A DNA stretch of 64,000 nucleotides from Pachysolen tannophilus NRRL Y-2460 (lineage: Eukaryota): the NCBI GenBank assembly GCA_001661245.1, contig KV454014.1:289559-353558 (forward strand), read 5' to 3'. This document shows, in pieces, positions 1 to 64,000 of this stretch. The position numbers and the translations under genes were made by a program. The notes under the pieces are model-generated. The model saw nothing but the letters and a program-made list of their open reading frames with translations. It ran no database searches and was not told the DNA's origin. Numbering within the stretch: position 1 is the stretch's first letter; every line of letters starts with the position of its first letter.

Positions 1-2275
1 ATTATATTTAACCCAAATACGTGTAGCTTCTTCTTTATGTGGTTTTGATTCATTTGAAGTTTTTTCAACATTTGAAAAATCTTTATATTTATTTTTGAAA
101 AAATCAGCGCTATTGACAAATTTTTTCTCATTATTATTAACTTTAGGATTTTTATTTTCTTTATCTTGATCAGTAACATCTCTTTTCCTCTTTAATGTAT
201 TTAATTTTGATAATTGTTCTATGAAAAATGGATACATCGATAGTCTCTTTGCTGCTAATTGTTTTAAGGAAGCTTCTGAAAATGGAATCATGTTATCTAT
301 AGGAGGAGAAAGTGTCAAGTAATAAATACCATTTTCATCTTTTTTGTTTTCAATTCTGAATCCAAATTCTTTAATTGTAGCAATGGCACAATCAACTTTG
401 TTTCTTTCCAATTCTTTAATGTTGTGTCTTGTTGATTTTAAATTAGGTGTTAAAATTGATGATAAATAAGGTAGTAGTTGTGTGGACAAAATTGAAACAT
501 TTAAATTTGATTTAATGGTAATCGATTGGATATTATTTAATAAATTTTTTTGTAAATCAAGATTAGACCTTTTCGCTTCATAAAATTCATAATCAGATTT
601 TGGTTTTAATTGTTTTTCTCTATTATATGGATCACTAAAAGAGTTAAAAAATTTCATTGGAACGTGACCACAATAAGACAGCAAGGCTAAATTTTGTAAA
701 TTATAACTTGATTTATACATTATATCATGGAAATATAACCAATCACCAATTTCATCTGGTTTAGATAATAAATCATCTTGATATTCAACGTCATGGTATA
801 AACTAAAACATCCATTAACTACTTTATCGTAGTTACCACTTGTTATAACTATTTTTTGTAAATTTTCAAATTGTTGTTTTTTAATTTGTTTTGGATTTCT
901 TTGAAAAATTTCTTTAACTATAGTAAACCAATTAATTTGAAAATCTTTTTTCCTTGATTCATCATCATTGTTTGAAATTCCAAATTGTAATAAATTTAAA
1001 CAACTTCTAATATCACAATTTGATATAGAAACAATATCATTTAAATCTTTATGATCTATTTTAATTTTTTCTTCTTGACATATTTTCCTTAATCTTTCTT
1101 TAACTGTTCTTTCTAAAGGTTTTTTAAATGAAACAATTTCTGCAAATGGTCTTAATTTTTCTAAAGAATGAGCAAATAAATCATTACATATACATATGAT
1201 TGGTCTCATTAACAATTTTGAATTATCTTTTTTATTTTTAATTTTTTATTTTTTAATGAAAAAATTGCTCTTGAATCATTATAAATTAAATCTGTTAAAA
1301 CTTTAATAAACCCATTTTCAGTAGTACCATCAATTTCATCACAAACAAGACAAATAGGTTTACCACTAAAAGTTTGAGTACTTAAAGAATTAATTATTTT
1401 ATCTTTAACTCTTTGACCAGCTCTTTCATCACTTGCATTAATTTCCATAATTTCATAACCTGCTTGTTTTGCTACAATATGAACAACACTTGTCTTACCA
1501 ATTCCTGGTGGTCCATGTATCAATAAGATTTTCTTTTCAGGTCTATCAAATGGATCAACTTCATATAATTTAGGTACCATATTTCCCATGGACCCATTGG
1601 ATCCAATGGGTTTAACAGATCCCAGAGATCCAACAGGCTTCAAAGATCCAACTGATCCCAGAGGTCCTTGCAAAGTCAGTGATTTTTTAACATTTTCTGG
1701 AATCACTTTTTCATCAAATACAGCTTTTGACCAACGCCGAAGCCAACGCAAGATAAATCTATTTGTCTTTTCATTTCCAACCAAATCGAAAAAAGTCTTT
1801 GGTCTCCATTTTTCTGCCCATAAAATATCTTGTTGATTTGCCGGCGGGCTTTCCAGCGGGCTTTCCGGCAAATTCTCCGGCAGATTCACCAGTGGATTTT
1901 CCGGTGGATTCCTCAGCTTGGTCTTTTTTTTTCTTCCAATATATCCAACAACTTATTTATATCTATTCCTACCCCATCATTTGCATCCATCACATCGTTA
2001 CCATTACTCGCACCAGCCCCTAGCGACATCTTAGCCTTCAACTTGATAATTTTCCCATCACAAGTAATTATTTCCTTTGAAGTAAATTTTTTTTCATAAC
2101 AAAGGACTGATTGCGTACTTGTATTAGTACCAGTACAAGTACCAGTAGTTAAAGAAGAACCGCCCTCACACACATCCGTATTCAGACCTTCTAAACATTC
2201 AGCGCTATTAGCAGTCAACGATAGCAACGATTTCCCAAAGCTCACACCGTGTAAATCAGGTACAACCGCCGACAT
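1..2275 (-). CDS. CTF18: Chromosome transmission fidelity protein 18 (alternative RFC clamp-loader large subunit); two apparent -1 frame breaks; runs off the window start
   Basis: LWAEKWRPK, Walker A GPPGIGKT, EINASDER and CDEIDG in ORF 1209-1889. A different frame below ~1215 continues LLMRPIICICNDLFAHSLEKLRPF, and the window start reads TRIWVKYN on the minus strand. First ATG at 2275 in ORF 1913-2302. Breaks are at A-runs near 1924-1932 and 1230-1250. Confidence 0.9.
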
Positions 2276-2390
2276 AATTGAACCTTTCTGAATGTTTAAC
2301 ACCTAGTTGAATTTAAAAAGCACCTTTCTTTCTTTTCTCTTTTTCTATCACACTATAACACACCCACACAAACAAACAAACAAAACATTT

Positions 2391-2396
2391 ACGCGT
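2391..2396. promoter_or_regulatory. MCB element ACGCGT upstream of CTF18
   Basis: Exact MluI cell-cycle box about 115 bp upstream of a DNA replication/cohesion gene. Confidence 0.55.
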
Positions 2397-2943
2397 TAAG
2401 AATTTTCTTAAATGTTGCGTCTGTTTGGCAGATACACGTTGAAACTTACAATTTGCGGTTCAATTAACGTCGTTTTTTGCTTTTTTTTTTTTTTTTGCTT
2501 TGTGGCACGTGTCAAACAGGAAAAAGAGAAAAATTGACAGATCAAATAAATTTTTTTTGTTAAATACACGCACTACCATTTATTTTTATTTTTATTTTTA
2601 TTTTGATAACGAAAAGAATAAATTATTAATTACTGACACGGGACCTGTTTTTTTTGCTTTTTGCTTTTTGCTTTTTGGGTTGGCAGAATTTGTTTTAATT
2701 TTTTTTTTTTTTTTTTTTTTTTCGCGAATTTTGGAATTTTTTTTTCTGCAAAAAACCAAAAAATTTCTCTGCGATTGAATTGCAAAGAATTCATAACAAC
2801 AAAAGGTGAATTTCGATTTCGTTTTATATTTCGTATACTTTATCTACGAATGATTAAGAGACTTTATAAATAAAGAATTTAATAATAATTCAAATAATTT
2901 ATTCTTAATTGGAATATAGTTTTAAAAAAAAATTAAAGAGGCA

Positions 2944-4189
2944 ATGGCTACTGTATGTATTGAAATTTAACTAATTTTTTTTTTTTTTTTTTTTGTCTTG
3001 TCTTGTCTTGTATATTGTATATTGTATTGTATACTTGTCAAAGCAATTTTAAACATATACTAACAATTTTATAGGAAAAAGAGATACTGTGAGTAACTAA
3101 ACGTATATAATTTATAATAATTTTATATATTGGAATTGAATTTACTAACTGAAATTTTTTTTCATTTTTTTTTTGCTTTTTGATTATTATCAATTAACAG
3201 CGCTTCTTATCCTCAAATCACAGCACCAACTGCCCAGACTGGTTATACTGGTAATTTAACTCCTGAGGAAAAGGAAAAATTACTTGCTTTTAGAAAAGAA
3301 TTGGAAGATGAAGGCTATGAAAAACGTCTTGATGATGCATCATTAGTGAGTATAAATTTTTTTTTACTTTATTACTATTATTATAATTTTAATTTTAATT
3401 AGTATATTTACTAACTTAACCTTTTTTTTTGGTTTTTTTTTTTGGCAAAAGTTGCGATTCTTGCGTGCTCGTAAATTTGATGTGGCAAAGGCAAAAGCCA
3501 TGTTTGTTGCATGTGAAAAATGGAGAAAAGAGTTTGGTACAGATTCTATATTAGAAGATTTTCATTATGAAGAAAAACCAATTGTTGCCAAGTTTTATCC
3601 TCAATATTATCATAAAGTTGATAAAGATGGTAGACCAGTATATATTGAAGAATTGGGAGCGGTTAATATTACTGAAATGTATAAAATCACTTCACAAGAA
3701 AGAATGTTAAAAAATTTGGTTTGGGAATATGAATCATTTGTAAGATTTAGACTTCCTGCATGTTCACGTAAAGTTGGATCATTGATTGAAACTTCTTGCA
3801 CTATATTAGATATAAAAGGTATTTCTTTAAGCGCTCTGTCACAAGTTTTAAGTTATGTAAGAGAAGCTTCATATATTGGTCAAAATTATTATCCAGAAAG
3901 AATGGGGAAATTTTATGTTATAAATGCACCTTTTGGATTCTCAACTGCTTTTAGATTGTTTAAACCATTTTTAGATCCAGTAACAGTTTCAAAAATTTTT
4001 ATCTTGGGTTCATCCTATAAGTCGGAATTATTAAAACAAATTCCTCCTGAAAATTTACCAACAAAATTTGGTGGAACCTCTGAAGTTAGTGATGAAGAAG
4101 GTGGATTATTACTTTCAGATATAGGTCCTTGGAGAGATCCACAATACATTGGCCCTGAAGGTGAAGCCCCAAGAGCATTTGCTTTATAA
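2944..4189 (+). CDS. SEC14: Phosphatidylinositol/phosphatidylcholine transfer protein; exons 2944-2952, 3075-3088, 3201-3345, 3452-4189
   Basis: Spliced product MATEKEILASYPQ...[17 protein letters not shown]...YYPERMGK...SDIGPWRD. Introns have GTATGT/GTGAGT donors, TACTAAC branch points and TAG/CAG/AAG acceptors, all in frame. Confidence 0.96.
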
Positions 4190-4874
4190 TAGTATCTATA
4201 AATACCAAAACTTTATAATCATTGAATTGTTTTTCTTTTTTTTTTTTTTCTACTATTACTGAATTTATAGTTTTTTTTTTTTTTCCGTTTTCCGTTTTTC
4301 GTTTTTCTTTTGTAGTCTTTTGATTTTTTTTTTTAAAAAAAAAATTACCCCCTTATTTTTCTTGATTGATATTATTATTCTAATTATTATATAAAGCTTT
4401 ATATCTATTCCATTACATATATTTTTATTATATATATATATGTGAATTCGTTGTTTAGTAGTAGTAGTCAACAAACACTAACTAAAAAAAAAAAAAAAAA
4501 AAGTGCGCACGCACTTTACTTTGGTTTTTGTCCACTCTTTTACCGCTTTAATACTATTATACGCGGTACGCAAGTGTTGTTTTAAGTGGCAAATAAAATG
4601 CGGATATATAATACGCTGATATACCGCACTTGGTCTGCAAAATGCGTTGCGCCTGCTTTTTTTTGTTTTTTTTAACAGTTTAAGCAGTAACTTTGAAGCA
4701 AAAAGATACTTTAAAACAAACACTTTATATATATATATATATGTGTTATAATTCATCAAACATTTCTATGCTAACCTATGAACTAAGGAGTATATTAGAC
4801 CTATATATTTGAATCTAGTGTTATGATTCTACAAGGAATTGGGTTTTGAAGGGTTTTTTTTGGTTTATTCGAAA

Positions 4875-7800
4875 ATGCTGACAGAAGTACTAGTTTATGA
4901 TACTTTAAAAAATTATATGAATAAAGATAATGGTTTAATATCTGCAAGTGTTAATCTGAATTTACCTAGTATCAATGTTGAATGGTTTAATCCAAGTAAT
5001 AGTGGTAGCTCTGAGGTCATACTGTGGAATAAGTCATCACTTGAAATTAATCCATCTGGGGAATTGTTATCAATACCATTAAATGAATCACAACATCTGC
5101 AGCTGCTGCAACAAAAAAATTCACAATTACAATCACATTTACAATTACAATTACAAATACAACCGCTGTTTCCAATAATTAAAAATTTACAATCTTGTTC
5201 AATTTCAATAATACCTACTCAATCTCCACCAACAATAGGTATAACTCCATATGGTGAACCAAAGGATAAAAAAATTCTTATAAAATCTTTTAATTATGCA
5301 GATTTTAATAGATTAATTTCAAATTTAACTATATGGTCCAATTTAAAACCTGCTGGTTTGGATAAGAAATGGTTTTATTATAGATCAATTGTTGAAGATG
5401 ATAAATTGGATGGTAATGAGTTGTTGGTATGTAGATTTAAAGTATATGGACCAATTCCTTCAAAAGTTAAAAATATTCATTTGGTAGATGGTCCAAAAGT
5501 ACCAACAAAAACTTATTCATCTTCGTTATTATCACCTTCTTCTCATAATAATACTCAAAATGAAGAAGGTTGGTTTATGGCAATGGGACATTTAAAATCA
5601 AATGGAATTTTGGATTTATTAATGGAAAGTGATGGTTCTTTACTTTATTCAATTAATATACCTTCATTATTTGGATCTGAAATTAGACAAGTACATCATT
5701 CAATTTTCCAAAACTCAAATGTATTGTATGTTGGTTTAATAAATGAATTAAGAAATTCAAATATTATTAGACCTTTAAATATTCAAATGGGGTTGGAAAA
5801 TGAATTTATAATATCTAAAAATACAACAAATAAATCAAATTTACAAAATTTTCAAACAACAAATAGAATTTTTTTACAATTCCCATTACATATAGATTTA
5901 GAAGATTGGTTTGTTACTTTATCTTCATTTACAAAAAGAGAATTTGTTGGAAATTATTATCTTAATCAAAAATTAAGAATTTCACAAACTATTAATTTAA
6001 ATATAGTTGAAGCAAAATTTGATGATAAAAATTTCATGAAAAATTCAAGATTATATGCAGAAGTTATATTATGGAATTTACCTTGGTTTAAAACATCAAT
6101 AGTTGATTGTATCCATGGAAATCCATTTTGGAGAGAAATTTTTACAATGGATATACCAATGTCTACTCATCATTTCCATATTTTAATTAAACAACAAACT
6201 AGTAATACAGGTGATTATTCATCAAAAGATATTGTATTAGGTACTATTTATATTACACCAGATATGTTAACTCTGGCTAATAGTGTTAAAATAGATAGAT
6301 TAACTATTTATGATGCACATAATTCTGCAATTGGTAAAATTTTTATAAATTTATCCCAACATGAATATCCAATTTTACCTATTCAAGATTATAAAATTTT
6401 TGAAAAAATGATTGTTGCTGTTCCTCTTGAAGAATTAATGGATTTTATTAAACCTTATTCATCTACTGCAGATAAATTAGAATTATATGCAATAATGTTT
6501 TTGGATGTTTTCCAAACTTTAGAAAAGGAAAATGAGTTTTTTGAAGCATTAATGGATTATGAATTGTCACCGATTGATTCATTAACAAGAAATAATAGAT
6601 TAAAAGGTTCTTTAAAAGATTCAAAGACAAATAATATTTTTAATACTTTATTTAGAGCAAATTCAATGTTGACAAAAACTTTGGAAAAATTTAATTTTAG
6701 AGTTGGACAAGAATATTTAGAAAAAGTTATTGGTGAATTTGTATTATTAGTATCTGAAGAAAAACAAAATTGTGAAATTGATCCAGGATTAATAGATGAA
6801 GAAGACCCTATCTTAAAAAAAAAATTATAGATGAAAATATGGCAAAATTAACAAGATATGTTGAATTATTATGGCAGAAAATTTTTACAACTTCAAACGA
6901 TTTCCCACAACCGATAAAGACACAATTTGCAAAATTTAGAACTAAAGTAGAACATTCAGTTGAACCAAATGATACTGTAACTCCTTTGAATTGTTTAACT
7001 GCTTTTATATTTTTACGGTTTTTCTGTCCAGCTATCTTGAATCCAAAATTGTTTTACTTGACAAAAGATCATCAAACTGGTAATGTTCAAAGAACTTTGA
7101 CTTTGGCAGCAAAAATACTATTGACTCTTGCAAACAGATCTAGATTTGTAGAACACAAGGAACCATACTTGTTGGAATTAAACAAATTCGTCGAGGCAAA
7201 TGAATCACAAGTGTTGGAATATTTTGATAAAATTACAGGTAGAAAATTGGATTTTAATCCAAAGATCTTGGAATTAAGCGATGATGTGACAAGACCTTCT
7301 TTAAACATTCCTAAAAAAATTAAGGAAGAATTACCTACAAATCCTTATTTAATAGATAAGTATTTGAGAATAGTGGAATTGATTGAAATATTGGCTTCCC
7401 CTTCTTCTACTAAAGGTGAATCGAATAATTTAGAACCAGATATTTCTGAAATATATAACGCGGATGATTCTAGCTATACACAATCACCAAGACCTACAAA
7501 TATTTTGCACACCTCCGGAAATAATTCATTTAGAATTGGATCTTTGGATATTGATAGATCCGAATTGCTTTCGTTTGACGAAAGTGATCTTGGTTCAGAA
7601 GATTTTTTAAAATCTTTACTAAAATCTGATGATTTCGATGATTTAATAAAACAATCCATCCTGTTATCAGATTTGCAAAATCAGGCAAAAATATTGGTTA
7701 AGAAAACAGGTATACTATTAAATCAATTGAAAAAACCTGAAATGACAATGAAGTTAAATCATGAAAGCTGGAATTTGTTTATTAATGATATATTGAAAAA

Positions 7801-8131
7801 ATTTGTACTTGATATTACTGATAATTCTATTTATTTTACCGACGATTATGAAAAACTAGATACTAATCGTTATAAACCATTGGAGTTGAATATGAGTGGT
7901 ATTAAAATCAAACTTGTTTCTGCTCGCCATAACAACAACAACAGCAACAATAATAATAATAATAATAATAACAATAATAACAATAATAATAATGGAACAT
8001 ATGTTGCCAATGGCGGAGACAGATCATCTCCTTTAAAAGCTGCAAGACTTTTAAGATCACCATCAATCGCTACGCTTCGAGCTGGAGAAACCAGGAACCC
8101 ATTCAAAAGACTCTTCGGAAAAAAAAGTTGA
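4875..8131 (+). CDS. BUD2: RasGAP with C2 domain (Bud2-like); frame break at A10 run near 6815-6824
   Basis: C2-like NPFWRE and RasGAP motifs LFRANSMLTK and FIFLRFFCPAILNPKLF split across ORFs 4839-6830 and 6839-8131. Position next to SEC14 matches S. cerevisiae YKL091C-YKL092C. Confidence 0.88.
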
Positions 8132-8513
8132 AAAGTTGAAATTTAATGTGTAATCAAAAGTAATTCAAACACCAGGAAAAAAAGAAGAAAAAATAGAAAA
8201 AAATGAACGAAAAGACTGTAGCCATATAGATAGATGATGCTAATTTAAAGTTGTACAATTTATTTGGTTTTTTTTTTTTTTTTTTTTTTGCTTTTATCTT
8301 TTAATTTTATATCCATTTTTTTGCTTAGGAACACTTGTTTAATTACCAGACTTATTTATTATTACTATTACTATTATGAAGAATTCAATACTATGTTTCC
8401 ATTGATGTAAGCTTATCAATCAAATTTAGTAAGATATAAATATATTAAAAATGCATCAAATATCTCAAAACCCCTATTTATGTTTACTTAGTCAGTTTCC
8501 ACATTAGCTAAAC

Positions 8514-11500
8514 TTAAAGGTTAAGGTTGTCAGCAAATGATTCATTCATACTCCTAATATCGTCTTCAATTTTATTATTCTTTGAATAGCGAGATGATTC
8601 AGTATTTCCATTTAATTTGTTTAACTTGCTGCTGAAATTTGAATTCAATCTTTCTGAGTTTTTTTTATAATAGTTATTTGAAGTTATGTTTTCTTCATCA
8701 CCATTATCTCCAACTGCCGCGTTGGAAGACGCAGCAGCAGCCAATGATGGCCATTGTTTCGAACTGAAAAATGGAGGTAACCCATTATCGAATTGGTCAT
8801 TATTTCCTTGTTTTCCACCACTTAAACCTTCTGGAGCAAAAGAAGCAACAGAGGACACCTCAAAGTCATCAGCATTATGATTGTTGAAAGAGGACGAGTT
8901 ATCAAAATTTGAAAGAGCATACCTAAATTTGTTACTAGCCGCTCTATTGGATGTCATCTTTAATTGAATTGTACATAATTGAAGATTGTCCAACGGTCCT
9001 TCAACAAGACAGCCTTTTTCTCTGAAATGAACTAATAAATGATTCCATAACGAGTTTTTGGATAATGCACGAGGACTACCTAAGATTACCAATCCATATT
9101 TGGCTCTAGTTAAGGCAACATTAAGACGTCTAGGATCACTTAAAAATCCAATGAGTTGTCTATCATTTGCTCTGACACATGATAATATGATAAAATCTTT
9201 TTCACGACCCTGGAAAGCATCAACTGAAGCTACTTCAACATCCATATATAAACTTTTATCCGCCAAAGATCCACTCATTTGCATATATTGAACAACGTAT
9301 GCTCTTTGACCCTCATAAGGGGTGATAATACCAATTTGTTCGGGCTTGATGCCATCCTTAAATAATGTAGTGACAATTCTTTCACAGTTCATTGCTTCAA
9401 TCCTATTTAAAAATGAAGTACCACTTCCCGAAATTTCCTCTCTCCCATAATTGGACCAAAACATCATTGGGGTATCTCCTATAGGCCATGGGAACATTGA
9501 ATTAGAAATCATTCTTTGCTCGGCGGTAACACCATTTTGCAAGCTTCCTTCGTAAAACATATTACTTGGAAATTCAGAAAGACAAGGATTCATACGATAT
9601 TGAACTTCTAAACGAATTGGAACATGTCCCAACAAAACTAATCTTTCAAATAAAGATTGTTTCAAACCTGCATCACCGGCTTTTTTCTCTAAAATTACAG
9701 GTCCTAATTGTTGATGATCACCAACAAGAATAACTTGTTTTGCTCCTTTCACAATAGGAATCAAACACTCAGGTTCCGAAGCTTGGGTACTTTCATCAAT
9801 AAGTACCGTTCTAAAATTTGTAGAATTTAATCTTCTATCACCAGCACCTACACAAGTACAACAAACCACGTCTGCTTTGTTTAATAAATTGTTTTCAGAC
9901 TTTCTTGCTAATTTGAAATATCTTGCAGTATCTTCAGATGACAATTCACCCAATTCTTCTTTCAATTTGATTAATTTTTTCAATTCGCCTTTAGAATTTG
10001 ATTTTATTAAAGAATGCAAAGCTAAATGGCTTACCGAAGAATCAACGTCTTCTCTACTTCTAGCAGTTAAACGAACAACATTTAAACCTAAAGAATCTAA
10101 CTTGGCTGCCAAGTGATCAACTGCAACATTTGAAGGAGCACAAACCAAGATTTTTTCACTATTTAATTTTGATAAATGGTAGATGATTGTTGCTGATGTA
10201 ACAGTCTTACCTGTACCAGGAGGTCCTTGAATTAAAGAAAGTGGTCTTTGTAAGACACTTCTAACTGCATTTGTTTGTGAAACGTTTAATTCTGCAAATT
10301 TTGGTATAGAAAATCTGTTTGGTAATTTCACATCGAATTCAACAGGGGCAACATCATGACCAAGTAATTTATGGTATATATATGCCGAGACTGATTCTTT
10401 GTCTACTGCAAAAGTTTTCATTGCATTTTGCATTCTATCATAAGAGGTACCTTTCCAAACAAATTCAGCAGTGAAACCAGTAGTACAATTAGTAGGAACT
10501 TTCCCCTTACTTGGATTCAATTCTAAGGTGAACTCTTCTTGGTGAGAGTTTGGTAAACGAACGATATATCCATGACATTCCCATGGTTCTTGATACAAGC
10601 CACTATACCGCAAAACCATCTCATCACCTACTGCGATTTTCAAACCGCCGCTTTCAAAAGTTGACAATGCAAAAGATGCCAAATGCCTATTATTCAAGCC
10701 TAGACTCCATTTAACAGAAATGTGTTCTAATGCCTGACTTTCTTTCAATTGTTTGTCATGATCTGCTTCAGATTTCACAAGTGGCGCAAATGATCTTTGA
10801 TATTCGTATGCATCCGTATACCTCATCAAGATTGGTTGGATTTCTTCTTCTTCTTCACGATTATCAACATCATCGATTGTGGCATTTCTATCGGATCTCC
10901 ATTTCAGCTCCAACTTGATTATCTGTTGAGAACTGATTTGTCTTGCTTCCAACTGCTCCTCTTCTGAAGGTACAGCAGCAATCCAAGGCAAAAATTGTCT
11001 ATCTTCAATCAAAGATTCCCAATGATCTGTATCCCAACTTACATTTTTCGACTGGGCACATGGTAATCTACATAATATCACAACAACAGCTTCTGATTTG
11101 GCTGATACAAACCCCAATATAAATACATTTTTATTCCCACAATTATAACATTCTAAAGTAGTATCTCCTAAATCAGAATCAGCATGTAATGATACCACAT
11201 TATGTCTCGATAACACTAAATGACTAATTATATGAGAACCAGAAGTATTCGATTTCGAATTACAAAACCATTTATTACAAGTGTCACATTTAACAACACA
11301 CGATGGAGAATGAACTCCACAGTAAGAACATGCATATTCAGGTAAATTGTTCTTAATATGTTCATGGCCATGTTCATGGCCATCGTCATGCTCATGCTCA
11401 TGCTCATCATCATGAAGTTCCAACGCCGATCCAGCGTCTTGCTCAGCGTCTTGCTCAGCGTCTTGCTCAGCCAACAACAGCTCCACCTGGCCATCATCTA

Positions 11501-11600
11501 AATCATCATCATACGAATCACCAAACGTTACCGTATCTGATTCTTCATTACCACTAACTTGGGTTTTTCCAGAGAAAAAAATATCTTGAGAAGGACCCAT
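8514..11600 (-). CDS. NAM7: Upf1 nonsense-mediated decay SF1 RNA helicase
   Basis: CH zinc domain (CSYCG...CNKWFCN), [41 protein letters not shown]. Confidence 0.98.
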
Positions 11601-11971
11601 CACCAAACAAAAATCTTGATTATTATTGGATTTCTCTATTAATTTTTCCTAATCTTCCACTCTTATTAATTCAATAGAATATAAACTCTACCTCCCAATA
11701 ATCACAAAGATCTCTATATTCAAATTTAATTAAATTATATATTTATATATAATATATATATATTTTATATATTATTAAGTGTTGATGGGCGATTTGATGA
11801 TAATCTCAAAGAAAAAAAAAGTATCCGGAAATCACATGATTTGGAAGCTTCTACGGGGTTTTTCAAAGTGAAAAGTTGAATTTATTACAAATATATGAGT
11901 TATATATGCTTATATGAAAGGTTAAGAGGGTTCGTTGTGTTATTGGGCTTCAGTTTGCGATTAGAGGTTTA

Positions 11972-13570
11972 TTATCTGGTCGAAAACAGTCTGATTTCGC
12001 CTGTTCTTGACCTGATAATATCGCTTAAAGAGCACATAGTTAATGGAGCATGGAAATTTCCATCACCTTCTATTTCTTGGCCAAAATATGGATCTACGCT
12101 GTCGTAACTATCGATACTGTTGCTATCACTATCATTGGAAGCTATTGGCTTGATTGGGGTTTCTTGTGGTTCTTTTGCTTTAGTTGGATCTTTTATGTCT
12201 CTTGTTTGATTTACATTATCGTTATTTTTCTGGTGATGCCTATGGTTAAAATAGTTTGCCAAAGAAGAGAGCGACATCACGTTCATGTCAAAATCTTCAC
12301 CCAAGATTGATGGAGACGTTGAGCCAGATAAACTGGTCAAGTTTTGGTCTCCTGCTTTGGAATCAGTATGATAATTACTAATATTATCGATATTGCGTTG
12401 TTCCGCATTCAACATATCGTAATATGAGTAAAACCTTAATGCCTTATCGAGGGCAGAAGAAAGGTCTGTATCTGGATCTGGACTTTCTAGATTGTTATCG
12501 GTACCATCGTATTGGTGGGCACCGTGATGAAGATGATTATGATGGTGATGATGGTGGTGGTGTTGATGATTATGACGAAGTTGAGAATGAAGCGGTCCTT
12601 TATCTTTCTCTTCATCTTCTTCTTCTTTAGAAGCCGATAGATTTTTGGCTCTTACCATACCTTGATCTTTGCTGCTGTAACTTCTATCTAATACTGGTCG
12701 TTCAGTAGCGTTAGAACTAGTAAAATAATTACCACTAGTTGACCTTCTATTTTTAGGTCTATCCAGTTGGTTACCACCATTATCCATGCACATGGATAAT
12801 TGAGAACTAACAAGACTGACTCTTCTAGAACCACTTCCTGGTGATATAACACCAATATCGTCTAGATTTGCCTTTTCATCTGTTACAATCTCAGCTGTTG
12901 CATCAAGCACTGCAGCAATATAGTTTTCTGAATGGTAATGTGATGGAATTGAATTAGAACCTGAAATAAGACCAAAGCTTTGCCTACGACTTGGAGGGGT
13001 TCCTAAATTTTGATTATATTCATTGTTGACATTATCATTACTATTACTTGTATTCATATTGGAATCAAAATTAAAAGAATCATTATTAAATTGTTCATTT
13101 TGTGAATCCCGATTAAAATTTGAAATTGAAGGATCAACTGATCTTTCAAAAATCAATAATGTACTTGAAGATGTTGGTGAACTGTTTTTATTGTTAAGTA
13201 AAGTGGGTGCAGAAGCTGATATTTGTATATTTGTATTCTTATTCGTTAAAGATTTGTTATTTGAAGTATGAATTTGTGATGAACTTGCAAAAATTCCTCC
13301 TCTTTCTGTACCATTATTATATTGTTCTATTTCTTTATCAAGTAAATGTCCTGATTCTACTGAACTTGATGAAGAATTACAATGATTCTTATTCTTCCCT
13401 AAACACATATGATCTTGTTTCTTACCAAAAGTAGGAAATTTGATAAATCTTTTCTTTAAACTTGAGGATAAGCTACTTTTAGAATCATTCGAAACTGATG
13501 ATGATGATGCCACTATTTGTTTATTAGTTTTTTGATCAAAATTTTTTTTATTTAATGAATTATATGCCAT
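11972..13570 (-). CDS. Low-complexity Ser/Asn/His-rich protein, probable Isf1/Mbr1 family
   Basis: 535-aa ORF with short conserved-looking islands (IFERSV, HSENYIAAVLD, LRFYSYYDM). Sits directly beside NAM7, as ISF1 does in S. cerevisiae, whose paralogue MBR1 is beside BUD2. The family call rests mainly on synteny. Confidence 0.6.
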   Translation of the reverse strand: MAYNSLNKKNFDQKTNKQIVASSSSVSNDSKSSLSSSLKKRFIKFPTFGKKQDHMCLGKNKNHCNSSSSSVESGHLLDKEIEQYNNGTERGGIFASSSQIHTSNNKSLTNKNTNIQISASAPTLLNNKNSSPTSSSTLLIFERSVDPSISNFNRDSQNEQFNNDSFNFDSNMNTSNSNDNVNNEYNQNLGTPPSRRQSFGLISGSNSIPSHYHSENYIAAVLDATAEIVTDEKANLDDIGVISPGSGSRRVSLVSSQLSMCMDNGGNQLDRPKNRRSTSGNYFTSSNATERPVLDRSYSSKDQGMVRAKNLSASKEEEDEEKDKGPLHSQLRHNHQHHHHHHHHNHLHHGAHQYDGTDNNLESPDPDTDLSSALDKALRFYSYYDMLNAEQRNIDNISNYHTDSKAGDQNLTSLSGSTSPSILGEDFDMNVMSLSSLANYFNHRHHQKNNDNVNQTRDIKDPTKAKEPQETPIKPIASNDSDSNSIDSYDSVDPYFGQEIEGDGNFHAPLTMCSLSDIIRSRTGEIRLFSTR

Positions 13571-14624
13571 ACTTTTCAATATACTTAAATATTATCTGAA
13601 ATAGAAAGAATGTGTTCATAAATTATTTAAAATATGATGGTTAATACAAATATATATGTTAAAAGTAATTCAAAATAATCTGTTTAATTTATATCAGGGA
13701 TGATAATGTAGTGGAACGGTTCGGTCTGTAAGATGAGAAAGTTTTATCTGGAAATTATCTAAAAAATGATCATTATAGACAATCAAAATAATAATAATAA
13801 TAATAATAATAATGGTTGTTTTTTTTTTGGTTTCTTTTCAGTAGTTTGGAATTCATCATGTTATTAAAAGTAACATAAAGCAAATTAAGCATGGCTGAAA
13901 GATGACGCTAAATTTATGTAAAGTATGTATGCGAGTTGTTCAAATGTATACTTTTCTACTTTTGGGAAATGGTTTACTGATTTTTAATGTAAAGTTACTT
14001 ACTAAAGAAGATCAGTTGCATTGCGTAAATAGTCGGGGAATAGAAAAAAAAAATGATCCCAAAAAATAAAAGAAAGATCAATTTTTTAAATAAAAAAAAA
14101 AACTAAAAAAAAAATCACACTACAAATAAGCAGGGATGGAGGTTTTGCATAATGTTTTTCCGTTTCAATAAATTGAAATTTTTTAAAATTAAACTAAAAA
14201 AAAAAACACCCAAGGAGGTTTGAATATTCACAAATTATATATAAATTATGAAGATAAAATGATTCAGGAATAAAACATAAAATATCTATTTAGTTTTAGG
14301 TTTCACAGAGATCATCCATCCATTCATCACCTTACTGAAAAAAATATTTAATACCGCTTTCTTTTTAACTTGTTACGCCGCATCGCTAAAAAAAGAGTTA
14401 AAAAAATGAAAACATGCATTGAAACATGCATGTATATGTGCGTTATATGCATAGAAGCTGCAGGTGAATAACTATGTTTCTTTTTTTTTGAAAATAGAAA
14501 AATAGACAAAAGTTCAATTTAGTTTACTTCAAATTAAAACAAATCTGAGTATTTATGCAAAATGCCAGTGCTAAGATGTAATATATATTAAAGACGATAG
14601 TATAGAAATAATTTAAAATTTGAA

Positions 14625-16088
14625 TTAATCAGGATTGGATATTCTTAAATACCTTCTAGAATAGTCGTGTCCATCATCGAATGAAGTTCCACTGAGTAAA
14701 CCATTTAAATTCATGAATAAACTATTGTGGTTCCTGTTCAGCAGGAAAGCTCGAGATTCTTCAGAAATGAATACATTTTCATTACCATATTTTAAATCTG
14801 GATTATTATATGAGTTTGAAATACTTTCAAGATCAGTTGATTGCTCTTTAAACATAATTTTACGTTTTGTGTACCACAAGTAGAGCAACCAAATTACAAC
14901 ACCAATTAAAGAAGCACCAACTATTGCAACTACAGTGAATACACCAGCTACTTTACCCTTCTCACTGAAAAATCCCGAGCTGGAACTTGAATCCAGTTGT
15001 GTTTCCAAAGAAGATTCATTTGATGATGGACTAGGAGCAGCTGTTGTTGTTGTTGCTGTTGTTATAATTTCTGATTCTGTAAGAACTTGAGTTACTTGTT
15101 CTCCTGTTACTGTAGAAACTTGATAAATTGTTGAAATTTTTGCATGTGTCAAACTTTGTGATTTAGTTGATACAACCACTTCTGTGTTGCTAGATGTTGT
15201 TTTATCGGATGAAGATGATACTGCAGTGATTGTAGATGATAAAAATGAAGAATTTGAACTCAAAGTTGTGCTTGTGCTTGGGCTCGTGCTTGGGCTCGTG
15301 CTTGGGCTTGTGCTAGAGCTTGAAGCTGTGCTTGAAGTTGTGCTTGAAGTTGTCCTCGTGCTTGGGCTTGTGCTAGTGCTTGAAGTTGGGCTCGTGCTTG
15401 AACTGGTAGTTGTTGTGGTGGAAATGACACTACTAGAAGATTCAAAGGAACTGGTAGGACTAGATTCATAAGAATCAGAGGTATAGCTGCTACTGCTGGA
15501 ATCACTGGACGTTGTTGATGAGTTTTCTTTTGAAGTAGATGTAGCAGCAGTAGCAGATGATGATGATGATGATGACGACGATGACGACGATGATGATGTG
15601 GTATGGGACGTTGTTGAAGTTGTTGAAGTTGTTGAAGATTCAGTTGATGAACTTGAGGTAGACTGGGTTTGCGTTGTACTGGTGCTTTCAAAACTGCCGC
15701 TGCTACTACTACTACTACTACTGCTACTACTGCTCGTTGGGGTCTTCAACTCTAAATATCCAAATAAATCACTACCCGAATTGCCGCAGTACTCATACGG
15801 ATAACCGGGACACGGAGTACTACAATTTGAAACATCTTCAAATTCATCAGGTAAATAGTTTGAACACCAACAATCCCATCCTTGTAATATCGCTAATGCA
15901 TAACTTGAACATGTTTGCTCGCATAATCCTTCTGACTGATATAAAGAGTAAGAAACTGAATTTTCTGCCGTATTTTCAGATGAACAATACGTTTGAGTTG
16001 AATTGATTTGTTTTGAGAATAACAGTATCATTAAATTAAAAGTTGTCAATAATGACGATTGAAAATTCAAACTATTAATAATTCTCAT
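14625..16088 (-). CDS. WSC-family cell-wall stress sensor (type I membrane protein)
   Basis: Signal peptide, Cys-rich WSC domain (YQSEGLC...CWCSN...CPGYPYEYCG), long Ser/Thr stalk, transmembrane segment VAGVFTVVAIVG, C-terminal DYSRRYLRISNPD. Confidence 0.9.
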   Translation of the reverse strand: MRIINSLNFQSSLLTTFNLMILLFSKQINSTQTYCSSENTAENSVSYSLYQSEGLCEQTCSSYALAILQGWDCWCSNYLPDEFEDVSNCSTPCPGYPYEYCGNSGSDLFGYLELKTPTSSSSSSSSSSSSGSFESTSTTQTQSTSSSSTESSTTSTTSTTSHTTSSSSSSSSSSSSSSATAATSTSKENSSTTSSDSSSSSYTSDSYESSPTSSFESSSSVISTTTTTSSSTSPTSSTSTSPSTRTTSSTTSSTASSSSTSPSTSPSTSPSTSTTLSSNSSFLSSTITAVSSSSDKTTSSNTEVVVSTKSQSLTHAKISTIYQVSTVTGEQVTQVLTESEIITTATTTTAAPSPSSNESSLETQLDSSSSSGFFSEKGKVAGVFTVVAIVGASLIGVVIWLLYLWYTKRKIMFKEQSTDLESISNSYNNPDLKYGNENVFISEESRAFLLNRNHNSLFMNLNGLLSGTSFDDGHDYSRRYLRISNPD

Positions 16089-16379
16089 TTTTTTAAATAA
16101 TGATCTATGTATATACGGATAATCAAATATATACATTTGAAATGAATTCATCCATCCAATCAAATGTTATTCAATTCATAGTGACTCCAGAAAAAAAAAA
16201 ACTTTAAAACTTAAAAACTGAGTTCTAAAAACCTGAGCTCATACCAAAGTTATCTATTTATGTATTAACTTTTTTCCACCAAAAGCAAAAAAATAAATTT
16301 GAAAACTGTTTATTTCTTTGTTTGTGGTATGGAAAAGAAATGATTTTCCCGAAAACCATTAAAGAAGAAGAAGAAACCA

Positions 16380-16413
<34 letters not shown>

Positions 16414-16879
16414 NNNNNNNNNNNNNNNNNNNNNNNNNNNNNNNNNNNNNNNNNNNNNNNNNNNNNNNNNNNNNNNNNNNNNNNNNNNNNNNNNNNNNNN
16501 NNNNNNNNNNNNNNNNNNNNNNNNNNNNNNNNNNNNNNNNNNNNNNNNNNNNNNNNNNNNNNNNNNNNNNNNNNNNNNNNNNNNNNNNNNNNNNNNNNNN
16601 NNNNNNNNNNNNNNNNNNNNNNNNNNNNNNNNNNNNNNNNNNNNNNNNNNNNNNNNNNNNNNNNNNNNNNNNNNNNNNNNNNNNNNNNNNNNNNNNNNNN
16701 NNNNNNNNNNNNNNNNNNNNNNNNNNNNNNNNNNNNNNNNNNNNNNNNNNNNNNNNNNNNNNNNNNNNNNNNNNNNNNNNNNNNNNNNNNNNNNNNNNNN
16801 NNNNNNNNNNNNNNNNNNNNNNNNNNNNNNNNNNNNNNNNNNNNNNNNNNNNNNNNNNNNNNNNNNNNNNNNNNNNNNN
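16414..16879. other. Assembly gap (N run) flanked by poly-A and (TA)n
   Basis: Run of N characters. Confidence 1.
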
Positions 16880-18368
16880 AAAAAANAAAAAAAATAATAT
16901 ATATATATACGTATTACTTTATTACCTCAAACTGTAAGACTTCTCTCTTCACTAGAATAAAATGATTATTTTATTAATAATTCGGACGGACATATTCAGA
17001 GAGGTATAAGTAACGAAACTTATTAGTTAGCTTAAAGTGACTAAAATAGAAATTTCAAATGAGATGCATAATTTTAAAAAAATTATATAAAGATACTTTA
17101 TTGATAACCACACTTCTTAACGAGATTAAATTAATGCCAAAACCAAAAAAATAAATCATATTCTATAAATATAAAATAAATCTATTCAAATAGTGAATTC
17201 GTTCGTATCTTCAATGAAACGAGGAATCCGGTAAAAGAAGCAAAAACGCATAAAACTAACTGTTCGGATTTTTGTCATGCTTAAAGTTTGACAACTCTAA
17301 AATAATAACAATAAATAATAATGAGCCGCACATATAATAAATAAACTGAAAGTTATTTATTGTTCAACTGGAAGAGTCTCAAGTTGAATACTAACCAACC
17401 CCTCTATGAACGAGTTTTACAATTTCAAGTTTTTTATTATAAAACTATTGATTCGATGTTAATCCGTTGAATCCGGCTTGTGTCTCGTATAAATATATTA
17501 GATGGAGTGATTTTTGTCCGCACAGGAAAGATAAGGTACATTTAAGCACGGAACGGTATTATTCATTCATTCATTCATTTTTTCATTCTTTTAACAGTAA
17601 CTTTGTATATTTGCCAACAAAAAAAGCAAAAAAATATCAATCTACCTAAGGAAACTAAGACAACATCAATGATTGAAAAATCTTTTGAATCTGAATTTTC
17701 AGGTACTGCATCCATTTATTGTTCAATAACTATAAAGGGCATCATCATCTCTTTTTTTTTTTTTTTTATTTTAACAAAAAAAAGGTAACTTCCTGAACCG
17801 TCAAGCTTGATTATCAAGGGATATGATTGGCTCAAATCACTGCTGCTCGCACAAAGTTTTAAATCTTGAACAGCCTGAACAACCAATCATATTCCCAGAA
17901 ACTTCAAGTGCAAAAAAAAAAAAAAAAAAAAAAAAAAAACTATTGCTAATTGTTCCTTACCTTATCTTGTAAATAAAGAAAGACCTCAAGATGGATGAAA
18001 AATGATACCTTGTCAACAGATAGATAGATAGATAGATTCTGGCTATATAGATTTTTCTAGCAATACCATTTACTGGTTCTTGTGTTTTTCTTGAATCTTT
18101 TAACTTTGATTAGTTTTTAATGGAAAAAAAGTGAAAAAAAAGTGAAAAAAAAAAATTGTGAAAAATTGATTAATAAAAACGCGTATTTATTAATTGGTAA
18201 AATAAATCTTTTAATTAATTTAATTATTTAATTATATATAATTGCTTTTTCATATTGTTTAAGATTTATATATAATTAATCGATTGTAATATATTCTTTA
18301 GGATTATAGGAAGGATATTGGGTCAGTTGATTAAATTAATTTGATTAATTGTGGAATAGAAAAAGAAA

Positions 18369-20207
18369 ATGAGTGAAACTGATTTAGATTTAGAAAAAGC
18401 TGAACAAGTTTTAAATGAAGTTTCTAATGCTACTATTAAATGGATAGACCGATTTTCTATTAAATTAGCTTATACACTTTATGATAATCAATTTGTTAGG
18501 AATCATAAGGATGAATTTAATCCTCAATTTTTGACTTATATTTCGATGTTATTTATTGCTGTATCGTTGATTATAGTTGGTAGTTATGCTACAGTTGAAA
18601 AACCTAAAAATGCTTTAACTCCTTCAAAATATCATCCATTATTTGATCAATCGGATAAAGATCAAAAATCTTTTGAAGAAACAAATTTAACAGAGAAAAA
18701 TGCTATATTGATGCCTGTTATTGGATGTATTACATTATTAGGTTTATATCATGGATTAAAAAATCTTTCACCAGAAACACTTTCTTATTATTTAAATAAT
18801 TATATTATGTTGATGAGTATTAATTCAAATACTTCATCGATTAATCATTTAATTAAAATTATTACAAGAAAATTTTGTTATTGGATGCAAGTTTCATCTT
18901 TAAATTTTTTACATCGTTATAAATTAACTTTATCTGTTGATGAAGATATTCATTCATTTGGTGTTGAAGAAAATTATACATTGCCTGAAGATGATCATAA
19001 ATTAAGAGTTCTAAAAGAAGAATCTTTAAAAAATTCAAGAAGTAATGTTTTAATTAAAGATCAATTATTTAATTTTTTCTTTTCAACAGCAGAACTAATT
19101 TCAATACCATTAGGATTATTAATTAGTGGGTTTTTTTATAAATTTGATGGTAGTAAAAATTGGATTTTAAGTAATTGTTTAGGTTCATTTTTCACAATTT
19201 TTGGAATTCAATCAGTTAGAATTGGTAATTTTAAAACAAGTTTTATCATGTTATTAGGTTTATTCATATATGATATTTATTTTGTATTTGGAAGTGATGT
19301 TATGGTTACCGTTGCAAAAGGTATTGATATCCCTGTTAAACTTCTTATTCCAAATTTACCATTACCTGAATTAGATTCCGAAACATCATTAAGTTCTTTA
19401 AAGTTACCAATGTCAATGTTAGGATTAGGTGATATTGTTGTTCCTGGAGTTTTCATTTCTTTATGTTTAAGGTTTGATTTATGGAGATTCCATAATTTTA
19501 ATAAAGATTTGGAATTTCATCATTTACAACCTTTCCCTAAACCATATTTTATCACTTCATTGATTGGTTATATATTTGGGTTGGTAACAACCATGGGTGC
19601 TTTACACGTTTCTCAACAAGGTCAACCTGCATTATTATATCTTTGTCCTTCTCTTTCTCTTAGTGTAATTGGATTAGCTATATTAAAAGGTGAATTAAAA
19701 CTTTTATGGAATTATGAAGAAGCAGATAAAGATGATGATAATTCTGATTCTGATTCTATATCAGCTTATAAAGTTAGTTCATGTACTTTAAGGCTTCTTG
19801 AATTGGATGATGAAGATGAAGAAGAAGAGGAAAAAGATGATGATTACATTTTCCAAGATGATGGCGAAGATGATTATGATGAAGATGAAGAAGATACTTT
19901 GTTAATCAAGGAGGAACTATCCGATGATGAAGAGGTTGAAGAGAAGGAAAATTGCGCACTGCGGTTTTTCAAAGAACCATATGACGAATCTGAAGATGAC
20001 GATTACGAAGAAGAAGCAGAAGTAGAAGCAGAAACAAAAGAAGAAGACGAAGACGAAGATGATGATGAAGATGATGAAGATGAAGGTGAAGACGAAAACG
20101 ATGACGAAGAGGACGAAGATGATGAAGATGATGACGATGACGATGACGAGGAAGAAACTCAAGGAGAACCAGTAAGCGTAACTATTGTTGGGGGTGAAGA
20201 CGAATAA
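18369..20207 (+). CDS. YPF1: Signal peptide peptidase-type intramembrane aspartyl protease (Ypf1/YKL100C-like) with long acidic tail
   Basis: YDIYFVF, LGLGDIVVPG and GQPALLY motifs; multiple transmembrane segments. Confidence 0.9.
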   Translation: MSETDLDLEKAEQVLNEVSNATIKWIDRFSIKLAYTLYDNQFVRNHKDEFNPQFLTYISMLFIAVSLIIVGSYATVEKPKNALTPSKYHPLFDQSDKDQKSFEETNLTEKNAILMPVIGCITLLGLYHGLKNLSPETLSYYLNNYIMLMSINSNTSSINHLIKIITRKFCYWMQVSSLNFLHRYKLTLSVDEDIHSFGVEENYTLPEDDHKLRVLKEESLKNSRSNVLIKDQLFNFFFSTAELISIPLGLLISGFFYKFDGSKNWILSNCLGSFFTIFGIQSVRIGNFKTSFIMLLGLFIYDIYFVFGSDVMVTVAKGIDIPVKLLIPNLPLPELDSETSLSSLKLPMSMLGLGDIVVPGVFISLCLRFDLWRFHNFNKDLEFHHLQPFPKPYFITSLIGYIFGLVTTMGALHVSQQGQPALLYLCPSLSLSVIGLAILKGELKLLWNYEEADKDDDNSDSDSISAYKVSSCTLRLLELDDEDEEEEEKDDDYIFQDDGEDDYDEDEEDTLLIKEELSDDEEVEEKENCALRFFKEPYDESEDDDYEEEAEVEAETKEEDEDEDDDEDDEDEGEDENDDEEDEDDEDDDDDDDEEETQGEPVSVTIVGGEDE

Positions 20208-20536
20208 TCTCTAATCTTTAATTGTCAAGGGCTGAACCAAAGTGAAAGTGAAAGTGAAAGCAAAATCAAAAGAAAAAGCAAAAGCCAGCCGACTTGTCTT
20301 ACCATATATATTTCCTATTTCCGTATGCAAACTATTCCCCATGATTTTTGATTTTTGATTTTCTTTATATAGCAGTAGTAAAATATAGTTTCAAGTTTTT
20401 ATATATAATTATATAAGCCTTAGTTTACGTACATATACGTATATTCTACTCGAGTGGGCACATATCCTCTCTCTCTTTCCTCCAATTGAAATTAAAAATC
20501 AACACTTATATATGTAAAATCTCTTACTTCATACCT

Positions 20537-20586
20537 CACATTCCGCACTCCGCACTCCGCATTCCATATTCCACATTCCACATTCA
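20537..20586. repeat. Heptamer tandem repeat (approx. CCRCAYT), about 7 units
   Basis: cacattccgcactccgcactccgcattccatattccacattccacattc. Confidence 0.8.
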
Positions 20587-21732
20587 ATCAGCCTTCCTTG
20601 GTCTTGTAGACCATTGCCGATAAAGAAAAAAAAATAATAAAAAAAGAAGGGTACAAAACACGCAAAAGTACTCCGAAATCCTAAAGTGGGGCTATTACAT
20701 ATCCTTTCGTAGTAGATCGGCTTTACAAAATTGAACCTGAAAATAAGCATTGACCGATCAACGTCAATATTTTCTAAATACAACAACTCCAATCACTTAT
20801 TCATAGACTACTACAATGATTAATGATTAATTTGATTCTTTTTCAAGGAACGATTTGCGTACAGAAACGGTGAAATCGGAAAAGTATTTTAAAGAATTGA
20901 GGAGGGTGAAAAATTTTTGAGGACATAAAAAAAAGAAAAAAGGAAAAAGGAAAAAGCAAAAAAATGAGACATAAAGATTATGGGACGAAAACAATTTATA
21001 TTTCTCTCATGTTATTTATGGCCTCATCAAAGCCGAACCAAATTAATTATAAACTTGAATTATAGTTAAGTTCAAAGCTATCTATTAACAAATTACCTTC
21101 TGATTTATAGTAATTTTATATAATATTTATTATTTTTTATGTTGTTGGGATTTTTTTATTGAATTGGTTGGTATATAGAAAGAGTCATTGAAAGGCAGCT
21201 ACTCCGAAGAGCGGGGGTATGCAAAATTGATGCAGATGGGGTGATTTTGGTATCTAAGATGTGTAAACGACGTAGCAATTTTTGCTTTTTTTTTCTTTTT
21301 TGGCAGGCTGGCTGGCTAGCAGGCTGGCTTTACTTGATTTTGACTTGATTTCGGTGAATAGATTTTTTCGATATTCGAAATATGTACGAAAGGGCAAAGA
21401 AGCATGACAAGCGTTTTACTCTATTTATTATTGAAGTTGCTTTGAATGGGGTGTAGATATTTAATCAAGCAACTAAATTAAACTGAAATCAATGAATAAT
21501 TCGGAACATTGAAGACCTACTTTCGGTTTACTTGTTTTTTTTTTTGAATACTTTGAATTGTTTTTTTTTTCTTTTTTAGATTTACCGTCTTTTAGCTTGT
21601 TTTCCATTTGCTCAATTCTTGAGTTGAAAAGTTTATTGAAATTCTATTTAACAAATTCAATCTGTCCTTGTTTTCAATTTTTTTTGTTTGAAAGATAAAA
21701 TCCCCCCCCACCAAAAAAAAAAAAAGAAAAGA

Positions 21733-22854
21733 ATGCTTTCTTCATCAAGAATTTTCTCTACAGCTAGTAAAGAACCACTTAGATTCTTAAGATTTAGTTC
21801 TACTGCTCCTGTTATTCCAAAGACACAAAAAGGTGTTATTTTTTACAAAAATAATGGACCTTTAGAATATAAGGATATTCCTGTTCCTACACCTAAACCA
21901 ACAGAAATTTTGATTAATGTCAAGTATTCAGGTGTTTGTCATACTGATTTACATGCTTGGAAAGGTGATTGGCCATTACCAGTGAAATTACCTTTAGTTG
22001 GTGGTCATGAAGGTGCTGGTGTTGTTGTTGCCAAAGGTGCTTTGGTAAACAATTTTGAAATTGGTGATTTAGCTGGTATTAAATGGTTAAATGGTTCTTG
22101 TATGACTTGTGAATTTTGTGAAGAAAGTAATGAATCAAATTGTCCTGATGCAGATTTATCTGGTTACACACATGATGGTTCTTTCCAACAATATGCTACT
22201 GCTGATGCTGTTCAAGCTGCTAAATTAGAACCAGGTACAGATTTGGCTACTGTAGCTCCAATCTTGTGTGCTGGTATCACTGTCTACAAGGCTTTAAAAA
22301 CTGCAGATTTAAGAGCTGGCCAATGGGTAGCCATTTCTGGTGCTGCTGGTGGTTTAGGTTCCTTGGCTGTTCAATATGCAAAAGCATTGGGTCTTAGAGT
22401 CCTTGGTATTGATGGTGGTCCAGGTAAAGAAGAATTATTTAAATCTTTAGGTGGTGATGTCTTTATCGATTTTACAAAGACAAAAGATCAAAATAAAGAT
22501 ATCATTGCTGCCACTAACGGTGGTCCTCATGGTGTCATCAATGTCTCTGTCTCTGAAAGAGCAATCCAAGCATCAACTGAGTATGTAAGACCATGTGGTA
22601 CTGTTGTCTTGGTTGGTATGCCAGCTGGTGCAGTATGTGCTTCTTCAGTCTTCAACCACGTTGTTAAATCCATCAAGATTAAAGGTTCTTATGTTGGTAA
22701 CAGAGCTGATACTAGAGAGGCATTGGACTTCTTTGATAGAGGTTTGATCAAGTCTCCTATCACTGTTGCAGGATTGTCTGAACTTCCACAAATTTTCGAA
22801 AAAATGGAAGCTGGTAAGATTCTTGGACGTTATGTCGTTGATACATCTCGTTAA
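21733..22854 (+). CDS. ADH3: Mitochondrial zinc alcohol dehydrogenase
   Basis: [14 protein letters not shown], structural Zn cysteines, GAAGGLG; Arg/Ser-rich presequence [23 protein letters not shown]; lies near NAM7 as YMR083W does. Confidence 0.93.
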
Positions 22855-23194
22855 GAAAAGAGAATCTTCTTTCACTTTTTTTTACTTGAAAGTTGAATTT
22901 TTATAGTTTATTAAAATTGAATGAATTATGTCCCTTTTTATTTTAGTTTTTTTGTTATTCCTTTACTTAAAAAAAGAAAAAAAAAATGAAAACTCGTTTT
23001 AAACTAATACAATCTCTCGTATTTTAATATGTTTTATACCTCTTCTTGAAACATTTTTTAACTTCTGGACATAAATATTTATGTACGTGAAAAACCCCAA
23101 AAAATATTTGTTTTTTATAATGAAAAGTTCTTTTAAAAAGAATAAAGAGTTATTAATTAAATAACAATTAAAAGATAGATTTAGATAGTAAAAG

Positions 23195-24110
23195 ATGTCA
23201 GCATTTGATGAATTAGCAGCTGAAGAAGAGTATGTAAAATTGAATGAAAAAAAAATAGAAATATAATACTAATTTTTTTTTTTATTTTTTTCTCTATAGC
23301 AAATTACTTGAAAAAGTCTTGATAGGTTTAGCAGAATGTGAACAAGATATGGATGAAGCTGAAAAAGATTCAGAGATATATAGGATCAATAAGACTCAGT
23401 CGATTTATCTGAAAAGACGTTGTTTATTAGTACAAATCCCCAAGTTTTGGTATATTGTATTGGCTCAAAATGAAGATTTTTCAGAATATATATCTACTGA
23501 TGATTTAAAATATTTAGAATATATTAAAGATATTTATGTTGAATGGATGATTGATGCTGAAGGTAAAAAATCTAAAAATCCAAGGGATTTTTCTATTACA
23601 TTTGAATTTGAATCAATTGATGAAAAAGAAATTAAAAATCAAAAAATTGTGAAAAAATTTCAAACTGTTAATGATTCAGAAAATGGTGAAGAAAAATTAA
23701 TATCATCACCTACAAAAATTGAATGGCCTTATGATTATGATTCAATTAATCCAAATAAGATTGAGGATAAAACTTCAAAAGAAGGTAAGAAAAATTATAG
23801 ACTGGGAATGAGATCATTTTTTGCTTGGTTTAAATGGACAGGTTTAAAACCTGGTAAAGAATTTAGAAATGGTGAAGAATTAGCTAGATTAATTACTGAT
23901 GATTTGTTTCCATACTCTGTTAAATACTATACTGAGGCAATGCCTGGAATAGGTGATGATGATGATGATGATAGTTCAAGTGAAGAATTGGATTTGAGTG
24001 ATGATGAAGAAATTGAAGATCAAGAGAATGATATTGAGAAAAATAATAAAAAACGAGTTTTAGAAGATAAAGATCAAATAGATAAACTGTTAAAGAAAAA
24101 GATGAAATAA
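23195..24110 (+). CDS. VPS75: NAP-family histone chaperone; exons 23195-23229 and 23300-24110
   Basis: IPKFWYIVLA, SFFAWFKWTGLKPGKEF, acidic tail. Intron 23230-23299 (GTATGT...TACTAAT...TAG) joins in frame. Adjacent to RPA49, near-syntenic with S. cerevisiae. Confidence 0.9.
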
Positions 24111-24160
24111 AATTATTTTTGAAATTAAATTAATATAATAATAGAGCAAGCAAATATATT

Positions 24161-24191
<31 letters not shown>

Positions 24192-24211
24192 TTATGAATT
24201 CAAATTTTTAC

Positions 24212-25495
24212 TTAACGACCACCTCTTCTTCCTTTTCTAGCAGTTTCTGGGACTTTAAATGGTACTTTTAATGTAGCAATTTTATATGTAGATGCAATAC
24301 TTTTTGAAATACCAAAAGCTTCAGCTTGACTAACTGAACAATTTTTAACAGTACACCCTAAAGCTCTAAATAAACTAACCAATTTACTATGTTTTAAAGA
24401 TAATTCTTGTGCTAATGGTGAAACTTCAACTATAAAATTATCGATATGCAAGATTAAAGACAAGATATAACATAACAATTTATCTTCATGATGTGGATCT
24501 ATTATAAAACTTCTATCTTTTGATCTACCAAATTGTCCAGGTCTTGGGATTGTAAATCTTTCCAATATTCCATCAATTAAAATTTCTGATGGTTCATTTA
24601 AATTTGTAGATAATTTTGATTTATTATTATCTCTTTTATTTGCATAAACACCTAATAATAAAGATAAATAAAATATTAAAGTTAATTTCAATTTTTTATT
24701 TGATGATGAATCATTAATAATTTGTCCTAAACGTTTATTTAAATATTGAGATTTCCCATATGGTAATATTTCTAAAATTTTTTTTAAATCTGATTCTTTT
24801 AAAATTGAATCAATACGTATAATTGAAAATTCTTTCTTTGGTATTATATTATGAATTGGATAAATATCTTCAACATTTTTAGCATCCAGGTTATATATAG
24901 GAATTGGTCTTTCTTTTTCAACTTCTTTATTTAAATCTTCCTTTGCAGGTAGTTTTTCAGTTGTTGATTTAATTGAATCAATTATATCTAATTCATTTTC
25001 TTCTAATTTTTCAGAATCAATTTTATTTTTTTCTAAATCATTAATCAGTTTCTTTGCTCTTTTAGTACCAAATTCTTCACCTAATAAATTTCTTTTAATA
25101 TTATTTTTAACATTTTGATGTTTAATTTTTGGACCTATTAATTTTCTCTTTCTCTTTGATGTTACAGTAGATAATAATAAAGGTGATTTATCAAATAATT
25201 CAAGTGTCTTCCTTGTTGGATCATACAAAGCAACACAATACTGATTCATATCATCACTAGCTAAACTATTACCATTATATTCCAAATGATCATTTTCACC
25301 ATGTAATATAAATTCATTATTATTATTTTGAGAATGTTTCTTATTACGATAAACTTTAAAATTTGTATTTTCAGGAATATTTAATCCATTAAAAAAACTT
25401 CCAACAACAAAATTAGATGGATCTTCAGAGTATGAAGCCACTTTCAATGTAGATACATTATCTTGACCACCACTATTACTCTTTGTCATATCCAA
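24212..25495 (-). CDS. RPA49: RNA polymerase I subunit A49
   Basis: LGEEFGTKRAKK, GQFGRSKDRSFIIDP, YKIATLKVPFK, C-terminal RGGR. Confidence 0.93.
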   Translation of the reverse strand: MDMTKSNSGGQDNVSTLKVASYSEDPSNFVVGSFFNGLNIPENTNFKVYRNKKHSQNNNNEFILHGENDHLEYNGNSLASDDMNQYCVALYDPTRKTLELFDKSPLLLSTVTSKRKRKLIGPKIKHQNVKNNIKRNLLGEEFGTKRAKKLINDLEKNKIDSEKLEENELDIIDSIKSTTEKLPAKEDLNKEVEKERPIPIYNLDAKNVEDIYPIHNIIPKKEFSIIRIDSILKESDLKKILEILPYGKSQYLNKRLGQIINDSSSNKKLKLTLIFYLSLLLGVYANKRDNNKSKLSTNLNEPSEILIDGILERFTIPRPGQFGRSKDRSFIIDPHHEDKLLCYILSLILHIDNFIVEVSPLAQELSLKHSKLVSLFRALGCTVKNCSVSQAEAFGISKSIASTYKIATLKVPFKVPETARKGRRGGR

Positions 25496-25719
25496 CTTTT
25501 TCCAACTTTTTCCAACTCCTTCTTCAAGAATTAATTCAATAAAACAAGTTCTTTATAATAATAATTATATCCGCCAAATTTTTTTCTTTATTTTATTTCG
25601 GTACTAAAGAAAAAGAAGAAATAAAAATTTTTTTTCTCTTTATCACGTGATCATTAAAATTGCCAAAAAGGGAAATAAGTGTGATTACGTAATTGGTATT
25701 TTATTCATCATTAAAAACC

Positions 25720-25720
25720 T

Positions 25721-25769
<49 letters not shown>

Positions 25770-25782
25770 TGATGATGATGAT
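25720..25782. repeat. (ACAACG)n microsatellite followed by (GAT)n
   Basis: About 8 ACAACG units visible. Confidence 0.9.
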
Positions 25783-27577
25783 TAGAGATATTTCTTGGTA
25801 TGGGGGATACAGAACAAGATGACATTGTTTTTTATGTATTTGCAAGTGTATCTTAGAGTATTTCATTTCTTTGCGAGTTACTAGTATGTTTAATTACAAT
25901 TAGCATAAAGTCTTTATGTATGATATAGTTTAATCGATTCCATAATTCTGAGTATAATGGTATAAGATTTAATGAAGTAGAAAGATATATTTCCTGTTTC
26001 TCGAGAACATTGTATCATTATGGGCAAGTTTTTTCCTTCTTTTCTAATTAGTATTTGAAACTAGATGCGCATCGAAGGTTTTAAATCCCATCGTGCATAA
26101 TCTTGCCTCTCTCAAGATTCTATTCAAAGATTGAATAATAATTCGCAACGGTTTTATATAGAAATATAATCAGTATAGTATAACTAGAATTGAAGTGGGA
26201 GAAGTCAGTATATAGTGATTTTTTTCACAAATGTTTTAGGTTTTATAAACTCTTCTAGTTTTTTTTTTTCTTAAAAAAAAAACAGTTTATTCATATAGGA
26301 GATTCTCTATTTAATTTTTCTTCTCATATATACCATACCATCATGAGGAATTAGAGAAGTCAAAAAAAAAAAAAAAAAAAAAAAAAAGAAACAAATCTCA
26401 TAATAAGCGAAAAATATTATAAATAAAGAGAGAAAAGGTAAAATTTATTGTTTTTGAAGAAGATAACCATTATTGTTTTAAACCGTTTTAACTGATTACA
26501 TTACTATATTAAGAACTTAACTGTTAACTCATCTACAGCCCTCAAACAAAGTAAAAAAAAAAAAAAAAGTAAATAAAAAAATAAAAGGGCGTTCTGCTTA
26601 ATTTTCCCGGCGGAAAAAAATTGAAAATAATTTTCTGTCATTTTAGTAAAAGATCTTTTTAAGAAACATTTGGTAATAGTAGCAGAGGATAAACGGAAGA
26701 AAGAGAAAAAAAAAGAAAAAAGAAAAAAGTTAACGGATCCGTCATCGCATTTATACGCAACCAAAATAAAAACAAAATAAAATAAAAGAAAGTCGTGCGC
26801 GATGGATACCCCAGAAATACTATTTACAGCTAGGCAATATAGCACATAATAGTGTAATATAACATAGTACAAAGACGAAAAACATTACTATAGTAGCTTA
26901 CTACTGACTATATATTAATTATTATATAACCAATATATACTCAATAACATAACCTAAACACAATTAAAGAAAGCCAAAAAAAAAAACTATTTGCTTCTAT
27001 TTGATTTAAATCTTTTTTTCTTTTAAAAATTTAACTAACTTAATTTATTACTATTCTCTTTTTGTAGCATCAGCAAATCAAGTTTTTTACGTTTGAAATC
27101 AATACGGTCGAAAATGCATCCCGGCCGAATTTTTTTTCGGGGCCAACGATGAGTTTCGGACAGTCTCGGTATTACTATATAGTTAACTATATACATTTAA
27201 ATGAAGAAAAATAAAGAAAACTAAATTGTTTTAATAGGAAGAATAAAGAACAAAGGATTTTATTATTATTAAAATTATTATTTTATATTTTATATATTTT
27301 ATATTTTATATTTTATTTAAATTTAACTAATTATTTAATTAATTGATTTAATCAATAAGAATAATATTTTAAATAAGAGCGGTTCTTGAAAGGAAAATAT
27401 TTATTTATTTTTTTTTTTGTAGTCTTTTTTTTTATATATATATATATATATAATTATAAGTAATTATTATTTATTGGGGAAAAGAAAAAGAAAAATAAAA
27501 AAGGTTAATATATATATATATATATAATTATAGATATATAATAGACATTGAATTGCAAAAAAACAAAACAAAAAAAA

Positions 27578-30500
27578 ATGCTTAGAGCTTTCAAGAGTGC
27601 GATTCCACGCGCTAGAGTTATTCAAGCTCAAGTTTATAATAAAAGAGCTATTATTTCGAAAAATGTTCTTCGAGCTTATGCAACAAGTCCAGATAGTTTT
27701 TTACAAACAAATAATGCAAATTATATAGATGAGATGTATGAAGCTTGGAAACAAGATCCAAGTTCAGTTCATGTTTCATGGAATGCTTATTTTAAAAATA
27801 TGGACAATGGTGTTGCACCTTCAAAAGCATTTGTTGCACCTCCAAATTTGGTTCCAACTCCAGAAGCTGGAATTCCAGGATTAATGACTGAAGGTGCTAA
27901 TTATTCCGATGATATTATGATACATTTGAAAACACAGTTGTTGGTTAGAGCATATCAAGTTAGAGGTCATCAAAAGGCCAAAATTGATCCTTTAGGTATT
28001 GCATTTGGTGATGATAAAAGTAAACCAATTCCAAAAGAATTAACTTTAGAATATTATGGTTTTACTGCAGAAGATTTAGAAAAAGAAATTGAATTAGGTC
28101 CAGGTATTTTATCAAGATTTTCAACATCAAATAAAAATACTTTAAAATTAAAAGATATTATTGCTAGTTGTGAAAAAATTTATTGTTCAACTTTAGGTAT
28201 TGAATATACTCATATTCCTTCAAGAGAAAAATGTGATTGGATAAGAGAAAGAATTGAAATTCCAACTCAACATAAATATTCTGTTGATGAAAAAAGACAA
28301 ATTTTAGATAGATTAATTTGGGCTTCTTCTTTTGAAAATTTTCTTTCAACAAAATTCCCAAATGATAAAAGATTTGGTTTAGAAGGTGCAGAATCAGTTG
28401 TACCAGGTATGAAAGCATTAATTGATCGTGCTGTTGAATTTGGTGTTGAAGATATTGTTATTGGTATGGCTCATAGAGGTCGTCTTAATATGTTATCAAA
28501 TGTTGTTAGAAAACCAAATGAATCAATTTTTTCAGAATTTACAGGTTCAAAAGAATTTGATGAAGGTTCAGGTGATGTTAAATATCATTTAGGTATGAAT
28601 TATGAACGTCCAACTACTTCTGGTAAACATGTAAATTTATCCCTTGTTGCTAATCCATCACATTTAGAAGCTGAAGATCCAGTTGTATTAGGTAGAACTC
28701 GTGCTATTCAACATTTTAAAAATGATATTGGTGATTTCCAAAAAGCAATTGGTATCTTGGTCCATGGTGATTCAGCTTTTGCTGCACAAGGTGTTGTTTA
28801 TGAAACAATGGGATTCACTGCATTACCTGCTTATTCTACAGGTGGTACTGTTCATGTTATCATCAATAATCAAATTGGTTTCACTACAGATCCACGTTTT
28901 GCAAGATCAACTCCATACCCATCAGATATTGCTAAAGCCATCAATGCTCCAATCTTCCATGTTAATGCAGATGATATGGAAATGGTTACTTTTATTTTCC
29001 AATTAGCTGCTGAATATAGAGCAACATTCCATTCTGATGTTATTGTTGATGTTGTTGGTTACCGTAAACATGGTCACAATGAAACTGATCAACCTTCTTT
29101 TACACAACCATTAATGTACAGTAAGATTGCAAATAAAAAACCAATCTTGGATGTTTATGTTGATAAATTATTAAAAGAAGGTTCATTTACAAATGAAGAT
29201 ATTGATGAACATAAAAAATGGGTTTGGAATACTTTAGAAGAACAATTTTCAAAACGTACTGAATATAAAGCTACTTCAAGGGAATGGTTAACTACACCAT
29301 GGGAAGGTTTTAAATCACCAAAGGAATTAGCAACTGAAGTTTTACCACATTTACCAACTGCTGTCGATGAATCAATTTTGAAAAAAATTGGTAGTACTAT
29401 TTCTTCATGGCCAGAAGGTTTTGAAATTCATCGTAATTTAAAACGTATTTTAGGTACAAGAAAAAAGACAATTGAAACTGGTGAAGGTATTGATTGGGCT
29501 ACAGGCGAAGCTTTAGCATTTGGTTCTTTAGTATTAGAAGGTCAACATGTTAGAGTTTCAGGTCAAGATGTTGAAAGAGGTACTTTTTCACAACGTCATG
29601 CTGTATTACATGATCAAAAATCAGAAAATACTTATATTCCATTAAAACATCTTAGTGAAAATCAAGCAGATTTTGCAATTTCAAATTCATCACTTTCTGA
29701 ATATGGTGTTATGGGTTTTGAATATGGTTATTCATTAACTTCTCCAGATGCTTTAATTCAATGGGAAGCTCAATTTGGTGATTTTGCCAATACTGCTCAA
29801 GTTATTATTGATCAATTTATTGCATCAGGTGAAAGTAAATGGAAGCAACGTTCAGGTCTTGTTTTATCATTACCACATGGTTATGATGGTCAAGGTCCAG
29901 AACATTCTTCTGCACGTATAGAACGTTATTTACAATTGACAAATGAAGATCCACGTTTCTTCCCAAGTCCAGATAAACTTGAGCGTCAACATCAAGATTG
30001 TAACTTCCAAGCTGCATATCCAACCACACCTTCAAATCTTTTCCATTTATTGAGACGTCAACAACATCGTCAATTTAGGAAACCATTAGTTTTATTTTTT
30101 TCCAAATCATTATTACGTCATCCATTAGCTCGTTCTTCTTTATCTGAATTTACTGGAGATTCTCATTTCCAATGGATTATTGAAGATGTTGAATTGGGTA
30201 AATCAATTAATGAAAAAGCTGGTATTAAACGTTTAATTATTCAAAGTGGTCAAGTATATACTGCTTTACATAAGAAACGTCAAGATCTTGGTGATAAAGA
30301 AACTGCATTACTTAAAATTGAACAATTACATCCATTCCCATTTGCTCAATTAAGAGATGCTATAAACTCTTATCCAAACTTGCAAGATATTGTCTGGTGT
30401 CAAGAAGAACCATTGAATCTGGGTGCTTATACTTTTGTAGCTCCAAGATTAAGAACAGTATTAGCTCAAACTTCTTACAAAGATCTTGGTTTCCGTTATG

Positions 30501-30601
30501 CAGGTAGAGATCCAAGTGCTTCTGTTGCAGCAGGAACTAAGTCCATGCATTTAGCTCAAGAAGAAGCTTTCTTACAAGATGCTTTTCAAGCGAGTAATTA
30601 G
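27578..30601 (+). CDS. KGD1: 2-oxoglutarate dehydrogenase E1, mitochondrial
   Basis: [59 protein letters not shown]; mitochondrial presequence. Confidence 0.98.
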
Positions 30602-31216
30602 AAACTCCCATCCAATAACTAATAAACAAGAACTGAAATCTTCTTTAAAACCAGAAGAATACAATCAATTACACCAATCAACCTCAAACATTAATAGATT
30701 CGAAAAAAAGGAAGACAAGGATAAAACCAAGAAGCAGAAAGGATGGGGGTGGTTTAATAAATTCTTTTAAGTGTTTATCCAAGTAATTTTATGTTTTTAT
30801 TTTTATTTTATTTTTATTTTATTTTATTTTTTTTTGTTTTGTTTTTGTTGTTCTGTGAGATTTTCATAAATTATCATTATTATTATTATTATTATTTTTT
30901 TTTTTTAATGTTGACTCATAATATTTCACATTTAAGTTTACGAAGTATCTTTTTATTTATATATTTATACACTTTTACATATATATTGATTACCATTGGC
31001 TTTATAATCTTCATTTAAGATCTCCATTTTCATCTCCATTTCGATTTCCTTCTCCACCAAAATCTTTTTCTCCGGCTAAAATCTGGGGCGGCTGAAAAAG
31101 AAATTTTTTTTGTTCTGATAAAAACGGGGCTTTCGCTGATTCATACAGAAAGTGAAAAATTTTTGATTCAGAACGGCCCACCAGACTATGAGTATGAGAA
31201 AGAAGAAGAAGTCATA

Positions 31217-31264
<48 letters not shown>

Positions 31265-31301
31265 TATAAGCTTTCCGAGAAGTATAGGTATCCTTTCATA
31301 A

Positions 31302-32285
31302 ATGGCTTCATCTGTTCCAGGACCAAGACCGTTACCAGAGTCTAGATATGATTTAACAACTTATTGGGGTAGGGTTAAACATTGTGTGGGTATTTCTGAC
31401 CCCACCATGTTGTTAAATACATCAAAAGATGTTGAAAAAGCCAAGTTTTTAATAGGAGAATATAAGAATGGGAAGATAAAAGAGATGAGTCCTGAGTTGT
31501 GGAGGGCTAAGAGGGTTTTGGATTCAACAGTTCACCCGGATACTGGAGAAACTGTTTTTCTTCCATTTAGAATGTCTTCTTGTGTATTAAGTAATTTAGT
31601 TGTTACCGCTGGAATGTTAACTCCAAATATGGGTCATATGGGGACTTTATTTTGGCAAATTGCAAACCAATCTTTAAATGTTGCTGTGAATACTGCAAAC
31701 GCGAATAAATCTCATCCGATGACTACTCAACAGTTGATTACCAATTATGTCTTGGCCGTTACTGCTTCATGTTCAGTAGCTTTAGGTTTAAATGCTACTG
31801 TACCAAAATTGAAATCTTTAGGTCATAATACAAGAATGATTTTGGGAAGATTGGTACCATTTGCCGCAGTGGTGAGTGCTGGGATTGTTAATGTATTTTT
31901 GATGAGAGGTGAGGAAATTAGGAAAGGTATTACTGTATATGATAAAGATGGTAATGAAGTTGGTTTATCGAAAAAAGCTGCTTTTAATGCTGTAGCAGAA
32001 ACAGCTCTGTCAAGAATCATTAATGCAACTCCAATAATGGTTTTACCACCATTGATTTTAGTCAGATTACAAAAAGGTTTCTTAAAAGGTAAGAGTCTTG
32101 GAATTCAAACATTGGCAAATATTGGATTAATTTTTACAACATCATTAGTAGCATTACCATTTGCATTGGCAGCATTTCCTCAAAGAACTACAATGCATGT
32201 TAGTAAATTAGAAAAAGAATTACAGAATAGAAAAGATAAGAATGGTAATTTAATTACATCAGTTGAATTTAATAGAGGAATTTAA
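31302..32285 (+). CDS. FSF1: Fungal sideroflexin
   Basis: RYDLTTYWGRV, HPDTGETVFLPFRMS, ANQSLNVAVN, C-terminal FNRGI. Confidence 0.95.
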   Translation: MASSVPGPRPLPESRYDLTTYWGRVKHCVGISDPTMLLNTSKDVEKAKFLIGEYKNGKIKEMSPELWRAKRVLDSTVHPDTGETVFLPFRMSSCVLSNLVVTAGMLTPNMGHMGTLFWQIANQSLNVAVNTANANKSHPMTTQQLITNYVLAVTASCSVALGLNATVPKLKSLGHNTRMILGRLVPFAAVVSAGIVNVFLMRGEEIRKGITVYDKDGNEVGLSKKAAFNAVAETALSRIINATPIMVLPPLILVRLQKGFLKGKSLGIQTLANIGLIFTTSLVALPFALAAFPQRTTMHVSKLEKELQNRKDKNGNLITSVEFNRGI

Positions 32286-32385
32286 AGATTTTTTTTTTTT
32301 TTTCAATAAAAGCTAATTATAAATAATATATAGAATTGTAATATTTGTTGTAATAATAATTAAAAATTGAAAATAAAAATCAAAT

Positions 32386-33726
32386 TTAAATTAAATTAAT
32401 TTCCATTCTTTTTTTATTTAATTGGAAACTTTCTGGAATTCCTGTTTCAGAAATGGTTTTATTATGACAAATACATTCTGCAATTGCTTTAGCACAAAGT
32501 AAGACTCTAGGCATACCATGACCATGAAATCCAGCAATTATATATTTATTTTTCTCTGTTAAACTTTCTCCAACATAAGGTAAAGTATCATTTGAAAATC
32601 CCATGATTCCAGACCAAGAATAATCAATTTTAGTCTTATAATTTTGCCAAGTATAAAATTTTTCCAGCATATAATTGTTAAAATATTTTTCAGTATTTTC
32701 GAAACCAATGCTATCATCTACAACATCAGAATAATTTGGGTTAAATGGATAAAGATACTTATCACCACCTCCAACAATAACACTACCATCAGGTCTATTG
32801 ATCAAATAGTCATAATAAGAACCATCTCTAAGAACATATGTATTTGGTAAATGAGGTGGTAATCGTGACTCTGAATCATCTCGAACAATATGTACAACTG
32901 TACCTTTGGTTGGAATGATCTTATCATCAAATTCAGGTGCAAGAGCTTTCGTATAGGCATTAGTAGCTAAAACCACTTTTGAAGTAATAACATCTCCACG
33001 ATTAGTCTTGATTAACCATTTACCATCACCTTCACCGTCGGGTAATTGTTCAATCTTGGTAACTGGAGTATTTGCCTGTAAATTCAAACCCAACTCAAGA
33101 CATTTCTTCAATAATCCAATTACAAGTTTATATGGCCAAATAGAACATGCAGGATAAGTTATACAACAATCAATACCTTCACATTTTGATACAATTGCTG
33201 CTTTTGATCCAAGTATTAATTGAACTAAATTCTTATCTTTAACCCATGGATTTTTCTGCATAGCATAGTAATTTTCTTCAATTTGATGATTATTACTATA
33301 ATCAACTTCACATGCTCTAGTAAGAACATAATCACAATCAATTCCTTCAGATTCAACAATTGACTTCATCTCTTCAATATGTGCAGCTTCAAAATTAATA
33401 ATCTCAGCTGCCTCTCTATAACCATATTTTTCAACAAATTCCAAATATTGAGAATAATAATCTGGCTTAAGATGTCCTCCATTTCTTCCAGTAGCACCTG
33501 AACAAATCGACCTAGCTTCTAAAAGTAATATCTTTGGCGCAAAAGGATTATCTTTTAACGCAAAATATGAAGTACTAGAACCAGCATAACCACCTCCAAT
33601 AACAACAACATCAACTTCTTCAGGTAACTCAGAACTAGACCTAAAATTATGTATTTCACTTGGCTCAGATAACCAAAACGGATTTGTTGGATTTTCTACT
33701 GGAAAATACAACTTCTCTTTACTCAT
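32386..33726 (-). CDS. FAD-dependent oxidoreductase, DAO/PuuB-like family
   Basis: VVIGGGYAG dinucleotide-binding motif, CSGATGRNGGH, LATNAYT, WSGIMG, AGFHGHGMP. Confidence 0.88.
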   Translation of the reverse strand: MSKEKLYFPVENPTNPFWLSEPSEIHNFRSSSELPEEVDVVVIGGGYAGSSTSYFALKDNPFAPKILLLEARSICSGATGRNGGHLKPDYYSQYLEFVEKYGYREAAEIINFEAAHIEEMKSIVESEGIDCDYVLTRACEVDYSNNHQIEENYYAMQKNPWVKDKNLVQLILGSKAAIVSKCEGIDCCITYPACSIWPYKLVIGLLKKCLELGLNLQANTPVTKIEQLPDGEGDGKWLIKTNRGDVITSKVVLATNAYTKALAPEFDDKIIPTKGTVVHIVRDDSESRLPPHLPNTYVLRDGSYYDYLINRPDGSVIVGGGDKYLYPFNPNYSDVVDDSIGFENTEKYFNNYMLEKFYTWQNYKTKIDYSWSGIMGFSNDTLPYVGESLTEKNKYIIAGFHGHGMPRVLLCAKAIAECICHNKTISETGIPESFQLNKKRMEINLI

Positions 33727-34060
33727 TTTTATCAACAATTACAAATTACAACTATTTCAACAAACAATCTTTCCAACACATCAACACATCAATAATACCT
33801 ACGCCCTTATATACCTTTTACCAAATGAAATTCTTCAATTCACAAGTTCCAATATCCATCCATTTAGCGTCTTTTGCGCTTCCAATTATCTCAGTCGGCA
33901 AAAGCTGATTAGATAACAACAAAGACCAATGCGCGCTTTTAATTGACCGCAAACCGTTTGTAAAGGGCGGTTATAGTTGATGATCAATTTAATTATATAA
34001 TATATATCAATATATCAATATATGTTAACTATCTTGTATCTTTTGGTCATTTAATTGGTG

Positions 34061-37000
34061 ATGATGTTGTTGAGGGTGATTTTAGGCTTGTTGGTGACTA
34101 GGTTTGTTGTTGTATTGGCTTTATTTGAAGTAGCGGATATCACGCCAATTCATCAAGAAGGGTATTGTGCTTTATATGGTAGTTGCGGTAAGAAGAGTTT
34201 GTTTGGTTCGGAGTTACCATGTGCATCTAATGTTGAGGCGGTTGAACCTAGTATGAAGGAATTGGATTTATTGAAGGAGATTTGTGGTTGGGATAATGTT
34301 GATAAAGTATGTTGTAATGAAAATCAGTTGGTTGATTTAAAATCAAATTTACAAAAAGTTAATCCTTTAATATCTTCATGTCCTGCTTGTAAAGAGAATT
34401 TTTATCAATTTTTCTGTCACTTCACTTGTTCATCTAACCAATCATTATTTGTTAATGTTACCGAGACTATGATTTCTCCAATAACTCAGAAAGAGATTGT
34501 TACTGAATTGGATGAATTTGTTAATGATGATTATGTTTCTGGGTTTTTCAATTCTTGTAAAAATATCAAATTTTCAGCATCAAATGGATACGCTATGGAT
34601 TTAATTGGTGGAGGTGCTAAGACTTATAAAGAGTTTTTAAAATTCTTGGGAGATGAAAAACCATTATTAGGTGGGTCACCTTTCCAAATAAATTATAAAT
34701 ATGAGAATGATGGTATTGAAGATAATACAATTAGTCCTATAAATTTTACTAGTTATGCTTGTAATGATACAGACTATAAGTGTGCATGTTCAGATTGTCA
34801 AAATTCATGTCCAGTTTTACCACTGGCAAGTGTTCATAAACATTGTACAGTTGGAATTATGCCATGTTTTTCATTTAGTATTATAATGATCTATATACTG
34901 TTAATATCTGGTGGATTAGCCTTTTACCTAAAGAGAAATAGTAAAAAATATTTATTTGCCAACCCATTGTTGGTTACTGATGAATTAGGTACAGCTGATG
35001 ATGATGACGATGATGATGATGTTAATTTTTTAAATGATGGATCACTGGTATTGAGTTCATACCTGTTAAATGATTACTTGGAAAGTTGTTTTTGTAAATT
35101 AGGTCTATATTGTGCATTATACCCAGCAACAATAATAGCAACTTCATTGATAATAGTTACTGCATTATCATCTCTTATGTTTTTAATCAAGTTGGAGAAA
35201 AATCCAATTAACTTATGGGTCAGTTCAGATGCAGAATCATTTAAACAAAAGCAAATGTTTGACAAAAATTTTGGACCTTTCTATAGAAGTGAACAAGTCT
35301 TCATTGTTGATGATTCACCAAATAATGATAATAATGCTGGATCAATATTGGACAATTATAGTACTTTAAAATGGTGGTTTGAAAAAGAAAATGAAATAAA
35401 AAATTTAGCATACACAAACAATAGAACTGGAACAATAACAACTCTTGATGATATTTGTTTTAGGCCAATGGAAGATTCATCTTGTGTAATTGAATCTTTT
35501 ACTCAATATTTTCAAGGAGATATCAATTTATTTCCAGAATCTCAATATAAACAAAAATTGAAAAATTGCATTGATTCTCCAGTAAATTGTCTTCCAGATT
35601 TCCAACAGCCATTGAAAAAAGAACTATTATTTGGTGGTTACGAAGATGATGATCTGTTAACATCAAAGGCAATAGTGATCACTTTTGTTATAAATAACAG
35701 TAATGAAGAAGACTCGGATTATATGGAAAACGTTTCCAATTGGGAAAAAATTTTAGAAGATTATTTACTTAACTTGCAAAATATAACACTAAATGATAAT
35801 TCCAAAAATATAAGGTTAAGTTTCAATACTGAAATTTCATTGGAAAAAGAATTGAATAAATCAACAAATACAGATATTAAAATCATTGTAATTTCATATT
35901 TAGTGATGTTTGCATATGCTTCATTAGCATTAGGTGGGACTATAACTTTTTTCAATGTTCAAACTTTGATAACAACTAAGTTTTCATTAGGACTTATTGG
36001 TATATTTGTAGTATTATTGTCTGTAACATCATCAGCAGGTTTGTGTGCATTGTTTGGAGTTAAGTCAACCTTGATTATTGCAGAGGTGATCCCATTTTTG
36101 ATTCTAGCCATTGGTGTTGATAATATCTACTTAATAACACATGAATTACAAAGATTTAATAAAAATCTGTCGGATAACTATGAATCCATACCTGAAAGAA
36201 TTGCAAAGACTTTAGGTAAAATTGGACCAAGTATAATGATAAGTAGTTTATCACAATTTCTGTGTTTTATGTTGGCCACTTTTGTTTCCATGCCTGCTGT
36301 TAAGAATTTTGCAAAATATTCTGCTGGTGCCGTAGTTATCAATACTGCGTTACAATTGACTGCTTTTGTTTCTTTATTGTCATTAGACCAAAAAAGAACA
36401 GAGAACAATAGATTAGATTGTTTCCCTTGTGTTAAAGCTGATGGTAGGATTCTGCTTCCAAGTGAAAATAGAAATGGAACAGATACAATTCTATCAAGAT
36501 CGATTATTCCAGAATTGTTAGAAAATAATAAAAATACAAGCGGTAATTTTTTAACAAAGTTTATTAAGAATTATTATGCTCCTTTCATATTACAGAAAAA
36601 GGCTAAAAAATTCATTTTAGGAATCTTCTTTATATGGTTTGGAACATCATTGACTTTATTACCAGGTATAAAATTCGGTTTAGATCAAAGAATTGCGCTT
36701 CCAAATGATTCCTACTTAATTGATTATTTTAACGATGTTTATCGTTATTTGAATGTTGGACCCCCAGTATATTTTGTTGTAGATGATTTGAATGTAACAT
36801 CAAGAGAAAATCAGCAAAAAATATGTGGTAAATTTCCCTCTTGTAATGAATTTTCATTGCTAAACGTTTTAGAAGAAGAGACAAAAAGACCAAATTCAAG
36901 TTTTATTATTGAACCACCATCTTCTTGGTTGGATGACTTTCTTCTTTGGTTAAATCCAGAGTTGGATCAATGTTGCAAATTTAAGAAAAATACGAATGAA

Positions 37001-38005
37001 ACAGAGTTTTGTTCCCCTTCATCACCAACTAGATTGTGTGAAGTTTGTTATGCAAATCATCAATATGATTTTGTTACAATGGATGGTTTCCCTGAAGGAT
37101 CTGATTTTATAAAATTTTTCCAACAATGGATAAATTCTAATAGTGATGGTGAATGTCCATTGGGAGGAAAAGCACCTTATTCACATGCAATAAAATTTAA
37201 CTCTAATGATTCCAACCTGATGTCTTCATATTTTAGAACTTCTCATAAACCGTTAAGATCTCAAGACGATTTCATCGAAGCTTATAGATCTTCATTAAAA
37301 TTAATTGATGAATTGGTTAAATTAACTGGAATTGAGAAACTTTTTTCTTATTCACCTTTCTATATTTTTTTCGTTCAATATGAAACTATTGTGAAATTAA
37401 CTTTTACTTTAATTGCAGTTGCTTTATTCATTATTTTATTGATTTCATCAACTTTATTAGGATCAATTAGAATCAGTGGGTTATTGGTATCTACTGTAAT
37501 TTTCATATTGACTGATATAGCTGGTATCATGTCACTTTGGAATATTTCATTAAACGCAGTCAGTCTAGTGAATTTAATAATCTGCATTGGTTTAGCTGTT
37601 GAATTTTGTACACATATAGCAAGAGGCTACACTTTCCAAGATAGAACCTTGATTTCTCCAGAATCACAAGCAGAATCAAAAATTAATGATACACAATCAA
37701 TAAGAGCATTTAATACTTTGATAAATATAGGTGGATCAGTTTTCAGCGGCATAACAATGACAAAATTCATAGGAATATTGGTTTTATACTTTACAAGATC
37801 AAAAATTTTTGAAATATATTATTTCAGAATGTGGTTCAGCTTAGTTATAGTTTCATCTTTACATAGCTTGATATTCTTACCTGTATTGTTATCCTATTTT
37901 GGTGGTGAAGGTTATTGCTTCTCAGAAAATACAAGCTTTGTCGGCACTGACCTATTGGATAGATTACTGGCATACGAGAATGAAAACAGTTACGACTCCG
38001 ACTGA
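34061..38005 (+). CDS. NCR1: Niemann-Pick C1-like vacuolar sterol transporter
   Basis: Cys-rich N-terminal domain (CALYGSCGKKS, CPACKENF), sterol-sensing domain (IIAEVIPFLILAIGVDN), GLAVEFCTHI. Confidence 0.97.
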   Translation: MMLLRVILGLLVTRFVVVLALFEVADITPIHQEGYCALYGSCGKKSLFGSELPCASNVEAVEPSMKELDLLKEICGWDNVDKVCCNENQLVDLKSNLQKVNPLISSCPACKENFYQFFCHFTCSSNQSLFVNVTETMISPITQKEIVTELDEFVNDDYVSGFFNSCKNIKFSASNGYAMDLIGGGAKTYKEFLKFLGDEKPLLGGSPFQINYKYENDGIEDNTISPINFTSYACNDTDYKCACSDCQNSCPVLPLASVHKHCTVGIMPCFSFSIIMIYILLISGGLAFYLKRNSKKYLFANPLLVTDELGTADDDDDDDDVNFLNDGSLVLSSYLLNDYLESCFCKLGLYCALYPATIIATSLIIVTALSSLMFLIKLEKNPINLWVSSDAESFKQKQMFDKNFGPFYRSEQVFIVDDSPNNDNNAGSILDNYSTLKWWFEKENEIKNLAYTNNRTGTITTLDDICFRPMEDSSCVIESFTQYFQGDINLFPESQYKQKLKNCIDSPVNCLPDFQQPLKKELLFGGYEDDDLLTSKAIVITFVINNSNEEDSDYMENVSNWEKILEDYLLNLQNITLNDNSKNIRLSFNTEISLEKELNKSTNTDIKIIVISYLVMFAYASLALGGTITFFNVQTLITTKFSLGLIGIFVVLLSVTSSAGLCALFGVKSTLIIAEVIPFLILAIGVDNIYLITHELQRFNKNLSDNYESIPERIAKTLGKIGPSIMISSLSQFLCFMLATFVSMPAVKNFAKYSAGAVVINTALQLTAFVSLLSLDQKRTENNRLDCFPCVKADGRILLPSENRNGTDTILSRSIIPELLENNKNTSGNFLTKFIKNYYAPFILQKKAKKFILGIFFIWFGTSLTLLPGIKFGLDQRIALPNDSYLIDYFNDVYRYLNVGPPVYFVVDDLNVTSRENQQKICGKFPSCNEFSLLNVLEEETKRPNSSFIIEPPSSWLDDFLLWLNPELDQCCKFKKNTNETEFCSPSSPTRLCEVCYANHQYDFVTMDGFPEGSDFIKFFQQWINSNSDGECPLGGKAPYSHAIKFNSNDSNLMSSYFRTSHKPLRSQDDFIEAYRSSLKLIDELVKLTGIEKLFSYSPFYIFFVQYETIVKLTFTLIAVALFIILLISSTLLGSIRISGLLVSTVIFILTDIAGIMSLWNISLNAVSLVNLIICIGLAVEFCTHIARGYTFQDRTLISPESQAESKINDTQSIRAFNTLINIGGSVFSGITMTKFIGILVLYFTRSKIFEIYYFRMWFSLVIVSSLHSLIFLPVLLSYFGGEGYCFSENTSFVGTDLLDRLLAYENENSYDSD

Positions 38006-38253
38006 AACACTGAAACACTGAAACACCTTTTCAACTTCCTTTCATCTCCTCAATATAATATATAGTTGTTCTTGTCTATTGATTTAAAAGTTCATTTTAA
38101 AATATATGAAAAACTCTGGTAGTGTAAATGGCTTGTAATCTTTTTCCGAGCATTTAAGAAGATGATCATGGAAAGTTCTAATCTTTTGAACGTAGAGTAA
38201 ACTTGAAAATACTAGGAATTTTAGAGATTATTAAGATATTGGAAAAGATAGGA

Positions 38254-38932
38254 ATGATTAGTGTTGTGAGAAGCAGAGCATCTTATTTGTTGTTTAAACA
38301 AAGTGCAAGGCCAAGTTCTTTCTTGGTTAGAACCGGTACAAAATCGTTGTCGTCTTTATGTACAACTACAAAATCAAGCGGTATTAATAATAATAGTAAT
38401 GGTCATAGACCATCATTAATAAAATTGGTTAATAAGCCAACAAGTTTGCTAAGATTCAATTCTACTCCAACGACTACAGATGGGCACTCTATACCAAAAG
38501 AAGTTACCGAGTTATCACAATCTGAGTATAATCATATAGCTGATGAAACTTTGGAAAACATGCTTTGTGATTTGGAAACATTATTGGATACAAAAGATTG
38601 TGGTGATCTGGATATTGAGCTAACGGTAAGTTTATATCAACTAGAGAATTTAAATAAACTAGAGAAATAGCAATTACTAACTGAAGTTTTCTTTTTTTTA
38701 TTTTATATAGAGCGGTATCTTGACTATTGTTTTACCACCAGCAGGAACTTATGTTATTAATAAACAACCTCCAAACAAGCAAATTTGGCTCAGTAGTCCA
38801 ATTTCTGGTCCAAAGAGATATGATTATATCAATGGTGAATGGATCAGTTTGAGAGAGCAAGAAAGGCTATTAGACTTGGTAGGTAAGGAAATTGCTGAAA
38901 CTTTAAAAGTTGATTTTAAATTTTCTCAATAA
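38254..38932 (+). CDS. YFH1: Frataxin; exons 38254-38625 and 38711-38932
   Basis: Presequence, then GTYVINKQPPNKQIWLSSPISGPKRYD. Intron 38626-38710 (GTAAGT...TACTAAC...TAG) joins the two ORFs in frame (IELT|SGILT). Confidence 0.95.
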
Positions 38933-39182
38933 AAAAAAGAGTGCTTAACTAGTGAGTGATGTAATTCACTTGATAGTTGTTAATTTATTATATTGTGTAT
39001 ATATTTGTATTAAAGAACTATTAATAGGTTTTTATGGTATAAAAATTATTTATTATGAATAAAAATCAGGTTCCCAAGATATCATCATTAAATAAGTTGA
39101 GAAAATGACTGCAATTATTACAAAGAAAAGATGGAATTAAGATTAATCATGAGGTTTAAGCAATAATAAAGTGAAATTAAAA

Positions 39183-39221
<39 letters not shown>

Positions 39222-39265
39222 ATTCTATAAAGAATGATTTGCCTTTTTTTTCTTTTTTGCAAATT

Positions 39266-40336
39266 TCAACTTACCAAGACCCAAATCATAAAAAAGAATA
39301 TGATAACAGCAAATATTTTAAACATGAACCATCTATTATTACTTATATTATGATAATACTTCATCAATTCTCTTTGTGCTCCTTGGATATTTAAACTAAT
39401 ATCTTCAACATTTGCATCAATTCTTTGAATTTGTTCACCTTGTTCATTTACCATTGTAGCCAATTGTTGAAATAAATTACCAACTTCATTTATTGTAGAT
39501 TCTATTGTTTCTACTGCTCTACTTCTTTCTTGTAAATAACGACTTGACTCTTGTTGTTGTTCTTCTAAAAGTAATAATTGTTGATCTTGATTTGGTAATG
39601 ATAATAATTCGGAATTTATTGCAGATGTTGCTGGATCTTGATCTAATGAAGAAGAAGATGGTAAAGATGAAAGTAAAAATGGATTATCAGACAGAGTCGG
39701 TGTATTCATTGAAGGTTGAAGTAATTGATTTTGTTGTTGTTGTTGTTGCAGTTGAGAAGATATACTATTACTTGCCATTGATAAAAATTGTTCTTGTCTT
39801 GATTTATTTGCCAATTCATTTTTTTGCCTTATTTCTAATACATTTTTAAATTCTTCACTTACATTTTTAGTCTTTGTATTTAATAATTGAACAACATTTT
39901 TACTAAATAAACCAATTTGATCATTATTATTATTTGAATTATTAAATTTATATTCTCCATTAATATAACCAGATAAATTTTTTAAATTTTTTTCTACCTT
40001 AAATATACTTTGCTTTATAACATATGTTAATTCTTGTATCTCTGTTGATCTATCATCTAAAAATTGATTTCTCTTTGCTAATAAAGCTAATTTTCCTAAT
40101 AATTCTGTTATATGAGCAATATCTTTTGCAATTCCACTTGCCCTCTTACTAAATTCACTTTTATTCACCTGCTGATCCTCCTCATGCTGCTGCTGCAAAC
40201 CTTGATTATGTCCATTATTATTATTATAAACACTATTATTTCTTTGTTTATTCAACCTTGTAAATGATGTAACACATTGCTGAAATTCCGAAGTTCTATC
40301 TTGAATAGATGAATTGTTTATCGGATACAAACTCAT
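39266..40336 (-). CDS. SED5: cis-Golgi t-SNARE, syntaxin 5
   Basis: IQDRTSEFQ, AVETIESTINEVGNLFQQLA SNARE motif, C-terminal transmembrane segment. Confidence 0.96.
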   Translation of the reverse strand: MSLYPINNSSIQDRTSEFQQCVTSFTRLNKQRNNSVYNNNNGHNQGLQQQHEEDQQVNKSEFSKRASGIAKDIAHITELLGKLALLAKRNQFLDDRSTEIQELTYVIKQSIFKVEKNLKNLSGYINGEYKFNNSNNNNDQIGLFSKNVVQLLNTKTKNVSEEFKNVLEIRQKNELANKSRQEQFLSMASNSISSQLQQQQQQNQLLQPSMNTPTLSDNPFLLSSLPSSSSLDQDPATSAINSELLSLPNQDQQLLLLEEQQQESSRYLQERSRAVETIESTINEVGNLFQQLATMVNEQGEQIQRIDANVEDISLNIQGAQRELMKYYHNISNNRWFMFKIFAVIIFFFMIWVLVS

Positions 40337-40462
40337 CTTCTCTAATACATATATTTATAAATATGCAATTACAAGAACAAAAAAAAAAAGACAATTACCA
40401 CCACCAGCAACAACAATTAGATGATACAATAAAATTCATATATTTTAATAATATAATATTTA

Positions 40463-40493
<31 letters not shown>

Positions 40494-40864
40494 CGAATAT
40501 CTTTCATCGTTCCATGTTAAAATATTATTAAAATTGTGCTGGCTTTTAAAAAGGTATAAAATTTGGTTCATTTGCACACGACCATAATTTTTGCTTAATT
40601 TTTGTTTAAATATCTTTTGGAAAAAACGACGACAAAAGAGTTTTAAATAGTGGATTAGATTAATCAAAATAAGTATATTAGCCCCAGGTAATCATAATAG
40701 TAGTAGTAATAATAGTAGTAATGGAAAAAAAAAGGAAAAACAGATTTAAAAAACACAAAAAATAAGTAATTAAGTTGAAAAAAAAAAACAAAAAAAAAAA
40801 AAAAATTATTGAGAAATCAACAAGCATTTAATGGAAAGATGATCAAAAGAGATTTTTTTGATAG

Positions 40865-41572
40865 TCACATTCCCATTTCAGCCTGTAGGGCTCTTAATGC
40901 TTCTTCGTCTTCATCTTCATCTTCTTGTGTTGCAATTTTATGGGCAGGTAACTTAGGTACCCCACTTACGTCTGGCATTTCTAAATTATTATTATTTTTA
41001 TCTTTATCATTAACAACAATAGGTGTTACTTTATTCTTTGTCTGTGTGTCTCCAACCAAGTTTTTATCCAATTCTTCTTGCTGGAGCAGTTCTAATTCTT
41101 CATCCAATTCATCTTCATCAATTTCTTGACCTAAAGGTCTTGATATAGCTTCAGAAATTTCTTGTCCCACATCTAATTGTTCTCTAATTTCATCCATTGT
41201 ATCTTCAACTTTATCCATATCAAAATCACCATGAATTTGTTTTATTGCCTTTGCACCATTCTTCATTACATTCATGGTTTCACTATTTAAATTAGCATTT
41301 TCTATACTAAATAATAATTGTTCTAAATTATCAACTTGTGATTGAATCTTTTCATGTTGAATTTCATAATTTTTTTTCCTTTTTAAAGCCATCTTAGCAG
41401 CTGCTTTATTTGTAGTAATACTCTTCTTTGCAACAACTTGTTGTTCATCAATTTGTCTTTCAAGATGAGCCGATTTTTTATTTAATAAATTAATTTGTTC
41501 TCTTATTTCAACAATCCGTTTTTTTGGCTCATCTTTCTTTTTTTGATTGTTTCCAAAAAAATATGAAAACAT
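40865..41572 (-). CDS. SNF7: ESCRT-III subunit Snf7/Vps32
   Basis: ALKRKK, SIENANLN, IDEDELDEEL, DEEALRALQAEMGM; adjacent to SED5 as in S. cerevisiae. Confidence 0.95.
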   Translation of the reverse strand: MFSYFFGNNQKKKDEPKKRIVEIREQINLLNKKSAHLERQIDEQQVVAKKSITTNKAAAKMALKRKKNYEIQHEKIQSQVDNLEQLLFSIENANLNSETMNVMKNGAKAIKQIHGDFDMDKVEDTMDEIREQLDVGQEISEAISRPLGQEIDEDELDEELELLQQEELDKNLVGDTQTKNKVTPIVVNDKDKNNNNLEMPDVSGVPKLPAHKIATQEDEDEDEEALRALQAEMGM

Positions 41573-42359
41573 GATTGATTGATTAATTATATTCTATAAC
41601 AAGGTAACCCCTCAGTCCCGTCAACCTTCTATTGTCTACCTATAAGAACTCTCTAATATGATTAACAAAAATAAATAATTTTAAAAAAAAAAAACATACA
41701 CAGATTTCAATATCTATTTTCTGGTATCTATCAGCGCTAACATTTTAATTCAACTTTCTTTGTTTAATTGATGGCAACAAATTTACTTTAAACCAAAAAA
41801 TTACCCAATTGAGAATCGAAATAAAATGCACTACTCTAAACGGGGGCTGTTTTTAAGGGGCTTTAGCAAGATTACTTAAAATGGAAAGATAAGCCTTACG
41901 AGCACGACCCGTGACTGGGTTTGGCAAAAAAATCCACGACCGCAAGTATCTTGTTAAAATGCGGTACATTAAAGTGGACGCAAAAAAAAACTAAAAACGC
42001 GTACGCAAAATAGTTTTTTTTCAGCTGTCCGCATTTTAATTAAAAATTCCGCAACTGCGTAATGAAAAAGCGCAAGAAAAAATTTTTTTTTTTTTTTTTT
42101 TTTAAAATTTTTTTTTTTTTTCACTATGTGAACAAGAAGAAGAAGAACAAGAAGAAGAAGAGCTTTTTGTATGTACGCATATAAGTAGTATTTAATAGAT
42201 AATTAATAAAATTAATATTTCTTTTTTTTTCTCTTTTTGGCTTTGTTATATTGGTTTTGGTTTTGAAGAGGTTTATATATTGAAGTGAGGTATAGATAAG
42301 GGAGTTAGGAAGAAGAACAAGAAGAACAAGAAAAAAAAAAATAAAGGTTTATTGGGATC

Positions 42360-45300
42360 ATGCTTAGATCGACGATATCTAAAAGATCATATAGTAGTAA
42401 CAAGAATGTTTTATCAACAACTATTACTACTACAACAACTACTAGTAAGAGGTTTTTAAAATCGGTTTCTATATCTCAGGCTTCGTTATCGACAGATGAG
42501 GTTGGTTCTTCAGCGGGTAATAAGGATTATAATTATACAAAATTTTTCACTGATTTAAAATCTTATGAGAGTGGATTAAAAAGAAGTTATAAGAAATTAC
42601 CAAATACTTCTGTTCATTATTCAAGTCCTAATGATGATATATATAGGTCTTTGAATAGTAGGATTATTGTGAAACAGTGGTCTCTTTTAGAAGCATGTAT
42701 TTCTACAAAAGATTATTTAAGAGCTCAATTTATATTGGATGGATTATATAATTTATGTTGTGATAATAAATCTGATTTATCATCTTTCTTGGATGGTATT
42801 AATCAATATTTACTGAGTTGGTCGATTGATGAGAATGTTAGCATGGATGATTTGAGTAAATGGATGGTTGATGTTAAGAGTAAGTATCCTTTATTGGTAC
42901 CAAATGATAGAACTTTTGCAATATTGATTAATTCTTCAATAAATAAATCAAAGCAAAATCAAAATGATGTTTTAAATAATGATTTTATTCATTTTATTTT
43001 AGAATATAAAAAATCTTCAAATACAGAAAGTTTAAAAGAAGTATTAAAACATTTGGATATTTTTGGATTAGAAAATGTTAGATATTTGAAAAATCATTAT
43101 AATATATCATTTGATGAAATTCCAAGAGAACTTCATGAATTTTTTGAAGCTTTAAAAGGAAATAATATTCCAATTGAAAATATAAATAAAAAAATTATAG
43201 AAAAAAATTTAAAAATTAATGATGAAGAAGAAAAAGAAGAAAAAGAAGAAATAATATCAGCTATAAAACTGGATGTAAAATCATTGGAACAAGATGGAGT
43301 GGGAAAAAATTTAAATACTACTAGTACTGAATATTTTGCTAATGATGATATTGAAATACCAACTTTGAGAAAAGATTCAGAAACTTTAAAAGGTGTAGAT
43401 ACATTTGGTTTAAAAGTTATAAGACATTCATTATTAGGTTTAACATCTAAAAATAAATTACAAATGTTGAAAGATTTTCAAGAAAGATTAGGTTCAAATG
43501 AAATTTTACCATCTTCTATAACAATGTATACAAATACTAAAAATGATGAATTATTGAAAAATGATATTGATTTTTATCATATTTATAGAACATTGCAAAA
43601 TGGGAAACAAAGAGAAGTTTTCGATGCTGTATTAGAAGAATTTAATTTAGAAAGACAAAGATCTTTAGAAGTTAGATCAATTGATGCAGCATCTGAAAAA
43701 TGGAAACATACTTATGAAATGTTACTGAAAAATAATATAATGACTAATCATGATAAAAATATAAATTATTATTTATATAAATGGTATGTACAAGCAGTTG
43801 AATTGGTTAAAGAAGAAGTTCAAAATTGTAAAAATTTAAAAGAATTTGAAAAATCAAAAAATTTAACTCCAGAACAAGAAGCTCAACATAAAGATAGAGA
43901 AATTTATGGACCATATTTGACCTTGGTTAGTCCAGAGAAAATGAGTACCATATGTATATTAGAATTATTAAAAGTTAATGCTGCTTCAAATATCTCTTCT
44001 GGAGTTAGAACTGCAAGATCAGTATTATCTGTTGGAAGAGCTGTTGAATTAGAATATAGAGCTCAAGAATTATTAAAATCAGAAAATGATATTTACAAAA
44101 CTTATAGATCAATTAAGAAAACATCAGAATTTAAAAAATTGGTTACTAAATCAACAGATGAAAAATTTAGAAAATTATTAAATAGAGCTAAAAAAGATCT
44201 TTCTAATAATCAATTTACTTGGTCTCCAGATATTAGAGCTAAAGTTGGAAGTGTCTTAATTTCATTGTTATTACAAGTTGCCAAAATTCAAGTAAATGGT
44301 ACTGATCCAACAACAAATAAAAAAGTTACTGGTGAAGTACCAGCATTTTATCATAGTTATCAATACGTTTCAGGTTCAAGAATTGGTGTTATTAGGTTTC
44401 ACCCAGATTTTGAAAAAAAATTAACTAAAGAAGACATGAACTCTGCTATTGCTCCACAAGGTTTACCAATGTTGGTAAAACCAAGACCTTGGGAAAATTA
44501 TAATAGTGGTGGTTACTTGTATAGTTCGAATCAGATTTTAAGATCTAAAGATAGCATTGAACAACAAGAATATTTAAAAGCTGTTTCAGAGAAAGGTTTA
44601 ATAAATTCAATTTATCAAGGTTTAAACGTATTAGGTGATACTGCATGGACGGTAAATGAAAGACTTTTCAAAATTATTGTCAAAGTTTGGAATACAGGAG
44701 AACCTTATTTGGAAATTCCTGGTATAGTTTCAGAACCGCAATATCCTCCTCCACCACCAAGAGATGTCGACCCTAGTATTAGGAGAAAATGGAAGGTAGA
44801 AGTTCAAAATTTAGCAAATGAATTTAGCAAAAATAGATCACTTCGTTGTGATGCAAATTATAAATTAGAAATTGCAAGGGCATTTTTAGGTGAAAAAATT
44901 TATTTTCCTCATAATTTAGATTTTAGAGGAAGAGCTTATCCTTTATCACCACATTTTAATCATCTTGGTAATGATTTATCAAGAAGTTTATTAATTTTTT
45001 GGAAAGGTAAAGAATTAGGTGAAGGAGGTTTGGACTGGTTGAAAGTACATCTTTCTAACTTGTTTGGATTTGATAAAGTTCCATTAGAAGATAGAATTAA
45101 TTTTGTTAACGAAAATATGGAAAATTTAAAAGATTCTGTAATGGACCCATTAAACGGTAAAGGTTGGTGGAAAAAAGCAGATAAACCATGGCAAGCTTTA
45201 TCTACAATGTTTGAAATTTATGAAGCTACACAATTACCAGATCCTTCCAAATATCTTTCTCATCAGCCAGTTCATCAGGATGGTACTTGTAACGGGTTAC

Positions 45301-46472
45301 AACATTATGCCGCATTAGGTGGTGATATTGAAGGTGCAAAACAAGTCAATTTACTGCCTTCCGATAGACCACAAGATGTTTACTCATATGTTGCGGGCTT
45401 AGTTCAGAAAAGAGTTGATCTTGATGCGGCTAATGGAGTTGAAGATGCTATAAAAGTCCAGGATAAGATAAAAAGAAAAGTTGTCAAGCAAACTGTGATG
45501 ACAAGTGTTTATGGTGTCACATTTGTTGGTGCCAAAGAACAAATTGCTAGACAACTTGTTGACCATTTCCCAGATGAATTAGATTTAAAGTTTGCAAGTG
45601 AATACTTGGCAAGACAAGTTTTTGCCTCTATTAGAGAATTATTTGAAGCTGCACATTTGATTCAGGATTGGTTAGCAGAGTCTGCAAAGAGAATTACCAA
45701 ATCCGTCAGTTTGGATGTTGGCGAAACTGATGCTGAATTCTTATCATCCGTCATATGGACTACTCCCTTAGGTTTACCAATTGTCCAACCATATAGAAGT
45801 ATGGGAAAGAAACAAGTTCATACAAATTTACAAACAGTGTACATTACTGATCCGTTTGCCATAACTCCAGTTGATTCTAGAAAGCAAATGGCTGCATTTC
45901 CACCTAACTTTATCCATTCATTGGATGCATGTCATATGTTATTATCTGCGGTGAAATGTAATGAAGCAAATTTAGATTTTGCTTCAGTTCATGATTCATA
46001 TTGGACACATGCTTGTGATATTGATAAGATGAATGAGATTTTAAGAAAGACTTTTATAAGTTTACATGAAGTTGATCTCATTGCTAAATTAAAAGATGAA
46101 TTTGACAGACGTTATAAAGGTTTCTTACAGGTTATTTCAATTTCCAAGAAAACCGAAGTTGCAAAGAAAATTATTGAATTAAGAAAAGAATTGAGCGCAA
46201 AAAAGGGTGCACCAATTACTTCCAGCGACGAATTACATTTGGAAAGAGAAAGACAAGCTTTATTAAAGTCTGATGATTTAGAAAAACAGAAAATGGGTCA
46301 GCAAATGATCACCACTATTAGTTTAATCGAGAATGAAGATTTATCAACATTAAAATCAAAAACCACAAGTGACACTTTAAAAGTTTTTGCACCTTTTAAA
46401 TTAGATCCTATTCCATCGAAAGGTGATTTTGACGTTAAAGGAATTAAGGACAGTACTTATTTCTTTTCATAA
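42360..46472 (+). CDS. RPO41: Mitochondrial T7-like RNA polymerase
   Basis: HNLDFRGRAYP, HQDGTCNGLQHY, RKVVKQTVMT, FPPNFIHSLDA, SVHDSYWTH, C-terminal YFFS. Confidence 0.98.
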   Translation: MLRSTISKRSYSSNKNVLSTTITTTTTTSKRFLKSVSISQASLSTDEVGSSAGNKDYNYTKFFTDLKSYESGLKRSYKKLPNTSVHYSSPNDDIYRSLNSRIIVKQWSLLEACISTKDYLRAQFILDGLYNLCCDNKSDLSSFLDGINQYLLSWSIDENVSMDDLSKWMVDVKSKYPLLVPNDRTFAILINSSINKSKQNQNDVLNNDFIHFILEYKKSSNTESLKEVLKHLDIFGLENVRYLKNHYNISFDEIPRELHEFFEALKGNNIPIENINKKIIEKNLKINDEEEKEEKEEIISAIKLDVKSLEQDGVGKNLNTTSTEYFANDDIEIPTLRKDSETLKGVDTFGLKVIRHSLLGLTSKNKLQMLKDFQERLGSNEILPSSITMYTNTKNDELLKNDIDFYHIYRTLQNGKQREVFDAVLEEFNLERQRSLEVRSIDAASEKWKHTYEMLLKNNIMTNHDKNINYYLYKWYVQAVELVKEEVQNCKNLKEFEKSKNLTPEQEAQHKDREIYGPYLTLVSPEKMSTICILELLKVNAASNISSGVRTARSVLSVGRAVELEYRAQELLKSENDIYKTYRSIKKTSEFKKLVTKSTDEKFRKLLNRAKKDLSNNQFTWSPDIRAKVGSVLISLLLQVAKIQVNGTDPTTNKKVTGEVPAFYHSYQYVSGSRIGVIRFHPDFEKKLTKEDMNSAIAPQGLPMLVKPRPWENYNSGGYLYSSNQILRSKDSIEQQEYLKAVSEKGLINSIYQGLNVLGDTAWTVNERLFKIIVKVWNTGEPYLEIPGIVSEPQYPPPPPRDVDPSIRRKWKVEVQNLANEFSKNRSLRCDANYKLEIARAFLGEKIYFPHNLDFRGRAYPLSPHFNHLGNDLSRSLLIFWKGKELGEGGLDWLKVHLSNLFGFDKVPLEDRINFVNENMENLKDSVMDPLNGKGWWKKADKPWQALSTMFEIYEATQLPDPSKYLSHQPVHQDGTCNGLQHYAALGGDIEGAKQVNLLPSDRPQDVYSYVAGLVQKRVDLDAANGVEDAIKVQDKIKRKVVKQTVMTSVYGVTFVGAKEQIARQLVDHFPDELDLKFASEYLARQVFASIRELFEAAHLIQDWLAESAKRITKSVSLDVGETDAEFLSSVIWTTPLGLPIVQPYRSMGKKQVHTNLQTVYITDPFAITPVDSRKQMAAFPPNFIHSLDACHMLLSAVKCNEANLDFASVHDSYWTHACDIDKMNEILRKTFISLHEVDLIAKLKDEFDRRYKGFLQVISISKKTEVAKKIIELRKELSAKKGAPITSSDELHLERERQALLKSDDLEKQKMGQQMITTISLIENEDLSTLKSKTTSDTLKVFAPFKLDPIPSKGDFDVKGIKDSTYFFS

Positions 46473-46958
46473 GATAATATATAGTTTACGAAACTTTTTT
46501 TTTTTTTTTTTTTTCATAAAATTTCATTTTTTACATTTTCATTTATGCATTTGTTGGTTTTTATTGTTAATTTGATGTTATAATTTATAAAAATTGGGTG
46601 GTATTTTGCTTTATTTTTCTGTTCATTCTCAAATGTCATGTATATAGGTTACAAATAAAAACAAAAGTAAATTAGCCATTGATAAGCTTGAACTTATTTT
46701 ATAGTTAAATTCAAAATGCCTATCTATTTTGAGCTGAAATAAAATAAAATAAAATAAAGTGAAAAGAAAAAACAAAAAATAATTTAAAAAAATTCAAAAC
46801 CCAAGAGAATGTAAAGAAAGAAATAGCGAGAGTTTTCTACTCAAGGGAAGCAACTTTCAACATTATCAATTGCAGATCTATACCCGTAACATCGCACCAA
46901 AACCAAACCTTTTTTTTTTTATTTTTTTTTCATTTTTTTCTTTAATTATAATTCTTAG

Positions 46959-47900
46959 CTAATTAATAATCTTGCCTTGCAGTTCAAAATTTTCGATCAA
47001 CGGTAATAATGGCTCCAATTCTTTTCTCTCGATTAAATCGAATTCTTTTATGAATGAAATAAAATGAGCAAAAAATGAATTCCAATGAGCTTCTAAACTT
47101 AAATGTAAGATTTTTTCAAAATGGTTGAAATAAATATGAGCAAATATTCTAAACATTTGTCTACAAATATTTTTAATGTCTTTGATAAAATTTGGTGGGA
47201 AAATTATACCATTTTTAGTTGGGAAAATATTTTGATCGTTTAACTTATTTGATATCCAAGTTAATGCTAAATCAATATATTGAGATGCAGGTAAAGAAAC
47301 TTGTCTATTATTATTACCATACCATAAATACTCAGTATTAGCATCTGCCTTCATTGTTGGGTATTTTTCAACAGTGACATATTCTGCCAAGACCCCATAG
47401 AATTGATTCAAATGAGTAAAAGTTTCAAAAACATTTAATGCTAACCACTCTGAAAAATCAACATATTTAGGTAATTGAACAATTGTCTTGAAAGAACCTT
47501 TAACTAATGCAGTCTTCACAAATGGCTCGCATAAGAAAAGTGGCGGCTGCTTTCTGACAGCGACACCACCAGCATGTGCCTGCTGCAAATGCTGTGACTG
47601 CTGTGAAGGCTGCTGCTGCTGCTGCAACTGTGGTTGTTGTACGTTCTGCTGCTGTCCATTATACAGTTTCCCAAATAATAACTGCTGCTGTGACTTATTC
47701 GTATGATTTGTTTGAAAAGATTTAACCGATTGCTTACTTGGTGAATGTGTCCGTCTTAAACTTAATGTCGAGCCATTATTGCTACTATTATATATCGATG
47801 TCTTGGGTTGTTGCAAAATTTGCAGTGTATTATTATTGTTCCCATTATTCTTAGATTTTTTAGAACTTCTCCCAAACCTTATATTACTGAAAAATGACAT
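46959..47900 (-). CDS. MOB2: Mob-family Cbk1 kinase activator
   Basis: FVKTALVKGSFKTIVQLPKYVD, MFRIFAHIY, LEAHWNSFF; near RPO41 as in S. cerevisiae. Confidence 0.95.
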   Translation of the reverse strand: MSFFSNIRFGRSSKKSKNNGNNNNTLQILQQPKTSIYNSSNNGSTLSLRRTHSPSKQSVKSFQTNHTNKSQQQLLFGKLYNGQQQNVQQPQLQQQQQPSQQSQHLQQAHAGGVAVRKQPPLFLCEPFVKTALVKGSFKTIVQLPKYVDFSEWLALNVFETFTHLNQFYGVLAEYVTVEKYPTMKADANTEYLWYGNNNRQVSLPASQYIDLALTWISNKLNDQNIFPTKNGIIFPPNFIKDIKNICRQMFRIFAHIYFNHFEKILHLSLEAHWNSFFAHFISFIKEFDLIERKELEPLLPLIENFELQGKIIN

Positions 47901-48139
47901 ACTGATTCAAATATATATATACAAACATATATATATATATATATATATATAAATATATATATATTCGTATATAGTTAGACCAACTTTTCAACAAAGGAAA
48001 AATGAACCAACTACTAATAAAATAATAATATATTCAATATAATAAACTAGAGTATTAATTAAATATATATATATATATATATATATGCCTAGGTTTTTTC
48101 TTCTGATTTTTGGTGTTTACCTTTTAACGGGGAGAAAAT

Positions 48140-48179
<40 letters not shown>

Positions 48180-48483
48180 AAAGCCTCAAAAAACGAAAGC
48201 CCTAGAATTTTGGGGCTAAATTAAAAAAAGTTATAAAACAAGGGTGCTGTAAAAATAGTAGTGCAATTTCAAAAAATATAAAGTAGTGTATTTCAAAACA
48301 TACAATCCCAATTAGGAAATTACTTTTCTGTTGTTGTAGTGTATTCGAATTCAATTTGTTTTGTTTTGCATTGCAAAACAAACAAAAATGAATATAATTA
48401 TAAGAGAGCGATTTCTAACAAAGGGGTTTTTTTATAAGGTGTATTTGTTTCTTGTATATATATATCTGTATATTTATTTAGAG

Positions 48484-51400
48484 ATGGAACTCTCGTTATA
48501 CGCCGTCAACTTGCGGAATGTGTTCAAGAACCCAGTGCTAAATGAAGCTGGTTATAGGGTTAAACTTGTGGATAATGATGAGTCTTTGTTGATAGCGGAA
48601 AGAGTTGTTATATGGTTGAAAGGTGATAATGTTTTCAGGAAATTGATTTTTGAAGATGACGAAATAGTGGTTGATGCGATATTTACCACGTTCAATAGCG
48701 TTGGCAATGCTCATGTTATTGGTAATTCTGGCGCTTCTAGTGTTTCTAGTACCTCGACTACGGTAAAAGCTACCGCCAAATGTTTGGTAGTGTTATTAAG
48801 AGAACATGCTCATGTTTATTACTTGGATGGAACAAAATATATAATTAGCTTTCCATTTCATCTTAATAGCGCGTTAAGTTTTGAAAATGGGTTGATCTTG
48901 GAAAGAGAATTTTCAAATCATGGGAATAGACTGCTTTTGGCAAGCCATGGAACTGTAATTGGAACTGGAACTGGAACTACAACTGCAACTACAAATGGAA
49001 CTGGAACTGGAAATGGTACTGGTACTAGTACTAGCACTAGTACTAGTACTAACAGCGGCATCAAATCTTCATCGACTTCTGGAACTGCTGTTGGCAATAT
49101 AGGTAGTAATAGCAATAACAGCAGCGGTAGTGGAGGACCTTTAAATAATTACGAATTAAGTATACCAGGTTCTTCATCAACAATGGGGAATTCTTCATCA
49201 CTGAATGGAAATGGTAGTAATACCACTAGTACTAATGGAAATAATAATCAAATAAATTTTTTAACTATGCTTGATCCACTCTCAGAATTTGGTGCTGTGG
49301 TATCGTCGTCTACTTCCTCAATTTCAAATAAGGAAAATTTAATATTATTTCCAGCTTCAAATAAATCTTCATTGGCTGCAACTTTTAATTCTTCAGATCA
49401 TGTAATAACCGTATATCATGTTAGATTTTTAACTCATAATAAGATTGGAAATGAAAAGAAAACTTCAACAAAGAAAACGTCATCAATATCTTCATCTACA
49501 CTGCCAGGTGGTTTAAATAATCAAAGATCAATGTCAAGAAGGAAATCTTCACTAAGAAAAATAAGTTCAAATAATCATAGTGCTTCATCAAATACTCCAA
49601 AGAAAATGGAAATTGAAGAAAATAATGATAATAATAATAATAAAAATAATGATAATACCAATAACTTAAAAATTGTCGGTTCTGTAAATTCTGCATCATT
49701 AGGATATGATAAAATACGATCCACATCTCATTCAGAAGTCTTATCTCTTGATAGAATGGCTTCAGGAACTGAAAGTATACCGGATTCGATAAAACCAGTT
49801 TCTTCAAAATTTGATACTATTAATTTAAGGAAAGATGTTATATTGACAAAAATAGAATCCATTGAATTTCAAGATGATAAACATCTTTTAAAAATTTGTA
49901 ATTCATCATATGCAAATCAAGATTGTATTGTTATTAATAATTTGAAAACTAAACAATGTGAAATATTACTTTTTAAAAAATCAGAAAATAATTCAATAAG
50001 TTTACCGGTTTTTCAAACTAGTTTCACAATATCATGTTTAGATTGTATTCCATTAGCTGCTACAAATTCAGATCATGATGGTATACTCATAATCTTAAAA
50101 GATTCAAGTAATATATGCCTAATAAATCCATTTTTAAACTTGATTTCTGCTAATATAGATTTATCAACAAAATCATATCCTCCAATCAAACTTTTAAGTG
50201 ATTCCAATGGTTTAGAAATTGCAATGATTGATCACGATAAAAAATTCCATATATTAAATTTAATAATTAAACCAAAATTACAAGTCGTCTCAAAGATATT
50301 GGAATCCTTAAAATATTTATCAAATTCATATGCATACGAATATTTTTGGTTACAATGGTGTTCTGCTTTATCATTAGATGAATCATTGAATGAATGGAAT
50401 CTGTTAATTACAGTGTTATTATCTGTTTTAATCCCTGATAAAACTCAATTTGATGAAAGCAAAATTCCTTCTAACGAAATTACATCTAGATTACCTTCAG
50501 CAAGATTCTTGAGAAATAAAACAGAAGCAAAATATTCTTTAACTGATTTAGCTCCAAAATTGATATTAAGCATACATTTATTAAGGGAAGATATGAAATT
50601 GGATCTTAATCAACAAATATATGTTGAAAAGTTGGGAGTTTTACTTTCACAATTAACTTTATGGATGGGTTGGTCTGAAAATTGGTATAATTATTATAAT
50701 TCAAATAAAAAATTTGATCACCATACAAGATTCTTATCAATAGAACTAATCAATAAACCTTTAAATTTATTTGAATCCTTATCGAGTTTATTCAATAGCT
50801 CCTTATCTTCAGCAAATGATATTGTTCCATATTTGACTTTCTCACAACTAGCTGAAGAAAATGAATCAATTGATGAATTATTGATACCAAGAACGTATTA
50901 CATATTACGGTTATTTGAAGCAATAGTCTCAAATGATTTTGAAGCAAAAGATGTTGTCGATTTAATGGTAGAATTTGGTATTACTATAAATGATTTGAAA
51001 ACTTATCCTGTTGGTGTTTCAATCCCTTTGATAGAATGCATTGTCATATGTCAGGAAAACACTCCAATAAAATGGTCTGAAGCCGCTTTAGAGTTAGTCG
51101 GTAGAAAAGATTTATTGAGATTTTTGCATAGTTCCAAATTACAAAATAAATTTAAAAGAGTCAAGACTGATGAAAGTGTAGATGATATAAATAAAATTTC
51201 AGCTCCAACGGGTGCAAGAGATATTAATCAGATATTACAATCATTAAACGATGTTGAACCAATATCTTCTTGGGATGGCCAAGCAGAAGCTGACAGAATT
51301 AATATAACAAAGCTTATTTTTTCTGAAGATCGGAGATTTTACGAAGTTACAAAACTTTTACAAACATCAAAAGTTCAAACTGCAGCTTTGTCCGTAGATA

Positions 51401-53667
51401 TAGATTTAAGTGAACATGAATTATTAACTCAACAAAGGGAACTAGCAGCTAATGTCGCTTTAAGGACTCTCACAATTCCATTGGGTAGGAGTGCTTTGTT
51501 TTTGTCCAGTAGATTACCTTTAATGACTGAAAGATTTCCAATTCCAAAATTAAATTTTAATTGTTTGATTTCTCCTTCCATGACAACTACAACATTGGAT
51601 CTGGACTTGATTGATGTTGAAACTACTCAATGGGGTTTTTTCCATAATGGTGCATCTTCAGGTTTAACTATATCAAGAGATGCAAAGGGCATCAGTGGTA
51701 GTTGGATAGTATTTAATCAGCCTCCAGTTTTAAATGCTCAACATGCAGGATTCTTATTGGGTTTAGGACTTAATGGACATTTGAAAAGATTGGAAGAATG
51801 GCATATTTACAACTATTTGGGTCCAAAACATACATATACTAGTATTGGGTTATTGCTTGGTATGTCTGCTAGTTTAAGAGGAACAATGGATGTCAAATTA
51901 ACCAAAGTGTTATCTGTCCATGTTATTGCATTGCTTCCTCCGGGTGCGACGGATTTAAAAGTTTCCTTACCCGTCCAAACAGCAGGGTTAATTGGTGTTG
52001 GATTGTTATATCTAGAAACTCAGCATCATAGAATGAGTGAAATTCTCTTATCTCAAATTGATGGAAAATTAGTTTATGACGATGTTGAAATTGTAAACGA
52101 AGGTTACCGTTTAGCAGCAGGTATAAGCTTGGGTTACATTAACTTAGGAAAAGGTGATGATATAAAAGGTTTGAATGACACCCATATTGTTGACAAGTTA
52201 CTCTCAATGGCCGTGTCTTTGAAAGATGTGCAAACTAGTCAGCAATTTGATAAATCTTGTGGTGGAGCTATTTTAGCCTTATCATTTATTTATATGAAGA
52301 CTGGAAACGAAAGTATCGCATGGAAATTGGTGGTTCCAGAGACTGAACAGTTACTAGATTACGTTCGTCCTGATCTATTATTATTGCGCTGTGTTGGGAA
52401 AAATCTTATAATGTGGCAAAATATTGGTAATTCTATAATGTGGGTAGATTCCCAGGTGCCTTTGTGTCTATTGAGAAAATATGCTTTAAAAGACTTGAAA
52501 AATTTGGGTAGCGACCAACTAAGTTTTTTCAATATTATAGGAGGAAGTTGCTTATCCATTGCGTTGAGATACGCTTCAACTGGTGATGTACAAGCCAGGG
52601 ATACTGTATTATACTATTTGGACCTGATGATGAAAATTTGCTTGTTACCAGCTACTAACCATGATGAAAAATTGACACATGCTGGCGCTTGCACAATAAG
52701 AGATGTTTTGAGCATTTCTGCTTCCCTAATAATGGCAGGTACTGGTGATTTAGAAGTTTTCAGAAGATTAAGAGTATTATACGGTAATACTCAAAAATCA
52801 GTTTCTTATGGAAACTATATGGCTATAAATATGGCTTTAGGGTTTTTATTTCTTGGTGGTGGACAGTATGCATTTAGCGATTCAAATTTCTCTATAGCCA
52901 CGTTGATAACTGCGATATATCCAATTTTCCCGTCCTCAAACACTTCTATGATGTCTGAAGGTAATGTAGATGTTCATTTACAGGCATTGAGACACTTTTG
53001 GGCACTTTCTGTCGAACCACGTTGTTTAATTATAAGAGATGTTGATTCTTTAAAACCTTGTGAAGTTCCTGTACAAGTAGAGTTGACTGATGGAAGCGTT
53101 TTACCGTTAAAGTCACCATGCTTGCTACCAAATTTATCCCATATATCTAGAATTCAAACATTATCAAATGATTATTTCAAATTAGTTATAGATTTGAAAA
53201 GGAACTATGAACATTACAAATTTTTTAAAAAATACTTGACCTTATACATTTATCAGAAAGAAAGTTATCACCTGAAAAAATCATTTAGCGACATTATTCG
53301 TTCTCTTGGTGAAAAGGAAGAAACCAAAATTAAGAGTCGTAATAAGAATGGGGTATATTTTAAGAATCCATTAAAAGACCGAGCGATATTCAATATATTT
53401 GACGATTTTGAAAAATCAGTAATTATATCTTCCTTGTCTTCTTCGTCCAAGGAAGATGACGAGAATTCTTTGAGTAACTACATGAAAAAAACAGAGAACA
53501 AACTACTTGAAATGTCTTCATCACCAACTTCGATTGATGATTTGTGGAATTTGAAGATACTTTTCAAGTTTTGTGATCAAATAATTGATGATGATCTTCA
53601 CTATTTAAGTATTGATTTCATTGAACAATTAAAAGTACAAATTTGGTATTTAGTAAATAATTTATAA
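48484..53667 (+). CDS. APC1: Anaphase-promoting complex subunit 1 (start codon uncertain)
   Basis: PC repeats: FHNGASSGL, HAGFLLGLGLNGHL, EGYRLAAG, GFLFLGGG, LQALRHFW. Confidence 0.95.
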   Translation: MELSLYAVNLRNVFKNPVLNEAGYRVKLVDNDESLLIAERVVIWLKGDNVFRKLIFEDDEIVVDAIFTTFNSVGNAHVIGNSGASSVSSTSTTVKATAKCLVVLLREHAHVYYLDGTKYIISFPFHLNSALSFENGLILEREFSNHGNRLLLASHGTVIGTGTGTTTATTNGTGTGNGTGTSTSTSTSTNSGIKSSSTSGTAVGNIGSNSNNSSGSGGPLNNYELSIPGSSSTMGNSSSLNGNGSNTTSTNGNNNQINFLTMLDPLSEFGAVVSSSTSSISNKENLILFPASNKSSLAATFNSSDHVITVYHVRFLTHNKIGNEKKTSTKKTSSISSSTLPGGLNNQRSMSRRKSSLRKISSNNHSASSNTPKKMEIEENNDNNNNKNNDNTNNLKIVGSVNSASLGYDKIRSTSHSEVLSLDRMASGTESIPDSIKPVSSKFDTINLRKDVILTKIESIEFQDDKHLLKICNSSYANQDCIVINNLKTKQCEILLFKKSENNSISLPVFQTSFTISCLDCIPLAATNSDHDGILIILKDSSNICLINPFLNLISANIDLSTKSYPPIKLLSDSNGLEIAMIDHDKKFHILNLIIKPKLQVVSKILESLKYLSNSYAYEYFWLQWCSALSLDESLNEWNLLITVLLSVLIPDKTQFDESKIPSNEITSRLPSARFLRNKTEAKYSLTDLAPKLILSIHLLREDMKLDLNQQIYVEKLGVLLSQLTLWMGWSENWYNYYNSNKKFDHHTRFLSIELINKPLNLFESLSSLFNSSLSSANDIVPYLTFSQLAEENESIDELLIPRTYYILRLFEAIVSNDFEAKDVVDLMVEFGITINDLKTYPVGVSIPLIECIVICQENTPIKWSEAALELVGRKDLLRFLHSSKLQNKFKRVKTDESVDDINKISAPTGARDINQILQSLNDVEPISSWDGQAEADRINITKLIFSEDRRFYEVTKLLQTSKVQTAALSVDIDLSEHELLTQQRELAANVALRTLTIPLGRSALFLSSRLPLMTERFPIPKLNFNCLISPSMTTTTLDLDLIDVETTQWGFFHNGASSGLTISRDAKGISGSWIVFNQPPVLNAQHAGFLLGLGLNGHLKRLEEWHIYNYLGPKHTYTSIGLLLGMSASLRGTMDVKLTKVLSVHVIALLPPGATDLKVSLPVQTAGLIGVGLLYLETQHHRMSEILLSQIDGKLVYDDVEIVNEGYRLAAGISLGYINLGKGDDIKGLNDTHIVDKLLSMAVSLKDVQTSQQFDKSCGGAILALSFIYMKTGNESIAWKLVVPETEQLLDYVRPDLLLLRCVGKNLIMWQNIGNSIMWVDSQVPLCLLRKYALKDLKNLGSDQLSFFNIIGGSCLSIALRYASTGDVQARDTVLYYLDLMMKICLLPATNHDEKLTHAGACTIRDVLSISASLIMAGTGDLEVFRRLRVLYGNTQKSVSYGNYMAINMALGFLFLGGGQYAFSDSNFSIATLITAIYPIFPSSNTSMMSEGNVDVHLQALRHFWALSVEPRCLIIRDVDSLKPCEVPVQVELTDGSVLPLKSPCLLPNLSHISRIQTLSNDYFKLVIDLKRNYEHYKFFKKYLTLYIYQKESYHLKKSFSDIIRSLGEKEETKIKSRNKNGVYFKNPLKDRAIFNIFDDFEKSVIISSLSSSSKEDDENSLSNYMKKTENKLLEMSSSPTSIDDLWNLKILFKFCDQIIDDDLHYLSIDFIEQLKVQIWYLVNNL

Positions 53668-53895
53668 TTATCTTTTGATTTGATTGATATACATCTCAAT
53701 TGATTATTACTGTATAATTTGTATATTCTCGATACACGGAAGCGTTCATAAATAATAAAATGAAATAGAGCAAATATAGAGCTGAAAAATTGAAAAATTA
53801 AAAAAAAAAAAAAGAATATAATAAAAATAATAAAAAAAAGTGTTAATGAAAATCTATATTAGATATAATAATAAGCAAATAGAAGAATAAGAATT

Positions 53896-55056
53896 TCAAA
53901 GATCAGGAGAAACCAAGACTTTAATATGTTTATCTTTATGGTTGATCAATTCTAAGAAACCTTCCTGGACAGCATTTTCAAGACCTATCCTACCAGTAAT
54001 CAATGTCTTAACTTTTTCGATATCGATATCACCAGAATCCATTTTTTCAATTACTTTTCTAAAATCTTCAGTTGTATAACCTAAGGAGCCAACAGTATAA
54101 TTTTCATGTAATGTGATATCCATGACATAATGATCAACTGGTTTATCGGCCCAAATAGCAACATTACAAGCAACACCACGGGATCTTAAAGCATGTATAG
54201 AAGTTCTATAAGTAATTGGTAAACCAGAACAATCAAAAGTTGCATCGAACCCTGCTCCACTTGTAGTCAATTTTTTCAAAGATGCAATACCTTGCAGCTC
54301 ATCTTCTTGACTTGGATCAAAAACAATTGCTCCCAATGCAGCAGCTCTTTCTCTTCTGATTTTAGCTGGTTCTGAACAAATGATTCTACCAGCTTTATGA
54401 CCTTGAAGACATAATATAGTTGCCAAACCAATTGGACCTGCACCAATAACCAAAGCATCTTTACCCTCACCAAATCCACCATCGACAAAGTTGGTGGTAA
54501 GCTCAATCGCATGCCATGCAACACTTAATGGTTCAACCAATGCTGCGACATCAAGTGATACTTTATTTCTTGGAATTTTCAAAATATGGGAAGCCCCATA
54601 TACAACATATTCACTAAGAGCACCATTATCAACACCTAAACCACAAAAATTTAAATCTTTACAACAATTTGAAAAACCTTGTTTACAAGCATCACATTTT
54701 GGTTCATTGACATAAGGATTATTCTCTTTATAACGATGCCTATCTGTACAATGACCAGTAGCTTCAACAACAACATGGTCTCCAGGTACCAAATGAGTAA
54801 CTCCAGGACCAACTTCTTCAACAACACCTGAAAATTCATGCCCCAACGTCAACGGAAGCTTCTTATTGGAGATCTTATCACCAGTAGTGGCTGCATTTTG
54901 TAAGAAAATAGGACCTTCATACTCATGTAAATCCGTACCACAAATTCCGCAGAAACCAATCTTAACCAAGACATCATCTGGATTCTTGATAGTTGGTTTC
55001 GGAATTTCTTTTGAAAAACGAAGATCTTTAGCACCGTAATATAATAATCCTCTCAT
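53896..55056 (-). CDS. BDH1: Zinc MDR-family (R,R)-butanediol dehydrogenase-like protein
   Basis: MRGLLYYG, CGICGTDLHEY, GHEFSG, VEPLSVAWHA, GAGPIG, FDCSG. Confidence 0.85.
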   Translation of the reverse strand: MRGLLYYGAKDLRFSKEIPKPTIKNPDDVLVKIGFCGICGTDLHEYEGPIFLQNAATTGDKISNKKLPLTLGHEFSGVVEEVGPGVTHLVPGDHVVVEATGHCTDRHRYKENNPYVNEPKCDACKQGFSNCCKDLNFCGLGVDNGALSEYVVYGASHILKIPRNKVSLDVAALVEPLSVAWHAIELTTNFVDGGFGEGKDALVIGAGPIGLATILCLQGHKAGRIICSEPAKIRRERAAALGAIVFDPSQEDELQGIASLKKLTTSGAGFDATFDCSGLPITYRTSIHALRSRGVACNVAIWADKPVDHYVMDITLHENYTVGSLGYTTEDFRKVIEKMDSGDIDIEKVKTLITGRIGLENAVQEGFLELINHKDKHIKVLVSPDL

Positions 55057-55637
55057 TTTGAAATTGATAAAATTGATGATTGGAAATGGAAATGGAAATA
55101 GCAAAAAAAAAAAAAAGCAAATGAAAGAGAAAAAAATATTTAATACTTCATGATTTCCAGCTTCATTTATATACTAATGAAATGTATATACTTACTATAT
55201 ACATATTTCATTACATATATTTGCAGTATTCAAGATAAGCAGGCAACAGGTAAACCTACTACCCACTTAACACCACATTTCTTACATGTTCCTCTTGTAA
55301 TATTGGAGACAAAAGATATGGTCATTTAAAACCCAAAATCGTATAAAAAGACTGAAAAATGGTCTGCTCTTTATTTTCTCCAACTATTTAGGAATTAGTA
55401 CTTTTCATGCATTATTGTGCATGATGCGTTTTTCGGAGTAGAAAGAATCGTACCAAGAAAATGAGTTGTATCATAAAAGATTGTCAAATTGTAAGTAATA
55501 ATAAGTTAACGGTATATAGAGAATAAAGGCTTTTGCCAAAACTTTAAAAGAGCAAGCATGCTAATAACTAAAAGTCAAAAAAAGGAAAAATAATAATAAT
55601 AATAAAAAGAAAAAAAAAAAAAAAAGAAAAAGTTCTA

Positions 55638-57383
55638 TTATTGATTACTATTCAGAACTATATCTCCGATTGTTTGTCCTACTTTAACGTAATCCCCATT
55701 TTCTATATTAAACTTAAAATTGGAAGGTGCTTCGAATACCAATACAACCGTTGATCCTAATTTAAAACCACCCACTTCTTCACCTTTTATCAATGGTTTA
55801 CCTCCTAAAAGCTGACTAGCTTTTGAATAAGTGGCTTCATAACAAGTATTTTTTTGAACTTTTTTAAAATTGTTGACGGAAGAGTTAGTGTTTGAAATAT
55901 CCGAATCCGAAGAAGTAGATAAAGAGGGATAAGTTGGATTTTCATAAATATTATTTGTTATTAAATTTTTATCAAAATTTATCTTTATACTTCCCACATT
56001 TGTAGCACCTACTGGAGTCATACTGAAAAATCCATATTTCCAATAACCTAACAATGCAACTCTTTCATTTAATATAAACAATCCACTAAGTGTTCTTTGG
56101 AAATATGGAGCAACAGAATATAATTCTCCAACAAAATGTCTTCTTAAAGTTGTTACCCAATTTGTTGGAGAATGAAATCTATGATAATCACCTGGTGATA
56201 AATAAATTACTGCAAAATAAAGATTTCCTCTTGAATTTTTAGTTACTTTATCAGTATCAATATCTCTTAATTCTTTATTAACTTTATCAATTTTAGTAGA
56301 AGAAGATTTTTCAATTGAAGCATCTCCTTCATCTTTATATTCAATTTCTTTAAAATGGAAATTACCACCACCAATAAGATCATCAACAGTATATGAAATA
56401 TTATTTAAATTTGCAAATTCTTCATCTCTTTTTAAATGTTCTAAAGATTCATCATCATTATCATTATCAAATGAAACTTCTTGAATAGGTGCTGCCAATT
56501 TATTTTCCTTTGTATTAATTCCCAACAAACTACTAACCGAATAAGTCATACCTTTGACTTGTTCAATTTCTCCATTATCAACAATTCCAAGTTTTAAAAT
56601 TTTACCATCACAAGGACTAACCAATAATGCATTTTTTTCAATTGGTCTAGCTTCTGGTTTAATATCTCTATAAAAAAATTCTCCTAAATTTTTAAATTTT
56701 GTTAAATCTTGTTCTCTAATTTCATTTAAATTAACTCCAAATAACATTGAATAAAATTTATAACCAGGAACTCTAAGCCAAATGGGTAATTCCACATCAT
56801 TAAATTTCCCCCATAATCTAGAAATCGATTTCAATGGTAATGTACTATATGCATAAAATTTCCATGAATTATTACGAGTTGGTCTAACCCCATTATCTAC
56901 TTCTTCTTTTTCATTATCCTTTTTGATCTTACTTACAATACCATATAATACAATTGAAATTGAACTTATTACGAAAAAATTTCTGAAAACTTTTTTCGAT
57001 TTTTGAAATTGTTTTTGTTCTCCATTTTTTGAGTTCCCATTATTATTTGAATTAGTTGAGAAAAACCTCCTACTAAACTTTAATTTTTCAGATTTTGATA
57101 ATGATGAAAATAATCGCTTATTTGTATTATTAACAGAACTATAGTATAAAATATTCCTTTTAGGTCTAGGAATCTTGGGAAAGTTATAAGTATATCTATA
57201 ATTATCCAATTCGTTCAGAACCTCAGTAGCCCTAGTCAAGGGCTTAGAAATATTCATCTGATTCGCACCGCATACTTTCTTTTGATATTGTCTCTTGTGA
57301 ATATTTACAATGATTTTTTGATAACCATTTTTTTGAAATTTAACCGATTGAGGAGCTACCCCATAAAAAGTACCCAAAACCAT
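55638..57383 (-). CDS. PSD1: Mitochondrial phosphatidylserine decarboxylase
   Basis: LPLKSISRLWG, YLSPGDYHRFHSP, GATNVGSI, LGST autocleavage motif. Confidence 0.96.
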   Translation of the reverse strand: MVLGTFYGVAPQSVKFQKNGYQKIIVNIHKRQYQKKVCGANQMNISKPLTRATEVLNELDNYRYTYNFPKIPRPKRNILYYSSVNNTNKRLFSSLSKSEKLKFSRRFFSTNSNNNGNSKNGEQKQFQKSKKVFRNFFVISSISIVLYGIVSKIKKDNEKEEVDNGVRPTRNNSWKFYAYSTLPLKSISRLWGKFNDVELPIWLRVPGYKFYSMLFGVNLNEIREQDLTKFKNLGEFFYRDIKPEARPIEKNALLVSPCDGKILKLGIVDNGEIEQVKGMTYSVSSLLGINTKENKLAAPIQEVSFDNDNDDESLEHLKRDEEFANLNNISYTVDDLIGGGNFHFKEIEYKDEGDASIEKSSSTKIDKVNKELRDIDTDKVTKNSRGNLYFAVIYLSPGDYHRFHSPTNWVTTLRRHFVGELYSVAPYFQRTLSGLFILNERVALLGYWKYGFFSMTPVGATNVGSIKINFDKNLITNNIYENPTYPSLSTSSDSDISNTNSSVNNFKKVQKNTCYEATYSKASQLLGGKPLIKGEEVGGFKLGSTVVLVFEAPSNFKFNIENGDYVKVGQTIGDIVLNSNQ

Positions 57384-57640
57384 AATCAACCAAATAGACC
57401 AACAAAGAAAAAAAAAAACCTAACAATCACACACACAGACACACTCCTACTTACTTCACAATCACTCACTCAAAACAACTCTTATTCTTCAATTGTAAAC
57501 AATGTAAACAATTAAAAAGAAAAAGCAAAAAAAAAAAAAGAATTTACAGATCTTCTTCCATCTTGTCAACAACACAATTTTTCTTTCCAAAGCCAAAAAA
57601 GAAAATGCATGTGACAAAAAAAAAAAATTAGAGATTCGGA

Positions 57641-57918
57641 TACCGAAACCGGTAATTCACGCTCAATTTGGGCTACATTTCCTTAAATGGAAGTCTTTTA
57701 AAAAAGAGTTTCCTATTAGGAATACACTAGGGCTGCAGAGGATTTTCAAAAAAGGGGCTTTATTTGGAGAACAAAATTTTTTGTAAAAAGCCCCTAAAAT
57801 TAAAGGGCGATCTTTAGTTCACTATTACTGCATTCGGACAGAATTCCTAATAAGGAAATTTATAATTTTTAATTTACAAAATTACCGAATATGGGTTTGG
57901 AGTTACCGGTTTTGGTAA
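57641..57918. promoter_or_regulatory. Cluster of Mcm1/CArG-like sites in a symmetric element
   Basis: (T)TWCC-N6-GG(W)AA-type sites at 57641, 57678, 57844, 57882 and 57903, plus an N5 variant at 57709. Confidence 0.5.
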
Positions 57919-57983
57919 CTCATCTTTTTTTTTTCTCTATAGAGAGAGAAGCAGAAGCTCTCTCTCATACAAAAAATTTTTCA
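57919..57983. promoter_or_regulatory. PAC core (CTCATC) and RRPE (AAAATTTTTCA) upstream of SGD1
   Basis: Motifs at 57919-57924 and ~57973-57983, upstream of a ribosome-biogenesis gene. Confidence 0.6.
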
Positions 57984-58055
57984 GTTTTTAAAGGTATCTG
58001 TGGTATTAAAGAGACAACGAACTAACGAGAATACCTAAAGTCTTGGTCCGTGGAT

Positions 58056-60785
58056 ATGAGTAGACGAGGTAATGATGAGGGGCACCTGATTAGGTTGCCT
58101 GGGTCTTTGCTTGATCAAATCAGAGAAAAAGAGGAAAAAGGTGATTATGGTACGGATAAAAGATATGATAGTTTAAATAATAATAAGAAAAGAAAGATAG
58201 TGAAGAAAGAGTTGAGTAGAAAGGATAGGAGGAAGAAAGAGAGGCAAGAGACAAAATTGAAAAAAAAAGTTCCTTTGAAAACTAATCATAAAAGTGGTGG
58301 CAGTATAGAATTTGGTAAAGTATCGAGGAAAGATATATCTGATGATGAAGAAATAAGTGATAATAATGTTACTGATACTTGGGAAGCTTTGAAAGCACTG
58401 AAATCTAAGAAACAACAGGAAATTAATGAGGAGGAGGAGGAGGAGGTTTCAGAATTGGAAGCTGAGTTTGATGGGTTTTCAGATGAGGAAGATATAGAGG
58501 ATGAAGTAAATCATACCTCTGTTGAGGAAACCATGGCTGCTTTACAAGCTCTCAAAAACAAAAAAAATAAAATTCCAATACAACAGAAACAAGTAAATAA
58601 AGTAAATTCAAAGAAAGGAAGTAAGAATCACGCACAAGTGGATCAAATGACAAAAGAGTTATTGAAAAAAGATGAAGAAGAAATTGATTATTTTGCTAAA
58701 AAACTTGGGTTGAAAAAAGGTCAAAAATTGAATAAGGAAAATGATGAATTGGATTATTTATTAGAAGGTTTAGATTCTGATCTTGATCATAATTCAATAG
58801 AATCCGATGATGAAGAGAAACAGGGAAAAGTAGAATTACCTTGGTCCTCCGATGATGAAATATCTGATTTTGATGAAATAGGCGAAGATGAAGAAGAAAG
58901 TGATTCATATTTGAACTCTGATAATGAAAATTCTTCCAATGAACCAAAACAGAAACCAAATCCATATATTCCAGCAAATAGTAATAATAATGGTTCTGGG
59001 AAAGCTGTTGAACTGAAAGAAAAATATGTTCCTCCTTATTTACGTAAACAATTAGAATTGCAAAACTCTCAGGAATCTCAAGAAGTTTTGAATTTAAAGT
59101 TGCAAATAAGAGGTCCTTTAAATAGATTAACTGAAGCAAATATGCAATCCACAGTTAGTATTATAAATCAATTATATGATTCTAACCCAAGGAAAATTGT
59201 CAATGAAGTATTAGTTGAACTTATCTTATTAAATGTATTACACCAGGATAAGAGAACAGATGTGTTTATTTTAAGTTATGCTTGTTTAATCAATTCTGTA
59301 TATAGATTACAAGGTGTTGAATTTGGTGCTTATTTTATTCAAGAATTGATAATGAAGTTACAGGATTTTGAAAATAATCCTGATAAGATGAAAAATAAAG
59401 AATTGGTGAATTTAATCTCAATATTAGGTTATTGTTATATTTTTGGTTTGATAAGTTGTAAAATATTATACGATGTGATTAAACAAAAATTAATTTCATC
59501 ATCAACTGATATTACTGAGCTAAAAATTGAAATGTTATTACAATTAATCAAAATTAGTGGTTCTCAAATGAGGTCTGATGATCCATCCTCGTTGAAGGAT
59601 ATTATATTAAATTTAACCAGAAAAATTAATGATCAAGAAAAGGAAAAAGGTGAAAAATCGAATTCAAGAACCCGTTACTTGATCAATGTAATATCTGATT
59701 TAAGAAATAATAAATTGAAAAGTGGTAATGATATCAATGGAAATACATCACAGATGATAATTAGAATGAAGAAATTTCTTGGATCTATAAATCACAACAA
59801 GTTTCATGATCCAATACAAGTTTCATTAGACGATATCGAAAATATTGAGCAAAAGGGTAAATGGTGGTTAGTTGGATCTTCATGGAAGGGCAATACTGTC
59901 AACGAGAATACGGGAGATGTTATTAAAGACAGTGTTGTTGAAGTTAATGAAGATGTGATGAATGATATATTGGACTCTGCTGAACCAAATTGGTTAGAAT
60001 TAGCTAAAGCTCAAAGAATGAATACTGATATTAGAAGAGCAATTTTCATAAGTATAATGTCAGCTAGTGATTTTGCTGATGCTTTTGAAAAGTTAAATAA
60101 GTTACAATTGAAAAGACAACAAGAAAGAGAAATTCCAAAAATTTTAACACATTGTGTATCAATTGAAAAAACTTATAACCCATATTATGCATTTTTAGCT
60201 AAGAAATTATGTGGAAGTCATAGCATGAGAAAGACATTTCAATTCAACTTATGGGACTTGATTAAAGAACTTGAAGGCAATGAAGATAATGAAGGTCACG
60301 AACATGATTTACTACTCAAATTGGATAGAGGAGCAAAGGAAGATAACGAAGAATTAACATTACAAAAAATATTGAATCTTGGTAGATTATATGGTGTTTT
60401 AATTGCTGAAGGTTCTCTTCCATTAAATATCTTGAGAGTAGTTGATTTTTTAACATCATCTCTGGATACAATAATCTTTGTTGAAATTTTATTGGTTACT
60501 TTTTTGAATCAAGTGGCCAAGAAATCAGAAATTTCTCTGTTTGGTGCTGGTAAAAGCAATCTGAACAAAAAGGGAGATCTAGAAGATTTAAGATTTGAAG
60601 ATAATTTGATCATTGAAAAAATTCTGAGTTGTAAAGAAGAACCATTATTATTGAAAAGTTTACAATATTTTTTACAAGATAAAATAAAGTTGAGTGATTT
60701 TATCAAGAATAAACGAGAAAGGAAAAGGATTGAATGGGCTTGTGATTCTATTTGTGAAGTTATTGACGAGTTTTTAAAAGCATAA
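58056..60785 (+). CDS. SGD1: Nucleolar MIF4G/MA3 protein (NOM1 homologue)
   Basis: KYVPPYLR, LNRLTEAN, KGKWWLVGSSW, QRMNTDIRRAIF, YNPYY. Confidence 0.93.
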   Translation: MSRRGNDEGHLIRLPGSLLDQIREKEEKGDYGTDKRYDSLNNNKKRKIVKKELSRKDRRKKERQETKLKKKVPLKTNHKSGGSIEFGKVSRKDISDDEEISDNNVTDTWEALKALKSKKQQEINEEEEEEVSELEAEFDGFSDEEDIEDEVNHTSVEETMAALQALKNKKNKIPIQQKQVNKVNSKKGSKNHAQVDQMTKELLKKDEEEIDYFAKKLGLKKGQKLNKENDELDYLLEGLDSDLDHNSIESDDEEKQGKVELPWSSDDEISDFDEIGEDEEESDSYLNSDNENSSNEPKQKPNPYIPANSNNNGSGKAVELKEKYVPPYLRKQLELQNSQESQEVLNLKLQIRGPLNRLTEANMQSTVSIINQLYDSNPRKIVNEVLVELILLNVLHQDKRTDVFILSYACLINSVYRLQGVEFGAYFIQELIMKLQDFENNPDKMKNKELVNLISILGYCYIFGLISCKILYDVIKQKLISSSTDITELKIEMLLQLIKISGSQMRSDDPSSLKDIILNLTRKINDQEKEKGEKSNSRTRYLINVISDLRNNKLKSGNDINGNTSQMIIRMKKFLGSINHNKFHDPIQVSLDDIENIEQKGKWWLVGSSWKGNTVNENTGDVIKDSVVEVNEDVMNDILDSAEPNWLELAKAQRMNTDIRRAIFISIMSASDFADAFEKLNKLQLKRQQEREIPKILTHCVSIEKTYNPYYAFLAKKLCGSHSMRKTFQFNLWDLIKELEGNEDNEGHEHDLLLKLDRGAKEDNEELTLQKILNLGRLYGVLIAEGSLPLNILRVVDFLTSSLDTIIFVEILLVTFLNQVAKKSEISLFGAGKSNLNKKGDLEDLRFEDNLIIEKILSCKEEPLLLKSLQYFLQDKIKLSDFIKNKRERKRIEWACDSICEVIDEFLKA

Positions 60786-61011
60786 AAGAATCTTTTTACT
60801 TCATGTAAATTAGATTAAATTAGATTAGATTAGATTAATTATTATTATTATTATTTTTTTTGTTTTCCTTTTTTTATATGTAATTTTGTAAAACCAAATG
60901 CATACATCTCTCTATAAATGAATTAAAAGCAATTAAAAAAACAGAAATAAAAAAAAAATGAGAAATGAGAAATGTGAAATAAGAAATGAAAATAATGAAA
61001 AAAAAGTGTAA

Positions 61012-62358
61012 TCACCAAAATTTCCAACCATGAAGTTTTTCAACTCCAACGTAATCTTCGATTTCATCTCTGCTTTTAAGATTTATAAAATTTTCAACAT
61101 TTGAGAATTTTTTAATTTCTTCATCATTACTTGGAGTTAACATTCCTACACCTTTACCACCTAAAGTTGTTTGAAAAGTTTCAAAACCTTCTTTTGTCAA
61201 ATCTTCAATTAATCTAGTCATTTTCAATTTATCAACGTCATCATTCAATAACGTAATGGCACATCCACCACCACCTGCACCTGTTAATTTTGTCGCTCCA
61301 ACTTCCAATTCATCTGTCAAGAGTTTAACTTTATCCAAAGCAGGATGACTAACACCTAAAGAAATCAATAAACCTTGATTTATTCTAATTAATTCTCTTA
61401 AATTTTCCTTTGATTCTTCATTGAATGGTTTAATCATAATACTATATGCTTCACGTGTAACGTGTTCAATACTATCTAATATAGAATTGATCAGATTTGG
61501 GTATTCTTGAGTTAATCTTGAAACATTACCAACAAGTACAGCAGTTCTTCTTGGAATTTTTGTATTAGTTAAAAGTAAATTTAAAGATGGGAAATTTCTC
61601 ATTGAAGTTCTTACACTTGGTAATGATCCACCTTTCCTTTGAAACATTACTGCACCTCCATGGGAAGCACAAGCATTATCAATTCCTGAAGGAGTACCAT
61701 GAGTACATTTTTCACCCATTAATGACCATGAATCAATAAATTGACAATCTGAATTTTCTCCTGGGTTTAATTCATCTTTTGATAAAATTGCAGGGTTAAC
61801 ATGTCCTCCAATCAATGCTAAAGCAGATGAAATACAAACTATAATTGAAGCAGAAGAACCTAAACCTGCACCAATTGGTAAAGTAGATCTAACACAAAAA
61901 GTTAAACCTTTTGTATCTTCAAAACATAAATTTAAATAAAGATATAAAAAAGCATGCAGAGCAGAATAATGAGCAGTTGATTTAATATCAACAAGACATT
62001 TAGCCAACCCATCAACCAATTCAGGAGATATCTCACCTGTTGGACAAGGTCTTTCTTTACCAATAGAAGAGGTACCGCCAACACCAATATTATTAGAATC
62101 ATTATTATTATTAACACCAGTATTAACACCACGAACCAAGTACCAGGGCAAATCTGACCGCTTCCAAGAGTGCTTAAAATCTATATCAGGGAACTCCAAC
62201 GAAACAAAATCCTCATTCTCACTCAGAGAAACCAACAAGTACGTCCTCAAAGACAAAGCAGCTGCAATAGCAGGCTTATTATAAACAGCAGCATGTTCAC
62301 CAAAGATAATAACTTTACCTGGAGCAGATGTCAAAAACGGAGTCTGAATAAATACCAT
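61012..62358 (-). CDS. ERG12: Mevalonate kinase
   Basis: SAPGKVIIFGEHAAVY, LPIGAGLGSSA, HGTPSGIDN, KLTGAGGGG. Confidence 0.97.
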   Translation of the reverse strand: MVFIQTPFLTSAPGKVIIFGEHAAVYNKPAIAAALSLRTYLLVSLSENEDFVSLEFPDIDFKHSWKRSDLPWYLVRGVNTGVNNNNDSNNIGVGGTSSIGKERPCPTGEISPELVDGLAKCLVDIKSTAHYSALHAFLYLYLNLCFEDTKGLTFCVRSTLPIGAGLGSSASIIVCISSALALIGGHVNPAILSKDELNPGENSDCQFIDSWSLMGEKCTHGTPSGIDNACASHGGAVMFQRKGGSLPSVRTSMRNFPSLNLLLTNTKIPRRTAVLVGNVSRLTQEYPNLINSILDSIEHVTREAYSIMIKPFNEESKENLRELIRINQGLLISLGVSHPALDKVKLLTDELEVGATKLTGAGGGGCAITLLNDDVDKLKMTRLIEDLTKEGFETFQTTLGGKGVGMLTPSNDEEIKKFSNVENFINLKSRDEIEDYVGVEKLHGWKFW

Positions 62359-63136
62359 GACAAAAAAACTTTTCCTTTCTCTTTCTCTATATATATATAA
62401 AACAAACCAAATGATTACAAAACTTTTCTTCCTCTTTTTTTTTGTTTCTTCTCTTCTAAACTTTCACCGTTCTATTCTCTAACTTTTTTTTTTTATATTT
62501 TTTTTACTTTTTTTTTGTTTTTAAAGATTTAATAATAATAATAAAAAAAAAAAAAAAAAATTCAAAAACTAGTTAAATTGCTAATCAATATGAATAGTTC
62601 ATCTAGATATCTAGCCCTTTTTCTTTTATATATATATATGTAGATATAGATATACCAATAAGCGAGTGTTGATTGGAAACTAATGAAATATCGTTTTGAT
62701 CTAATTATTATTTAAATAAATAAATTATAATTGACCCCCTTTGTTCTCTCTCGTTCATCACTAAAAACGAGATTCGCACATCAACATATATATAAAAGAA
62801 AGTAGTGACTGAGAACACAACAAAACTGAATATGGAAACATAATATGTTATTACACGACTATTACTTAAATGTTTTATAAAGTAGTGCATTAGACACACA
62901 AGAGTCCCAATCCAAATATTTGGGTTTGTAAAACACTACTTTAATAGTTTTTTTTAAAAGAGTAGTGTTTATAAAACACAAATAACTTGATTCAGTAGTT
63001 TGTGCTCTAACGACACGTCTTTTGTTTTTGCTAACAAAAATTTTTTTTTTTCGCGAATTTTTTTAAATTTTTTAAATTTTTTTTTTTTTTCTGTTTTTCC
63101 ACTCTAGTGCAAGGGCCTTGCTCTCTTTTACTATAT

Positions 63137-63178
63137 AAAATTTTTCACTCTCTGGGGCAGAGAATAAGAAGAGATGAG
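63137..63178. promoter_or_regulatory. RRPE (AAAATTTTTCA, 63137-63147) and PAC core (GATGAG, 63173-63178) upstream of YTM1
   Basis: Canonical ribosome-biogenesis motif pair 60-100 bp upstream of the ATG. Confidence 0.7.
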
Positions 63179-63237
63179 GTATTAAAATAGTAAAATCGTA
63201 AAATAGATTCAAAGTTGATAGAATTTATGAATGGAAT

Positions 63238-64000
63238 ATGTCTGAAAAGTCTTTGGATAAGTCACAGATAAAAATCCGGTTTTTTACTCGAGATGAGGAT
63301 GAGACGTTACGAGTTTCTGAGAATCCATTATTTGTACCAGTTTCATTAAAGAGATTTGGGTTATCAGAAGTTGTTAATCATTTATTGGGGAATGATTTAA
63401 AACAAATTCCATTTGATTTTTTAATAGAAGGAGATTTATTGAAAAGTTCAATAGAAGAGTATTTGACGGTGAAAGGTCTTTCTTCAGAAACTTTTTTATC
63501 TTTGGAATATACTAGGTCAGTATTACCTCCATCATTTTTAGGTTCTTTTAGTAATGAAGATTGGGTTTCTTCAATAGATTTATTACCAACTATGGAAACT
63601 GTGAATAAAATTTCAAGTGCAGCAAAAATTGTATCAGGATCTTATGATGGTATTGTAAGGCTTTATAATTTAAGTGGTCATGTTGAAAAACAATTTGTTG
63701 GTCATTCAGGTCAGATTAAAGCAGTAAAATTTATTTCTCCTACAAGAATTTTAAGTGCTGGTAATGATAGACAAATTAGATTATGGAAATCTAAATTGAG
63801 TGGTAATACTCATAACCACTTGCAAAAAGAAAATTTAAATTTAGAATTAGAATTAGAAGAAGAAGAAGATGAAGAAAATATTGAAGATGGAACTACTTTG
63901 GCTATATTAGAAGGTCATAAAGCACCTGTTGTTTCATTAGATGTTAATTCAAAAACAAATAGAATATTATCTGCAAGTTATGATAAGGCAATTGGTGTGT
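63238..64000 (+). CDS. YTM1: Ribosome biogenesis WD40 protein (NLE domain), 3' partial; absent from the ORF track
   Basis: MSEKSLDKSQIKIRFFTRDED...LKRFGLSEVVNHLL...PFDFLIEG...EDWVSS...SGSYDG...GHKAPV; reading frame open to the window end. Confidence 0.93.
   Translation, partial: MSEKSLDKSQIKIRFFTRDEDETLRVSENPLFVPVSLKRFGLSEVVNHLLGNDLKQIPFDFLIEGDLLKSSIEEYLTVKGLSSETFLSLEYTRSVLPPSFLGSFSNEDWVSSIDLLPTMETVNKISSAAKIVSGSYDGIVRLYNLSGHVEKQFVGHSGQIKAVKFISPTRILSAGNDRQIRLWKSKLSGNTHNHLQKENLNLELELEEEEDEENIEDGTTLAILEGHKAPVVSLDVNSKTNRILSASYDKAIGV

Follow-up and report, generated by a model that had tools for sequence, protein, structure and literature searches.

Public protein records, phylogeny and avoidance of leucine and serine columns point to alanine decoding of CTG in an AT-rich yeast chromosome segment

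Introduction

The closest described system is the CUG-Ala code of Pachysolen, Nakazawaea and Peterozyma, a code change that was published in 2016 and has its own NCBI translation table (26). In the excerpted text of the P. tannophilus study (PMC4937558), the 5,288 genes contain 16,824 CUG codons, or about 3.2 each, and of 907 CUG positions with full support LC-MS/MS assigned 97.2% to Ala, with 8 positions ambiguous and 18 assigned to other residues, so that CUG is described as being as unambiguous as AUG. The same excerpts describe a tRNA(CAG) that bears G3:U70 and A73. The CUG-Ala clade has been placed in the Pichiaceae, with the Leu2 clade (Komagataella, Ogataea, Pichia) as its sister group, as given in the available part of PMC5951914.

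The same codon has been reassigned to Ser in the Ser1 yeasts (table 12; Candida, Debaryomyces, Babjeviella) and in the Ser2 yeasts (Ascoidea, Saccharomycopsis). For Ascoidea asiatica, the excerpted part of PMC6041473 describes a stochastic decoding of CUG as Ser or Leu.

Here we analyze a stretch of 64,000 nucleotides of yeast DNA (the window). The reading of CTG as Ala that we arrive at is an already known code rather than a new one, and the public protein records of this DNA already use it. As the code dates from a 2016 publication, has a table of its own and is already in use in the annotation, the value of the analysis lies in confirmation.

Results

The window is AT-rich budding-yeast DNA with a GC content of 29.4%. 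In the 24 open reading frames of at least 150 amino acids that were counted, CTG is rare, with 68 in-frame occurrences among 14,701 codons (4.6 per thousand); 22 of the 24 frames contain at least one, and the density of about 2.8 per frame compares with about 3.2 per gene in P. tannophilus (PMC4937558, in excerpt). A previous sequence-only reading of this DNA had named the genes and listed eleven CTG codons: its gene identities are concordant with Pfam, and all eleven codons were correctly placed and in frame. Homologue residues were evaluated for 32 of the 68 sites, and the individual sites are collected in Table 1.

Table 1. Positions of CTG codons in the window and residues found at the corresponding sites of homologues.
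Feature	Codon	Position	Strand	Residues in homologues or remark
Gene-dense segment		3500..62358	.	contains all 68 counted in-frame CTG
SEC14	113	3836..3838	+	aligns with Ala185 of S. cerevisiae Sec14
BUD2	2	4878		in frame
UPF1	232	10905..10907	-	Ala in S. cerevisiae Nam7 (Upf1), context ..KLEAKWRS..
VPS75	21	23409..23411	+	Ala in best solved homologue (7vf4); Glu in S. cerevisiae Vps75
VPS75	152	23802..23804	+	Leu in 7vf4, Gln in S. cerevisiae; no Ala column
RPA49	148	25046..25048	-	Ala in S. cerevisiae Rpa49
RPA49	201	24887..24889	-	Ile in S. cerevisiae Rpa49
KGD1	948	30419..30421	+	Gln in 5/5 solved homologues shown (human and bacterial, none fungal)
FSF1	236	32007..32009	+	Ala (GCT) in the sole homologue found (L001, 67% identical)
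NCR1	532	35654..35656	+	V 51 / I 49 of 118; Ala in closest relative P0002
NCR1	734	36260..36262	+	S 40 / L 37 / I 22 / A 5 of 119; Leu in 15/20 closest
NCR1	1053	37217..37219	+	I 107 / V 10 of 119
SNF7	162	41087..41089	-	Met in S. cerevisiae Snf7
RPO41	999	45354..45356	+	V 56 / I 29 / L 14 / M 8 of 119
APC1	672	50401..50403	+	A 91 / L 10 / S 8 of 119; Ala in 17/20 closest
APC1	1629	53272..53274	+	L 106 of 118; one clear Leu column among 21 deep sites
ERG12	134	61957..61959	-	A 61 / V 26 / I 18 / L 10 of 135; Ala in 18/20 closest
ERG12	289	61492..61494	-	V 62 / I 43 / L 12 of 137; Ala in closest relative P0361

Four deep alignments, covering 21 CTG sites, allowed columns to be classed by the residue that makes up at least 50% of them. 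Leu columns hold 1/21 CTG codons, against 334/529 of the codons TTA, TTG, CTT, CTC and CTA of the four genes (Fisher p = 5e-8); when 21 ordinary Leu sites were drawn 20,000 times, no draw scored as low as CTG. Ser columns hold none of the 21, compared with 130/411 Ser codons (p = 9e-4). CTG is under-represented at Ala columns too, with 1/21 against 109/208 for the GCN codons (p = 1e-5). Most CTG codons stand at variable, unconserved or Val/Ile-type columns, and the column of MOB2 codon 307 is one of Lys. Residues encoded by the single-step neighbours of CTG (L, V, M, Q, P, R) were seen by eye at 9/21 columns, which is not clearly above background.

Summed log-odds over the 21 deep sites are negative for every amino acid, in the order Ala -11.4, Val -12.1, Ile -13.7, Ser -15.7 and Leu -17.5. 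With 10 pairwise sites from solved homologues added, the sums become -7.6 for Ala, -10.4 for Val, -16.7 for Ser and -17.2 nats for Leu. The lead of Ala over Val is thus 0.7 nats for the deep sites and 2.8 nats for the combined set, and its lead over Ser is about 4 nats for the deep sites; in the combined set it is ahead of both Ser and Leu by about 9 nats. Over nine settings of pseudocount and sampling, the top residue was Ala in six, Val in two and Ile in one. As a control of the method, the same tally was applied to the 57 other sense codons listed, and every one of them returned its standard amino acid, with a positive score; even the rarer Leu codons CTC (8 sites, +11.1) and CTA (21 sites, +26.6) score as Leu, where CTG gives -17.5.

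Ala is found in homologues at 7 of the 32 evaluated sites (APC1 672, ERG12 134, UPF1 232, SEC14 113, RPA49 148, VPS75 21 and FSF1 236), and at the nine sites that could be compared with S. cerevisiae orthologues the residue is Leu in none and Ala in three. We considered these seven columns as proof of Ala and rejected them as such, CTG being under-represented at Ala columns relative to the GCN codons. FSF1 236 had been put forward as a possible counter-example, with Leu suggested for S. cerevisiae at this column; one metagenome scan gave a single FSF1 relative (L001), which carries Ala there and is the sole homologue found, and a PDB search with FSF1 returned no solved homologue.

The sites listed by the sequence-only reading are Ala columns in part: UPF1 (Ala in S. 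cerevisiae Nam7), ERG12 134 and APC1 672 fit Ala, whereas SNF7 162 (Met) and NCR1 734 (A 5 of 119) do not, and KGD1 948, for which it had named Ala in fungi, is Gln in the human and bacterial homologues. In a tally over homologue alignments, as it had proposed, the columns are mostly neither Leu (1/21) nor Ser (0/21), and Ala ranks first by 0.7 to 2.8 nats over Val. The strength of conservation that it implied turned out weaker; its examples were a favorable selection, and most CTG columns are unconserved or of the Val/Ile type. On sequence comparison, conservation in one 64-kb window rejects Leu and Ser, and it cannot alone establish Ala or forcefully separate Ala from Val, because reassigned CTG codons are mostly found at variable sites.

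The public protein records P0001, P0121 and P0241 are database copies of the NCR1, RPO41 and APC1 of the window. All three are exact suffixes of the translated reading frames under table 26 and under neither table 1 nor table 12. They differ from the standard translation solely at CTG, by Leu to Ala at 10, 4 and 7 codons, respectively, so that Ala is written at 21/21 CTG codons of the three public proteins; the use of table 26 in this annotation is the depositor's choice and no independent measurement.

In a tree built from NCR1 and APC1 (2,553 columns, 19 taxa), the window and one relative are sister to Komagataella, Ogataea and C. arabinofermentans with a support of 0.979, and the window groups neither with the Ser1 species nor with Saccharomycopsis. 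This position agrees with the one published for the Ala clade (PMC5951914, in excerpt) and counts toward membership of that clade. Searches of the 64-kb window for tRNA genes and RNA families (ARAGORN with and without introns, and Rfam) gave none.

Discussion

Taken with the public proteins, the tree, the avoidance of Leu and Ser columns and the top score of Ala, the claim that CTG is read as Ala under table 26 in a yeast of the Pachysolen clade is well supported. We consider it very probable that the window comes from a chromosome of a CUG-Ala-clade yeast, Pachysolen or a close relative from a deep split in the Pichiaceae, in which a tRNA-Ala with its anticodon mutated to CAG would read CTG as Ala. 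Like the described CUG-Ala yeasts, the window has rare CTG codons that stand off conserved Leu and Ser columns and score highest for Ala, narrowly ahead of Val, a position as sister to the Leu2 Pichiaceae and public proteins that only table 26 reproduces exactly; no difference from that system came to light. Evidence from the tRNA and from peptides for this code comes from the P. tannophilus literature and not from the window. Going by that literature, decoding would be by a tRNA-Ala(CAG) with G3:U70 and A73 and without a long variable arm, and peptides spanning a CTG would be expected to carry Ala there.

The distribution of the codon may be understood from its likely origins. CTG is two substitutions away from any GCN codon, and new CTG codons would probably arise where Ala is tolerated, in single steps from TTG or another CTN codon, GTG, ATG, CAG or CGG, so that old conserved Ala sites are presumably not where they would appear. 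The two-substitution distance may thus be why most CTG codons are found at variable columns or at columns of the Val/Ile/Leu type.

Three other readings have to be weighed against the Ala code. With the Ser1 yeasts the window shares a rare CTG displaced from conserved Leu, and with the Ser2 yeasts and A. asiatica it shares AT-rich DNA in which CTG is not Leu; Ascoidea rubescens is among the top NCR1 matches, with 55% identity to the window. A reading of CTG as Ser, as in Candida and Debaryomyces (Ser1, table 12) or in Ascoidea and Saccharomycopsis (Ser2), would account for a rare codon off Leu columns, as any reassignment would, and it could draw on NCR1 335, where 9 of the 20 closest homologues have Ser, on NCR1 734 (S 40 of 119) and on the ease of exchange between Ala and Ser, which makes the Ala columns compatible with Ser. 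Nevertheless, columns in which Ser makes up 50% or more contain none of the 21 deep sites, and the score of Ser is about 4 (deep) or 9 nats (combined) below that of Ala. A Ser signal is absent here; the tree sets the window apart from the Ser1 species and from Saccharomycopsis crataegensis, the sole Ser2 taxon included, and table 12 fails to give the public proteins exactly, which together make decoding as Ser extremely unlikely. Even less credence, close to none, can be given to the standard code, under which CTG would be an ordinary, rare Leu codon of an AT-rich genome and the Ala columns would be chance substitutions. The Leu column at APC1 1629 (106 of 118) agrees with it, as does NCR1 734, where 15 of the 20 closest homologues carry Leu, and at the Val/Ile columns Leu would be a conservative exchange, yet the other Leu codons occupy Leu columns in 334/529 cases and CTG in 1/21 (p = 5e-8), CTC and CTA are rarer still and are recovered as Leu (+11.1 and +26.6, against -17.5 for CTG), and the S. 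cerevisiae orthologues have Leu at 0/9 and Ala at 3/9 sites.

An ambiguous or mixed decoding, for example as Ala with some Leu and comparable to the situation in A. asiatica, would be in line with the finding that no single amino acid scores positive and with a division of the sites among Ala-type columns (7/32), Val/Ile-type columns and a few Leu-type columns. Because CTG occurs at strongly Leu-, Ile- or Val-conserved columns (APC1 1629, NCR1 1053 and 532, RPO41 999 and ERG12 289) and no score is positive, we see a slim chance that CTG is not a clean Ala codon here, the reassignment being incomplete with residual or condition-dependent dual decoding. However, CUG in P. tannophilus is described as unambiguous in the excerpts of PMC4937558 (97.2% Ala of 907 positions), and the presumed origin of CTG from neighboring codons at tolerant sites would also explain mixed columns; mixed decoding is therefore very unlikely.

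Under the Ala code, reading CTG as Leu would put a wrong amino acid into most proteins of this genome, with errors to follow in homology models, in heterologous expression and in proteomics searches. We also looked for relatives whose proteins had been mistranslated with the standard code: Leu stands at Ala-conserved columns of the closest relative in 2/27 cases for NCR1 and 1/31 for APC1, counts too small to show anything. The closest relative (proteins P0002 and P0242) has Leu at 5 of the CTG sites of the window. At two columns of the Val/Ile type (NCR1 532 and ERG12 289), the single closest relative carries Ala.

Alanine as the decoding of CTG

The proposal of the sequence-only reading that CTG encodes alanine in this stretch is right: the public proteins are exact under table 26 (the CUG-Ala code) only, and a column test rejects leucine and serine. 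P0001, P0121 and P0241, the database copies of the window's own NCR1, RPO41 and APC1, differ from the standard translation at CTG codons only and always by L to A (21 of 21; 10 in NCR1, 4 in RPO41 and 7 in APC1). They are exact suffixes of the ORF translations under table 26, not under table 1 (standard) or table 12 (CUG-Ser1). The depositor had therefore already applied the CUG-Ala code; given the annotation the finding is not new, and the annotation itself is no independent measurement. An eighth CTG, at codon 27 of the APC1 ORF, precedes the annotated start: public APC1 begins 32 codons downstream of the ORF's first ATG (window 48388-48483), so this CTG is probably untranslated.

Riley et al. 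reportedly gave a second report of the CUG-Ala code, in PNAS in 2016. Reading CTG as alanine here re-discovers a code that has been published, is listed under an NCBI table of its own and already underlies the record's annotation. For P. tannophilus, which has 16,824 CUG codons in 5,288 genes, LC-MS/MS gave full support at 907 CUG positions, of which 97.2% were Ala (PMC4937558).

CTG usage and conservation at CTG codons

The window is gene-dense, with 29.4% GC and 24 ATG-initiated ORFs of 150 aa or more. Pfam identities are SEC14, RasGAP/BUD2-like, UPF1, a WSC protein, signal peptide peptidase (SPP), two zinc alcohol dehydrogenases (ADH), VPS75/NAP, RPA49, KGD1, sideroflexin (FSF1), a DAO oxidoreductase, NCR1, SED5, SNF7, RPO41, a Mob protein, APC1, PSD, a MIF4G/MA3 protein and a GHMP kinase (ERG12). 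CTG makes up 68 of the 14,701 codons in these ORFs (4.6 per thousand; TTA 58.1 and TTG 26.7 among the compared Leu codons), and every CTG codon listed in the sequence-only reading was found in frame where it had been placed. No tRNA genes were found within the 64-kb window.

NCR1, RPO41 and APC1 were each aligned with 119 homologues (ranks 2-120 of the best 120 listed, the window's own protein being excluded) and ERG12 with 138 of 150 representatives, 12 of at least 560 aa being excluded. These genes contain 25 CTG codons, 21 of which fall in columns where 60 or more homologues have a residue and were scored by a Codetta-style log-odds sum; the excluded sites (APC1 codons 27, 182, 272 and 372) are in insertions. 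In a Codetta-style control on two genes, the standard amino acid was recovered with a positive score for 57 of 57 other sense codons listed. No amino acid scored positively for CTG (A -11.4, V -12.1, I -13.7, S -15.7, T -17.2, L -17.5).

Fifteen of the 21 columns are unconserved, three are V+I, and Ile, Ala and Leu have one each, so that CTG columns are not mostly Leu or Ser: one is a Leu column and none a Ser column. Leu columns hold 334 of the 529 other Leu codons (against CTG, p = 5e-8) and Ser columns 130 of 411 Ser codons (p = 9e-4); by these contrasts CTG is clearly not used as an ordinary codon for either Leu or Ser. Nor does the column test make it an ordinary Ala codon, 109 of 208 GCN codons being in Ala columns (p = 1e-5). 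Across nine settings, with changed pseudocounts or only the closest 40 or 15 homologues, the top amino acid was Ala in six, Val in two and Ile in one, with Ser at best third and Leu at best fifth. A conservation analysis described in PMC4937558 likewise places Pachysolen CUG at neither conserved Leu nor conserved Ser positions.

Eleven further sites were compared pairwise, ten from solved structures and the eleventh, in FSF1, from a single metagenome relative; the Ala given in the sequence-only reading for S. cerevisiae Upf1 is present in the alignment.

Residues aligned with CTG codons of the window (gene and codon number in the ORF; 7vf4, best solved VPS75 homologue; L001, sole FSF1 relative from the metagenome scan)
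CTG codon	Aligned residue	Homologue or remark
UPF1 232	Ala	S. cerevisiae
SEC14 113	Ala	S. cerevisiae
RPA49 148	Ala	S. cerevisiae
RPA49 201	Ile	S. cerevisiae
VPS75 21	Ala; Glu	7vf4; S. cerevisiae
VPS75 152	Leu; Gln	7vf4; S. cerevisiae
SNF7 162	Met	S. cerevisiae
KGD1 948	Gln	5/5 homologues shown (human, bacterial)
Mob 307	Lys	S. cerevisiae Mob2
ADH 254	Val	stretch poorly aligned
FSF1 236	Ala (codon GCT)	L001, 67% identical

BLOSUM62 sums over the ten solved-structure sites were +3.8 nats for Ala, +1.7 for Val, +0.3 for Leu and -1.0 for Ser; combined with the deep sites, the scores were A -7.6, V -10.4, I -13.7, S -16.7 and L -17.2, FSF1 236 being left out of both sums. Overall, 32 of the 68 CTG sites were evaluated, and a homologue has Ala at 7 of these. 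At two more sites, in the V/I columns of NCR1 532 and ERG12 289, the single closest relative has Ala. The other 36 comprise the four sparse-column sites, four beyond the pairwise alignments (UPF1 41, VPS75 247, Mob 26 and Mob 79) and 28 in unsearched genes (BUD2 9, MIF4G/MA3 7, WSC 4, ORF 11972-13570 2, SED5 2, PSD 2, SPP 1, DAO 1).

Possible origin of the CTG codons

CTG is two substitutions away from every GCN codon and one from TTG/CTN (Leu), GTG (Val), ATG (Met), CAG (Gln), CCG (Pro) and CGG (Arg). Given these distances, CTGs that arose after reassignment would be expected mainly at sites once occupied by one of these one-step residues and tolerant of Ala, and old conserved Ala sites should gain CTG only slowly. 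The observed mix fits such a putative origin: it includes V/I/L-type columns and many variable ones, the KGD1 and SNF7 sites align with Gln and Met, respectively, and close relatives have Arg at NCR1 798 and 1303.

Phylogenetic placement

In a FastTree phylogeny (LG+gamma) of NCR1+APC1 (2,553 columns; 19 taxa picked for a species name on both matches; rooted on Nadsonia), the window groups with one relative (support 1.0). The sister of this pair is Komagataella + Ogataea + Candida arabinofermentans (support 0.979), and the Candida/Scheffersomyces group and Saccharomycopsis/Wickerhamomyces branch elsewhere in the tree. A deep split of Pichiaceae into an Ala clade (Pachysolen, Nakazawaea, Peterozyma) and a Leu2 clade (Komagataella, Ogataea, Pichia and others) is described in PMC5951914.

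P0002 and P0242, the NCR1 and APC1 of the closest relative, are 50-57% identical to those of the window and have a residue at 16 of its CTG sites: Leu at five (NCR1 335, 703 and 734; APC1 182 and 272) and Ala at two (NCR1 532, APC1 672). If the standard code was used to predict these two proteins, their Leu residues at the five sites could be shared CTGs of a second Ala-clade species.

Observations on single loci

The BUD2-like RasGAP gene is split over two frames (ORFs 4875-6830 and 6839-8131), broken at a run of 10 A (6815-6824). Contigs from four sequencing runs all have one extra A here; the runs belong to two studies, from one of which this DNA may come. By ORF arithmetic the additional base unites two stop-to-stop frames, 4827-6830 and 6800-8131. 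A homopolymer-length error in this assembly is therefore the most likely cause of the split, rather than a pseudogene or an intron. The 'ORF' at 16340-16897 is an artefact spanning a run of 466 N (16414-16879, with a single N at 16886).

The Mob-family gene at 46959-47900 (-) matches S. cerevisiae Mob2 (Cbk1 activator) far better (E = 6e-100) than Mob1 (E = 9e-34) and is thus a MOB2 orthologue. The start of the SEC14 ORF at 3500-4189 (+) corresponds roughly to residue 73 of the S. cerevisiae protein, residue 62 of the ORF aligning with Sec14 residue 134, so the N-terminal part would have to lie in an upstream exon.
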